Assembly: GCA_021613535.1 (NCBI GenBank)
Contig: CP075497.1
Location: forward strand, 5,642,001-5,706,000
Source of the DNA: Adineta vaga
Taxonomy: Eukaryota; Animalia; Rotifera
Direction of reading: 5' to 3'
DNA length: 64,000 bases
Part shown: positions 1-64,000 of the stretch, in pieces
How the letters are laid out: each line of letters opens with the position of its first letter
Numbering within the stretch: position 1 is the first letter of the stretch
Position numbers and translations under genes: made by a program
Notes under the pieces: model-generated
The model's database searches: none
What the model was told of the DNA's origin: nothing
The model's input: only the letters and a program-made list of their open reading frames with translations

Positions 1-287
1 AAACATGATGATGGACGATTAATTGATGATGATAATGAATCATTTTTTGAAAATGATCGTCGATTGAGTTTGATGTGTTGATCATTTGGATTTGTTGAAG
101 ATGAACGTACAAATGAATTCGTTGTACGAATATTTCGACTGAATTTGGTTAAAGTATGAAAGAGATTCGAAAGATGAAACGATGATCGATGTGACTGAGC
201 AGTTTTTTCAATTGATGGAGAATATTTTGAACCATGAAGAATAGGAATAGTAGTGGAAGTTTTAGGAGAATTCAAATTTGAAGACAT
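1..287 (-). CDS. 5' part of an uncharacterised Ser-rich protein, runs off the left edge
   Basis: Manual translation from ATG at 287: MSSNLNSPKTSTTIPILHGSKYSPSIEKTAQSHRSSFHLSNLFHTLTKFSRNIRTTNSFVRSSSTNPNDQHIKLNRRSFSKNDSLSSSINRPSSC..., open to the window edge; codon style matches neighbouring genes. Confidence 0.6.
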   Translation of the reverse strand, partial: MSSNLNSPKTSTTIPILHGSKYSPSIEKTAQSHRSSFHLSNLFHTLTKFSRNIRTTNSFVRSSSTNPNDQHIKLNRRSFSKNDSLSSSINRPSSC

Positions 288-697
288 TTAGAGATATTAT
301 TTCATTATTTCGATTGAAATGAATCTAGAAATTAGTAAATTTGATGAAAAATTATCGTTTTGAAGAGAGAAATTCTATGTTATTAAGATTTTGTATTTGA
401 ATACCTGAGAAAAAACGTTTGCTTCGATACAAAGGTGCGCGTTTGCTCCAGGTATGATTGTTGAAATCCAATTGGTTATCGTAAAATTTCAACGAATTAT
501 ACATTTTTAGTCTATTTTTATCAGAGAAATCGTTTTTTTCATGTTTATTTTATAAAAAAATCAATTTTATTCTTAATTTAGATGTCGCTACAATCTCCAA
601 TAATTTGAATTCACTGTAGCGCCATGTCAATCTTCAATCAACTGATTATCTCATACATCAGAAGATCAGATCTAATTTGTATTGAAATAAACAGAAA

Positions 698-3600
698 ATG
701 AGTCGTTATAAGCACTTCGATGATGAGCTTAGTACAGCAGATATTAATGAAGCAGCAGTTTTACCTGAACTTGATGTTGATGAACCAAATCAATTAGAAT
801 TTAAACCTCAACTTCGTAATTATGCATCAAATAGTTTTTCTTCAACAAATAAATTTACTATGAATTACTTGAAAATTTATATTTCAAAACGATCACGTTT
901 AGAACGTTGTTGTCTAATTATCCTAACAATTCTTCTTTTCTTCATGTTATTTTTAAGTTATCTAAAATTTTATAATCGTCAACCTGAAAGATATCAACAA
1001 GAACAACAAACACACGAACGAATATGTTTAACACCAGCATGCATACAAGTTTCATCGTCAATCTATTCAGGAATGAATGAATCAGTGAATCCATGTGATG
1101 ATTTTCATGAATTTGTATGTGGTCGATGGATAAGAACAAATATTATTCCTAAAGGTCATTCAAGTTGGTCAACAACGAAAGAATTAAGTCGAACAAATCT
1201 CATTCTATTAAAAAGTATTCTTGAACAACAAATAACAACAGATAAAACTCGAACAGATTTCAATGCTGAATATGAAGCAATGAAATTCTATCAATCTTGT
1301 ATGAATATCAATGAAATTGAAAAACAACAAATTCAACCATTAGAAATTTTATTGAAAGATAAATTCAATTTTACTTTAAATCAATGGATTCATATGGAAC
1401 AAAATCAAACATGGCAACACTTATTTGCAGCATTGACGAAAACACTTTTATCAAAATATGGTTTATCATATCTATTTCCCATATCAATTGGACCAGATGA
1501 TAAGAATTCATCGTGGAATGTCCTTCATGTAAGTCGATACTAGTTAATAATTATCTTTAGCAAACATTTCTATTCGTTGAAATAGATTAATCAACCTCAA
1601 CTTGGCCTTGATAGTCGAGATTATTATATCAACTCATCGGTTAACAATCGAAATGATCCTGATACGGATGCTCGAAATAAAATTGTAAGTGAGACAGCTA
1701 TTTTCGTAAATCACGTTATCGATTGTTACACATTGTTTAGATTCGAGATACATACATCAAAGTAGCTGCTGATGTTTTACAATTAATCGGTTTCGAAAAG
1801 AAACAAGCAGAAAAACGTATCAATGATATCATTGAATTTGAAACTGAACTTGCCGTTGTTAGTTGTAAGTTATAATGTTTTTGAAAACATTTCTTTTCTA
1901 ATTCTAATTTTAATCTAGTACCAATGGAAGTGTTACAAAAACCGAATGAAACATATTATTTAATGACTTTAAAACAACTTCAAGATTTGTATGAACCATT
2001 AGGATTAGATATTTATTCTCTTTTGAATGATATGTTAAATATCAATGTATCAAATCCAGTAAAACTGAATGAAAATCATCATGTTATTGTTCTTTCACTT
2101 GATCTAATGTCAAAAGTATCGACTATATTAAAATCTTATCTTTTAACTCCAAATAAAAGTCATATTGTTATTGATCATCTATTATTTTCACTTATTTTCG
2201 ATTTAAGTTCTCATTTATCAACTGCATTTGAAAAAATAACATTACCCTTATTGAAAGAACTCTATGGAATGGAATCATTACCTGATCGATGGGAATACTG
2301 TGTCAAAGAAACTGATGGAGCATTTGGTTATGGTCTTGGTAAATAAATTTAAAATTTAGTTCGTTTAATTGTATATTCGATTTTAGGTGCATTGTATACA
2401 AAAGCAGTATTTGGCGAAAAAGATCGGCAACAAGCGAATGAATTGATTTCGAATCTTCGTCAAATGTTTGAAGAAAATTTGGATAGAATTCTTTGGATTG
2501 ATGAACAATCGAAAGGTGAAGCAAAGAAAAAATTGAAGAAAATTTCAGAAAAAGTTGGCTATCCAGATTTTATTCATAATAAAAGCAAACTAAATGAACG
2601 GTTTGTCAATATCTATGTGTCGAGATCTTTTCCAAATCTATATTTTGTACTCTCTTCTTAATAGATATAGTGGTTATTCAATGATTGAAAATGAATATTT
2701 TAATAACAGTATTAAAGTTTTACAACGTGAACGTCAACGATCACTTTTGAAATTTCAACAAAAAGTTGATCTTATCGAGTAAAAGATGTCTTGTATCACA
2801 AAATGAAAATGATTGTTTGTTTTTCTTTCAGTTGGAGTATGACACCACGTACAGTGAATGCTTACTATACTCCATCAGCAAATGAAATTGTTTTTCCAGC
2901 TGGTATTCTTCAACCACCATTTTTTCATAAAGAAATGCCCATATCAATCAATTATGGTGCAATTGGCACGGTAAAATTTTGAATGAAGAGAAAAATATGA
3001 TATTTGTTTTTTTGATGAATTAGGTGATTGGTCATGAAATCACTCATGGTTTTGATGATCAAGGACGAGAATATGATGCTGATGGAAATATGCGTTCATG
3101 GTGGACAAAATTAGCATTGAATAAATTTGAAGAACGAACAAAATGTTTTGTCGATCAATATTCTAATTATGCAGTGGATGGACAATCTGAAAATGGACAA
3201 AGAACATTAAGTAATTATTATTATTTCAGTAATTCAATATTGCATACATATGACTAAGCAGAAATCAGTCGTAAATATTCAGATAGATATTCATTCGGAA
3301 TTGATTGAAACGTAACTTGCATGATCCAATACCAAAAGATTCTTTTCTAGTGCTAACTAATTATTTAAAATATATTGATCATTCGATTTGACTTTATTCA
3401 TAGGTGAAAATATCGCTGATAATGGTGGCTTAAAATTATCTTATCTTGCTTATCAAAAACATAAACAACGTACATTAAATAATGGCAATAATCTTCCATT
3501 ACCCGGTTTATCTTACAATAATGATCAATTATTTTTCATTGCATTTGCTCATGTATGTATAATGATTTTTCGTTTGAAAACGGTTTGATTCATAAAAGAA

Positions 3601-3791
3601 TTTATCTTTCATAGAGTTGGTGTAGTTTAGAAACTCCTAATGCTATGCATTATGATTTAATCAATGATCCACATTCACCAGCACGTTTTCGTATTCTTGG
3701 TACGATTTCTAATAGTGTCGAATTTGCTCAAGCATTTTCATGTCAATCAAAAACACGAATGAATCCAAATCAAAAATGTCATTTATGGTAA
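698..3791 (+). CDS. M13 family zinc metallopeptidase (neprilysin / endothelin-converting enzyme-like), type II membrane protein, multi-exon
   Basis: N-terminal TM helix; CLTPAC and [15 protein letters not shown] motifs; VNAYY, HEITH zinc motif, [13 protein letters not shown] and terminal KCHLW* (TAA 3789-3791); ORF pieces join through short GT-AG introns. Confidence 0.95.
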
Positions 3792-4320
3792 ACAATTCTT
3801 TGAGCTTATCGAACAGTTTTGAATTGAATCGAGTGTTTCTTTTGCAATGAAGTGCAATTAAATTATCTTATGTACAAATAAAAATTTTCAATGAGCTTTT
3901 TGTATTGTAGAGTTTGATTGTTTTTATGTTGTCGAACAAATCAATTTTTTTGTTGCATTTTAAATGTTTTGTTTTTGAGTTTTACTTTTCGCAATTATTT
4001 ATCATTGTAAATACATATTAATAATTCAAATACGCATCAATTCTTTTAGTTGACTCTAATCGATTTATCTTATTATGTCTTCTAAGAAGCTTTGCTATCA
4101 GATAAACATTGATAACATATCGTAATACAATTCATTTTTTTACAAGACTATTTGTCGAAACAGGTAATATTTCAACAAACAATTGTATCTATAAACTGAA
4201 TAAATACGACGAGTACATAGCAATTATCAGTGGTTGTTTTCTAATTCTTATTTCTATCATCTATTTTATCACAGAAATAACACACACACACATATATATA
4301 TACATAAAAAGAAACATGCA

Positions 4321-5686
4321 TCAATGTTCTACAAAATCTCTATAAAACAAATCTTGAATATAGAGTAAAATAGCAATTGGCTGAATCAATATTAATGATA
4401 TCCATACTGCGATATTTCCATAAGTTTTATTTTCGGCTTTAACTCGTTTTACTGCTAAACCCATTGGAACTTGTATGATTATCGCCAGAAAACTCCATGG
4501 ACGAATCATTCGTAATGGTACACTAACTAAATACTAAAAACAAAATAAAATTAATATTGATAAGAAAATATAAAAATCTATTTTTATTACTTCATGAAAC
4601 AAAGCACTAATTGCAAATACGACGAATGAACCAAGTAGTTTACTAAAACCTAATTGCGTAACCAATGGAATATAAACATGTCGTTTACAAAAATCATGTA
4701 CACTTGTATTCCATCGATTCCAAAATTCATATAAATCAGTTGCATTCCACCAATCACGATAGAATAATCGATCACCAAAACATAATAATTCTGCTAATAG
4801 ATTTAATGTTGAATGAAAATAAACATAGAATAATAATAGCCAAATAAAATGATTTGGTAAAGCCAAACGTAAAAGACGTTCAATATTTTCTAAAAGTGAA
4901 TATTGATTCAATGGTCGATCCAGTGTACGTAATATTGGTAAGATCCATTGTTGACTTAGACAATATTGTAAAGAAAAAATGACTAACATTTCACCAAAAC
5001 GTCGACAAATGAAACCTTTTCGAATGCGTGGTGAACGAGGAAAATTTAATTGATAGCAAAGTGTTGGTGCAACTATGAAATAGTAAAGATTTCTTATTGT
5101 TAAATTTTGTGGATAGATTATACAATCTTTCGATTGAATTGTTCCATCATGTTTTTTCTCAAATAAATCTTGTCGACATCGATAATTAATATGTGTATAC
5201 GAAACTAATTTTAAGAATACAATCGAATACAAACATACAGCTACAAATGCACCTGCTGGATTTGGTTGACAATGGTTAATATATAGAGCAGGAAAGATAA
5301 GAATTGAACTCAGATTAATTATTTGAAGAAAAGTGAAATACGTTTGTAACCAATATCTACTTAATCTGATTTCAAACCAAAATTGAATGAGAATAAAGAT
5401 ATTAATTAATGGAATTAAAAGTACCTAGAAGAGAAAACTAAAGAACTTAGTGAAATTTGTTTTCTTGTATATGACGTATACGAACTGATGGCCAATTAGT
5501 TGGATCTTGAAGAAATCTTAACGGCCAATTAAATTCAACTAATAATCCATACTTAAGAATATTCTCAAGTACAAGACGAAAACTTCCGATGCCCAAAATA
5601 ACATAAAGAAGATTAAGAAAACCACGATAGTTCTCATAACCACTCGATGATGATAATAATGACGGTCTATCTGCCATTGTTGTCAT
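4321..5686 (-). CDS. DGAT1: Diacylglycerol O-acyltransferase 1 (MBOAT family), 3 exons
   Basis: SLLSSSSGYENYRGFLNL, ENILKYG, LKLVSY, APTLCYQLNFPRSPRIRK, FGDRLFYRDWWN, SALFHE|YLVSVP catalytic His, YGNIAVWISLILIQP; introns near 5425-5485 and 4535-4590. Confidence 0.93.
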
Positions 5687-6795
5687 ACTTTAATTATATA
5701 TTAAAACGAGACTAGCAGTCATTCGATGTGTAATATATTAAAGAATATATTGTTTCGATTATTGTTATATATTTATATATATATGCATATGAAAAGAAGA
5801 GCAGAGAAGAGAAGACAAGAGAGAAAAAACACAACACGCGAAGTACATTACGTATGATAAAAGATAGACACTCATAGTCATGCGCTGTGCGAGTGATTTC
5901 TTTCAAAATGACATATGGGTCAACTTGTATGAGAAATCATATATTTGTTTGTATCGAATGATTTCGATGATTTTATTCGTTTGTCTCTCGAAATTTCCGC
6001 ATGATTTTCTGACTGATTTATTTGATTCTTTTGCTATAAAATAAAGTCGATACTATATTTAGACAGAACCAACAATGAACTATATTTATGTCTTATAAAT
6101 TGTATTGACACGTAATGGATCCAATTACAGAATCTAACGAGCAAAAGATACACTTAACGAACATTAGTGTCATCAACTCTATTGTTCTGTCATCTTGAGT
6201 TACATATTTTGTTCAATAATCATATGAAGACGAAAGGAAGAAACTCTCTCGTCTCTCATCTATGTCGTTAAAAATTCAAGTTGTATTATTATGATTGTTC
6301 GATTTCAAAAAAATATTAGAGATAAGATACAGAAGAAATCATTAAGAATTACTTCTGCTCTCATCAATCTATTTTTTCCTCAAGATTAATAAGAGAAAAT
6401 CTCTCATTTTCTTCTCATCTATGATTATTTCGAGCTATATATTGAATAAAGATTAAACTCTGATTGTCTATACATAGAACAGACGGATTTGTTAGTTCAG
6501 GTAATCTTTTCATCAATAACAATTTTCTGTCGATTCTTTACAAAACGTGATAATCAATCAAGTATTGCCATCACAAAATAAGATGAGAAATAGTTATTAA
6601 ATGGATTAGTATTACGATGATATTTTCGAAAATAAGTAGAGATAATGGATTGTTATTTAGTTTTGTTGTTTAAGAAAAAAAAATTCTAGATCGTTTTTTG
6701 TAATTTTTATTTAAGGGTTGTGAGTGATTGGAAACGTAGATTTCTTTTTCTTGGTCTTCTGATCTCGATTTTGTCAGTTGTACAAGAAAAAAAGA

Positions 6796-6867
6796 TGCCC
6801 CCACGCAGGATTGAACTACGGACCTCCAGTTTACAAGACTGGCGCTCTACCACTGAGCTATAGGGGC
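6796..6867 (-). tRNA. tRNA-Thr(TGT)
   Basis: Reverse complement GCCCCTATAGCTCAGTGGTAGAGCGCCAGTCTTGTAAACTGGAGGTCCGTAGTTCAATCCTGCGTGGGGGCA: cloverleaf, A/B boxes, anticodon stem CCAGT/ACTGG with loop CT-TGT-AA, followed by an oligo-T Pol III terminator. Confidence 0.96.
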
Positions 6868-7033
6868 TACGATGCGTCATAATCACATCCTCAAAGATCC
6901 CTCGGACCAGCAATCTAATATACTTTTATAAACTTCTTTACTTTTTCTACATATTTGATGAATTCAGTTGTTTTCACTTTGTTTTAGATATTTATATTAT
7001 CATAAAGATCTTTATATCCTATTTCCCGACGCA

Positions 7034-7581
7034 ATGATTTCATCAAGTTTTATTTTTTTACAACTATTCATTGTTGTTCTCATTATGGTATCATTTACAA
7101 CAACAACGAAAATATCTCAATCAACAGAGGATGTAACATTCCAACATCATAATAGCAAAGTTTGTTCAATCTTCGAATTTTCTATCAGTTAATATTTTTG
7201 TTTTCGTTTTTTTCTTAGCATCATTCCCCATCTACTCTTGCAGATCAATCTAAACAAGTTGCTCTCAATGATGTCGCTAATAATGATGATGATGATGATG
7301 ATTTAAGTGCAAATCATAGTGATGAAGAAGAAGAAGAAGATCGTAATAATGGTCATCAACGTCATCATAATCAAGCAGAATGGTCTCCAGTAGTTCACAA
7401 ACGTTATGCAAAAAAATTAGTTCGTGCTGGCAGTTCGGGCATTAGTGGTAGTGATGGTCGTCTTTGGGCAATTCCATATCGTTTTGGTAAACGAGTTGTT
7501 ATTCCTGCTATGCCTTATCGATTTGGTAAACGTGCAGCAGCCATGCACTTTCGACACGAAAAGAAAAACGCCGCTCTGTAG
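7034..7581 (+). CDS. RFamide neuropeptide precursor (162 aa, exons 7034-7159 and 7219-7581)
   Basis: Hydrophobic signal peptide MISSSFIFLQLFIVVLIMVSF; phase-0 intron 7160-7218 (gtttgt...ttag); acidic D/E spacer; then KR-YAKKLVRAGSSGISGSDGRLWAIPYRF-GKR-VVIPAMPYRF-GKR-AAAMHFRHEKKNAAL*; AATAAA downstream. Confidence 0.9.
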
Positions 7582-9734
7582 ATATCTGGCGTAGTTTTCA
7601 TAAAAATACAAATAAAGAATTTGTTGTCTAAGAAATGTTAATTACAATTAAATATGAAATATTCTTCAATAAAAAAAATGCACACATACTAATAATCATC
7701 TATCTTGTTTTTCGAAACTATTCTTCTGAATGTATCAGAACGATCAATCTCTATAGATAATAATTATTTGATTGCAAAAAAGGCATTAGTTTTTCATTCC
7801 AAGAGTTTTATTTCCTTAGGATAAATTCTATTTTCCTCTAATTATACTTGATTGTATGTCTGTTTTTTAAGCGTCTTTCGAGCGAGATATGAATTATATG
7901 TAGATTATATTCATTAACAATTAAATATTCCATGATTTCTTAGATTTTCTTAAGCGTATTGCACGTAATGAACATTCTTGTTGTTCGTTATTAATAGAAT
8001 CGAGGACAGAATGCATTATGTTCTACGATGTTTAAAATGAACGTTGACAAAAATGATTGATTGTAAGTTATTTTTATCGTTAAGACTTGCTTTAAGATAG
8101 TAGTAAATAATTTATTTAACGAGAGCACTCATTATTTGACACAACGACAATATAAAATATGTCAATATTCTACTTTTCAGAACAATAAGCACACATTTAC
8201 ATCCTTTTCCAGTTATTTTTCCTCAATCATTAAATTCTACCTCATTTCATCGTGTCGATATGTTTTTCCTTCTGAGTTCATTCTTTATAATAATATGATT
8301 TCGTTTTCTTTTCATTTGTTTTTGTATTGAGAAAAAGTTTCTATGTTGATATGTATTACTAATAACCGTCTCCATAGAGATTAACGAGGTTAGGATAAAG
8401 CAACAATTGTATTATCTATTTCTTCAGATGTGTTAGAGCACGTTCTGTTGTTCGACACAGCGCGATGTGTCGTCTTTTTTCTTGTGTGTTCTGTACGTTA
8501 AGACAGCCTAAATATATTCCTACGCGTCGACCATCTTTGTACATCCGGTCAATAAGAAAGCAGAGAAAAGAAAGAAGGAAATATTCTCGAGCATTACTAA
8601 AAATAAATAGCAAAGGAGTGAAGAAAGATAAGTATTACAGTGAAAAAAAAACCCGAGAAGAACAGAGGAATAAAGAAATCTACATAATCTATCTGAATAT
8701 CCTAGTCGTTAGATGAATTTATTAGAAGATATTCGAGGAAAACAATAGATTGACTATAATAATATGAGAAATCTGGGCATGATCTTCGATGAGTCCTATA
8801 TGTTTCTATAGAATTCAATTCATTTTTTCATCCGTGTTTAGCTAGCAGATATATTGAGATATAATTTATCTTGTTAAGATATTTTTCTTTTCAAAAGAAA
8901 AGTGAATGCTTATAGGAGTAACAAATTAAATCAATTAGTAATAATAAAGAATACTGAAACGATTTATATAATTTATTATTCATATAAGCAACATACAATA
9001 TAGACTCTTTTTTTTCTTTCCGTATTAGAGATTTATTTTAATTAAGTATGAGAAATAGAATCCTAGCAGTCAATAGGATCTACATCGATAAACAGATTTA
9101 ATCAACAGAAAAAAAATTCTTATCAATAAATCTGTCAGATTTTATGAAAAAATTTGTATGGCTGATAATAAACACACCCTCTCCTTGGAGTGCATTTATT
9201 TTTATCGTCTTGAAGAAAAATCTCAAAGAATTTTGTATAAACACGTTCGAGATATCTTGAAAGTGCTTACCTTCTTTATCGAAATCTTTTTAGCCACGTT
9301 TTTTTTTCTGCTGAATTTTTCTTATTTTATCATGTGACAAAAGACTTGCCTATATATGCCTATCTCTTTATAATGCAGTTAATTTACTAAGAAAAAAAGA
9401 GAAATTTGAACATGTGCTCTTAGCTATAAGTCAATATAAGCATGTGTCTTCGATTTATATGTTTGCGCGGTATATTTTCTCTTCTTCTCTCTCTTCTTCT
9501 TTTTCTTCTTCTCTGTTACATATCACTATAATACCCAAACGAAATATGATCGGACTTAATCAATGCAAGAAAGAAAGAACGATGCACCGAATAGCATCAA
9601 ACTATTTTTACAATCATTAACCTTTTTCGATTTGTTTTTTTTTTCAGGTAGAAAATTTCATTTAATTGATTAACAATTATTCTATGCCAAATTTAACAAA
9701 ACATTTATATCTATATGAATATTCAAGATTAATC

Positions 9735-12529
9735 ATGGCAACTCGTTTTCGTAAACGTTCACATATTCTTTATATACTTGTAACATTAAATATAGTTTTC
9801 TTTCTTATTGTCTATCGTCGACTTATTTTAATTACACCATCATCAATATCATCGTTGGATTTATCTATTACTTCATATATTGATAATAATTTAAACGATG
9901 ATTTTGATCAATTTTCAACATTATCGTCATCCGTTTGTTATATACCTCGATTTGATCCATGGGATCAGAGTATAGCGAAATCTATACGTATTAAACCACG
10001 ATATCGTTGTCCAATGAATAAACAAAATTTAATTAATGTTATTAATAATACCTATTTAGTTTTCAATCAAACTGTAAATCAAACCTACTTTTCATCAGCA
10101 ATCACACATTGTGTTTACTTAAAAGTTGGAAGAAATTCTGAAGAGAAATTTTTCCGTGATTGGTCATATACATTATCCGAACCGATATTAATTATGAATG
10201 GATATACCGGTCCAATAATAGATGCTGATTTTGTTTTAACACGATGTTATAATAATCAAAAGGAACATTCCAATGGAAGTTTATTTTGGTAAGACAAGAA
10301 TAGAGTTTCATCACTGAATCTTTTCATTTTAAAAATTAGATATCGATCAAATATTTATGGAAGAAATCTATGAGTATTTTACTACATTAATCATTGTCAA
10401 GGCTGTTTCTTCTTTTTTCTAAGATGCGCATGCCATTTATTATTTACGAACACATCCGTAGAGATCTTCGACATCGATGATAGAGTAAACTCATTGGAGG
10501 ATTTGATTTTCATTTGTACTGACAATGAATAGTGAATATAATGATGAAGTGATGGTTTCCGAAATATTTTATTATCAGAAAGAGAAGAATTTGTTTCGTC
10601 TAATGAAATTTCCTTAGAAAATTGAAGTGCATCCGTTAAGAAAAAGTTTCTAAAGAATATAAAACATAACTAACATGTTTGTTAATGCAAATTTTCGTCC
10701 GTTTAGTGGTTCTAATTGTTCTACAAATGTAAAAATCAATCCTGTTGATAAGAAAAGTTCATCAACAGCTAAAGGTCCTAGTCTCGTTTACGAATATATT
10801 CATCCATTATTTCGATTGAAAAAATCTCGATTTTCTCGTGAAACATGGTTGAATAAAGAAACATCGACTTGGATGTCAAAATTCATATCATCATCCGTTC
10901 CTGATCGTTCACCACCATCAGTCATTATGATTATCCTTGATGCTGTTAGTGATTTACAAGCTCGTCGAGCTTTACCTCAAACACTATCATATTTAAAATC
11001 TCAAGGTTTATTTACATTTCAACGACATGCTATAGTAGGAGATGGTACATTTGAAAATATTGTTCCTATGTTATTCGGTCAATCAGCAGTTAATTATCAA
11101 AAACCAAATATAAATGATAGCCGATATGAATTTACTCGAACAGAAACTAAAGTTGAACCTAAAACCAAACGACGTTATCAAATTAAAAAGACCATACATT
11201 ATCCTGGACCCTACGATGATTATCCATTTATAATAAAGAATTTTTCTCAATTAAATTATACAACTTTTTTCAGTGAAGAATGGCGTGAAAGTGCTTTTTA
11301 TAATTTAAAAAATGGTTTTCGTCAACAACCAACAGATTTCTATCTTCGACCTTATTGGTTATCGTTATATGAAACAATGTCTTACAATAAATATGCAGGA
11401 AATTCGAATCCCAAACCGTGTTATTTAAATAAATTACTACATTTTCTTTCGTTAGAATGGCTAGAACAGTTTCTTAATCTTCATCATAAAACACCGGACT
11501 ATCCAACATTTGGTATAATGAAAATGAATGAAATGAGTCATGATTATTTAGAAAGATTATTTTGGATTGATTATGATTTGAAAAACTTTTTTGAAAATTT
11601 ATTTCAAAAAAATCTTTTGAATAATACAATATTAATCTTTTGTGGTGATCATGGACATCGACAACATCGTTTGCGATTGACACGCATTGGAAGTTTTGAA
11701 GTTAAATTACCATTTTTTTCGATGTTATTTCCAAAATCTTATAAACAACAATTTCCACAAGCAATGAAAAATTTGAAAAATAATGAACAAAGTATGTATG
11801 AAGATGATGAATTAAACACTACTATTATTATTTTTCTATTTAGTGCTCACTTCTTGGTGGGATGTATATGAAACCTTAGCAAATATTTTGAAAATGGTTG
11901 AACAACCAAATATATTCGATCCGTTGTTAGTCAAATGGCATCCAACTACATCGGGTACATCACTTTTTCATCCGATTCCGGAACGAAATTGTTCATCAGC
12001 TGGTGTTCCTGGTAAGAAATCAAATAATTTCTAATTATAAACTTTTCCATTTTTTCTCTCAGAAAAATATTGTCCATGTTCACGTAGTACTCCACTTGAC
12101 ATAACATTGCCTGTGATTAAAAACTTAGCATTAGCAGGTGTCGACCATATCAATAATGTTAAATTAAAATCACATACACATCTATGTCTTCCACTTGAAT
12201 TAAAAAATATTGTACGTGCTGAAGTCGAAAAATTATCAATACCAAAACAAGTCAATAATAATAAAACCTTCGCAACGAATTTTACTCATTCATACACAGT
12301 ACTTTTTGAAGTTTCACCATCTGGTGGTATTTTTGAAAGTCGTCTTCTCTATCATGAACAAACGAAAAAAATACAACTGCATAGCGAGATTCTTCGTGTT
12401 AATCTTTATGGTCAAACATCGTCTTGTATTCACGATAAATATGAATTGCGTTCATTTTGTTATTGCATATCATACCATCAAAAATTGAAAACGAATCAAT
12501 CGATTTCAGTCACAACACAATTTGCCTGA
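9735..12529 (+). CDS. DUF229-like protein (alkaline phosphatase/sulfatase superfamily), type II membrane, 4 exons
   Basis: N-terminal TM anchor, CYIPRFDPWD, SVIMIILDAVS, VGDGTFENIVPML, GFRQQPTDFYLRP, SHD, GDHG, GTSLFHPIPERNCSSAGVP..YCPC and RVNLYGQTSSCI...LRSFCYC, motifs recognised from DUF229 proteins. Start could alternatively be the upstream in-frame ATG. Confidence 0.85.
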
Positions 12530-12983
12530 ATTCAAACGGTAAATAATTCAACGACCATCATTAAAAACTATCTATCAATCAAATCTACTCGTATATTTTA
12601 TGATCTTTCATATCATTTGATCGCCGGCGATCATATTTTCTTTTTGTTTGTTTTTTATTCTGTTATTATTATTATTATTATTATAAAATAAAGATTATCA
12701 AGCAATGTTCTATTCAAGTGATTAATGATGTATGAGAAAGATATGCGTTTTCGAGAAGATCAATACAGTAATTTACTTGATAAATTGAATAATACTATTT
12801 TCAAAACAACCAATGAGAAGAACAAACTTAAAGAAGATATTCATATACTTCTATTTTTTTTTCTATTCGCTATTGTAAATGAAACTTTGAGTACATCATC
12901 TTTATATCAAAGCAAGATATAGTTCTTGCTGCTTAGATATTATTTATTGCATGATTAAATATGAAATAGAATAAAGGATAAAA

Positions 12984-13300
12984 TTAACTTTCACAAGCCT
13001 TACAATCACATGATTTAATGTGTATGTATTTGGCGTCTACGTGGTATCGAGGAGTACCAATAGCTTCACAACTCATCGTTATGATTTCTGTATATACTTC
13101 GCTTGGTGAACAACACGTACAAGTTGAATTACCAAATTTATAAACTTCATTGCCTATTTCTAGCATATTACTTGCACCCGACTCACAACCACCAGTACAT
13201 CGTTCACGTGAAACTTCAGTGATAGATATACATTTACCATCGTTGACTTTAATACGTTCAGCAGGTAATATTTCAAGACGACACGTACTTTCGACTAAAA
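12984..13300 (-). other. C-terminal cystine knot (CTCK) domain exon of the giant gene
   Basis: C...C...RCTGGC...CTCC.P...C...IKSCDCKAC* spacing typical of mucin/VWF/SCO-spondin CTCK. Confidence 0.9.
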
Positions 13301-16300
13301 GACGAGAAAAATTCATAAATAATTAAACATGATTGATAAAGATTAGTACTTTTAGTCTTGTTACACATGCCACAACATTGGCCAGGTGAAGGAGGAATCC
13401 ATGTATAACGATAATTGGGATCTTGATTTTGTTTCAATAAGCATGTTTTTTCATTTTCTGAACATATAGTACCACATTCTAGTTTACCATCGTGACAAGT
13501 ACATATTTCACATGGATTATTTGGATTAGTAATAACGTATTGTGGCTAAATAATTTGTAAACTAGATATGAATTGACTAATTTTTTTTGATGAACTTACT
13601 GGTACAGTAATGGTTTCTGTTCCATTCTGTATATCACAATTTGTATGAGGAGTTGTAACCGAAGTAGTAGCTGGTGTTGTTGTCATTGTTGTGGTTGTAC
13701 CTTGAAAGATTACAAAAGAAAAACATAAACTCTTAACATTGTTTTATATTATTGTACTTACAAATTTCATTGCAATTCTCATACTGAATTTCTTGAAGAA
13801 CAGTTCTATTACTGTTATCGGTTATATAACCCACTTCTGAGTCTGATGATGGCATACACGTTTGTCCAGCACATTGAGGTTCTGGTGATGCACATAAATG
13901 AGATCGATGACGAGTTCCTTTACATGTTTGACTACATGGGGTCCAATCTGCCCATAAAGTCCATTGACCATCAATGTTTACACCATCATTTGGTTGAGTT
14001 TCAAGTATACCTGTTTCAAGACAGATACTAAATAAAATAGAGAAATTAGGAGACATAAGATATGGGTTTTTGTTGATTATGAATATTCAAATATATTTAC
14101 GTTTTGTTGCATGGTGTTTCTTCAATAACTTCACCGACTTTGTACGTAATTATAGTACCATTTTGAGTTGTCATTGTACAAACAACTGTACAATTTGAAG
14201 AACATGTTCGTCTGTCTTCTTCTGTACGTTCATCGAGACAATTTTGTCCAGAATATGTTCGGAAACGACTTTGTGTACCATTACAAGTATCCGAACAATC
14301 GGTAAACGGTCCCCATTGCGACCATTCACATACAGTACAATTCTGATTTTCCTTTATTATGCAGCCATCCTTACATGTATATCTTGTACATGGATCTCGA
14401 ATATTACTTTCACCATTAATTAAAACAGTACCATCAGCTGGTAGATGACACACACATTCTTTACGATCAACACATTGACCATTAGGTGCCATAACTTGAG
14501 GTGGTGGACATATGCAACCTTGTATACATCTATCTGGTCTTCGACATTGATTATCACATGTTAATGAGTCACATGTTCGATCACAATCATTAGCGCATTC
14601 ATGATATATTTTACCATCAGTACAATTTGGTTCTGAAAAGAATAAAAATACATTTAGAAAGATTAGTTAATTTCTCTTCAATCTATCGGTTCAAATACTT
14701 ACCACATGAATGTGCATTGCATACTTGCGTTTGATAAGAGTTTCCTTTACATGGTTCGCCTTTACATGATGGTGATGGATTCGTACAAGAACGATTTCGT
14801 TGTTGCACTCCAGAATCACATGATTTTGAACAATTTGACCAATTTGACCATTCCGTATATTTTCCATCGACAGGACAACATTGTGTGTTACATGGCCGTG
14901 TCTCATATAGATTTATTCTTGTACAATTTTCATTTCCTGATGTTTTAAATTGGCGTGTACGTTTCTGTTGACCAGTACCACACTTCTCTGAACATGATGA
15001 CCATTGACACCAATCAGTTACGTCACATGTACAATTAAAACCTTCGATACATGGACATGGATCACCTACACATGGTAATGTTTCGATTATTTGTCGCGCA
15101 CATAGTGGATTAAATAGATATGTTGGAATCAAATTTTGTGAACGTATTCGAACTCCTGTTTGAGCACATGATGCATTACATTCACTCCATTCAGACCACG
15201 ATTGATATTTGCAATCATCTTTGAATAAAAATTTTCGTATATTAAATCAACACATAGTTTTATTTGATTTACCTAAACATGGAACTTTTTCCTTGGTTAT
15301 TCCGTTCGGTTTACATGCAAGTTGCGTGCAATTATCAATAAAAATTGACGCATTTCGGTCAATCTTATCATCAATTTTTATCGATATATCTGTTACTAAT
15401 AATGTTGTTGAATTGATCAAATATCCAACAAAATCTATAGGGAAAAAGCAAAGAATTTTATTTTTCTTGTATTGAATTAAAATAAATTAAACTAAACTTA
15501 CCGTCATTTGGTGGATCTCTTTCTAACTGTTCACGATACTTATCACGTGTTATCGTACATTCTTCACAAGCTATGTTCAAACATTGTTCTGTTTCATATG
15601 TTGGTTCTTGACATGAACCACTGATAACTGACCGTGATCGATATCGAGTTCGAACATATTGACATTCAGGTGAACATTTTGACCAATCTTCCCATTGACC
15701 AAGAACACAACCAGGTGTCGTACCAGTTAAGAGAGTTGTTGATGATAATGACGTAACTAAAGGAAAAAAAGAAGCTTTTTATGAATGGTTCTCGTTGATA
15801 TCGATCATATACCAGTAGTAATATTAGCCGATGGTGTGCCTGATGAACCAATACTAGCAGATACTACTGTTGTTGAACTATATTCTAAACGATTACAAAA
15901 CATATATTGAAATACAAGTATTTTCATCTTCAAATTCGCTTACGTTCAGGAACACATCCGATCACAACAAGAGTAATATTTGTCGGTAGCTTTTCATCAG
16001 TTGTACTGATTATTTTAATTTCAAACTTTCCAATCGGTATCTGAGGTACAAGTTGTTGAACCTAAATCAAGTATGAATGATAATAAAATAGTAATATATC
16101 TTGAAAATCATACTATCGTAACGCCACGAATTGTTTCTACAATCCAAGCTTCACCATTGTCTTTTCGAACGACTTCCCCATTAGTATCATAGAATTGCAC
16201 TTGAATTTGATTCACATTACTTTCTCCATTCTTATTTGGAACAGATATGGAAATAATTTGTGATACGATAACCGCGTTCACTTCAACCAAAAACGTAGGT

Positions 16301-19300
16301 TGAGCAGAACCACTAGATGTGAAGCCTGGCGCATCTGAACGAATTGATGACATTGGTATTGAAACATCCGTTTCAATTTGTTTGATCGCCAGTATCGCAT
16401 TATCGTAATACATAACATCACTATTATAACATGGAGCACCACTTGTTCCTGAAAAAGAATATTAGCAAATGCATAAAAACATTCAAACAACCAACCAAAC
16501 AAATCCACTCCAACTACACACTCTATCACGCTCATCAACTGCGCTTCAGAAACTAGAAATTCTGCGAGGACATTTAAAATAAACCATATCATTCCAATAC
16601 AACGCAACTCTCTGTACGAAGTCACCTATTTCACCATTAAGACATCAGTACACAAACTAAACATAAGCAATCACTCAGACAAAAAATTCTGCTTCACAGT
16701 ACGCCACCACACAAAACCGAGCATTCAAATAACAGTCTTGTATACATCAGAAACAAAAAAAATATACATACCACTGCTAGAACTGGATGCCGGTCATACC
16801 AGAACTTAGAGTAACAAAAGTAGTACTACCACTCAAAGCCGTATACATTGTACTTTCCGTCAATGATGTCAACGATGTTAGCCCAGTACCTTGTGTAGAC
16901 GCTGCAGTATACGATGTTGCCGGAGTGCCTTGTGTTCCTGGCGTTGAAGCTCCGGTGTATGGTGTTGAGAGTGTTGAAGCTCCCGTATATGGTGTTGCTG
17001 GTGCTCCAGACGTTGAAGCACCTGTGTATGGTGTTGATGGTGTTGAAGCACCTGTGTATGGAGTTCCTGGAGTTGAAGCACCGGTATATGGTGTTGATGG
17101 TGTTGAAGCACCGGTGTATGGTGTTCCTGGTGTTGTGGCACCGGTATATGGTGTTGATGGTGTTGAAGCTCCTGTGTATGGTGTGCCTGGAGTTGAAGCA
17201 CCGGTGTATGGTGTTGATGGTGTTGAAGCTCCTGTATATGGAGTTCCTGGTGTTGATGGTGTAGAAGCACCTGTGTATGGAGTTCCTGGAGTTGTAGCAC
17301 CGGTATATGGAGTTGATGGTGTTGAAGCACCGGTATATGCTGTTGATGGTGTTGAAGCTCCTGTGTATGGTGTTGTTGGTGTTGAAGCACCTGTGTATGG
17401 TGTTCCTGGAGTTGTAGCACCGGTATATGGTGTTCCTGGAGTTGAAGCACCGGTATATGGTGTTGATGGTGTTGAAGCACCTGTATATGGAGTTCCGGGA
17501 GTTGAAGCACCGGTATATGGTGTTGATGGTGTTGAAGCTCCTGTATATGGTGTGCCTGGAGTTGAAGCACCGGTGTATGGTGTACCTGGAGTTGAAGCAC
17601 CTGTGTACGGTGTTGCTGGTGCTCCAGACGTTGAAGCACCTGTGTATGGTGTTGATGGTGTTGAAGCACCTGTGTATGGAGTTCCTGGTGTTGTAGCACC
17701 GGTGTATGGTGTGCCTGGAGTTGAAGCACCGGTGTATGGGGTTCCTGGTGTTGTGGCACCGGTATATGGTGTTGAGGGTGTTGAAGCACCGGTGTATGGT
17801 GTGCCTGGTGTTGTAGCACCGGTATATGGTGTTGAGGGTGTTGAAGCACCGGTATATGGAGTTCCTGGTGTTGATGGTGTTGAAGCGCCCGTGTATGGAG
17901 TTCCTGGTGTTGTAGCACCGGTATATGGTGTTGAGGGTGTTGAAGCTCCTGTATATGGTGTGCCTGGAGTTGAAGCACCGGTGTATGGTGTTCCTGGTGT
18001 TGTGGCACCGGTATATGGAGTTGATGGTGTTGAAGCTCCTGTGTATGGTGTGCCTGGAGTTGAAGCACCGGTGTATGGTGTTCCTGGTGTTGATGGTGTA
18101 GAAGCACCTGTGTATGGAGTTCCTGGAGTTGAAGCACCGGTATATGGTGTTGATGGTGTTGAAGCACCTGTGTATGGAGTTCCTGGTGTTGTGGCACCGG
18201 TATATGGAGTTGATGGTGTTGAAGCTCCCGTATATGGTGTTGCTGGTGCTCCAGACGTTGAAGCACCTGTGTATGGTGTTGATGGTGTTGAAGCACCTGT
18301 GTATGGAGTTCCTGGTGTTGTAGCACCGGTGTATGGTGTGCCTGGAGTTGAAGCACCGGTGTATGGGGTTCCTGGTGTTGTGGCACCGGTATATGGTGTT
18401 GAGGGTGTTGAAGCTCCTGTATATGGTGTGCCTGGAGTTGAAGCTCCTGTGTATGGTGTTCCTGGTGTTGAGGCACCGGTGTATGGTGTTGCTGGTGTTG
18501 AAGCTCCTGTGTATGGTGTTCCTGGAGTTGAGGCACCGGTGTATGGTGTTGCTGGTGTTGAAGCTCCTGTGTATGGTGTTCCTGGAGTTGAGGCACCGGT
18601 GTATGGTGTTGCTGGTGTTGAAGCTCCTGTGTATGGTGTGCCTGGAGTTGAAGCACCGGTGTATGGTGTTGATGGTGTTGAAGCTCCTGTATATGGTGTT
18701 CCTGGTGTTGTGGCACCGGTATATGGTGTTGATGGTGTTGAAGCACCTGTATATGGTGTGCCTGGAGTTGAAGCACCGGTGTATGGTGTTGATGGTGTTG
18801 AAGCTCCTGTATATGGTGTTCCTGGTGTTGTGGCACCGGTATATGGTGTTGATGGTGTTGAAGCACCTGTATATGGTGTGCCTGGAGTTGAAGCACCGGT
18901 GTATGGTGTGCCTGGTGTTGTAGCTCCGGTATATGGAGTTGATGGTGTTGAAGCTCCTGTGTATGGAGTTCCTGGTGTTGTAGCACCGGTATATGGTGTT
19001 GAGGGTGTTGAAGCTCCTGTATATGGTGTGCCTGGAGTTGAAGCACCGGTGTATGGTGTTCCTGGTGTTGTGGCACCGGTATATGGAGTTGATGGTGTTG
19101 AAGCTCCTGTGTATGGTGTGCCTGGAGTTGAAGCACCGGTGTATGGTGTTGATGGTGTTGAAGCTCCTGTATATGGTGTTCCTGGTGTTGTGGCACCGGT
19201 ATATGGTGTTGATGGTGTTGAAGCTCCTGTGTATGGTGTGCCTGGAGTTGAAGCACCGGTGTATGGTGTTGATGGTGTTGAAGCTCCTGTATATGGAGTT

Positions 19301-22300
19301 CCTGGTGTTGATGGTGTAGAAGCACCTGTGTATGGAGTTCCTGGAGTTGTAGCACCGGTATATGGAGTTGATGGTGTTGAAGCACCGGTATATGCTGTTG
19401 ATGGTGTTGAAGCTCCTGTGTATGGTGTTGTTGGTGTTGAAGCACCTGTGTATGGTGTTCCTGGAGTTGTAGCACCGGTATATGGTGTTCCTGGAGTTGA
19501 AGCACCGGTATATGGTGTTGATGGTGTTGAAGCACCTGTATATGGAGTTCCGGGAGTTGAAGCACCGGTATATGGTGTTGATGGTGTTGAAGCTCCTGTA
19601 TATGGTGTGCCTGGAGTTGAAGCACCGGTGTATGGTGTTGATGGTGTTGAAGCTCCTGTATATGGTGTTCCTGGTGTTGTGGCACCGGTATATGGAGTTG
19701 ATGGTGTTGAAGCTCCTGTGTATGGTGTGCCTGGAGTTGAAGCACCGGTGTATGGTGTTGATGGTGTTGAAGCTCCTGTATATGGTGTTGAGGGTGTTGA
19801 AGCACCTGTGTATGGTGTTCCTGGTGTTGATGGTGTAGAAGCACCTGTGTATGGAGTTCCTGGAGTTGTAGCACCGGTATATGGAGTTGATGGTGTTGAA
19901 GCACCGGTATATGCTGTTGATGGTGTTGAAGCTCCTGTGTATGGTGTTGTTGGTGTTGAAGCACCTGTGTATGGTGTTCCTGGAGTTGTAGCACCGGTAT
20001 ATGGTGTTCCTGGAGTTGAAGCACCGGTATATGGTGTTGATGGTGTTGAAGCACCTGTATATGGAGTTCCGGGAGTTGAAGCACCGGTATATGGTGTTGA
20101 TGGTGTTGAAGCTCCTGTATATGGTGTGCCTGGAGTTGAAGCACCGGTGTATGGTGTGCCTGGTGTTGTAGCTCCGGTATATGGAGTTGAGGGTGTTGAA
20201 GCTCCTGTGTATGGTGTTCCTGGTGTTGTGGCACCGGTATATGGTGTTGAGGGTGTTGAAGCTCCTGTATATGGTGTGCCTGGAGTTGAAGCACCGGTGT
20301 ATGGTGTGCCTGGTGTTGTAGCTCCGGTATATGGAGTTGAGGGTGTTGAAGCTCCTGTGTATGGTGTGCCTGGTGTTGTGGCACCGGTATATGGTGTTCC
20401 TGGTGTTGAAGCACCGGTATATGGTGTTGAGGGTGTTGAAGCACCTGTGTATGGAGTTCCTGGTGTTGAAGCACCGGTATAGGGTGTTGATGGTGTTGAA
20501 GCACCTGTGTATGGAGTTCCTGGAGTTGAAGCACCGGTATATGGTGTTGAGGGTGTTGAAGCACCCGTGTATGGTGTGCCAGGAGTTGTAGCACCGGTAT
20601 ATGGAGTTGAGGGTGTTGAAGCGCCCGTGTATGGTGTGCCAGGAGTTGTAGCACCGGTATATGGTGTTGAGGGTGTTGAAGCTCCTGTATATGGTGTGCC
20701 TGGAGTTGAAGCACCGGTGTATGGTGTTCCTGGAGTTGTAGCACCGGTATATGGAGTTGATGGTGTTGAAGCGCCCGTGTATGGTGTGCCAGGAGTTGTA
20801 GCACCGGTATATGGTGTTGATGGTGTTGAAGCTCCTGTGTATGGTGTTCCTGGAGTTGAAGCACCGGTGTATGGTGTTGCTGGTGTTGAAGCTCCTGTGT
20901 ATGGTGTTCCTGGTGTTGAGGCACCGGTGTATGGTGTTGATGGTGTTGAAGCTCCTGTGTATGGTGTGCCTGGAGTTGAAGCACCGGTGTATGGTGTTCC
21001 TGGTGTTGATGGTGTAGAAGCACCTGTGTATGGAGTTCCTGGAGTTGTAGCACCGGTATATGGAGTTGATGGTGTTGAAGCGCCCGTGTATGGTGTGCCA
21101 GGATTTGTAGCACCGGTATATGGTGTTGAGGGTGTTGAAGCTCCTGTATATGGTGTGCCTGGAGTTGAAGCACCGGTGTATGGTGTTCCTGGTGTTGTGG
21201 CACCGGTATATGGAGTTGATGGTGTTGAAGCTCCTGTGTATGGTGTGCCTGGAGTTGAAGCACCGGTGTATGGTGTTCCTGGTGTTGATGGTGTAGAAGC
21301 ACCTGTGTATGGAGTTCCTGGAGTTGTAGCACCGGTATATGGAGTTGATGGTGTTGAAGCTCCTGTGTATGGTGTGCCTGGAGTTGAAGCACCGGTGTAT
21401 GGTGTTCCTGGTGTTGATGGTGTAGAAGCACCTGTGTATGGAGTTCCTGGAGTTGTAGCACCGGTATATGGAGTTGATGGTGTTGAAGCGCCCGTGTATG
21501 GTGTGCCAGGAGTTGTAGCACCGGTATATGGAGTTGATGGTGTTGAAGCTCCTGTGTATGGTGTGCCTGGAGTTGAAGCACCGGTGTATGGTGTTCCTGG
21601 TGTTGAAGCACCGGTATATGGTGTTGAGGGTGTTGAAGCACCTGTGTATGGAGTTCCTGGTGTTGAAGCACCGGTATAGGGTGTTGATGGTGTTGAAGCA
21701 CCTGTGTATGGAGTTCCTGGAGTTGAAGCACCGGTATATGGTGTTGAGGGTGTTGAAGCACCGGTATATGGTGTTGAGGGTGTTGAAGCACCTGTATATG
21801 GTGTGCCTGGAGTTGAAGCACCGGTGTATGGTGTTCCTGGAGTTGTAGCACCGGTATATGGAGTTGATGGTGTTGAAGCTCCTGTGTATGGTGTGCCTGG
21901 AGTTGAAGCACCGGTGTATGGTGTTCCTGGTGTTGTGGCACCGGTATAGGGTGTTGATGGTGTTGAAGCACCTGTGTATGGAGTTCCTGGAGTTGAAGCA
22001 CCGGTATATGGTGTTGAGGGTGTTGAAGCACCTGTGTATGGAGTTCCTGGTGTTGAAGCACCGGTATAGGGTGTTGATGGTGTTGAAGCACCTGTGTATG
22101 GTGTTCCTGGAGTTGAAGCACCGGTGTATGGTGTTGCTGGTGTTGAAGCACCTGTGTATGGTGTTCCTGGTGTTGAAGCACCGGTGTATGGTGTTGCTGG
22201 TGTTGAAGCACCTGTGTATGGTGTTCCTGGTGTTGAAGCACCGGTGTATGGTGTTGCTGGTGTTGAAGCACCTGTGTATGGTGTGCCTGGAGTTGAAGCA

Positions 22301-25300
22301 CCGGTGTATGGTGTTGATGGTGTTGAAGCTCCGGTATATGGTGTTGAGGGTGTTGAAGCACCTGTGTATGGAGTTCCTGGTGTTGAAGCACCGGTATAGG
22401 GTGTTGATGGTGTTGAAGCACCTGTGTATGGAGTTCCTGGAGTTGAAGCACCGGTATATGGTGTTGAGGGTGTTGAAGCACCGGTATATGGTGTTGAGGG
22501 TGTTGAAGCACCTGTATATGGTGTGCCTGGAGTTGAAGCACCGGTGTATGGTGTGCCTGGTGTTGTAGCTCCGGTATATGGAGTTGATGGTGTTGAAGCT
22601 CCTGTATATGGTGTTCCTGGTGTTGTGGCACCGGTATATGGTGTTCCTGGTGTTGTGGCACCGGTATATGGTGTTCCTGGTGTTGATGGTGTAGAAGCAC
22701 CTGTGTATGGAGTTCCTGGAGTTGTAGCACCGGTATATGGAGTTGATGGTGTTGAAGCGCCCGTGTATGGTGTGCCAGGAGTTGTAGCACCGGTATATGG
22801 TGTTGAGGGTGTTGAAGCTCCTGTATATGGTGTTCCTGGTGTTGTGGCACCGGTATATGGTGTTGATGGTGTTGAAGCACCTGTATATGGTGTGCCTGGA
22901 GTTGAAGCACCGGTGTATGGTGTGCCTGGTGTTGTAGCTCCGGTATATGGAGTTGATGGTGTTGAAGCTCCTGTGTATGGAGTTCCTGGTGTTGTAGCAC
23001 CGGTATATGGTGTTGATGGTGTTGAAGCACCGGTATATGCTGTTGATGGTGTTGAAGCTCCTGTGTATGGTGTTGATGGTGTTGAAGCACCTGTATATGG
23101 AGTTCCTGGTGTTGTGGCACCGGTATATGGAGTTGATGGTGTTGAAGCTCCTGTGTATGGAGTTCCTGGTGTTGTAGCACCGGTATATGGTGTTGATGGT
23201 GTTGAAGCACCTGTGTAGGGTGTTCCGGGAGTTGAGGCACCTGTGTATGGTTTTTCTGTAGTTGACGCTGTTGTTATTCCAGTGGACGGTGTGGTAGGTC
23301 CGGTTGGTCCTCCAGTCGGTCCAGTAGGGGATGCTGTACCTGCCGTTGGTCCACCTGTTGACTGTGTGTATGATGTACCACTTGATGGTGTCGCTACAGT
23401 TGTCAACGTAGTTATTGCGATTGAAGGTGTTGATCCAGAGATAGTTGGTGGAACTGTTCCAGTCGTCACAACTGTTGTAGCCGTCGATGGTGTGTAACAA
23501 GCGATGATGGATACAGTCACATCAGTTGGTGCTGCACCATTGGGTGTGTTAAAGATGATTGTGACTGTGCTACCCTCTGGCAGAGGTTGATTGTAGGTGA
23601 CTGCCACTGTTGGTGTACCAGATGGAGATGTTTGACTGAAGAGAACTGTACCATCGGGTTGTTTCACAATGACAGTGATACTGTCGACATTGGTTGTTGG
23701 ACTTGGTACAGAAACTGAACTGAGAATGGGTGTTGTGCCTGATGTGAATGGAATAATGACAGATGCATTATTATTGATGAAATTAACACCGGGAGATTCG
23801 GGATTGAGTTCTGAAACGGATGTAGACCCAGGTGCTCCGATGAATATTGCCTGATTGATGTATTGTGGACTGGTCATGCCTATAATGGAATTAGGTGATT
23901 GCGATGATGAAGTAGAGAGAAAACATACCATCAATAAGTGGACAAATGACAGTTGTAGTGATGGGTGTTCCTGGAGCAAGTGTTGATTGGATTGATGCTT
24001 GCGTTGATCCTGTTACACCTAAATGATATCGAAGTTGATTGCTAAACTTTTTATTTTTCATATTATAAATTTTGCGAAAATACAGGACTACATATTACGC
24101 TTTATGGCAGGTATATTTTAAGAAACTTCATAACGATCGAACTATCAATGTGAAGATGACGGAAACATAAAGAATGAACTAAAAGATTTTAACATTCAGT
24201 CATATTGAACAAATTTTTTACCGACATAGAATGTTCGTAACTCTTCAAGATCATTAAATACTGTCAATCAGACTGACATACATGGGTAACTTTGAGCAAG
24301 CTCTATCGGTGTAACCATAAACGAAGACAAAACTATAAGCATCATATTATTTAATTTCGCAAGCGTGAAGGACACCAGATCACTCTTGCAGGGTTCTTGG
24401 AGAGATTCGCATAGAAACAAATACTTCTACTAACGAAATATGTTGACACTTCAAACGTTCACCACACGACTCAGTCAATTAGAGACACACGGCGGGTCCA
24501 TAACAGAGAACCTACATAGGTACATATTTCCAAAACAATCGATATTTTCAGGAAGACTACGAAAATAAGCGTTTTTTTATATCGAATATTGATGTGAAGC
24601 GCGAGTGGATGCACTTTATATACTAAAACATGCAGTATCACAAATCGCAGGTATGTGAATGCGGTGATAGTCACTTTCTTACCAGTACTTCCAGGATAAG
24701 CTGTTGAACCTGTAGCGGTAGTTCCTTGTGTCACTACAGTTGTCAACGTAGTTATTGTGATTGAAGGCGTTGATCCAGAGATAGATGGTGGAACTGTTCC
24801 TGTCGTTACAACGGTTGTAGCCGTCGATGGTGCGTAACAAGCGATAATGGATACAGTCACATCAGTTGGTGCTGCACCATTGGGCGTGTTAAAGATGATT
24901 GTGACTGTGCTACCCTCTGGCAGAGGTTGATTATAAGTGACTGCAACTGTTGGTGTACCAGATGGAGATGTTTGATTGAAGAGAACTGTACCATCGGGTT
25001 GTTTCACAATGACAGTGATACTGTCGACATTGGTTGTCGGACTTGGTACAGAAACTGAACTGAGAATGGGTGTTGTGCCTGATGTGAATGGAATAATGAC
25101 AGATGCATTATTATTGATGAAATTAACACCAGGAGATTCAGGATTGAGTTCCGAAACGGTTGTAGACCCGGGTGCTCCGATGAATATTGCCTGATTGATG
25201 TATTGTGGATTGGTCATGCCTATAATGGAATGAGGTGAGTGATGATGAAGTAGAGAGAAAACATACCATCAATAAGTGGACAAATGACAGTTGTAGTGGT

Positions 25301-28300
25301 GGGTGTTCCTGGAGCAAGTGTTGATTGGATTGATGCTTGCGTTGATCCTGTTACACCTAAACGGTACATAAGTGAATTTTTAACGTTTTTTCCTTATCAT
25401 AAACTTAGTGAATATATCACAGTAACGAAAACACATGGATATCGAGTGTGCTCGAAGATTTCCACATATCTCTGCTGTTGACATATGTGTTTCTCCACAT
25501 TTATTCTTTGTAACAAATACAGATTATTAAACCCTATCAATCATATTGATTCATATACGCGACTTTATTCATGCTCTATCCATGTTAACAGAAGACAACA
25601 ATTGAATATGAGGTTAACGTTATTTATTGCATCAACAATTCTCAGAAATATAACCTTGCTAGTGCTCATAATACGAAAATGACCGTATTTTTATATCGAC
25701 TGCGGATATGTGACGCGAGCGGATACACTTTGTCTACGCAATGCAAGCGATTTTACCAATTAAATAAGATGTCAAGAGGAGAATAGTAACTATCTTACCA
25801 GTACTTCCAGGATAAGCTGTTGAACCTGTAGCGGCAGTTCCTTGTGTCACTACAGTTGTCAGCGTAGTTATTGTGATTGAAGGCGTTGATCCAGAGATAG
25901 TTGGTGGAACTGTTCCAGTCGTTACAACTGTTGTAGCCGTCGATGGTGTGTAACAAGCGATAATGGATACAGTCACATCAGTTGGTGCTGCACCATTGGG
26001 TGTGTTAAATATGATTGTGACTGTGCTACCCTCTGGTAGAGGTTGATTGTAAGTGACATCAACTGTGGGTGTACCAGATGGAGATGTTTGACTGAAGAGA
26101 ACTGTACCATCGGGTTGTTTCACAATGACAGTGATACTGTCGACATTAGTGGTCGGACTTGGTACAGAAACTGAACTGAGAATGGGTGTTGTGCCTGATG
26201 TGAATGGAATAATGACAGATGCATTATTATTGATGAAATTAACACCGGGTGACTCGGGATTGAGTTCCGAAACGGTTGTAGACCCAGGTGCTCCGATGAA
26301 TATTGCCTGATTGATGTATTGTGGATTGGTCATGCCTATAGTGGAATGAGGTGAGAGATGATGAAGTAGAGAGAAAACATACCATCAATGAGTGGACAAA
26401 TGACTGTTGTAGTGGTGGGTGTTCCTGGAGCAAGTGTTGATTGGGTTGATGGTGGTGGTGTTGATCCCGTAACACCTAAACGAGATAAAAGTGAATTATT
26501 GACGTTTCTCATTTTCTTATCAGAAATGGCGTCAAAATATAAAACAAATCATCAAGTTATGACTCAGGCATACATTGGGAAACTTTCGTAAGGATCGAAT
26601 GATCAAAGTGACGGACACAAATAGATAAATAATGCGCCTGAAGAACTGCACATATGCGTGCCGCTGTCACATGTGTGGGTCCACATTTAATGCTCCTAAA
26701 ACATCATGCTTATTATAACTAGCAATGATATTTAATCATACAGCCGACTTTGGTCGAGCGCTGTCCATGATAATACAGGACAACAATTGAATATATCGTG
26801 GACATTATTTATTCTTTAACCAATTCGTAGAAACATTTCCTTCTACATTACGAACATGCTTACATATCTACTGACCTCAAATCAAGAAAGAACATTTATG
26901 AAATGAAGTTGTCATCTTTTTGTATGAGTCCACATTATCAAAACAATTACAGAGGGAAGCAATACATTGGAACGTATGGGACACATAGAAATATTAATGA
27001 AAAAAAGGCTGGTCATTGTTCGCCCATTACATTTATCATCTTGTTCTTACTTCTACGTCATTGTCGGCATCTCAGACAAGGACTGACCGTCTATACACGG
27101 TTTTACTATACGGCTTGTTGGGTGACATATCGTAAATTTCGAGAAAGTGAAAAGTAACGTTACACCCAAGAGAAAAATGACATGATATAACATGCGACAC
27201 GTGAAGGATGTATCATCAGAACAATACCTCTCAGCTAAGTACGAATTGAAAAAAAACGATTATTATGACAACAGAGACACATCATCTTTCCATCGATCAA
27301 TTATCTCCTGTTACCACCGTGGATAATAAAGATTCAATATCGAAGAACATGCTTTTATTGCTCATTATATTAAAATGTAATCGTCAGTTGCAGTAGTTCA
27401 TTAATTTTTTTAATGTTGCTAATGGTGTGTTTCGTATTATATTCTCGCTCAATTAAATATATAGTTAATCAGTGTTTTTTGGTACTTTATATACGTGCTT
27501 TTATACGTAGGCTAAGATGAGAAAATCACTGCACATGACTAATCATAAAGCATAATCACGTAAATTTGATTCCGGAGTTGAGTCCGAGCAAACGTTTCAA
27601 ACTAAGACTAGACCTCGAGCTGCCCATCTCCGCGTTATCTTACCGGTACTTCCAGGGTAAACCGTTGAACCTGTAGCGGCAGTTCCTTGTGTCACAACAG
27701 TTGTAATTGTATTGATTGTGATTGAGGGTGTTGATCCAGAGATAGTTGGTGGAACTGTTCCAGTCGTCACAACTGTTGTAGCCGTCGATGGTGTGTAACA
27801 AGCGATAATGGATACAGTCACATCAGTTGGTGCTGCACCATTGGGTGTGTTAAAGATAATTGTGACTGTGCTACCCTCTGGTAGAGGTTGATTATAAGTG
27901 ACTGCAACAGTTGGTGTACCAGATGGAGATGTTTGACTGAAGAGAACTGTACCATCGGGTTGTTTTACAATGACCGTGATACTGTCGACATTGGTTGTCG
28001 GACTTGGTACAGAAACTGAACTGAGAATGGGTGTTGTGCCTGATGTGAATGGAATAATGACAGATGCATTATTATTGATGAAATTAACACCAGGAGATTC
28101 GGGATTGAGTTCTGAAACGGTTGTCGACGCAGGTGCACCGATGAATGTTGCCTGATTGATGTATTGTGGATTGGTCATGCCTATAATGGAATGAGGTGAG
28201 TGATGATGAAGTAGAGAGAAAACATACCATCAATAAGTGGACAAATGACAGTTGTAGTGGTGGGTGTTCCTGGAGCAAATGTTGATTGGGTTGATGGTGG

Positions 28301-31300
28301 TGGTGTTGATCCTGTGACACCTAGGTAGATGGAAATGGTTATATTTCATTCGAGAGATATTTGTTGTGAACGAATCCTGTGATAATACTAATCTAAAATC
28401 CGTAGGAGTTCAAATGCTGTGACGAGCTGAGTGGAACTATACTGATGGAGTAAAAAGTGTAGTCCGATAGAAAACGTTTGGCTATGGGATATAAAAATGT
28501 CTCAATTCCTAAAACTTTTAGCAGTTCACATATTGATCTTATTGTTCAGTGCAACATTTGATATGAAAGAAGTGAAAAACCCTATTCCTACACTCACTTG
28601 TTGTTTGCGTCTGTCCAGCGGTTAGTGTACTTATTGTGATTGAAGGTGTTGATCCAAAGACAGTTGGTGAAACTGTTCCAGTCGTTACAACTGTTGTAGC
28701 CGTCGATGGTGTGTAACAAGCGATAATGGATACAGTCACATCAGTTGGTGCTGCACCATTGGGCGTGTTAAATATGATTGTGACTGTGCTACCCTCTGGT
28801 AGAGGTTGATTATAAGTGACTGCAACTGTTGGTGTACCAGATGGAGATGTTTGACTGAAGAGAACTGTACCATCGGGTTGTTTCACAATGACAGTGATAC
28901 TGTCGACATTGGTTGTCGGACTTGGTACGGAAACTGAACTGAGAATGGGTGTTGTGCCTGATGTGAATGGAATAATGACAGATGCATTATTATTGATGAA
29001 ATTAACACCGGGTGACTCGGGATTGAGTTCTGAAACGGTTGTAGACGCAGGTGCACCGATGAATGTTGCCTGATTGATGTATTGTGGATTGGTCATGCCT
29101 ATAGTGGAATGAGGTGAGTGATGATGAAGCAGAGAGAAAACATACCATCAATGAGTGGACAGATGACTGTTGTAGTGGTGGGTGTTCCTGGAGCAAGTGT
29201 TGATTGGGTTGGTGGCGGTGGTGTTGATCCTGTGACACCTGGGTAGATAGAAAATAGTTATGATTCACTTGAGAAATGTTTCTTCTGAACGAATCGTATG
29301 ATACTACAAATATTTTGTTTGTAGGAGTAGGAACGATGTGATCAAGTAAAAAACTGTTACACTATATGAAACATTCCGGTTAGGATTACAAAAATATCTG
29401 AAGGCATAAAACTCTTAACATTTTGCAAAATGATCTTATAGATGTCTTTAGTCTTTGTGTATAATTGAGTGCAACAGGTGATCTGAAAGAAGTGAAGAAT
29501 CGTATTCCTACACTGACCTGTGGTTTGCGTCTGTGTACCGGTTACTGTAGTTATTGTGATTGAAGGTGTTGATCCAGAGATAGTTGGTGGAACTGTTCCA
29601 GTCGTCACAACTGTTGTAGCCGTCGATGGTGTGTAACAAGCGATAATGGATACAGTCACATCAGTTGGTGCTGCACCGTTGGGCGTATTAAAGATGATTG
29701 TGACTGTGCTACCCTCTGGTAGAGGTTGATTATAAGTGACTGCAACTGTTGGTGTACCAGATGGGGATGTTTGACTGAAGAGAACTGTACCATCGGGTTG
29801 TTTTACAATGACAGTGATACTGTCGACATTAGTGGTCGGACTTGGTACGGAAACTGAACTGAGAATGGGTGTTGTGCCTGATGTGAATGGAATAATGACA
29901 GATGCATTATTATTGATGAAATTAACACCAGGAGATTCGGGATTGAGTTCCGAAACGGTTGTAGACCCAGGTGCTCCGATGAATATTGCCTGATTGATGT
30001 ATTGTGGATTGGTCATGCCTATAATGGAATGAGGTGAGAGATGATGAAGTAGAGAGAAAACATACCATCAATGAGTGGACAGATGACTGTTGTAGTGGTG
30101 GGTGTTCCTGGAGCAAGTGTTGATTGGGTTGGTGCTTGTGTCGATCCTGTAACACCTAAACGATACATAAGTGAATTATTGACATTTTTCATTTTTGTTG
30201 TCACAAACTTTGTCAACATTTTAAGTTTGTCAGAACCTTTTTAGAATACGTCTATAGTAGCAAACTTCATAGTCATCTAATTATCGCACTGAATATGACA
30301 CATGTATGAAGACTAAACTTGAAGTTTTTAACATATCGGGTGCTTTGAGCATGCTTTCTGTCCACATTCGATGTAAACATGAAAGAATCAATAGTTGCAG
30401 GGCGGAGAATGTTTCGGATGGACTTCCCTCTCAGGAACAGTTTTCCACTGACAATTGTACTTTGGGTTGAAGTTTTTAGCGGTCAGTAGTCATAGGAAGA
30501 AAGGTTTCGGTGAAAAATATCAGCGGTGACGATTAAACTATGCCCGATTTACAGCTGATCATAGGTCACAGTAGGAGGTACTGGGCTGCAGTGGTTTTAG
30601 ATGAAAGCCTATGTTAACACGTAACTTTTCATTAGACGAGTTTTTGATAAGAATCTTTGTAGATATGCCTGAAAAAAGTTGATCTCATGGCAATAAGTTC
30701 GCTTTCTTTCAGTCGGTGATTCGATTTTACCACAGGAGTTTGATAGAAAGTTTTGATTTCGTTGAAGCCATAAAAACGACACGAAATGATGATAGCTCAC
30801 ACTCGGGAAAAGTTGTTTCTATTTTTGGAAATGAAAGCTGTGTATTACAATTGAATTTTTCGTAAGAATTCAACAAGCAGTAGAATAGTCGTGTATTTAT
30901 GGATCCAGTGTAGTAGATATCTTGAGAAGAGAAATATTCCAAAATCTACGAAAACTTTTCAAACATTCGGGGATGCGTAGTGTTCAATCTATTGAGTACT
31001 GGTAGCACCGTCGTTTAGTCACTGAAGCACTAGGTTATCTTATAGTGTGTGCACCGCAACACTAGCGACATTGCTGTGCCCACTTTCTATGATTTATACC
31101 GACTTCGTCGGCTGATGTATATCAGTAAATTTTGTAGAATTCACTTATTTCATTAAAAGCTATTAGTATTTCGGAAGAGCACACTTTGATGCATCTTTTG
31201 ATTTAAAAACAACGAACTGAATTGTTTTTCAAAAATTGCGTTTTCTCAGACGTCGCTCACTTTTTCAACAGTGAATCAAAACAGATCCGTGTTGTAGTGA

Positions 31301-34300
31301 TGCTGCGAAGAGATACGCTGAAAAACAGATTCTCTATACTGTCTTAATGTGTCTAAATTTGGCGGTACATTTCCTAGGTGATCCATACATCGTTGACTAC
31401 TCAACTAAGTCCATTTATGACAGAGTTTACATAGTTACAAGTTTTTCTATTAATCAATATTCTCAGGGAGACTACAACAATATGCGTTTCTTTAAATTGG
31501 ATGTTCACGTATGCCGCGAGTGGATGCAGTTTATATATTGGTTACAATCGCTTTCACAAATCAGTGATATGTGAATGTGGCGGTAGTCACTATCTTACCA
31601 GTACTTCCAGGATAAGCTGTTGAGCCTGTAGCGGTAGTTCCTTGTGTCACTACAGTTGTCAACGTAGTTATTGTGATTGAAGGCGTTGATCCAGAGATAG
31701 TTGGTGGAACTGTTCCAGTCGTTACAACTGTTGTAGCCGTCGATGGTGCGTAACAAGCGATGATGGATACAGTCACATCAGTTGGTGCTGCACCATTGGG
31801 CGTGTTAAAGATGATTGTGACTGTGCTACCCTCTGGTAGAGGTTGATTATAAGTGACATCAACTGTTGGTGTACCAGATGGAGATGTTTGACTGAAGAGA
31901 ACTGTACCATCGGGCTTTTTCACAATGACAGTGATACTGTCGACATTGGTTGTCGGACTTGGTACAGAAACTGAACTGAGAATGGGTGTTGTGCCTGATG
32001 TGAATGGAATAATGACGGATGCATTATTGTTGATGAAATTAACACCAGGAGATTCGGGATTGAGTTCCGAAACGGTTGTAGACCCAGGTGCTCCGATGAA
32101 TATTGCCTGATTGATGTATTGTGGATTGGTCATGCCTATAATGGAATGAGGTGAGAGATGATGAAGTAGAGAGAAAACATACCATCAATAAGTGGACAAA
32201 TGACTGTTGTAGTGGTGGGTGTTCCTGGAGCAAGTGTTGATTGGGTTGATGGTGGTGTTGGTCCCGTAACACCTATGTTAATAGAAATGGTTATCTTTCA
32301 TTCGAGACATGTTTGCTGTGAACGAATCGTATGATAATACGAATATCTCATCTGTACGAATGGGAATACTGTTATGATGGAAAATGACCGAAAGGGAAAA
32401 TGTCGATTATATAATTGCCGAAGAGAGAGAAGATAAAATATAGAAAAGGAAAAATGTGGAAAGAAAAAAGAATGATTAATTTATGAGAGGTCATTAATGA
32501 TAAGAGAGAAAATAATTACAGACTGATTATATTGTGTCGTGAAACTTGTTTATTTCTTCAAACGACCTAGGCTGAAAAGCGATTTCCTAGAAGACAGAAA
32601 CCACCTGAAAATGTCTTAGAGATAAAATACAACTTTAAAAGTATTTGCAGTTTGTAACGAATTCTGAACCTTTTGGTTACTCTCATTAAAGCGTTACAGG
32701 TTGCTATGAAACTTTTCAAAAGATTTCGATTTCGTTGCAAAAATGATTCAGTGTGGCAATCATTTTTGTTTTTGGTGTACTGGTGTACGTACGACTACAA
32801 TGAACGCATATCGAGTATAATCGTTTAATTTACTTTTCGTTGATTTTCTATATTTCAGATATGGAAATTACACCTTTTAATATCATATCTCTCGATAAAA
32901 CTCAAAAGATTGGTAGCATCTTAAGTGTTTGCGTGTGATTAAACAGCGAGCTGATCTTCTCATACCCATATCCTCAATACAGATTGTTCACTATTCATAC
33001 ATTTTAATCCTTCAGTATGTTTTCTTTGTTAATATTGTTTTTGACGCTTATTCTTTCGTCCTTTTTCATTTCTACATTTTTCTTTTCGATATTTTTCTCC
33101 GTCATTTCCCGTTTCATCATTTTCCATCCATTCTAAATTCTGTAATGGAGTAGAAAGCGCTCCATATATGAAAAGTTATATAAAGAGTTATATAAATGTC
33201 TGAAATCATTATGCATTTGCCACTTCGCTAAGTATACTTCCATTTCTGTTTACTTTTGTATATAAACGAGTGCAACATATCATATAAAAGTAGCGAAGAA
33301 CCATATTCCTATACTGACCTGTCGTTTGCGTCTGTCCAGCGGTTACTGTAGTTATTGTGATTGAAGGTGATGATCCAGAGATAGATGGTGGAACTGTTCC
33401 AGTCGTTACAACGGTTGTAGCCGTCGATGGTGCGTAACAAGCGATAATGGATACAGTCACATCAGTTGGTGCTGCACCATTGGGCGTGTTAAAGATGATT
33501 GTGACTGTGCTACCCTCTGGCAGAGGTTGATTATAAGTGACTGCAACTGTTGGTGTACCAGATGGAGATGTTTGACTGAAGAGAACTGTACCATCGGGTT
33601 GTTTTACAATGACAGTGATACTGTCGACATTGGTTGTTGGACTTGGTACGGAAACTGAACTGAGAATGGGTGTTGTGCCGGATGTGAATGGAATAATGAC
33701 AGATGCATTATTATTGATGAAATTAACACCAGGAGATTCGGGATTGAGTTCTGAAACGGTTGTAGACCCAGGTGCTCCGATGAATGTTGCCTGATTGATG
33801 TATTGTGGATTGGTCATGCCTATAGTGGAATGAGGTGAGTGATGATGAAGTAGAGAGAAAACATACCATCAATGAGTGGACAGATGACTGTTGTAGTGGT
33901 GGGTGTTCCTGGAGCAAGTGTTGATTGGGTTGGTGGCGGTGGTGTTGATCCTGTGACACCTGGGTAGATAGAAAATAGTTATGGTTCACTTGAGAAATGT
34001 TCCTTCTGAACGAATCGCATGATAGTACGAATATTTCGTTTGTAGGAGTAAGAACGATGTGATCAAGTAAAAAACTGTTACACTATATGGAACATTCTGG
34101 TAAGAATTGTAAAAATATCTGCGGTCATAAAACTCTTAACATTTTGCAAAATGATCTTATAGGTGTCTCTAGTCTTTGCATATAAATGAGTGCAACATAC
34201 GATGTGAAAGAAGTGAAGAATTGTACTCCAACACTCACCTGTGGTTTGCGTCTGTGTACCGGTTACTGTAGTTATTGTGATTGAAGGTGTTGATCCAGAG

Positions 34301-37300
34301 ATAGTTGGTGGAACTGTTCCAGTCGTTACAACTGTTGTAGCCGTCGATGGTGTGTAACAAGCGATAATGGATACAGTCACATCAGTTGGTGCTGCACCAT
34401 TGGGCGTGTTAAAGATGATTGTGACTGTGCTACCCTCTGGCAGAGGTTGATTATAAGTGACTGCAACTGTTGGTGTACCAGATGGAGATGTTTGACTGAA
34501 GAGAACTGTACCATCGGGTTGTTTTACAATGACAGTGATACTGTCGACATTGGTTGTTGGACTTGGTACGGAAACTGAACTGAGAATGGGTGTTGTGCCT
34601 GATGTGAATGGAATAATGACAGATGCATTATTATTGATGAAATTAACACCGGGTGACTCGGGATTGAGTTCCGAAACGGTTGTAGACCCAGGTGCTCCGA
34701 TGAATGTTGCCTGATTGATGTATTGTGGATTGGTCATGCCTATAGTGGAATGAGATGAGTGATGATGAAGCAGAGAGAAAACATACCATCAATGAGTGGA
34801 CAAATGACACTTGTAGTGATGGTGGTTCCTGGAGCAAGTGTTGATTGGGTTGGTGGTGGTGTTGATTCTGTAACAGCTAGATTCAAAAAGAATGTTATAA
34901 TCGATTGTGGTGAGTAGAATAAAAGTGTCTCATAGATATAAGATGTATTGACATGTGGGAAAATTATTATTATTATTTCGAACGATTTTATACGAAATGT
35001 TACAGATTAGAGAAAGCGTTTCAATAGGTTTTCTTTCGGAGGAGAGGTTTATAATAGAAAACCAAGCTAGTTAAAGGTTGGTTTTTAATATTGTGTTGAG
35101 AAAACGGATGGTTGTATCTAGTACTAAGGCTCATTTGGGTTGTATTAGGTGTAAATCATTTTTTAGCTAGCGTATTTAAAATGCTCTGCCATGAGATATG
35201 TTCGTGTTGTAAGAACGGTCTTTAATGTATCTTATTTTTGTGCTTGTTTGGTTACTATGTGACTTGTCTTCCGTACAAACCTTCGAAGGAAATGATTGCT
35301 GTTGCCGTGGTATAGTGCTGATTCATTGAATATTATGTTGTGTAGTGCAAAGAAGTAGCTGATATTCCCATGTAATTCTCTTTGTGCTCTGGCGGATTAT
35401 TGATAATGGAGAGCTCGAGTAGGCGAGATATACGCTAGATTTTATATACATGTATATGTAACGATAATGATATCGTTCATCTCTTTCTGTTCTCTATTCT
35501 CTCACCTCTATATCATATTGTCTCCGGGTCATCTCTCTCTTTCCTCTTCTCTATATAAACGTGTGTCTTATTGTGAAATCGGGACATTCTGGTCATGTAG
35601 AGTAGTCAATAAACATCATACCGTGAGAGGCGGTTAGCTACTCAACCAGTTTGTCGTTACAGTATACACACGTATGAAGAACAAATCAGAATATTTAATA
35701 CTGTGTCTTTTTTCTCCTGAAATACTTTTTAATAAGAGACAATCGCACATTAAATGAAACACATTTCATCAATGTGTGACTGAAAACCTTTTATATACTC
35801 ATTTTGCTTTTCTGTATAATTTATGAAGTGAAAACTAATTGCAAAAAGTTTTCAATTTATGCAGAGTATTAATTAATATAATAAATGAACTTTCTCATCA
35901 TACGGAAGAAACAAAACGACTATACTTCTGTAGGGGCTTCATACAGCCCTTCGATGGAGAGTCCATGAGCCCAGATCTATCGCAAAATCAATATCAAACA
36001 CTTGTCAACAGACAAATAACTCGTTTCAGTAGGGAACCAATTTCAATTCAAAGTAAACATCGTCCTAATTACAAATTCTACCGATATCCCAAACTATTTC
36101 TTATTCATACTACAAACGCCATCAAAAATTGTTGTTATTTACGATATCAATAGAATAGTCAAAATTTCGGTACTCGGTTCTGTTCTACTTCCTTTGATGA
36201 CTCACCTGTGATTTGCGTCTGTGTACCGGTTAATGTACTTATTGTGATTGAAGGTGTTGATCCAGAGATAGTTGGTGGAACTGTTCCAGTCGTTACAACT
36301 GTTGTAGCCGTCGATGGTGCGTAACAAGCGATAATGGATACAGTCACATCAGTTGGTGCTGCACCATTGGGTGTGTTAAAGATGATTGTGACTGTGCTAC
36401 CCTCTGGCAGAGGTTGATTATAAGTGACTGCAACTGTTGGTGTACCAGATGGGGATGTTTGACTGAAGAGAACTGTACCATCGGGTTGTTTCACAATGAC
36501 AGTGATACTGTCGACATTGGTTGTTGGACTTGGTACGGAAACTGAACTGAGAATAGGTGTTGTGCCTGATGTGAATGGAATAATGACAGATGCATTATTA
36601 TTGATGAAATTAACACCAGGAGATTCGGGATTGAGTTCCGAAACGGTTGTAGACCCAGGTGCTCCGATGAATGTTGCCTGATTGATGTATTGTGGATTGG
36701 TCATGCCTATAGTGGAATGAGGTGAGTGATGATGAAGCAGAGAGAAAACATACCATCAATGAGTGGACAAATGACTGTTGTAGTGGTGGGTGTTCCTGGA
36801 GCAAGTGTTGATTGATATGATGGTTGCGTTGATCCTGTAACACCTAAGAATATAGAAATCGTTATACTTCATTCGAGACTTTTTCATTGCGAACGAATCG
36901 TATGATAATACGAATCGAGAATCGGTGTGGGTGTGGGAATTCTGTGATGAAGTAGATACCGTTCCATTCTACAAAGCGTTTGAATGTGGGTTATAGAAAG
37001 TCAGAAGTTAGAAAGCTTCTAGCAGCTGGGACGGTGATCGTCTAACTGTGTTTCATTTTGTATATAAATGAGTGCAACATACGATGTGAAAGAAGTGAAG
37101 AATTTTACTCCCACGCTCACCTGTGGTTTGCGTCTGTGTACCGGTTAATGTACTTATTGTGATTGAAGGCGTTGATCCAGAGATAGTTGGTGGAACTGTT
37201 CCAGTCGTTACAACTGTTGTAGCCGTCGATGGTGTGTAACAAGCGATAATGGATACAGTCACATCAGTTGGTGCTGCACCATTGGGCGTGTTAAAGATGA

Positions 37301-40300
37301 TTGTAACTGTGCTACCCTCTGGTAGAGGTTGATTGTAGGTGACTACCACTGTTGGTGTACCAGATGGAGATGTTTGACTGAAGAGAACTGTACCATCGGG
37401 TTGTTTTACAATGACAGTGATACTGTCGACATTGGTTGTTGGACTTGGTACGGAAACTGAACTGAGAATGGGTGTTGTGCCGGATGTGAATGGAATAATG
37501 ACAGATGCATTATTATTGATGAAATTAACACCGGGTGACTCGGGATTGAGTTCTGAAACGGTTGTCGACCCAGGTGCTCCGATGAATGTTGCCTGGTTGA
37601 TGTATTGTGGATTGGTCATACCTATAGTGAAATGAGGTGAGTGATGATGAAGCAGAGAGAAAACATACCATCAATGAGTGGACAGATGACACTTGTAGTG
37701 ATGGTGGTTCCTGGAGCAAGTGTTGATTGGGTTGGCGGTTGTGTTGATGCTGCAACTGCGAAGTAAATAGTAATAGTTATACTTCATTTTAGACGTGTTT
37801 GCTGTGGACTGCAAGTGCTGTGACAAGCTCAAGGTGCCAACAGTGACAAAGTAGAACTATTTTTACTACATGAGACGTTTCACTCTGGGTTATAAAAGAG
37901 TTCAAAATCATGAAACTTTTAACAATTAGAAGAGTGATCGTCTAATTGTGTTTACTGTTGTATATAGAGTGATTTGTCCTAATAATAACACTTCATTTGT
38001 AGTTTATCTTAAATAATAGCGTTCTCCCCTTTATTATGCTTATTTGGAGTTACTTTTTCATAGCTTTGATTCTCAGATACTGCTCTTTCGATGATGTAGA
38101 TTTGTGCTCGATGCGAAATATAATAGCGAAGAAATCAGCAGTATGGAATTAAGGATACTTTTGTTATTCATCCAATCCGTTATCACAATAAAAATATTCA
38201 GTTTTTTTTTTATCTCGAATAAAACACTGCCTCAAAATTGACGTAAAATGAATATTTTCAGGAAAAAGTATTGTTTTAGCATTTATTACGGGAAAAAAAG
38301 GATAGCTATTCATGTCGGTAGTCTAGGCCACGTCCAACTCTGTCTGGATCCTAACTTCCATGAGAATAGAAGTATGATAAAAACAAGAAAACACTTTCAC
38401 AAGAAGTCGTATATTGTCATCTGAAACAAATTGATCGTAATTCTAAACACGCAGCTAGTTTTTCCCTAATGACAATATCAATTTCTACGTCACTTTTCCT
38501 GAAATGCTGTAACTAAGATTTAACAATTAACTAGGCGTTCCTATTGCGGAAATGGTGCCTAGGACCAGTAGAAAACTCCTTGATCTTGTACCGCTGATTT
38601 TTCTCTTATCAGATTTCAGATCACAATCATTTCTACGTCACTCGAAAGAGAGAGTTCCACAAATAGAAGCATATAAAACGTTTTTCAACTGAATTTATCG
38701 TAGACCGAACGCGATCATTTAAGATGAACTACGAATCTAGTGTCCGAATCGGAGAAAATTACTGTAATTCAGTGGAACATGTGATGTGAAAAGTGAAGAA
38801 TCATATTCCTACACTCACCTGTGGTTTGCGTCTGTGTACCAGTTACTGTAGTTATTGTGATTGAAGGTGTTGATCCAGAGATCGATGGTGGAACTGTTCC
38901 AGTCGTCACAACTGTTGTAGCCGTCGATGGTGTGTAACAAGCGATAATGGATACAGTCACATCAGTTGGTGCTGCACCATTGGGCGTGTTAAAGATGATT
39001 GTCACTGTGCTACCCGCTGGTAGAGGTTGATTGTAAGTGATATCAACCGTTGGTGTACCAGATGGAGATGTTTGACTGAAGAGAACTGTACCATCGGGTT
39101 GTTTTACAATGACAGTGATACTGTCGACATTGGTTGTTGGACTTGGTACGGAAACTGAACTGAGAATGGGTGTTGTGCCGGATGTGAATGGAATAATGAC
39201 GGATGCATTATTATTGACGAAGTTAACACCAGGAGAGTCAGGATTGAGTTCTGAAACGGTTGTAGACCCAGGTGCTCCGATGAATGTTGCCTGATTGATG
39301 TATTGTGGATTGGTCATACCTATAGTGGAATGAGGTGAGTGATGATGAAGCAGAGAGAAAACATACCATCAATGAGTGGACAAATGACTGTTGTAGTAGT
39401 GGGTGTTCCTGGAGCAAGTGTTGATTGGGTTGATGGTGGTGTTGATCCCGTAACACCTAAACGGTACATAAGTGAATTTTTGACGTTTTTTCCTTATCAT
39501 AAATTTGCTGAAAATATCACAGTAATGAAAACACATGGTTATAGAGTGTGCTGGAAAAATTGCACATATCTTTGCTGTTGACATATGTGTTTCTCTACAT
39601 TTATTCTTTGTAACAGTTACAGATTATTAAACACTATCAATCACATTGATTCATACACCCGACTTTCCTCGTTCTCTATCCATGTTAACAGAAGACAACA
39701 ATAGATTATGAGGCAACGTTATTTACTGCATCACCAATTCTTAGAAATGAAACCTCGCTAGTTCTCATACTACTGAAATGAACGTATTTTTACATTGACT
39801 GTGGATATGTGACGCGAGCGGATACACTTTGTCTACTGAACACAAGCGATTTCACATACTAATGACATGTGAATAGGACAATAGTAACTATCTTACCGGT
39901 ACTTCCAGGATAAGCTGTTGAACCTGTAGGACTGGTTCCTTGCGTTAGAACAGTTGTGATTGTATTGATGGTGATTGAAGGTGATGATCCTGAGATAGTC
40001 GGTGGAATTGTTCCAGTGGTCACAACTGTTGTAGCAGTCGATGGTGTGTAACAAGCGATAATGGATACAGTCACATCAGTTGGTGCTGCACCATTGGGCG
40101 TGTTAAAGATGATTGTCACTGTGCTACCCGCTGGTAGAGGTTGATTGTAAGTGACTGCAACTGTTGGTGTACCAGATGGAGATGTTTGACTGAAGAGAAC
40201 TGTACCATCGGGCTTTTTCACAATGACAGTGATACTGTCAACATTGGTTGTCGGACTTGGCACAGAGACTGAACTGAGAATAGGTGTTGTGCCGGATGTA

Positions 40301-43300
40301 AATGGTATAATGACAGATGCATTATTATTGATGAAATTAACACCGGGTGACTCGGGATTGAGTTCTGAAACTGTTGTTGACGCAGGTGCTCCAATGAATG
40401 TTGCCTGATTGATGTATTGTGGATTGGTCATGCCTATAGTAAAATACAGTGAAAGATGATGAAGCAGGGAGAAAACGTACCATCAATGAGTGGACAAATG
40501 ACACTTGTAGTAGTGGGTGTTCCGGGAGCAAGTGTTGACTGGGTTGGTGGTGGTGTTGATCCTGTGACACCTAGGTAGATGGAAAACGTTTATGTTGAAT
40601 TTTAGACGTTTTTGCTGTGAAAACATCGTTTGATAATAAGAATATGTTCTCTGTAGGACTGAGAATCCGTTGGCGAGCTTTATATAACAGCATTGTACAT
40701 CAGAGCATTTTGCACAATACGAAAGGTTTGGCTGGGGGTTAAAAAAATCAGAAGTCAGAAAACTTTCAGTAGTACACAGAGTGATCTTGTAGTTGTTTTT
40801 GCCTTCGTATATAACTGAGTGCGGTATATGATGTGAAAGAAGTGAAGAATTGTATTCCTACACTCACCTGTCGTTTGCGTCTGTGCACTGGTTACTGTAC
40901 TAATTGTGATTGAAGGTGTTGATCCAGAGATAGTTGGTGGAACTGTTCCAGTCGTTACAACTGTTGTAGCCGTCGATGGTGTGTAACAAGCGATAATGGA
41001 TACAGTCACATCGGTTGGTGCTGCACCATTGGGCGTGTTAAAGATGATTGTGACTGTGCTACCCTCTGGTAGAGGTTGATTATAAGTGACTGCAACTGTT
41101 GGTGTACCAGATGGAGATGTTTGATTGAAGAGAACTGTACCATCGGGCTTTTTCACAATGACAGTGATACTGTCGACATTGGTTGTCGGACTTGGTACAG
41201 AAACTGAACTGAGAATGGGTGTTGTGCCGGATGTGAATGGAATAATGACAGATGCATTATTATTGATGAAATTAACACCAGGAGATTCGGGATTGAGTTC
41301 TGAAACGGTTGTCGACCCAGGTGCTCCGATGAATGTTGCCTGGTTGATGTATTGTGGATTGGTCATGCCTATAGTGGAATGAGGTGAGAGATGATGAAGT
41401 AGAGAGAAAACATACCATCAATGAGTGGACAAATGACACTTGTAGTAGTGGGTGTTCCTGGAGCAAGTGTTGACTGGGTTGGTGGTGGTGTTGATCCTGT
41501 AACACCTAAGTAAATATAAATGGTTATACTTCATTTTACACATGTTCGCTGCGAACGAATCTCATGATAATACGTGGATATTGTCGGTAGGAGGGCGAAT
41601 GGTTTGACAAGCTCATGATAGTAACAGTGATATACTGTATGAAAGATTGGTTTTTTACCAAACAGAAAAGATTTTTATGCTTTCAAAGATTGATTTAAAG
41701 TTTAGAAAAATTGAAGACGTTTTGTGCTTGATCTGTCGAATTTTTTTATGTTTAGTAGGGCCTAGAACGCTGTGCGGTTATCAACAGAGACTATCTGAAG
41801 GTTTTCTACCCGGTTCATGAAACCATTGATAGTTCTGTACCATGTCACAAGACGCTCATGTTTTCGCTCATCTTCTTTGAAACTATTCCTAGTTTCGTAA
41901 ACTTGAAAGTAGTTTGATATAGCTCCTGCTGAACCATCAGTGGTTTTGGAAACTCACTCATGGTTTGATAAAATTTAAATAAAAACTATGAATTGTTTGA
42001 TGCAACGGTTTGGTGTAAGTTATCTGAAACGATCAGTATCATCGTAAAGATTATTCGAGTTCAGTGAACATTCCGGCGGACAAAGCAGTTAGTGACAATA
42101 TGTTATACACTGTATCCTCTCTTCTTCACTTTAGAATCGATGTCCATCGATTTAGTGAAACTACCAACACCCACTCTCACCCACACCTTAACAGCATTCA
42201 CGAAACAGCATTCACGAGAAATCATGGGGATCTTCTAAACAAAGCTTCGAAAGTTGTGTTCTGGAGTGACTGAATATAGAGCCTGTCATATAATAATTAA
42301 AAAAGAGTGTTTCACTGAATCACAAGAAAAAATCAATTCAGAGAAGGTTCCGTAGCTATCGGTTAGTAATAGACCTTTTTTAAGATAGATCTAGCAGGTT
42401 CTGTACTGTATCTATAGTATAGAACTTCCTTTTTGTAAACAGAAGCATTTCCCAGTAGATCTATGCTACGGAAGCTGTTCTGAATTTTTCTACTAAGTTC
42501 CTATCCGGAATCTTCTTTTTACTGAATTAGGAAAGGAGAAATCGTCTTTTGGTTGCGCAAAATACTTTTTAAAGTGTATAGTAGAACGTTCTCCACCATA
42601 CAAAACGATTGACCTGCTGGCTCACAACATCATGAGTCAGAAGACTTTTAGCAGTTCGCTGCGCGATCTTGTACTTGTCTTTCCTTTTGTATATGATTGA
42701 GTGCAATATTCGATGTGAAAGAAGGGAAGAACTGCATTGGTTCACTCACCTGTCGTTTGCGTCTGTGCACCAGTTACTGTACTTATTGTGATTGAAGGTG
42801 TTGATCCAGAGATAGTTGGTGGAACTGTTCCAGTGGTCACAACTGTTGTAGCAGTCGATGGTGTGTAACAAGCGATAATGGATACAGTCACATCAGTTGG
42901 TGCTGCACCATTGGGTGTGTTAAAGATGATTGTCACTGTGCTACCCGCTGGTAGAGGTTGATTATAAGTGACTGCAACTGTTGGTGTACCAGATGGAGAT
43001 GTTTGACTGAAGAGAACTGTACCATCGGGTTGCTTCACAATGACGGTGATACTGTCAACATTAGTGGTCGGACTTGGTACAGAAACTGAACTGAGAATGG
43101 GTGTTGTGCCAGGTGTGAATGGAATAATGACAGATGCATTATTATTGATGAAACTAACACCAGGCGATTCAGGATTGAGTTCTGAAACGGTTGTAGACGC
43201 AGGTGCTCCGATGAATGTTGCCTGATTGATGTATTGTGGGTTGGTCATACCTATAGTAAAATACAGTGAAAGATGATGAAGTAGGCAGAAAGCGTACCAT

Positions 43301-46300
43301 CAACGAGTGGACAAATGACAGTTGTAGTGGTGGGTGTTCCTGGAGCAAGTGTTGATTGGGTTGGTGGCCGTGTTGATCCCGTAACACCTAAACGAGATAA
43401 AAGTGAATTATTGACGTTTTTCATTTTTCTTATCAGAAATTTGGTCAAAATATAAAATAACTCATTAAGTTATGACTCAGGCATACATTGAGAACCTTTC
43501 GTAAGGATCGAATGATCAAAGTGACGCGCACAAATAGATAAATAATGCGACAGAAGAACTGCACATATCCGTCCCGCTGTCACATGTGTGGGTCCACATT
43601 CAATGCTCCTAAAATAGCATGCTTATTACAACTATCAATGATGCTTATTCATACAGCGGACTTCAGTCGAGCTCTGCTCATGATAACAGACCACAACAAT
43701 TAAATATAACGTGGACGTTATTTATTGTATAACCAATTCTTAGAAACATTTCCTTCTACATTACGAACATGCTGACATATCTACTGACCTTAAATCAAGA
43801 AAGGGCATCCATGAAATGGAGTTCTCATCTTTTTGTATGAGTCCACATGATCAAAACGATTATGGAATGGAGCGATTTTAAATACCGTGCTATAACGCGT
43901 CGCTAGCTCATACAGCTCTGCTACGCAAACTACGCACTTTAACAAATCAGTGATATGTGAATGCGCCGGTAGTCACTATCTTACCAGTACTTCCAGGATA
44001 AGCTGTTGAACCTGTACCGGTAGTTCCTTGTGTCACTACAGTTGTCAACGTAGTTATTGTGATTGAAGGCGTTGATCCAGAGATAGTTGGTGGAACTGTT
44101 CCAGTCGTCACAACTGTTGTAGCCGTCGATGGTGTGTAACAAGCGATAATGGATACAGTCACATCAGTTGGCGCTGCACCATTGGGCGTGTTAAAGATAA
44201 TTGTGACTGTGCTACCCTCTGGTAGAGGTTGGTTATAAGTGACTGCAACTGTTGGTGTACCAGATGGAGATGTTTGACTGAAGAGAACTGTACCATCGGG
44301 CTTTTTCACAATGACAGTGATACTGTCGACATTGGTTGTCGGACTTGGCACAGAAATTGAACTGAGAATGGGTGTTGTGCCGGATGTGAATGGAATAATG
44401 ACAGATGCATTATTATTGATGAAATTAACACCAGGAGATTCGGGATTGAGTTCCGAAACGGTTGTAGACCCAGGTGCTCCGATGAATATTGCCTGATTGA
44501 TGTATTGTGGATTGGTCATGCCTATAATAGAATTAGGTGATTGCGATGATGAAGTAGAGAGAAAACATACCATCGATGAGTGGACAGATGACTGTTGTAG
44601 TGGTGGGTGTTCCTGGAGCAACTGTTGATTGGGTTGGTGGCCGTGTTGATTCCTGTAACACCTAAGAATATAGAAACCGTTACACTTCATTCGAGACTTT
44701 TTCATTGCGAACGAATCCTGTAAGAATACGAATTTAGGATCGGTAGGAGTAGGACTTCTGTGATGAAGTAGAAACTGTTGCATGCTACAAAACATTTGAA
44801 TGTGAGTTATAAAAAAGTCAGAAGTCAGAAAGCTTTTAGCAGCTGGGACGGTGATCGTCTAACTGTGTTTCGTTTTGCATATAAATAAGCGTAACATATG
44901 ATGTGAAAATAGTGAAGAATTGAATTTCAACACTAACCTGTGGTTTCGGTCGGTCCAGCGGTTACTGTAGTGATTGTGATTGAGGGTGTTGATCCAGAGA
45001 TAGTTGGTGGAACTGTGCCAGTAGTCACAACTGTTGTAGCCGTCGATGGTGTGTAACAAGCGATAATGGATACAGTCACATCAGTTGGTGCTGCACCATT
45101 GGGTGTGTTAAAGATGATTGTCACTGTGCTACCCACTGGTAGAGGTTGATTGTAAGTGACTGCAACTGTTGGTGTACCAGATGGAGATGTTTGACTGAAG
45201 AGAACTGTACCATCGGGCTTTTTCACAATGACAGTGATACTGTCGACATTCGTTGTCGGACTTGGTACAGAAACTGAACTGAGAATGGGTGTTGTGCCGG
45301 ATGTGAATGGAATAATGACCGATGCATTATTACTGATGAAGGTAACACCAGGCGATTCAGGATTGAGTTCGGAAACGGTTGTAGACGCAGGTGCTCCGAT
45401 GAATGTTGCCTGATTGATGTATTGTGGATTGGTCATACCTATAGTAAAATACAGTGAAAGATGATGAAGTAGAGAGAATACATACCATCAGTGAGTGGAC
45501 AAATGACAGTTGTAGTGGTGGGTGTTCCTGGAGCAAGTGTTGATTGGGTTGATGGTGCTTGTGTTGATCCTGTAACACCTAAACGATACATAAGTGAATT
45601 ATTGACGTTCTTCAGTTTATTATCATAAACTTTGTCAAAATTAAAAGCTCGTCAAAAGGTTTCAGAATAGGTGTATTGTAGCAAACTTCATAGTCATCTA
45701 ATTAGGGCACTGAATATGACACATATATGAAGACTGAACGCGACATTTTTAACATATCGACTGCTTTGAGCATGCTTTCTGTCCACATTCGATGTAAACA
45801 TGAAAGAATCAATAGTTGTAGGGCGCGGAATGTTTCGGATGGACTTCCCTCTCAGAAACCATTTTCCGCTGACAATTGTACTTTGGGTTGAAGTTTTTAG
45901 CGGTTATTAGTCATAGGAAGAAAGGTTTCGGTGAAAAATACCAGCGGTGAAGATTAAATTATGCCCGATTTACAGCTGATCATAGGTCACAGTAAGAGGT
46001 ACTGGGCTGGAGTGGTTTTAGATGAAAGCCTATGTTAATACGTAACTTTTCATTAGACGAGCTTTTGATAGGAATCTTTGCGGATATGCCTGAGAAAAGT
46101 TGATCTCATGGCAATAAGTTCGTTGTCTTTCAGTCAGTGATTCGATTTTACCACAGGAGTTTGATAGGAAGTTTTCTGTGATTGAAACCATCAAAACGCA
46201 AAATGATGATAACACAAATCAGTGAAGAGTTTTATTCCGATATTTCTAACTAAAGCATACAAATTATGTATCTTTCGATCCAGTACAGAAGATTAAGTTT

Positions 46301-49300
46301 AGATATGTAGTTCGTATGCTGACTATCAATTAGCGGTCAGTAATTTGTATACAGTTCATTTCTCTATAGATTTTGAGAAGTTGAATACAGGAAAACCTAC
46401 GAAAATTTTTGAAACATCGTAGTATTATAGTTCACGTTTCTCCCATTGTATTCTGCTAAATTCACCTGTTTCACTAAAACAGATAAATATTCTGGAAGAG
46501 CAGACCTCAGTGCATTGATCGATATAAAACAACAATGAACAGCATTTGTTTTCAAAAAAATTGCCTTTCCTTAGGGGTTTCTCAACTTTTTGACAGTGAA
46601 CAGCAACAGATCCGTCTTGCAGTGTTGCTGAAGAGATACGTTCAGAAACAAAGTCTCCCTACGATCGAAATATGTCTACAGTTAAAGGTACATTTCCTAG
46701 TATATCCATAGGTCGGAGGCCACTCAACTGAGTCCAATTACGACGCAGCATACAGAGTTACATATTTTTCTATTAATTGAATTTTTTTAGGGAGACTTCG
46801 AAAATGAGCGTTTCTTTCTATGTAGTGTTGATACGTGATGCGAGCGCAAGCACTGTCACAAATCAGTAGCATGTAAATGCGGCGGTAATCACTATCTTAC
46901 CAGTACTTCCAGGATAAGCTGTTGAACCTGTAGAACTGGTTTCTTGTGTCACAACAGTTGTAATTGTATTGATTGTGATTGAGGGTGTTGATCCAGAGAT
47001 AGTTGGTGGAACTGTTCCAGTCGTTACAACTGTTGTAGCCGTCGATGGTGTGTAACAAGCGATAATGGATACAGTCACATCAGTTGGTGCTGCACCATTG
47101 GGCGTGTTAAAGATGATTGTCACTGTGCACCCTCTGGTAGAGGTTGATTATAAGTGACTGCAACTGTTGGTGTACCAGATGGAGATGTTTGACTGAAGAG
47201 AACTGTACCATCGGGCTTTTTCACAATGACAGTGATACTGTCGACATTGGTTGTCGGACTTGGCACAGAAATTGAACTGAGAATGGGTGTTGTGCCGGAT
47301 GTGAATGGAATAATGACAGATGCATTATTATTGATGAAATTAACACCGGGTGACTCGGGATTGAGTTCCGAAACGGTTGTAGACCCAGGTGCACCGATGA
47401 ATGTTGCCTGATTGATGTATTGTGGATTGGTCATACCTATAGTAAAATACAGTGAAAGATGATGAAGTAGAGAGAATACATACCATCAGTGAGTGGACAA
47501 ATGACAGTTGTAGTGGTGGGTGTTCCTGGAGCAAGTGTTGATTGGGTTGATGGTGCTTGTGTTGATCCTGTAATACCTAATAGATACAAAAACGTATTAT
47601 TCACGTTTTTTCCTTTGTATAAACTTAATCAAAATATCACAGTAACGAAAACAAATGGATATCGAGTGTGCTAGAAAAATTGCACATATCTTTGCTGTTG
47701 ACATATGTGTTTGTCCACATTTACTCTGTGTAACAGATCAAAATTATTAAACACTATCAAGCATGTTGATTCATATACCCGACTTTCCTCGTTCTCTATC
47801 CATTTTAATAGGAGATAATAATTAAATATGAGGTCAGCGTTGTTTATTCAATCACAAATTCTTAGAAATATCACCTTGTTAGTGCTCATACTACAAAAAT
47901 GAGCGTATTAGTATGTCGAGTGTTGGTGTGTGACGCGAGCGGATACACTTTGTTTACTGAACATAAGCGGTTTCACATACAAATGACATGTGAATAGGAC
48001 AATAGTAACTATCTTACCGGTGCTTCCGGGATAAGCTGTTGAACCTGTAGAGCTGGTTCCTTGTGTCACAACAGTTGTAATTGTATTGATTGTGATTGAG
48101 GGTGTTGATCCAGAGATAGTTGGTGGAACTGTTCCAGTCGTTACAACTGTTGTAGCAGTCGATGGTGTGTAACAAGCGATAATGGATACAGTCACATCAG
48201 TTGGTGCTGCACCATTGGGCGTGTTAAAGATGATTGTCACTGTGCTACCCGCTGGTAGAGGTTGATTATAAGTGACTGCAACTGTTGGTGTACCAGATGG
48301 AGATGTTTGACTGAAGAGAACTGTACCATCGGGCTTTTTCACAATGACAGTGATATTGTCGACATTCGTTGTCGGACTTGGTACAGAAACTGAACTGAGA
48401 ATGGGTGTTGTGCCGGATGTGAATGGAATAATGACCGATGCATTATTACTGATGAAGGTAACACCAGGCGATTCAGGATTGAGTTCGGAAACAGTGGTAC
48501 TTGAAGGTGCTCCGATGAATGTTGCTTGGTTGATGTATTGTGGATTGGTCATACCTATAGTGGAATGAGGTGAGAGAAGATGAAGCAGAGAGAAAACATA
48601 CCATCAATGAGTGGACAGATGACAGTTGTAGTGGTGGGTGTTCCTGGAGCAAGTGTTGATTGAGTTGGTGGCCGTGTTGATCCTGTAACACCTAGGTAGA
48701 TAGAAATGATTACACTTTATTCGAGACATATTTGTTTTGAACGAATCCTATCATAATACCAATCTATAATCTGTAGAAGTGGGAATGCTGTGGCAATCTC
48801 AAGATAACTACAGTGATGAAGTAGAAAGTGTTCGCCGATATGAAACGTTTTAGTGTGGTTTATAGAAAAAGTCCGAAATCATAGAACTTCTGAATGTTCG
48901 CCGAGTGATTTTTTAATTGTGTTTACTTTCGAATATAACTGAATGCCGCATTCTATGTGAGAGAAGGGAAGAACTGCATTGGTTCACTCACCTGTAGTTT
49001 GCGTCTGTGCACTGGTTACTGTACTAATTGTGATTGAAGGTGTTGATCCAGAGATAGTTGGTGGAACTGTTCCAGTCGTTACAACTGTTGTAGCAGTCGA
49101 TGGTGTGTAACAAGCAATAATGGATACAGTCACATCAGTTGGTGCTGCACCATTGGGTGTGTTAAAGATGATTGTCACTGTGCTACCCGCTGGTAGAGGT
49201 TGATTATATGTGACTGCAACTGTTGGTGTACCAGATGGAGATGTTTGACTGAAGAGAACTGTACCATCGGGCTTTTTCACAATGACAGTGATACTGTCGA

Positions 49301-52300
49301 CATTCGTTGTCGGACTTGGCACAGAGACTGAACTGAGAATGGGTGTTGTGCCGGATGTGAATGGAATAATGACCGATGCATTATTACTGATGAAGGTAAC
49401 ACCAGGTGATTCGGGATTGAGTTCGGAAACAGTGGTACTTGAAGGTGCTCCGATGAATGTTGCCTGATTGATGTATTGTGGGTTGGTCATACCTATAGTG
49501 GAATGAGGTGAGTGATGATGAAGTAGAGAGAATACATACCATCAGTGAGTGGACAAATGACAGTCGTAGTGATGGGCGTTGTTGTACTGATGGAAGAAAT
49601 GGACGTTATCGATGAAGAAGTAAATGAAGTTGTTGAAAGTGATGTTGTAGTTGCTGAAATAGAGATTAATATGGCAATGATTGTGGTAAAATTCTCGGGA
49701 AAGAACGCTTTTTAATCATTAGGAAAATGTAGAGTCGACTATTGAACTTACAACCAACTGAGATCGATGAACTAGTTGTCGATGGACTAGTACTGACACT
49801 TGAGGGTTGTCCAGTTGTTGTCGATTTTGGTGAAACCGTGGTTGAAACTACAAATACATTTATTGAGTTAGTAATATTTTTAAAAAAAAGGGGGATTTGA
49901 GTAGACGCGATGATCGTTTTATACTAACGTGTTGTTGATTGAGTTGTTTGTGGAATACATTGAGGAACAACAAGAAGTGGATTATGTATTTCACCTTGTA
50001 TAGTAATTGAATTTACTGCTACAGCACCATCAATATTATGATTTGTTGTCAGTGATGCATATGGCGCAAGAACAGCTCCTCTAATATTGTGATCAAAATT
50101 AATTGTTATTGCCTCAGGAAAATTCCACAAGGTTTTTGATATACTAGATGCATACGGTTGAAACCAGTTACCTACTAAATCTCCTTTCGCCCAATTAATA
50201 TTTTTCCCGTAAACATTGATCAAAATGAATTTCACATTGTTATTGACAATAAGTGCCTCAATTTGTTGCACAGTTGGACCGAATACTGAACTGGCAGAGA
50301 CGTTGAAAATGGCAAAACCATTCTCATCGATATTGACTACATTGAAGTTAAATGGACCATCTTGTGATGATGATGGCATAGTAACATTATTATTAGATGG
50401 TAATTGTACAAGCAGTTGAGATAAAGAAATCATATTTGATATGATTTGAGAACATCTTGCGGGCAAGGTATTATCAACTTGAACTGTTGCATTCTGATTT
50501 CCTTGATTAACTTCTACTGATTTACCATCGATTGTATATTGAATATTACCACTTCCTTTCACTATTCGATTCGATGGATATGGACCTACTGCGATGCTAC
50601 CTGCAAGAGCTTTGAAATTACCATTGATAACTGAACCATTGATTTCCAGTGAATATATAGATGGAGTAAATGTATTTTGATCTAGTTTATCGCCAAAAGT
50701 TGCGCCGTTGACTAAATTACCACAGATGAGAGTTCGAGAATTAACATCTGAAGTTGAGCTGAAATCTGCACGTGTGACAACATTGTATTCGGACATAAAT
50801 GAAAAATACGATGATGAAACACAAGCAGGAACTGTAGTTGTTTGCGTTAGAGATGTTGCTGCTGTGGTTACTGGAATACCTGTATAACAATAGAGTTTTA
50901 AAATTTAATGAATGTATAAGGAATGAAAAATGTTGTCAATCAAGAAATTTTGAAATGAACTGCATATTGAAATAGGATTTTAATGCTTGTATTTTAGCTA
51001 TTTAATCTCTGATATAGAATGTCATTTATCACAATGAATACATCTATATATTTGTGAATAAAAAATTTTCTTATTACCTGTAGTTGTAGGACCCGAAGGT
51101 CCAGTTGTAATAACTGTACCAGTAGTTGTTGAAGCAGATGATGGTAACGCTTAAACGATACATTATAGAATCATTTTTATTTGTTAAATCAAATATATAT
51201 ATACATACATATTGTTGTTTGTGTTGGTGTGGTTGTACAGTTAGGAAAAGTAACAGCCGGTCCAAATACTCCTGACACGTCTAATGATTTGACAGCAACA
51301 GTACCATCGATTCTTGATTGTGTAGCTATTGATGCGCTGGGTGCAAGAATAGCTCCGGCCATTCTTCTACGAAAATTAATTTGTTGTGCGTTATGAAAGT
51401 TCCACACGGTTAACGATCTACCAAGTCCATTTTCTGCAAACCATCCATTATCAAAATTACCAACTGGTCCATCAATAGTCGTTTCATATACATTGATCAC
51501 CATCAATTTCATATTACTATTGGTGATATTTGCTCGAATTTCTTGCACCTTTGAATTACCGAATATTGAACTAGCAGATACATTGAAAATGGCAAAACCA
51601 TTCTGATCAACGTTCACTACATTGAAGGTGAATGGGCCATTTGTGGATGATGGAATTGTAGGATCATTATTAGATGGTAATTGTGCAAGTATTTGAGATA
51701 AAGCAATCATATTTGATATGATTTGAGAACATCGTGCGGGCAAGGTATTATCAACTTGAACTGTTGCATTCCGATTTCCTTGATTCATGTTCGCTTGAAC
51801 TTTTGAATCAATTAGATATTGATTACTATTCTGTTTATTCACTCGATTCAATGGATATGGACCCAGTGCAATACTACCCGCTTGAATATTGATACTATTA
51901 CCACTGACGGAACCATTGATTTCCAGTGAATATACAGATGGAGTAAATGTATTCTGATCTAGTTGTGTGCCAAAAGTGGAGCCTTTAAGTAAACTACCAC
52001 AAACAATGGTTCGATATCCAATATTTGAATTTGATGTTAAACTTTCACGTGTAATAACATTGTATTCTGACATAAATGAAGTGTATGCTGATGAAATACA
52101 AGAAGTAGCTGCGGCTGTAGTTATAACCGTTATGGTGGATGATTGAGCAGCTGTCAAACAAAGAAAATATTCAATCATTCTAAATTCAACGAAGTGTTGC
52201 GTACATCTATCGCTCTGACACAAGAAATAAATTACATGATCCACTTTTAAAGAACTAATTTTGATGAATACGAAAATTGAATTCGATACTTATTACGCGA

Positions 52301-55300
52301 CTTCAAGAGAAGATCAAGACGGTTATTTTTTAAGAATAATGAACACAAAAAAATAAATCCTATCGATTTTACCTGACGTTGAAGGAACTGATGGTACCGT
52401 TGATGAAATTGTTTCATTGGTAATTCCTTTTGAAGATCCTGTATCTAAAAATCAACTTATTTAAAGGTTTTACTGATACTTTATAAACTTATATTACTTG
52501 TGGTTTGCATAGTAACTGTTGAAGAACCTGCCAAGCGAAATTCAGTATATATAAGCATATTATTCTATCAAATCAATTTGTTTGTAATAACTTACCTGAA
52601 GTTAGACTAGTTCCTTGTGATATTGAAGAGGCTGGTGTTGATGAAAAACTTGTTGTTGATGAAAAACTTGTGGTTGATGAATAAGGATAAAAACAAGCCA
52701 TAATAGATAATGTTACATGATGTGATGGCTTTTTATCATATGTATTAAAAGAGATCAATAATGTTGAACCTGGCGGTAATGGAGTTTTTGGAAAACCAGT
52801 AACAACTGTGTCATTAACTGGTGATTGAAGTGTAATAGAACTCGAACCATACGATAGAATAATGAGTACTGTGACCTGATTTACGTTAGTAATTGTTTTA
52901 TTTCCAATAGCTAATGTGACAATTATAGGTGTAATTGATGGAGCAAATTCGATTTCAATTGTAGCATCATTTGAGGCAAATATAACACCGTCACCATTCG
53001 GACGAATATTCGGTGATTGTGGCGTATGACTACCATATATTGTATAATTCAATACATTCTGTGGCTGATCCATACCTTCTTCCAATGAGCACAAATGTGG
53101 TGTACCTATGATGATAAATAACAGAAAAAAATCATCAGTCTTTTCATCGAATATAGTTGAAAAGTACCTGTTGATGTTGCATGACTAATAGTGCTTGGAA
53201 CTGAAGTTAATAAATGATAAATATTAATTATCAGACTAATGTTTTTTTTTAAATTTTAAAAACATACTTGATAGAGTAGTTTCTTCGGGACCTTCTGTGT
53301 GAACAATTTCTGTTTCTTTTTCGTGAGCTGAATAGATATATACGCATACATATAACTATCATAAAATCATTCGAAGATTTTAACTTACTAGTTTTTGTAC
53401 TGCCTAAAGATGTAAATCCTGATGTAGTCGCTAAAAAAATTAAAGAAGAAATTGATTTTTTTTAAAATTGTTTGTTTCTTCTTACAACTGATAAATCGTT
53501 CAGTTGTTATCTGTGATGCTGTAACTAGAAAATAAGATAATATTCTCTCATCATAATAAATTTGAAATATTCTTTTAGAAAAAAAAACCTGTTGATATCG
53601 TCGTTGGTTGTCCACAGATATAAACAGCTAAACGAATATGATAACCTAAGTTAGAATTGTTCTTAGTTCTTGGCACAATTCTGATTTGTTTTGCTTTTAT
53701 TTGATAGAATTTCGTTTCTGAATTTTCTTGATCCTAGATGAAACATAAAACGTATATATATATATATATATATGAAAATTTAAAGACAAACTAAAACGAT
53801 TTCTTTACTTACACTTGCTAGCACATATTCATCACCATTTGATGTTGTATATGAAATACTATAGGATTTTACATTCGAATCCGATAGAATAATCACAGAA
53901 TAAATTGTTTGCTCCAATGGAAAACTGATGGTTATCGCTCCACCATCGACCATTTCAAGACCTTGATCATTTTCTTTGACGAGATTTATAACATCTTTGT
54001 TATTGTAGGAAACTTCCACACCATATGTACTGGTTGCATTTGCAGCAAGAACATTTTCAGGAATGCAAACATATGGGGTGGCTAGAAAGATAGTTTATCT
54101 TGGAACAAAATGTTTTTCAAATAATCAATAATTATTACTTGGTGTTGAAGAAACAGTCGGTGCTGTTCCTGATGTTGTAGAAAAAACTGTGGATCCTAAT
54201 AGAATGAATACGGTTAAATATAAAAAAGAACATCAATTCATCTTGCGTCTCACCCTCTGCACAACCCAATAGTTCTAGTTGCGCTGACAAAACAGTATTA
54301 GTCAATGTTCGATAAAAAGTAAACCGTATAACAAGCACATCAATAATTGGTTGTACAAAGTACACGGTAGTTATTGCCGTTGATGATGATTCTGTTCGTC
54401 GAATAGGCTGAAAACAGAACGATAATTTAATAAAAATAATCAGAAAAGTTAATACAAACATTTCCAGAATATTGAATATTTTTACTTGAAAGTGTATCAT
54501 ATTCAATATGAATTTCTGACACTGTACCACGTATTTCAAAACCAGTTAATGTTTTAGCATTATCTATCAATAAATGAATGTTTGTGAAAAACAAATCGAA
54601 TATGTTTTATTAAATATTTTACTTTGAGAAAAGCGAATTTCAACATTTGGTGTTGCATCATCACTATCAGCACTCCAAAAATTTGGATTATTCATACGAA
54701 TAGCATCCACGCCATCATTCTGGTACTTTTGTGACGAAACAGATATATCACTCGTAGGAATAAGTTGATTCTGTAAACCCATTTTATCATTACACCGATA
54801 TGAAGTAGCTAAAAAGAATTACATAACTCAATCAAACATTTCAACGATGAAAAGAGTCTTACTTTCTGATGAAGACATTGTTGAAGTTAAATATGCTAAA
54901 CAAAAGGAAAAATGTCCATTACAATCTTCCTCTCAACAAATACTTACATGTGGTAGTTGATGTTCCTTAAAAGAAGAAAAATAATCAACTTTTGCTTATT
55001 TTGATAATTGGAATTTATTTACCTGTACAACCCGTGATTTCTAAGGCTGTAATACTGATCGCCTCGTCTTTCGTATTAGAAATGGTCACTGTTAGTTGTG
55101 TTGTTGGTTGTGTCGATGGTGAAGTAATTATAATCGTATATTTTACAGATGTATCAGAAGTCGAAACAATATCACCCATTACTGGAGTATTGGATGGATT
55201 GGTACGAGCATAAAATACGGTCACCGGTTTTGTTGATGTCAAATGGATTTCCATAATTTGATACGGAGATGGAAAGAAAATATTGAATACAACGGTATTC

Positions 55301-58300
55301 TTTTTAATTTCCACCGGTTGTGATGTTGAGATTTCTGGATTTTTCGAAAAATTTTGTATTTGAGGTGATGAGACAGAATATATCAATGATGAAGTAAGTG
55401 TAAATGCCTGATACGTTGATGATGTGTTGGTACAGACTGGAAATGAAAATAATAAATTTTCATTTGATATACTATAGTCAATTCAAGAAATCAAACCTTC
55501 CGGAGTTGTTGTTGTTGTTGAGGGTGTGAGTGTTGTTGTATAATTACAAAGATTGTCATCTTCATCCGTTTTATCCATACAATCAGCATAATTATCACAA
55601 ACACGTGAATTATTGACACATTTACCAAGTGGATTACTCTGAGTAATATCACAGATAAATTGTGTGCATGGAGGTAGAGTACCTTGTTAAAAAGAAATAA
55701 AGAAAAATTATGCATGAAAAATATTGAAATATCATACTTTGGATCTGACATCTAGGATAATTTGGAAACAATTGTGGATTTTCATCAGAACCATCATCAC
55801 AATCTTTTTCACCATCACAAAGTTCTTCTTCGGGAATACAATGGTAGACATTTGATACCAAACATAGCTTAGTCGTACAGACTGATGTAGTAGTTCCTGG
55901 ACTTGTTGATGCTAAAAGTATCAATGAAAATGTTTTAATTAGATACTTATCCTATTCATACATACTTGAGAGAATGGTTGTTGATGTTGCACTTGTCGTT
56001 GGAAAAGGTGTTGTTGATGTTGCACTTGTCGTTGGAAAAAGTGTTGTTGATGTTGCACTTGTCGTTGGAAAAGGTGTTGTTGATTTATCTTTGCAAAAAA
56101 AGATGATATATCGATTATAAAAAAATAGAATAAAGAAACACAGATGACTTACTGCAGTTTGGATGTGTTTCATCATCATTTTTCGGACAATTCGGTACTC
56201 CATCACATAATTTTGTCATATTAATACAGCCTCCTCCATTACATGTATATTCATTTATATTACAAAGACAATTCTTTTCATCTGAACCATCTCTACATTG
56301 TTCTATACCGTCACAAACGTTAGCCACAGGAATGCAGTCACATATGGTTGTACATGCAAATTTATTATCTGTGCACATACAAGTACAATTTTTTTCATCA
56401 CTACCATCACCACAATCATCGTGAGTGTCACAACGTTGTTCTATAGGTAAACATTTACTCATTGGATTATCATTACAACGGAACGCACGACCACTTTCCG
56501 TATCACATTCTGTATGATTACACTGATGTTCATCAGAATTGTCAAAGACACCTTTTTGCGTACAATCAACATGACCATCACATACCCAAGATCGGTCTAT
56601 GCATTTGCCATTGTCACATCGAAAACCATAACATGGATAAGTTTCATTACAGTTGAATTCATCACTTCCATCACGACAATTCGGTAAATTATCACAACGT
56701 TTCGTAGAATTAACACATTGACCATTATCACAAATAAAATCATTAGGTGTACATCCTATAAAACAATGATAATGATTATTTTTTTCAAGACAAAAGAGCC
56801 AATAATAAAGATACGTACCACAATTGAATTCATCGGATTCATCATCACAATCACTTATTTTATCACAAACATGTGATAGAGGAATACATACACCCGTTGA
56901 ATTACATGTAAATTCATTTCGAGAACATTTTGGTACACAATTGGGTAATGGAACACAAAGGAATGTACCATTCGTACATGTACTAGATTCAAAAATAAAG
57001 ATGACTAGAGTCGAAAGAAAATTTGTTAAATTTACCATTGATCACAGTTACGAATAAGTTTTGTTCCAACTGAATAAGGTATATTGTTATCAATACATGG
57101 GCATGCATCTGGTTCAACACATGTACCCGTTTCATCCATAACTTGACCTTCTGGACAAAAACAACCTTCATGACAACCTGAGTCTACACAACTATAATCA
57201 TCTTTTAGATAAATATCTCGACACGTAGATTGACAGATAGCTCCGCAAGCCATATAAATTTTTCCATATTCACATTGCATTGCTACATGTTAAACATAGC
57301 TATTTTGAATTGAAAATTCTTTTGCAAAAAAAGAAAACTTACGGCATCTATCCTGTGTACGCCATTTCACTGGTACTTCGATAGATTGACATTTCTCACC
57401 AAATGTTGAAAGTGATGTACATAAACACTCGCAATCACCACCAGTATCACAACTAGAAAGAAAAATGACATTAGAATGTTCATTATAAATGACAAGACTA
57501 TTTCATACTGGCAAGCATCATAAAGACAATTACGATAATAATCTTGTACAACAGTTGCATCAAGTTTTTCAATACATGGTAAAAATGGATTGGTTTCTGA
57601 TCTATCAATAATCTAGTAATAACATAAAATATTATATAATTATTTTGAAAACTTTCATAGATATGTCAAAGATGACAACTTACCAAAGAACATTCTTTTG
57701 TTGCCCAATTTCTACGTGCTTCAAAGCCAGCACATGGTGCAGAAGGATCTACAACCGGTGATGGTCCAGTTACACATGTTTGTTCAACTTTCCATGATTC
57801 AGCCATATCAGTAATCGTACCTGGAACACCGCTGGCAGTACTAAAAGATATTTTACAGATGTTAATCTATTTTTTTCGAAATGAAGAATGAATTTTTTAC
57901 TTAAGATCATCAGTTGGATCATTATCTGAATCACCACAGAGACCAGCAGTTTGTCCTTTCATATTATAAGGAATAGTGACGTAGATACGTGTTTTTTCAT
58001 CCCATTTGACAATTATATCCGAGCAATTGACAAAAACGAATAAACCTGATTTCATCAATGATACATCACCAAAAACACGATGTCCTAAATCTAGATCTTT
58101 GACTTCCACATCACCGACAATAGGATCTCGACCACGCGTCAAGGAAACTGTTAAACCTTTACATTTGATGAAGATATTTTTCGCACATGTGACACCTGAT
58201 GTACCACATTGTACATTTTCAGTAATTACACGAAATGATAGATCTTTCGTTTGTGTTAAGACATATTTGCAATTGCCTTGATATGAATAATAATTACCAT

Positions 58301-61300
58301 CATATGTTACATAATGTGGATCACCAGATGCCGAACATGTTGCACTACATTTCTGTTCAGTACATATCCATGAACCAGCAGAACATTTACAATCTTTACA
58401 ACCTGATTTAACCGATTGTTCCGGACCATATGAACGGCCAGCATATCGACATGGACAAGCTTTCACATCCACACAAGTTTTTAACTAATGAAGAATTGAT
58501 AGAAAAAATAAACAATATACTTTTCTTTTTTCCTATTCTATATATTTAACTTACATCTTGACTCAGAACTTTCCCATTAGGACATGTACATCCTTCATAG
58601 GTAAGTCCACAATCTCGCCATGTTTTCATATTATCACATGTTTTCACACATGCTGTAGCATTGTATGAATAAACTTGTGTTTCTGGACAAGTTGTTGCTG
58701 CTTCACATGATTGAGAACCACAATTCCATTTTCCATTCGTACATGTACTAAACGAATATTTCAATAAATCATAATAGAAAAAGAAACAATTCTTTCTTAC
58801 CAATTTCCACATGATCTTGCGACTGTTTGGCCTGCTTTAATATAAGTATTTGTTTCAAAATCATAACACGCACAACCACTTTGTGGGACACATTGTGGTT
58901 TGTCTGATACTGAGACATCGAGGTAGGATTGACTTGGACATGAACAACCAGCCATACATTCTCGTTCATAACATGATTGATTAACTACTGAAATGTCATG
59001 ACATGTTTGAGAGCATTTTGGTGCACAATCACTATATGCAGCTCCACCACTACATTGTCCGTATTGTGCATCTTGACATTTAAGTTTAAGATTAGCATCA
59101 CTCATCCAATTAATTGTTATATTCGCTAAACGACATTCACGTGCATATGCAGCAGCAGCTGCGCAAACAAATGTATTTTGAAAATGTGAATTCTTATCAG
59201 AACATAAATCATATTGGCAACTTTGAAAAAATGGAGATGGATCAATTTTTGATGCGCATGCTTGAAATAAAGATGATTTCAAAATTGAACAAGTACTCAT
59301 GGCTCCTGATTGAAGCTAAAATCAAAGAAATACAATTGAATTTTCATATGTGGAAGAATTATTTCATCAGTTCTATACATTGCCGTTAATTGTACATGGA
59401 TCATCTTGATTTGGTGTTGTACATACTGTACTTGTTTTATATTCATCGATGAATGATTGAGTATTTGTATCGACAATTTGTGTACGTATTGAGAAATCAT
59501 TATCACGATTGAAATCAAATGTGCCACATAAACCACGTGTATTATTCACATGTGTAGGATCTAAACGAATATAAACTCGAATACCATCGAATTGAATTTG
59601 AGCACCACGACCTAAACATAAAATCAAATCAATTTTTTAGTTTCATAAAAAAGGACTATATGAGTAAAAATTGCATACAAGTAATCGTATGAAACACCGT
59701 TGTTTCACGTGTCACAGTGACTTCAACATTTTTATATGGTAAAATTGCTCGAATTTCACCATTAATTTGAACATTTTTATCTTTAATGTAAACATATGTT
59801 TGATTACATTTGACAGTTAAATCTTTATAATTTGATGTCGATGTATAAGAATTTGTCATTGCTACATATAGACCAATTGATGGATTGATTTCCTATAGAA
59901 AGATAAAAGAAGACGAATGCTTTTCGTTTAGATCTTCTCTGAACAATGTATAAAAACAAATGATCTTTTACTTCAACTAGAATATATTCACAATTGCCTC
60001 GAACAGAATAGAACTTTCCATCAAATGTTTGAATATGATTTGTTCCAAGTACTGAGCATGTTCTTGAACAATATTTCTTCGTACAAGACCAAGTACCAGT
60101 AACGCATTTACTGTTGAATAAAAAAATAAAATAATCATCAGATTTTCGAAAACAATTATTTTCTTATCAATTCATACCATTCATTACAATCAACTTTAAT
60201 TGAAGCTCCTGCTAGATAATATTTTCCTTCTGCACGACAAGTACATTGTTCAACTTTTGTACATGTTCCATTACGACCAATATCGATGACTGAGCCACTT
60301 GGACATACACAACCTGGTGAACAATCTTTTTTACAATCGACAGAATCTGTAAATTGTTGTCGATAATTTTGACATGTCGATGGACATGATGTTGCACATT
60401 CTGTATAGATTTTTGCATTTTCACAAGATTTTGGACAACGATCAGTTGTTCGCCAATCAATATGCATATAATTATCCTCACAATCACGTCCTACTGCTTC
60501 GAATGAAGAACAAACTGCTTGCTCTTGAGCATTTATACCGTACTTAGCAGCGACACAATGATCACGTTTACATGTTTCATATATTGGTGTAGTATTCAAA
60601 ACACGGTTGCATATTTTAAATGAATCATATGGACTAATAATTGGTCTACAAGCGACTTCAGCAGCATCAATTAAATCTGCAGTACATGGATCTGTAGGTA
60701 CCGGACTTGTAGGACACTAAATCAAGTTAATAGTAACGAAATGTATGATAATTTCATAGTACTTACACCACTATCAGTACGCCATTCATTAGCAAAATGT
60801 GTTGCTGATGCACTGAGTGAACCGTCGGGTAATTGAAGATCATCTGCAAGATTTTTATCAATATAAAATCTAAGAAATCAAATAAAACAAATATTTTCTT
60901 ACCATCACGATTGTTTGTATATGTTCCGCAAAGACCAGTGACTTGTTTCATATAGGTTTGTTCAATTGTAACAGCAACTGTCATACCATCATCCCATTTG
61001 AGACGAACACCATCCGAATAACGTAAATAGGTATAATCTCCAGAACGACGTTCAATTGTCAATGCTAAAAGGAAACAAATATTTCTTTTTCTATTTGATT
61101 TTTGTTATTTTCTCTCTAACACTTACGTCCATCAACATATCCTTGATTATCATTGAGTGCAACATTATTCACGATAACTTTTCTTCCTGTTGCAGTGATA
61201 ATATATCCACCAAATGAAATACTTAGCGACTTTTTACATGTTGTCCATTGATCACAATTGACATTTTGAACAACAACTGTCCAACTACTTGTACCGGATA

Positions 61301-62348
61301 ATTTATATTGACATCTATATAAATATATTTATAAATGTAAAATAGATTATTTCATTTAAATAAATCAATCATTGAATTATGTGACACTTACGATCCTTGG
61401 AAATTATACGTAAATCCATCGAATGTTCGAAAATGATCACGACCCCATAGAAGACATGTAGCATAGGTGAGTGTGCGCTTAATTTGTGCAGTAGCATTCG
61501 CAATTTCTTCATTGGTAGCATTACATAATGAGCACGTACCATCTGTAGATCCTATTGCAACACCAGCTAGATTTTCACAACAATAACTAGCAGTGACTGT
61601 TCCATTGCTAATACGTGATGGAACATTACAACTAGATGTTCGATAACATAGAACAAGACGTGGATCATCTGTTAACAGCACATTCATTTTTGTATACAGA
61701 AAAGAAATATGAAATCAAACTTACTTTGCTGATATTGACAACCTTCACCAGCATAGTCATTATTGCAAAAGCATTGATCAGGTTTGATACATTGTCCATT
61801 TTTACAAGGAATTGTACAAATAGCTACATTACAGGATTCACCTGTCCATCCTGCACAACAAGCATCTTTTGATACTTGACTAAAATAAAAAGTATTTGAT
61901 TTTCGTAAAAGTTCCATGATTACAGAACATAATTTACCGTTGATATGGACATGAAGCATTTGCTGCTGATTGACTTTTGATATAACGTATAACTTCATCA
62001 GCATCTTTTAAACCTTGTACAGTTCGAAGAGTCTATAAATATTTTTACTTCGACAAATTTTCTGTTTTCACGCAAAAAGAAACTTACATTGAAATCAATT
62101 CGCCAGATACCAGCTGGTTTTTCATACTCAGCCATAATATTGAATGTTGATCCATCTGGACATGTATTATTCTTCGTTTCTGTAACTGTTGTTGTACATA
62201 TATTTGTTCCGCTTATTTGAGCAGTAACACTAGAAGATGAATGACCAAATTATAAAATGAATTTCCTATGAGATTATTCAACTTACAGAAAATTCGCAAG
62301 ATGAATTGAGAAGAGAAGAGCACTGAGCAACGACGAGTAAGAAAACAT
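12984..62348 (-). CDS. Giant secreted SCO-spondin/gel-forming-mucin-like modular protein (single multi-exon gene, very roughly 10,000 aa)
   Basis: ATG at 62348 with signal peptide MFSYSSLLSALLFSIHLANFLVTA; continuous chain of minus-strand exons with compatible splice phases where checked; no internal signal peptide seen; ends in a cystine knot with TAA at 12984-12986 and AATAAA at 12943-12948. One frameshift at ~47128. Confidence 0.8.
13350..15760 (-). other. TSP1 repeats with TIL/VWC-like Cys-rich modules (giant gene C-terminal region)
   Basis: Several WxxWxxCSxxC...RxRxC motifs (WCQWSSCSEKCGTGQQKRTR, WSNWSNCSKSCDSGVQQRNRSC, WSQWGPFTDCSDTC, WADWTPCSQTC) plus a TIL-like CANDCDRTC...GCICP. 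Confidence 0.9.
16960..23240 (-). repeat. Coding minisatellite: ~210 x 30 nt encoding TPYTGA(S/T)TP(G/S/A), inside a 7080-nt exon (16800-23879)
   Basis: Directly visible 30-nt period with synonymous variation; occasional 39-nt variants (TPSTPG, TSGAPA). Copy number estimated as length/30. Confidence 0.97.
32374..33132. mobile_element. Degenerate TIR (MITE/foldback-like) insertion in an intron
   Basis: Left end tgatggaaaatgaccgaaagggaaaatg...aaaaggaaaaatgtggaaagaaaaaag is an imperfect inverted copy of the right end ctttttcatttctacatttttcttttcg...catttcccgtttcatcattttccatc; segment absent from paralogous short introns. Confidence 0.6.
35457..35661 (+). mobile_element. Solo LTR (205 bp) with 5-bp target site duplication
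   Basis: Begins TGTAACGATAA, ends TTGTCGTTACA (10/11 inverted match, TG...CA); flanked both sides by GTATA (35452-35456, 35662-35666); internal TATATAAA and AATAAA in the expected order. Confidence 0.85.
37967..38764. mobile_element. Probable old TA-targeting DNA transposon remnant
   Basis: Interrupts the paralogous intron motif tgtata|aNtgagtg at a TA; ends gagtgattt.../...aaattactg are weak inverted repeats; no transposase ORF. Confidence 0.4.
41633..42576. mobile_element. Probable TA-flanked degenerate TIR element containing an internal ~165-bp foldback
   Basis: Splits the motif cagtgat|agtagaa seen intact near 48812; TA on both sides; ends tactgtatgaaag...accaaacagaaaagattt and aaatcgtcttttggtt...ctttttaaagtg are imperfect inverted repeats. 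Confidence 0.45.
49929..50879 (-). other. Choice-of-anchor A / ice-binding-like adhesin domain exon (second copy, 951 nt, phase 1-1)
   Basis: YNVVTRADFSSTSDVNSRTLICGNL, FAIFNV, ILINVYG, LWNFPEAITI, GAVLAPYASL...NIDGAVAVNSI...GEIH: recognised from memory as the bacterial choice-of-anchor A pattern; not search-confirmed. Confidence 0.78.
51209..52150 (-). other. Choice-of-anchor A / ice-binding-like adhesin domain exon (first copy, 942 nt, phase 1-1)
   Basis: YNVITRESL...RTIVCGSL, FAIFNV, VINVY, VWNFHNAQQI, GAILAPSASI...IDGTVAVKSL; clear paralogue of the 49929-50879 exon. Confidence 0.75.
52600..55440 (-). other. Four divergent discoidin (F5/8 type C)-like domains separated by Ser/Thr micro-exons
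   Basis: CNDKMGLQNQLIPTSDISVSS...FWSA...AQLELLGC is a recognisable FA58C; neighbours share the Cys...hydrophobic-x-GC/AC bracket (ITALEITGC, IRLAVYIC, VTLSIMAC). Confidence 0.65.
55500..56935 (-). other. Eight LDL-receptor class A repeats
   Basis: C..F.C..G.C.....CD...DC.D.SDE..C repeats: six in 56155-56935, two more at 55745-55880 and 55545-55670. Confidence 0.92.
55975..56082 (-). repeat. 3 x 33-nt coding repeat (STT(P/L)FPTTSAT) between LDLa clusters
   Basis: gttgttgatgttgcacttgtcgttggaaaa(g/a)gt repeated three times. Confidence 0.9.
57035..61465 (-). other. Three VWD-C8-TIL assemblies (D1-D2-D'-D3-like)
   Basis: CLLWGRDHFRTFDG, CSVLGTNHIQTFDG, CSASGDPHYVTYDG; GLCG motifs; C8 (CQYDLC...CAAAAAYAREC; CLYDAC..DTGGDCECLC) and TIL modules. 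Confidence 0.93.
61500..62348 (-). other. Signal peptide, EMI-like, EGF and TB-like N-terminal modules
   Basis: CCAGWTGESCNVAICTIPCKNGQCIKPDQCFCNNDYAGEGCQY, followed by CYRTSSC...TASYCC...GVAIG...CSLC. Confidence 0.65.
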
Positions 62349-63447
62349 TTTACTGTCGTGTCAAAGCAAAAAGACGTTTATTTTTTGTGAAAAACTACGC
62401 CGATTTCTTTCTGTTTTTACATAGCTATTTATATGAACAATTTTTTGAATATTTCAATAAATTTTCTCGCTTATAACAATAACAAACAACAGCTTGCTTA
62501 TTTTCATATCAATATCTTCATTGACTAACAGATTTTTTCAAGCAAAAAATGAAAGAAATTTCCATTTATTCTAGAAGATAAACAATTCATATTATTTTGC
62601 GTCGATCGATTTCAATAATGAACATCTGACGTTATTATCTTCTGTAGAATAATTTGTTTTTTAATATTCATATGTAAATTCCCATCTGTCGATATTTTGG
62701 ATTTTGAACTTTTATCAGCAATAATTCAAGAACATTTTCAAGAATTTATTTTTTATTGGAATACAAAACAGAACCGTTGATAAATTTTCTTTAAATCTTT
62801 TATCTTTGAGGAAAGTTTTTACTTTATTTTTTACAAACTAAAGTTCGGAATCTGATTCTTCATTTTTTTTCTTCTCTTCTTTCAATATGCGACCAATCAA
62901 TGCATATATTAATTTTTGAGTAGGAGGATTTAAATACCATACATATGTACATGCACTTTCGAGAAAAGGATCATTCAAACATATCTATGATATAATATTC
63001 ATTAAAGTTGATAAATGACTTGTTTTATTTATTATATTACAAAAGAAATCTAATTGAATTCCTGAGATACAATCATTCTCGCATAATATAACTATTTAAG
63101 AATGTTAGAGTACGTCTATGTTTGGTTCGATATCAATGATAAATATGACGAGTAGATTATGATACCATAATAGCAGGCGTATCTATTTTTGTGTCATTCT
63201 TAAAAATTTACAAAAAAAATGATCACGTAGTTATCAATATATTCTGAAACTGTAGAAAATGTGTTCGAAAGAAAGGAAATAAGAAGAATGATTATGAAAG
63301 GAAGAAAAATGCTTTAAATTGGTCACAGCTGTTAGATAAATTACATCTAGAGATAGAACAAAACATTGGTTTTTTCTTCTTCTTGTATTTTAATACTTGT
63401 TGTGTCTTTTTTCATATTTGTTACAGTGCCAAGTAACCAAATCGATT

Positions 63448-64000
63448 ATGATGAGCTCAAATTCAGAATTAAAACATGAAACATCACCTTTCTATGTTAA
63501 TCGAGAACAAATGTTCGATACAGATAATGTGCGTTTGAGACATAATAAAGTAATTACTTTTATCATTTTGATTATGAATCCATTTTTATTTGATGTGTTT
63601 TTTTTCGTCTAGCCAACTATTCCTACAAATGCAGCTCATTTTGTTCTTCCAACTGGTGATTATCGTTCGAATGAAATGGATCATCATCCACAACTTCCTT
63701 CATCTTATACACATAATAAAACACAAATTTTTTGCATAATATTTACTATGCTAGTTTATTTATTTTATACGCTACGAACTTTTATTCCTGATAATATACA
63801 AACATTTTCTAGTAATCATAAATTAACTAAAAAATAACGTTTTGACATTTTTTCTTTAACAGATTTTTGGTCTAGCATAAAACCAATACCAATTACTCGA
63901 AGTTACACATCAGATTTACGACCAAATCTCATATTCGAACAATATCTTCTTCATTCAGCTGAAATCTTTCAAGTAATTTTCATTGATTGATTGATTTATA
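63448..64000 (+). CDS. 5' part of an uncharacterised protein with one predicted TM segment, runs off the right edge
   Basis: Exons 63448-63549, ~63612-63811, ~63863-63972 join in frame: MMSSNSELKHETSPFY...RHNK|PTIPTNAAHFVLPTGDY...QIFCIIFTMLVYLFYTL...|FWSSIKPIPITRSYTSDLRPNLIFEQYLLHSAEIFQ. Confidence 0.65.

Follow-up and report, generated by a model that had tools for sequence, protein, structure and literature searches.

SCO-spondin carries about 25 TSP1 repeats, and VWF and the gel-forming mucins form tail-to-tail dimers through their cystine knots and are linked head to head by D1-D2-D'D3. Marine adhesives include flatworm and sea-star proteins with VWD, discoidin and TSP1 modules and the Tyr decapeptides of mussel mfp-1 (in part PMC8621496). 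In monogonont rotifers, the main component of the particle-trapping exudate 'Rotimer' is predicted to be SCO-spondin-like with VWD and LDLa domains (PMC12154537). The Trailins of diatoms are adhesive trail proteins that contain choice-of-anchor A domains and PTS regions; choice-of-anchor A domains are tied to the adhesion of bacteria and diatoms to surfaces, and the PF20597 domain has already been listed in the bdelloids Rotaria, Adineta and Didymodactylos, where it is said to have been acquired from diatoms (10.1101/2023.03.06.531300). Choice-of-anchor A domains in bdelloids and an SCO-spondin-like exudate in rotifers are therefore already published. What is new here is the fold of a repeated cassette and its kinship with two further modules (M4 and M5), the presence of four modules ahead of the anchor domains, a deletion in cassette 3, a domain order kept at two loci and a paralogue.

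The window, the whole 64,000-nucleotide stretch of Adineta vaga DNA that was analysed (contig CP075497.1, positions 5,642,001 to 5,706,000), contains what is probably one minus-strand gene of ~49.4 kb running from an ATG at 62348 to a stop codon at 12984 (Table 1). The splice model comprises 103 exons and 102 introns (83 of them in phase 1, counted from ATG to stop), recovers 14 of 14 training joints together with five joints held out of training, and predicts a product of ~10,500 residues in which no membrane anchor was found. GT..AG joints spanning ~56978 to 49757 are present in RNA contigs from three runs in two studies and absent from a DNA run. They join the exons without a gap, starting with the first LDLa exon and ending with the one that follows the second choice-of-anchor A domain; outside this interval the exon chain is that of the splice model. 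The first-pass annotation had described a minus-strand chain from signal peptide to cystine knot with three VWD assemblies, eight LDLa repeats, two choice-of-anchor A domains, 20 cassettes and a Tyr decapeptide array, and had named 52300-49500 as an interval for junction-spanning RNA. These modules were found in that order and at those positions, in agreement with the order of the Pfam matches (VWD-C8-TIL three times, eight LDLa repeats, two PF20597 domains) and with motif counts (exactly 20 cassettes), and spliced joints were found in the interval down to about 49757.

Table 1. Features of the gene in 5' to 3' order, in window coordinates
Feature	Position	Strand	Evidence
Exon 1, start codon and signal peptide	62287..62348	-	ATG at 62348, hydrophobic 21-residue leader, then GTAAGT donor
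EMI-like and EGF exons	61725..62229	-	Weak teneurin-EGF matches, E 3e-7, under curated cut-off
D1 assembly (VWD1 over four exons, then C8-TIL)	60178..61668	-	VWD pieces, C8 2e-10, TIL 3e-9
D2 assembly (VWD2, C8-TIL, extra TIL)	58555..60110	-	VWD pieces 9e-9 and 1e-7, C8 1e-16, two TIL matches
D'D3-like assembly (VWD3 beginning with GDPH motif, C8, TIL)	57036..58484	-	VWD 1.9e-29, C8, TIL
Eight LDL-receptor class A repeats	55497..56982	-	Ldl_recept_a 1e-47 with 6 stretches, plus two single matches
Module M1, Cys-bounded, all-beta	55023..55436	-	Exon confirmed by RNA
Module M2, FA58C (discoidin)-like, three exons	54254..54808	-	Exons set by RNA joints
Module M3, Cys-bounded, two exons	53589..54081	-	Exons set by RNA joints
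Module M4, cassette-family (galactose-binding-like) domain	52596..53105	-	Exon confirmed by RNA
Choice-of-anchor A / pAdhesive_15 domain 1, single phase 1-1 exon	51209..52150	-	PF20597 6e-28, profile positions 5-250 of 254
Choice-of-anchor A / pAdhesive_15 domain 2, single phase 1-1 exon	49929..50879	-	PF20597 4e-29, profile positions 4-254 of 254
20 cassettes	23486..49653	-	Motif counts; splice sites read directly and modelled
One-base deletion, cassette 3 exon B	47120..47140	-	Single gap versus cassettes 2 and 4, near 47129
Tyr decapeptide array PYTGA(S/T)TP(S/G)T	16932..23265	-	TRF period 30, 207.5 copies; open translation
Module M5, cassette-family domain, two exons	15944..16448	-	Donor ~16800 and acceptor 16448, both phase 1
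TSP1, 3x TSP1, TIL with Cys-rich stretch, TSP1	13762..15756	-	TSP_1 / TSP1_spondin 1e-25 with 3 stretches, plus single matches; TIL 1e-8
VWC-like exon and C-terminal cystine knot, then TAA stop	12984..13545	-	Cys_knot and DAN scores

At the N-terminus, the EMI/EGF start that had been proposed is retained for its EGF-like match, whereas the EMI part comes from a motif spotted by eye in the model (CCAGWTGESC, on the EMI-like pattern CCxGWxGxxC) for which Pfam gave no EMI match. The D'D3-like assembly has its best solved matches in MUC5AC (830-1019), MUC5B (824-1011), VWF (820-1007) and MUC2 (794-982), with E of about 1e-36 per single stretch for the D3 exon against mucin/VWF D'D3; the same exon also matches FCGBP strongly. 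The LDLa region is contained in a 3407-nt spliced RNA contig. The nonapeptide PNCRDGSDE is common to this gene and R-SSPO/1, which is weak evidence because it lies near the generic LDLa consensus.

Where one discoidin-like module had been read, downstream of the LDLa repeats and ahead of the first anchor-A domain, there are four Cys-bounded modules separated by PTS linkers, and a discoidin-like module is indeed among them. A Pfam discoidin match is absent for every module in the gene, the cassette included, and M1, M2 and M3 gave no Pfam match of any kind. In M2, the first exon lines up in register with the beginning of the discoidin domain b1 of neuropilin-1 (E 0.002). M4 can be aligned end to end with the cassette family (33% identity, in an orthologue subgroup of its own) and was recovered at E 2e-48 in a genome search with the cassette profile. 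For M1, language-model features hint weakly at F5/8 type C and AF2 run on the single sequence gave a poor model (pLDDT 53); for M3, no significant similarity was found. Both are placed tentatively among the discoidin/galactose-binding-like modules.

The two choice-of-anchor A domains are full-length, score 98.9 and 102.7 bits against a pAdhesive_15 cut-off of 23.8, and are 57% identical to each other. RNA joints flank each of them and place them on one transcript with the LDLa repeats. As in Trailins, PF20597 stands beside PTS-rich regions in a secreted protein, but here it occupies two exons within an animal VWD/CTCK scaffold.

Each cassette consists of exon A (PTS linker and first Cys), an intron of ~58 nt, exon B (jelly-roll domain and PTS linker) and an intron of 277-1443 nt, all in phase 1, and the copies are 95% identical in DNA. 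The AF2 model of the cassette (pLDDT 92.4) matches neuropilin b1, discoidin I, CBM32, factor VIII C and DOC domains with Z of 9-11 over 117-127 of 131 residues and an r.m.s.d. of about 3 Å, and one Cys bounds each end, as in FA58C. The cassette is accordingly modelled as a discoidin/galactose-binding-like jelly roll, although it differs from the discoidin, CBM32 and DOC families in lacking a Pfam match. A set of 1.84 billion representative proteins contains only 33 relatives, and every named one is bdelloid. M5 is 57% identical to its Rotaria socialis orthologue (P0064), with the same splicing, and hhalign relates that orthologue to the cassette family (probability 96.8%, E 2e-10). By sequence comparison, the cassette, M4 and M5 are assigned to one family. 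The repeated cassette that had been set apart from the discoidin-like modules is therefore real, but it is not a separate type: it is itself discoidin-like in predicted fold and homologous to M4 and M5. The putative carbohydrate- or surface-binding modules named earlier likewise have a lectin-type fold in the cassette model and genuine anchor-A domains behind them, the binding itself being putative.

The Tyr array, a period-30 repeat with an open reading frame, lies in a 7080-nt exon (23879-16800) that runs on from cassette 20 without a break. In translation the array has 203 PYTGA units (about 205 decapeptides with one Tyr each, ~2,100 residues) and is composed of T (32%), P (20%), G (15%), S (12%), A (11%) and Y (10%). 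A single peptide is encoded by up to 19 DNA versions, and the entropy by codon position is 0.19/0.11/0.74; in the cassettes, the variable sites number 9/10/58 by codon position. Because variation is so strongly biased to third positions, both the cassettes and the array appear to be translated, and the pattern indicates purifying selection on both. Marine adhesives resemble this gene in combining extended repeats with VWD, lectin-like and TSP1 modules and in a tandem decapeptide with a conserved Tyr, but the repeats are unrelated in sequence and the rotifer array is without a Lys-rich or DOPA-type context. The tail runs from M5 through five TSP1 repeats and a TIL to the CTCK, in the order that had been described. 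The knot scores 24.7 bits with Cys_knot (cut-off 24) and 30.3 bits with DAN (cut-off 22) and weakly matches Norrin and VWF CTCK domains; the VWC match is weak (E 0.008).

The architecture is conserved. In another assembly, loci L020+L001 and L002 carry VWD-C8-TIL, anchor-A and cassettes in the same order on one strand. A smaller paralogue 650 kb away (C6:4.99 Mb) has TIL-VWD-C8-TIL, a jelly-roll module, a 2452-residue array, a second jelly-roll module and a CTCK. Simpler relatives form a family in the same genome, where the genes at C1:11.79 Mb and C1:3.80-3.82 Mb have a simpler, Trailin-like layout.

On balance we favour a secreted polymerising glycoprotein that is a chief part of a sticky matrix, either pedal-gland cement or a Rotimer-type exudate. 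The gene product is a strong candidate for the glue or the exudate fibre that the animal secretes, because it combines polymerising ends with ~25 lectin-like modules, two microbial-type adhesion domains and a Tyr mucin spacer; the adhesive role is predicted. In the mechanism that we infer for polymerisation, ligand binding, cross-linking, tissue and adhesion, the CTCK would dimerise chains tail to tail and the D1-D2-D'D3 head would join dimers head to head, by analogy with known systems, and the polymerised chains would give disulfide-bonded fibres or gels. Along each chain, the discoidin/galactose-binding-like modules (M1-M5 and the 20 cassettes) and the anchor-A domains would be displayed with PTS linkers as spacers, and the array would add an O-glycosylatable spacer whose tyrosines could cross-link oxidatively. 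In such a matrix the product would most likely serve as one of the principal constituents.

The architecture is also, in general terms, that of a gel-forming mucin. The polymerising ends of VWF/mucin type that had been proposed were recovered by domain matches and, as in MUC2, MUC5AC, MUC5B and VWF, a D1-D2-D'D3 head and a cystine-knot tail are present, with central PTS tandem repeats as in the mucins. The predicted protein differs in that D4, a clear VWC series and the CGLCG motifs of VWF D1/D2 were not found in it, in the interposed LDLa, TSP1, anchor-A and jelly-roll modules, and in the invariant Tyr of the repeat unit. A protective or lubricating mucin (for instance of the gut lining, the mastax, the integument or the egg coat) or a matrix linked with desiccation, with lectin-like modules that bind microbes or the animal's own glycans, is consistent with this likeness, with the simpler relatives in the genome and with RNA from whole animals in both studies. 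We consider it unlikely, since choice-of-anchor A domains are linked with adhesion to surfaces in bacteria and diatoms and one Tyr per decapeptide would be uncommon in a lubricating mucin, although neither point is decisive.

Somewhat less likely again is that the gene is the bdelloid SCO-spondin orthologue, an ancestral extracellular fibre of neural or glia-like secretory cells in which the inserts are lineage-specific decoration and not glue. The Pfam order follows the SCO-spondin-type order that had been proposed (EMI-like, three VWD/C8/TIL, LDLa cluster, discoidin-like, TSP1/TIL and CTCK in a secreted giant), and related rotifer proteins are named SCO-spondin in the literature (PMC12154537). 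Against this, the TSP1 repeats are far fewer than in SCO-spondin, ~7,700 of the ~10,500 residues (anchor-A, cassettes and Tyr array, between the discoidin-like and TSP1 parts) are foreign to it, and the strong D3 matches are to mucins, VWF and FCGBP, in a comparison set without an SCO-spondin structure, none of which exists.

In cassette 3, the frame past the deletion hits a stop at 47120-47122, so that the chain is not strictly open in the assembly unless splicing skips the exon or the missing base reflects an error of assembly. This deletion and RNA continuity over only ~7 of 49 kb (the VWD-to-LDLa junction, the cassettes, the array-to-M5 junction and the 3' end follow the splice model) would fit two or more adjacent same-strand genes or a partly decayed gene with cassettes not translated through, a reading about as improbable as SCO-spondin orthology given that the locus has a single signal peptide and a single stop-terminated tail, that the cassette exons are all phase 1-1 without a start codon, that the intron separating TIL3 from the first LDLa exon measures 53 nt, too few for a promoter, that the third-position bias points to translation, and that a gap of one base among 95%-identical copies is typical of assembly error in an exon that can be skipped in frame. 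The single exon chain proposed by the first-pass annotation therefore holds where it is spliced in RNA, is interrupted at cassette 3 in this assembly and is modelled elsewhere; one full-length transcript of the whole gene is probable. In keeping with the earlier expectation that automated annotation would fragment the gene, the Rotaria and Didymodactylos relatives are deposited as short pieces labelled 'unnamed protein product, partial'.

The giant minus-strand gene begins with an ATG at 62348, which opens a hydrophobic signal peptide, and ends with a stop codon at 12984. Every stop-free minus-strand piece was compared with Pfam piece by piece, and searches took one exon at a time; the joined splice model served for lengths and phases. 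The module order proposed in the first-pass annotation was recovered with Pfam as an EGF-like domain, three VWD-C8-TIL assemblies, eight LDLa repeats, two pAdhesive_15 (choice-of-anchor A, PF20597) domains, five TSP1 domains, a TIL domain and a cystine knot, and motif counts gave exactly the 20 copies claimed for the repeated two-exon unit (the cassette). This part of the annotation is confirmed with corrections: four modules (M1-M4), rather than a single discoidin-like one, precede anchor-A domain 1, and the reading frame of cassette 3 is broken in this assembly by a 1-nt deletion close to 47129. Considered as a whole, the gene appears to encode a polymerising VWD/CTCK glycoprotein with an SCO-spondin layout, foreign-type adhesion domains and a lineage-specific array of lectin-like cassettes. 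The home genome comprises 100.8 Mb in six contigs, and the window corresponds to C6:5642001-5706000. A bdelloid rotifer is indicated by three features: the flanks of the gene have a GC content of 29-34%, its introns have a median length of 61 nt in the splice model, and those relatives of its proteins that carry names are from Rotaria and Didymodactylos. Its neighbours are ordinary animal genes.

Coordinates of features of the giant gene, its neighbours and its relatives
Feature	Location	Strand	Description
Neprilysin-like M13 peptidase	window 698-3257	+	neighbour gene
MBOAT acyltransferase	window 4537-5686	-	neighbour gene
DUF229/sulfatase-like gene	window 9666-11868	+	neighbour gene, convergent with the 3' end of the giant gene
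M4	window 53105-52596	-	module before anchor-A domain 1
M5	window 16448-15944	-	module after the Tyr array
Tyr decapeptide array (TRF)	window 16932-23265	-	30-bp unit, 207.5 copies
Doubtful small model exons (n = 8)	window 46927-46901, 46627-46466, 38558-38532, 33159-33076, 32900-32874, 30920-30801, 27234-27088, 24332-24282	-	in long cassette introns
Trailin-like anchor-A gene	C1:11786803-11788701	+	633-residue open frame: hydrophobic leader, anchor-A domain, PTS repeats
Trailin-like anchor-A gene	C1:3802869-3820293	+	about 17 kb of PTS arrays, anchor-A domain at the end
L020+L001 contig, ENA assembly	1.79 Mb	one strand	C8-TIL, VWD, C8-TIL, VWD3, TIL, 5-kb repeat, one anchor-A domain, at least 8 cassettes
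5-kb repeat	L001:4272-9425		between discoidin-like region and anchor-A domain; open in several frames, unlike the Tyr decapeptide
Second contig, L002			VWD-C8-TIL-VWD, anchor-A domain, cassettes with the same intron position
Smaller paralogue, L017-L018	C6:4991566-5002224	-	650 kb from the giant gene
Distant cassette-family cluster	C4:1085049-1116191	-	open frames of ~1,000-1,950 residues in these three clusters
Distant cassette-family cluster	C4:1672921-1674418	+	
Distant cassette-family cluster	C4:8228909		
P0022 locus, other ENA assembly	L003:2236-11280		single uninterrupted 9-kb ORF, 15 identical cassette-plus-PTS units

To establish how these modules are joined, three RNA-like runs from two studies and one DNA run were mapped to window 49600-55599. 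Over this stretch, joints of the form CT..AC, which read GT..AG in the direction of the gene, number more than 15 in the RNA contigs, compared with none in the DNA run. A single RNA contig of 3407 nt runs from the first LDLa exon (~56978) through all of the LDLa repeats to M1-M4, and adjoining contigs extend the chain across both anchor-A exons to exon 49847-49752, with breaks inside exons only. The chain from the LDLa repeats to the anchor-A domains is therefore unbroken at its junctions, and a single spliced RNA chain holds both the microbial-type domains and the LDLa repeats. The first-pass annotation had singled out 52300-49500 as a stretch where spliced RNA should be sought, and the joints found here pass through both anchor-A exons. 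In the splice model, the LDLa exons are preceded by an intron of only 53 nt, so there is no space ahead of them for an internal promoter. In-frame length variants were also present among the RNA contigs, in PTS linkers at 52655 and 55505 (18 nt absent in one run, 3 nt in two), and look like allelic differences in repeat number.

The remainder of the gene was assembled by dynamic programming with a codon table that included the repeats. The resulting splice model, on which the VWD-to-LDLa junction, the cassettes and the 3' end rest outside the RNA-mapped stretch, retrieves the 14 training joints and five unused joints, with an 18-nt micro-exon included among the latter. It comprises 103 exons with a CDS of 31,548 nt (about 10,500 residues), and 83 of the 102 introns are in phase 1. 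Each cassette consists of two phase-1 exons, and the intron after the Tyr array, with its donor near 16800 and its acceptor at 16448, is likewise in phase 1.

The two ends of the protein resemble those of polymerising glycoproteins. At the head, VWD, C8 and TIL occur three times in order, as in the D1-D2-D'D3 region of gel-forming mucins and VWF, and the third VWD exon matches D3 of MUC5AC, MUC5B, VWF and MUC2. At the tail, the C-terminal cystine knot (CTCK) in the last exon matches Cys_knot (24.7 bits; cut-off 24) and DAN (30.3 bits; cut-off 22), with the stop codon immediately after it. CGLCG motifs were searched for in the gene and are absent. The N-terminal region labelled EMI gave no Pfam match to that domain; it is spread over three exons, and a CCxGWxGxxC motif is present in the splice model. 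VWD3 opens with a GDPH motif (window about 58314-58325, minus strand), and VWD1, which lacks GDPH, starts with GRDH. GDPH is where certain VWD domains of mucins and FCGBP undergo autocatalytic Asp-Pro cleavage.

The order of three VWD domains, an LDLa cluster and FA58C that characterizes SCO-spondin is also found here, with three VWD domains, eight LDLa repeats and the FA58C-like M2; the FA58C element was assigned from weak sequence similarity together with the fold of the related cassette. In contrast, SCO-spondin consists for the most part of about 25 TSP1 domains interspersed with TIL, whereas Pfam finds five TSP1 domains and one TIL domain in the 3' part of the giant gene.

The first-pass annotation described the modules flanking the anchor-A domains and the array as discoidin-like. 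M1-M4 are Cys-bounded and extend from the LDLa repeats to anchor-A domain 1, and PTS linkers separate them from one another, as they do all modules of the gene. No Pfam match to PF00754 was obtained for the cassette, M1, M2 exon 1, M3, M4 or M5 even at E values of up to 5; sub-threshold matches of the cassette and M1-M5 to DUF2808 and DUF3124 were judged to be due to chance. Relatives of the cassette number only 33 among 1.84 billion representative proteins, and the named ones are bdelloid. The AlphaFold model of the cassette, calculated from an alignment of 30 family members, has a pLDDT of 92.4 and a pTM of 0.87, and Foldseek, VIA-align and the ESM Atlas agree in placing it in the galactose-binding-domain-like jelly-roll superfamily, with matches including neuropilin b1, discoidin I, the factor V/VIII C domains, CBM32, F-type lectins and DOC. 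VIA-align gave Z scores of 9-11 over 117-127 of the 131 residues, with 64 chains at Z >= 8. The family alignment has a conserved Cys pair at the N- and C-terminal bounds, and the domain is of the size of such jelly rolls (~130-150 residues).

The fold obtained for the cassette extends to M4 and M5 by homology. M4 has 33% identity to the cassette family, in which it forms an orthologue subgroup of its own, and M5 has a Rotaria socialis orthologue that is spliced as modelled and that itself matches the cassette-family profile at 96.8% probability. For the first exon of M2, an in-register alignment was obtained to the beginning of neuropilin's b1 discoidin domain (E = 0.002). M1 and M3 gave no significant match to the cassette profile, and a single-sequence AF2 model of M1 (pLDDT of 53) was too poor for a fold search; these two are tentatively regarded as jelly-roll modules. 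The cassette fold and the comparisons with M2, M4 and M5 therefore bear out the discoidin-like label as far as the fold is concerned; the cassette represents a 20-fold amplification of this type of module. A link between the cassette and a Carnobacterium LPXTG 'adhesive domain' protein (phmmer E = 8.5e-4) had a probability of 16% in hhalign, and we therefore do not claim a bacterial origin for the cassette. Exon B of the cassettes occurs in two types, of 501 and 537 nt. The long cassette introns share repeated blocks (45697-45903 with 30276-30482, and 43473-43622 with 26560-26703), so that the cassette array grew by duplications of several cassettes and not by single ones only.

Both anchor-A domains are full-length matches to PF20597: each spans ~250 of the 254 profile positions, and the scores of 98.9 and 102.7 bits exceed the cut-off of 23.8. 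The home genome has four copies of this domain: the two in the giant gene and one in each of two Trailin-like PTS genes on C1. The diatom type-2 anchor-A domain is reported to have been acquired by the bdelloids Rotaria, Adineta and Didymodactylos, and in diatoms the domain is part of PTS-rich trail adhesives (10.1101/2023.03.06.531300).

The Tyr array encodes 203 PYTGA(S/T)TP(S/G)T units; the exon that contains it, of 7080 nt, is continuous with cassette 20. With 203-207 decapeptides and a combined Thr, Ser and Pro content of 64%, its sequence has the character of the PTS tandem repeats of gel-forming mucins. Plus-strand ORFs across the array (for example 16787-20482) were rejected as by-products of a repeat that is open in several frames. 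Copies of the cassette are 95% identical in DNA, with 9, 10 and 58 variable sites at codon positions 1, 2 and 3, respectively, and with 2539 synonymous versus 751 non-synonymous codon differences. In the array, the entropy is 0.74 at third positions compared with 0.19 and 0.11 at the others, and one decapeptide occurs in up to 19 DNA versions. This third-position bias, together with the in-frame length variants in the RNA, shows that the cassettes and the array are both maintained as protein.

By homology to VWF and gel-forming mucins, chains would dimerise through the cystine knot (CTCK match) and the D assemblies would multimerise the dimers (D3 match). About 25 lectin-type jelly rolls and the two anchor-A domains would be displayed along the chain on glycosylated linkers, and the 2,100-residue spacer, with 10% tyrosine, could be oxidatively cross-linked as in other tyrosine-bearing structural proteins. 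The most likely role would be that of a secreted sticky fibre or gel, either pedal cement or a Rotimer-type exudate; the adhesive interpretation in the first-pass annotation is thus supported in part, its functional steps being ones that we infer. With the D assemblies and PTS repeat of a gel-forming mucin, the protein may instead be a protective mucin. It may also have an SCO-spondin-like neural role, which would accord with its VWD, LDLa and FA58C-like order and less well with its five TSP1 domains. Rotifer adhesive and exudate material is known so far chiefly from microscopy and indirect proteomics, and a sticky fibre or gel protein of this kind, if it is what it looks like, would supply, for rotifer adhesion or exudate, a concrete candidate defined at the sequence level.

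In work on Rotimer, a rotifer exudate biopolymer, the main component is predicted to be an SCO-spondin that is specific to rotifers and has VWD and LDLa domains, and the fibrils are likened to Reissner's fibre (PMC12154537). The nonapeptide PNCRDGSDE of the SCO-spondin-like component R-SSPO/1 occurs once in the giant-gene model but is close to the LDLa consensus, and the Rotimer peptide DSSNDL is absent from the model. We found no paper in the literature describing the combined architecture.

A more specific reading, which we put forward as a tentative possibility, is that a horizontally gained anchor-A domain (diatom or bacterial) was exon-shuffled into a mucin/SCO-spondin scaffold with the 20-fold bdelloid cassette and the Tyr spacer, yielding a load-bearing component of a temporary glue or exudate fibre. 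If this were true, foreign DNA would contribute a functional component to an animal bioadhesive, and the presence of anchor-A domains as ordinary exons in a classical animal extracellular scaffold would bear on the domestication of foreign genes by bdelloids. Two parts of the protein should lend themselves readily to expression and assay and are of relevance for biomimetic adhesives. One is the cassette, predicted to be a lectin-like domain of small size that folds well and, among named sources, is apparently confined to bdelloids; the other is the Tyr decapeptide array, itself a new repeat and a candidate for oxidative cross-linking.

Related genes indicate how this architecture varies. The VWD3 exon of the L020+L001 contig has 71% identity to that of the giant gene. 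The repeat in this contig is unlike the Tyr decapeptide, and the low-complexity arrays of these genes therefore seem to turn over fast. The L017-L018 paralogue has the order TIL-VWD-C8-TIL, cassette-like jelly roll, array, second jelly roll and CTCK, its array being a 2452-residue exon of Gly/Ser/Thr/Pro/Gln (GSTPG/Q) repeats. This layout suggests that a jelly roll, an array and a second jelly roll within a VWD/CTCK frame form a basic bdelloid design, of which the giant gene would be the most elaborate member. No VWD match was found near the distant cassette-family clusters on C4. Relatives in other bdelloids are on record as dozens of short fragments, which makes the giant locus a warning for annotation. 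The cassette family is also found in an intron-less, very recently amplified form in P0022, the units of which have 28% identity to the giant-gene cassette.

Follow-up and report, generated by a model that had tools for sequence, protein, structure and literature searches.

Two microbial-type choice-of-anchor A domains are spliced in tandem into a giant mucin-like gene of the bdelloid rotifer Adineta vaga

Results

Exon structure and transcripts of the CAA pair

[quoted passage not shown] Exon A, the 5′ member of the pair (51209..52150, -), comprises 942 nt and 314 codons, and exon B, the 3′ member (49929..50879, -), comprises 951 nt and 317 codons. Both start at codon position 2 and have lengths that are multiples of three, and therefore they are of phase 1-1; their in-frame parts are 51210-52148 (-) and 49930-50877 (-), respectively. 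The two encoded proteins are 56% identical. Exon A is flanked at both ends by short Thr/Ser-rich linkers, and a Pro/Thr/Ser-rich linker exon of 72 nt, also of phase 1-1, lies between the two CAA exons (51078..51149, -). The domain searches and fold predictions described below were run exon by exon, and the frame in which the linker exon continues over its splice sites was determined by eye.

The splice joints were located with assembled RNA contigs. Exon A is joined at both sides (52150|52373 and 51149|51209, -) in contigs of the runs X1, X3, and X9, and the linker exon is joined at 51149|51209 and 50876|51075 (cut +3). Accordingly, four introns surround the pair. The intron 5′ of exon A (52151..52372, -; 222 nt, GT..AG) is skipped in the RNA contigs of the three runs but covered by the DNA run X7. 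The introns between exon A and the linker exon (51150..51208, -; 59 nt) and between the linker exon and exon B (50880..51077, -; 198 nt) are given by RNA contig joints, in the latter case together with a reading of the sequence. The intron 3′ of exon B (49848..49928, -) has a length of 81 nt, with GT at 49928-49927 and AG at 49849-49848; in the RNA, this joint is seen as 49845|49932 with five letters between, blurred by two adjacent allelic differences. A single RNA contig contains both CAA exons with the linker exon between them, while another contains exon A spliced to upstream micro-exons and the exon of a jelly-roll module. Altogether, GT..AG joints were found in RNA contigs from three runs and two studies, and the DNA run X7 yielded zero splice joints at the CAA locus.

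An initial annotation, made from the sequence, had described two paralogous, intron-free, phase-1 exons of about 315 codons at 49929-52150. The joints showed that these coordinates are exact, the description of the exons fits, and the exons are indeed included in mRNA, joined to one another and to flanking exons. The further statement that long intron-free exons stand out amid short ones applies in part. The neighboring exons otherwise measure 28-508 nt, but an open frame with six LDL-receptor repeats (924 nt) is long as well, and so is a repeat exon (about 7 kb).

Architecture of the host gene

The CAA exons are part of a giant gene with an animal-type architecture. In 5′ to 3′ direction, the order is VWD-C8-TIL, six LDL-receptor class A (LDLa) repeats, two divergent jelly rolls, the two CAA domains, and about 20 further jelly rolls, and Thr/Ser-rich linkers are found around every module. 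Exons for VWD, C8, and TIL domains (PF00094, PF08742, PF01826), which form N-terminal assemblies of the mucin/VWF type, are located at 57897..60599 (-), and further VWD and EGF-like open frames extend to about 62.0 kb. The six LDLa repeats (PF00057, E 1e-47, six stretches) occupy one open frame of 924 nt (56115..57038, -). One of the divergent jelly-roll modules (55015..55386, -) aligns with the repeated modules and is 42% identical to the colinear region of another bdelloid contig, L005. The other one (52594..53101, -) lies just 5′ of the CAA pair; it is 33% identical to the repeated module and 50-52% identical to the colinear module of L005 and of a second bdelloid contig, L006. It is linked to exon A by two micro-exons (52373-52444 and 52498-52525, -) that are present in an RNA contig. 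A single transcript from the VWD exons to the repeat exon at the 3′ end is supported in part by the RNA, in which one 3.4-kb contig continues 2.8 kb further 5′ than the stretch that was compared.

On the 3′ side, open frames for about 20 nearly identical modules of about 140 amino acids, with Thr-rich linkers and introns, extend over 24471..49490 (-). The AlphaFold (AF2) model of the repeat module has a pLDDT of 87 and is a galactose-binding-like jelly roll, and Foldseek matched it to CBM32, fucolectin, discoidin, and DOC domains with TM values of 0.55-0.60. The 3′ part of the same-strand gene run is a giant repeat exon (16777..23979, -), a 2400-aa open frame of Tyr-bearing decapeptides with a GC content of 0.44-0.51 and a strong GC skew. 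This Tyr-rich exon probably belongs to the same gene as the CAA pair.

The initial annotation had mentioned SCO-spondin and mucins in connection with the animal scaffold. No thrombospondin type 1 repeats were present in the open frames of the host gene that were scanned; with its repeated VWD-C8-TIL and its Pro/Thr/Ser-rich regions, the scaffold looks like that of a gel-forming mucin or VWF. It has in common with gel-forming mucins, VWF, and SCO-spondin the N-terminal VWD-C8-TIL part, the Thr/Ser/Pro linkers, and the giant size, and with SCO-spondin also the LDLa repeats. In contrast to all of these, the center does not consist of a plain PTS domain but of the CAA pair, jelly rolls, and Tyr-decapeptides. 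The occurrence of a CAA pair inside a giant animal-type mucin-like gene is a new and previously undescribed architecture.

Identity and predicted fold of the domains

The open frames of both exons were matched by the Pfam model PF20597 (pAdhesive_15), with 102.2 bits for exon B (49924-50796) and 99 bits for exon A (51189-52244), at a cut-off of 23.8. The model TIGR04215, which had been proposed as a check, gave a divided result: exon B scored 116 bits (cut-off 29), whereas exon A was not matched even at E<=1. In view of the Pfam score of 99 bits, the failure with exon A was treated as a limit of that model. The motif pattern behind the first assignment was similarly uneven. Of the three C-terminal motifs, GAxLAPxA and IDG are present in both exons, but GExH only in exon B, and exon A has SGVF at this position. 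Nevertheless, the assignment to the choice-of-anchor A family was borne out by the PF20597 scores and the predicted fold. The CAA carrier has no LPXTG, PEP-CTERM, or T9SS sorting signal but is an animal VWD/LDLa mucin-like gene. Anchor signals are a feature of the bacterial proteins and not of the domain, and thus the membership in the family stands.

The exon B model (AF2, pLDDT 91.6) predicts a beta-solenoid of about 280 residues with a long packing helix (138-157) that is flanked by strands. Comparison with DUF3494 ice-binding structures (VIA-align) gave a Z value of 16.3 and an rmsd of 2.8 Å over 190 residues. ComZ was matched with Z 14.2, and tapirin-like adhesins were matched more weakly (Z 7-8). 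Models of bacterial pAdhesive_15 clusters from the ESM Atlas aligned with TM values of 0.73-0.80 and an rmsd of 2.3-2.5 Å. The expected beta-solenoid, similar to that of ice-binding proteins, was thus recovered by prediction. When the CAA alignment was used as a profile against the PDB, the matches did not exceed chance level (E 0.05, TIR-like proteins), and therefore structure comparison was required to establish the link between the folds.

Two pairs of cysteines deserve attention. Cys residues at both ends of the domain had been taken as a resemblance to the native modules of the host gene. However, homologues from outside the rotifers also have the terminal cysteines (17/29 and 19/20 rows), which were thus brought along by the domain family and do not reflect a fit to the native modules; a Cys19-Cys307 bond is predicted for them. 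In contrast, Cys52 and Cys142 (exon B numbering) are invariant in the rotifers (36/36 and 37/37 rows) and absent from all other sequences compared (0 of 30-33 rows). A bond between the members of this rotifer-specific pair is likewise predicted; it probably fastens the helix to the solenoid, which would suit a secreted protein.

Tandem copies and probable gene conversion

A sliding-window codon comparison of the two exons revealed a tract of high similarity, which comprises codons ~118-157 of exon A (51678..51797, -) and the matching region of exon B (50401..50520, -). The DNA identity is 92-98%, third positions included, and dS is 0.06-0.11 inside the tract versus 0.43-0.67 outside. The tract is likely to be a gene-conversion tract, a process by which the tandem copies would be kept partly alike. 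The dN/dS value of exon A versus exon B is high (0.67-0.75), and this could indicate relaxed constraint on one copy; exon A is the copy without GExH, a motif that it has lost, and without a TIGR04215 match.

Conservation and other bdelloid CAA genes

The two other bdelloid contigs, L005 and L006, are colinear with the host gene. The identities are 65% for C8-TIL, 71% for VWD, 56-63% for LDLa, 42-60% for the modules, and 49-55% for CAA. An LDLa stretch of L005 holds a stop codon. With L005 as the reference, dN/dS is lowest for VWD (0.06), followed by CAA (0.21-0.25) and the modules (0.29-0.41); these values are rough, with interspecies dS near saturation, and for C8-TIL, dS is saturated. At the level of these sequence comparisons, purifying selection on the CAA domains is demonstrated.

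The A. vaga genome contains four CAA copies, all on Thr/Pro-rich stalks in mucin-like genes, and the domain occurs in at least three different embeddings, i.e., N-terminal, C-terminal, and as an internal tandem. The C-terminal type is represented by a CAA-tipped giant mucin (L004) on contig C1, which has a domain of the same clade and a long Thr/Pro-rich stalk. It differs from the CAA-pair gene in having a single CAA domain, no intron between stalk and domain, a domain of another rotifer CAA subfamily (34-40% identity), and no VWD/LDLa part in the locus that was read. Other bdelloids have stand-alone CAA genes. P0090 from Didymodactylos combines a clear signal peptide with the domain and nothing else; three others, P0066, P0073, and P0134, adjoin ordinary rotifer genes. 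In P0050, LDLa, CAA, CAA, and a module are united in one intron-less open frame. A search of 14 control genomes with PF20597 gave no match in any of them.

Relatives of the rotifer domains

An exhaustive search of 1.84 billion representatives yielded only 485 CAA matches. In a maximum likelihood tree, the rotifer sequences form one clade with a support of 100/100; it has 60 rows, part of which were verified as rotifer. L070, L071, and L073 were confirmed as bdelloid by neighboring genes that are 66-71% identical to the A. vaga genome, and P0090 and P0053 are named as Didymodactylos carnosus. Most of the matches are without a taxon name. Those close relatives whose source was verified are bdelloid without exception, and the remaining family, as far as identified, consists of bacterial sequences and one diatom cluster.

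In the unrooted tree, the rotifer clade lies in a polytomy with Phaeodactylum, Chloroflexota-type SpaA/SdrD_B proteins, and Saprospiraceae. By identity, the nearest sequences are four Chloroflexota-type proteins (P0057, P0059, P0060, and P0065; 43-45%). Phaeodactylum, the sole diatom cluster identified among the matches, has 37% identity and forms part of the polytomy; a clade of rotifers and Phaeodactylum was neither recovered in the tree nor rejected (p-AU 0.41). A word-indexed search with a mixed rotifer/diatom/bacterial alignment found 17 proteins and no new named taxa except Didymodactylos. A contig scan was seeded by the motif WNF...A and is thus biased to Planctomycetota, Verrucomicrobiota, and Gammaproteobacteria (25-38% identity); the closer Chloroflexota-type relatives surfaced only in the exhaustive search.

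Discussion

Origin of the CAA domains

The results support a horizontal, non-animal origin of the rotifer CAA domains. This agrees with a published survey of NCBI nr, PLAZA, and MMETSP, according to which CAA domains are, for the most part, confined to bacteria, rotifers, and diatoms (bioRxiv 10.1101/2023.03.06.531300). The same paper lists the bdelloids Rotaria, Adineta, and Didymodactylos as holders of CAA domains and, in 2023, already described their horizontal transfer, with diatoms proposed as the donor and diatom type-2 sequences linked to those of rotifers (bioRxiv 10.1101/2023.03.06.531300). The proposal of a horizontal acquisition in the initial annotation is therefore sustained by the bdelloid-only verified relatives and the fully supported clade beside bacterial and diatom sequences, but it is not new.

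It can be asked whether a transfer took place at all, or whether the domain is ancient and vertically inherited or results from contamination or misassembly. The composition indeed carries no foreign signal. The CAA exons have a GC content of 0.35-0.37 and a GC3 of 0.21-0.22, compared with 0.14-0.19 in native exons, and are thus host-like; moreover, the donor position in the tree is a polytomy. However, vertical descent is at odds with the verified close relatives, which are all bdelloid, with the bacterial and diatom identity of the rest, and with the restricted distribution found in the published survey. Contamination and misassembly were rejected because of the RNA splicing to animal-type exons, the host-like composition, and the colinear orthologues in independent assemblies. 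In addition, the exons lie on a chromosome-scale contig, and the same arrangement recurs in other bdelloid assemblies. Hence, the absence of any transfer is highly improbable. Spliced with GT..AG joints to animal-type exons and with a host-like GC3, the CAA domain is a physical part of the host genome and is expressed through host signals. A neighboring DUF229 gene is 91% identical to that of Adineta ricciae and 81-85% identical to those of Rotaria. The host-like composition and the chimeric architecture, which is common to other bdelloid species, indicate that the transfer event is old.

The initial annotation had favored the transfer of a domain rather than of a whole gene, i.e., the direct insertion of a foreign fragment with the CAA domain alone into a mucin gene as an exon. 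The intron-free exons with symmetric 1-1 phases and about one domain each would fit such an event, as would the location of all four A. vaga copies in mucin-like genes. However, the stand-alone bdelloid genes, one of them with a signal peptide, argue against it, and stand-alone and embedded forms are interspersed in the tree, although the rotifer clade is unrooted, so that its first state is unreadable. The three or more embeddings in one genome and the intron-less P0050 are also better explained by repeated shuffling within the genome. Therefore, direct insertion is regarded as unlikely, and the claim was not upheld; a whole-gene transfer that was followed by within-genome shuffling is at least as likely. 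We suggest that CAA genes entered the bdelloid lineage from a non-animal donor, either bacterial or diatom. The most likely history would be the acquisition of a whole gene in an early bdelloid, after which the intron-less domain may have been shuffled repeatedly into mucin genes.

Comparison with bacterial and diatom CAA proteins

The rotifer domains belong to the same family as the bacterial choice-of-anchor A proteins (TIGR04215/PF20597), as judged by HMM scores and the model comparison, and share the terminal Cys pair with them. The bacterial carriers include Chloroflexota and Gram-positive proteins with SpaA/SdrD_B as well as PEP-CTERM proteins of Planctomycetota and Verrucomicrobiota. 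The rotifer version differs from them by its animal mucin scaffold, the extra Cys pair, introns, host codon usage, and the lack of a sorting signal. Eukaryotic counterparts are the Trailins of the diatom Craspedostauros australis (CaTrailin1-4), secreted proteins that combine a horizontally acquired CAA domain with Pro/Thr/Ser-rich regions (bioRxiv 10.1101/2023.03.06.531300). The same ice-binding-like beta-solenoid is predicted for them. In contrast, they have no homology to the rotifer gene outside of CAA, and VWD-C8-TIL, LDLa, a tandem of CAA domains, about 20 jelly rolls, and CAA exons flanked by spliceosomal introns distinguish the rotifer gene from the Trailins.

Possible functions

Ice binding had been considered in the initial annotation, and the fold match to DUF3494 proteins (Z 15-16) would be compatible with CAA domains that bind ice crystals and aid survival of freezing like the rotifer DUF3494 proteins. 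Bdelloids survive freezing and have acquired bacterial DUF3494 (PF11999) genes, for one of which ice-binding activity was demonstrated (PMC11912409). However, the support does not extend beyond the shared fold. PF11999 did not match at E<=0.1, and for both exons PF20597 was the sole assignment, with DUF6252 below the threshold. The identity to ice-binding proteins is 9-13%, the CAA domain has about 60-80 extra residues, and the motif T-A/G-x-T/N is present in neither domain, with a single match in the N-terminal linker of exon B. The fold is also used by ComZ, which is not an ice protein, and is more weakly matched by tapirin-like adhesins. Furthermore, five DUF3494 loci elsewhere in the genome would already be available for this task, and the bdelloid DUF3494 genes are intron-less, stand alone, and lie outside of mucins. 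For the diatom CAA domain, an analysis of ice-binding motifs and ordered surface carbons led to the verdict that ice binding is highly unlikely. Taken together, ice binding by the CAA pair is unlikely, and a role in cryoprotection has a very low probability.

An adhesive role is most likely for the CAA pair, by analogy with bacterial surface proteins and with the Trailins, which are CAA proteins with PTS-rich regions in diatom adhesive trails (bioRxiv 10.1101/2023.03.06.531300). In the host protein, the VWD-C8-TIL part would link chains into a polymer by disulfide bonds, in the manner of VWF and gel-forming mucins, and the Thr/Ser/Pro linkers would be O-glycosylated. The CAA pair and the lectin-like modules may jointly make up the head by which such an extracellular polymer, serving as an adhesive or a coat, binds to surfaces or glycans. 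On balance, we favor the view that a tandem of CAA domains from a non-animal donor serves in this way in a giant mucin-like gene, and such a role appears rather probable by analogy.

The polymer might instead form a coat on the gut, the corona, or the egg, in which bacteria, fungi, or particles of food would be captured by the CAA and lectin-like modules. The N-terminus of gel-forming-mucin type and the approximately 20 CBM32/fucolectin-like modules fit a glycan-binding barrier, and the fairly fast evolution of CAA and modules (dN/dS about 0.2-0.5) is common among microbe-facing proteins. However, the CAA proteins known from eukaryotes, i.e., the Trailins of diatoms, serve in adhesion to substrates, and a function in mucosal defense or particle capture is judged to be improbable. 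It departs from the adhesive reading solely in the target that is bound.

In a more specific version of the adhesive role, the gene would encode a composite bioadhesive, either the cement that the pedal glands provide for the bdelloid foot or a component of the body coat, in which mucin polymerization domains, about 20 jelly rolls, Tyr-decapeptides similar to mussel foot proteins, and two microbial adhesive heads would be combined. This version is speculative and has a rather low probability. Literature searches for adhesive proteins of rotifer pedal glands found nothing relevant, and the literature on Adineta and von Willebrand domains concerns VWA genes and not the CAA-pair gene. If the version is true, an attachment organ of an animal would owe one of its working parts to horizontal transfer, as a counterpart to the diatom Trailins.

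Implications

Bdelloid rotifers are the textbook example of large-scale gene import into an animal, and most of the described cases are whole, intron-less genes for enzymes. The significance of the present case is limited by the facts that the presence and foreign origin of CAA in bdelloids have already been published and that horizontal transfer into bdelloids is unsurprising. Here, an imported structural domain has been turned into an ordinary shuffled exon that is present in tandem in a conserved giant protein, presumably an extracellular one, and is spliced and under selection. The case shows a route by which extracellular matrix genes can take up foreign domains into their pool of shuffled exons, and the host gene is a specific candidate for a molecule that underlies adhesion or mucus in rotifers.

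Two choice-of-anchor A exons are spliced into one mRNA

[quoted passage not shown] These scores far exceed the cut-off of 23.8 bits, the family was found at only four places in the genome (six contigs, 100.8 Mb), and a PF20597 search of 14 control genomes yielded zero matches, and therefore a chance match is excluded. Single exons were used as queries for domain searches and fold predictions. Exon B matched the NCBIfam model TIGR04215 (choice-of-anchor A) with 116 bits, but exon A (51210–52148, minus strand) had no TIGR04215 match even at E ≤ 1, despite its PF20597 score. The two exons share 56% identity, and exon A has lost the GExH motif. The initial annotation had observed two CAA exons, and this was confirmed in full: PF20597 recovered both exons and TIGR04215 exon B alone.

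Contigs of four public sequencing runs were aligned to window positions 48900–53200. Runs X1, X3 and X9, which come from two studies, behaved as RNA, and their contigs skipped minus-strand GT..AG introns at 52151–52372, 51150–51208, 50880–51077 and about 49848–49928, as well as additional introns on either side of the CAA region. The contigs of the fourth run (X7) spanned the introns with zero joints, showing that it is DNA. Exon A (51209–52150, 942 nt), a Pro/Thr/Ser linker exon (51078–51149, 72 nt) and exon B (49929–50879, 951 nt), all on the minus strand and all phase 1-1 according to the open frames and sequence reading, were joined within a single RNA contig. A second RNA contig led from exon A via micro-exons at 52373–52444 and 52498–52525 to a module exon at 52594–53101, and a 3.4-kb RNA contig extended 2.8 kb further 5′. 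The splice joints agree exactly with the previously proposed boundaries of 49929–52150, and both CAA exons are included in the mRNA. One X1 RNA contig lacked 18 nt of the module exon at 52655 (minus strand) that the contigs from the other runs retained. Either alternative splicing or an allelic indel that keeps the frame may account for this difference in the Ser/Thr-rich module tail. Single-base differences between the runs were numerous and suggest allelic or strain variation.

The host gene resembles a gel-forming mucin

The host gene runs on the minus strand from high to low coordinates. An open-frame scan revealed EGF-like and VWD frames at about 60.8–62.0 kb, which are followed by Pfam matches to two C8-TIL exons, a VWD exon and six LDLa repeats. 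Next come two divergent modules at 55.0–55.4 kb (55015–55386) and 52.6–53.1 kb (52594–53101), the CAA pair, about 20 near-identical open-frame modules of about 140 residues (24471–49490), and a 7-kb repeat exon (16777–23979) with a 2400-residue open frame, a GC content of about 0.5 and a strong GC skew. Judging by same-strand order, the repeat exon probably belongs to the same gene. Its array of Tyr decapeptides is reminiscent of mussel foot protein 1 and would fit an adhesive protein. Neither the divergent nor the near-identical modules had a Pfam match. The predicted fold of the repeat module is a galactose-binding-like jelly roll (pLDDT 87), and the model is similar to CBM32, fucolectin, the lectin domains of lectinolysin, discoidin/neuropilin b1 and DOC domains (TM 0.55–0.60). 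No thrombospondin repeats were seen in the open frames scanned, and a gel-forming mucin or VWF is a better match to the scaffold than SCO-spondin is. Elsewhere in the window, a DUF229/sulfatase-like gene (10675–11871, plus strand) had bdelloid rotifers as its best named matches (Adineta ricciae 91%, Rotaria 81–85%; Nematostella 30%).

The architecture is shared by other bdelloids

A word-indexed search yielded "proteins" of 290–430 residues with 41–56% identity, which proved to be open frames predicted on contigs of eukaryotic metagenomes. On one bdelloid contig (L005), VWD, TIL and LDLa genes precede a CAA frame; on another (L006), module frames come after a pair of CAA frames. By tblastn, both contigs proved colinear with the gene in the window (C8-TIL 65%, VWD 71%, LDLa 56–63%, modules 42–60%, CAA 49–55%), and thus the chimeric architecture is older than the split of these species. 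L006 also holds orthologous module arrays. In a 992-aa protein of another bdelloid CAA subfamily (P0050, from the representative library), a run of three LDLa repeats precedes a pair of CAA domains and one module, all within a single uninterrupted open frame, showing that the same domain order exists without the introns of the window gene.

The CAA exons (GC 0.35–0.37, GC3 0.21–0.22) were indistinguishable in composition from the VWD/LDLa exons (GC3 0.14–0.19). Between the window and L005, dN/dS was 0.21–0.25 for the CAA exons, 0.29–0.41 for the jelly-roll modules and 0.06 for the VWD exon, figures that are rough because dS is near saturation. The CAA domains are constrained yet fast-evolving, like the modules around them.

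In each of the four species sampled, the tandem CAA copies were mutual nearest relatives (window A/B, P0049, P0050, and P0005/P0015 of L006). The identity of the window copies is a mosaic: codons ~118–157, a tract of about 120 nt (minus strand, 51678–51797 in exon A and 50401–50520 in exon B), are 92–98% identical in DNA, third positions included, and the remainder is 50–80% identical (C-terminal third 50–65%). The dS between the window copies was 0.46, lower than between orthologues (0.75–1.7). Gene conversion between the tandem exons is the simplest reading of these sequences, repeated independent duplication being the alternative.

Probable foreign ancestry and shuffling of the domain

An exhaustive search of 1.84 billion representatives yielded only 485 proteins at E ≤ 0.001. 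In an IQ-TREE analysis of 70 domains, all 37 rotifer-type rows formed a single clade with 100/100 support, and the same clade was recovered with 60 rows in a larger FastTree and in quick trees. Rotifer membership was checked for part of the clade, namely three contigs with neighbouring genes 66–71% identical to genes at 4.50–4.56 Mb of contig C1 of the A. vaga genome (L070, L071, L073), two proteins annotated as Didymodactylos carnosus (P0090, P0053), and P0050. Outside the clade, a polytomy was formed by a cluster from the diatom Phaeodactylum tricornutum at 37% identity, by Chloroflexota-type surface proteins bearing SpaA and SdrD_B domains at 43–45%, one of them from Litorilinea, and by a Saprospiraceae group; CAA domains of Verrucomicrobiota, Planctomycetota and Proteobacteria lay further out. 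A clade of rotifers and diatoms was not rejected by the AU test (p 0.41). A published study reports CAA domains mainly from bacteria, rotifers and diatoms, and it states that three bdelloids, Rotaria, Adineta and Didymodactylos, received diatom type-2 domains (bioRxiv 10.1101/2023.03.06.531300). These data are consistent with a single uptake by an early bdelloid, from a bacterial or a diatom donor, and with diversification afterwards.

The initial annotation was judged right in domain identity, foreign ancestry and exonisation, but its direct domain-level transfer was overstated. Other bdelloids possess CAA genes that stand alone: in P0090 the domain is preceded by a signal peptide and followed by a short tail, and P0066, P0073 and P0134 are located among ordinary rotifer genes. 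The A. vaga genome contains three embeddings, an N-terminal CAA domain before a Pro/Thr stalk (L001), a C-terminal one after a long stalk (L004) and the internal tandem pair of the window gene. Because of these forms, and because stand-alone and embedded domains are interspersed in the unrooted tree, we favour a history in which a whole gene was probably acquired and its intron-less, phase-compatible domain was then shuffled repeatedly. Stand-alone genes on other bdelloid contigs (L070:711–1625, L071:308–1252, L073:211–2204) lie beside a Peptidase_S51 or an acetyltransferase gene. The orthologous A. vaga region at C1:4.50–4.56 Mb had no CAA match, which suggests loss in this genome or gain in the others.

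Predicted fold and a rotifer-specific cysteine pair

The model of exon B, built from an alignment of 28 relatives, was predicted with a pLDDT of 91.6 and a pTM of 0.88, with strands wrapping a long helix (residues 138–157). The top Foldseek matches in the PDB were all DUF3494 ice-binding proteins. VIA-align scored these proteins at Z 16.3 (rmsd 2.8 Å, 190 residues), ahead of ComZ (Z 14.2) and tapirin-type adhesins (Z 7–8). Bacterial pAdhesive_15 clusters were the closest models in the ESM Atlas (TM 0.73–0.80, rmsd 2.3–2.5 Å), and a language-model search agreed with this assignment.

Cys52 and Cys142 of exon B (codons at about 50722–50724 and 50452–50454, minus strand) are invariant in 36–37 rotifer rows and absent from all 30–33 bacterial and diatom rows. 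Their positions are the second coil and the beginning of the long helix; to judge from this pattern, the pair probably forms an added lineage-specific disulfide by which the helix would be stapled to the solenoid. Non-rotifer kin also carry the terminal Cys19 and Cys307.

Possible function

Most likely, the CAA pair would bind surfaces or glycans as the head of a polymer predicted to be secreted, O-glycosylated and polymerised through disulfides. This role is favoured because the carrier is mucin-like, lectin-fold modules are abundant, bacterial CAA domains are carried by surface adhesins, and Trailins occur in adhesive trails. The diatom Trailins, components of these trails, are the only studied eukaryotic CAA proteins (bioRxiv 10.1101/2023.03.06.531300). 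Ice binding, which had also been proposed, is unlikely. Neither CAA domain contains an ice-binding motif, the exons did not match PF11999 (DUF3494) in the Pfam scan, and a diatom CAA domain failed ice-binding predictors (bioRxiv 10.1101/2023.03.06.531300). In addition, the genome already has five separate DUF3494 loci with uninterrupted open frames (C3:18943400, C6:1172320, C3:18628793, C1:16604855 and C3:17574347), in agreement with published bacterial-derived bdelloid genes, and proteins of the same kind bind ice in Antarctic bdelloids (PMC11912409). The novelty implied by the initial annotation was overstated; what is new is the conserved architecture of animal mucin domains, lectin-like modules and tandem imported adhesin domains.
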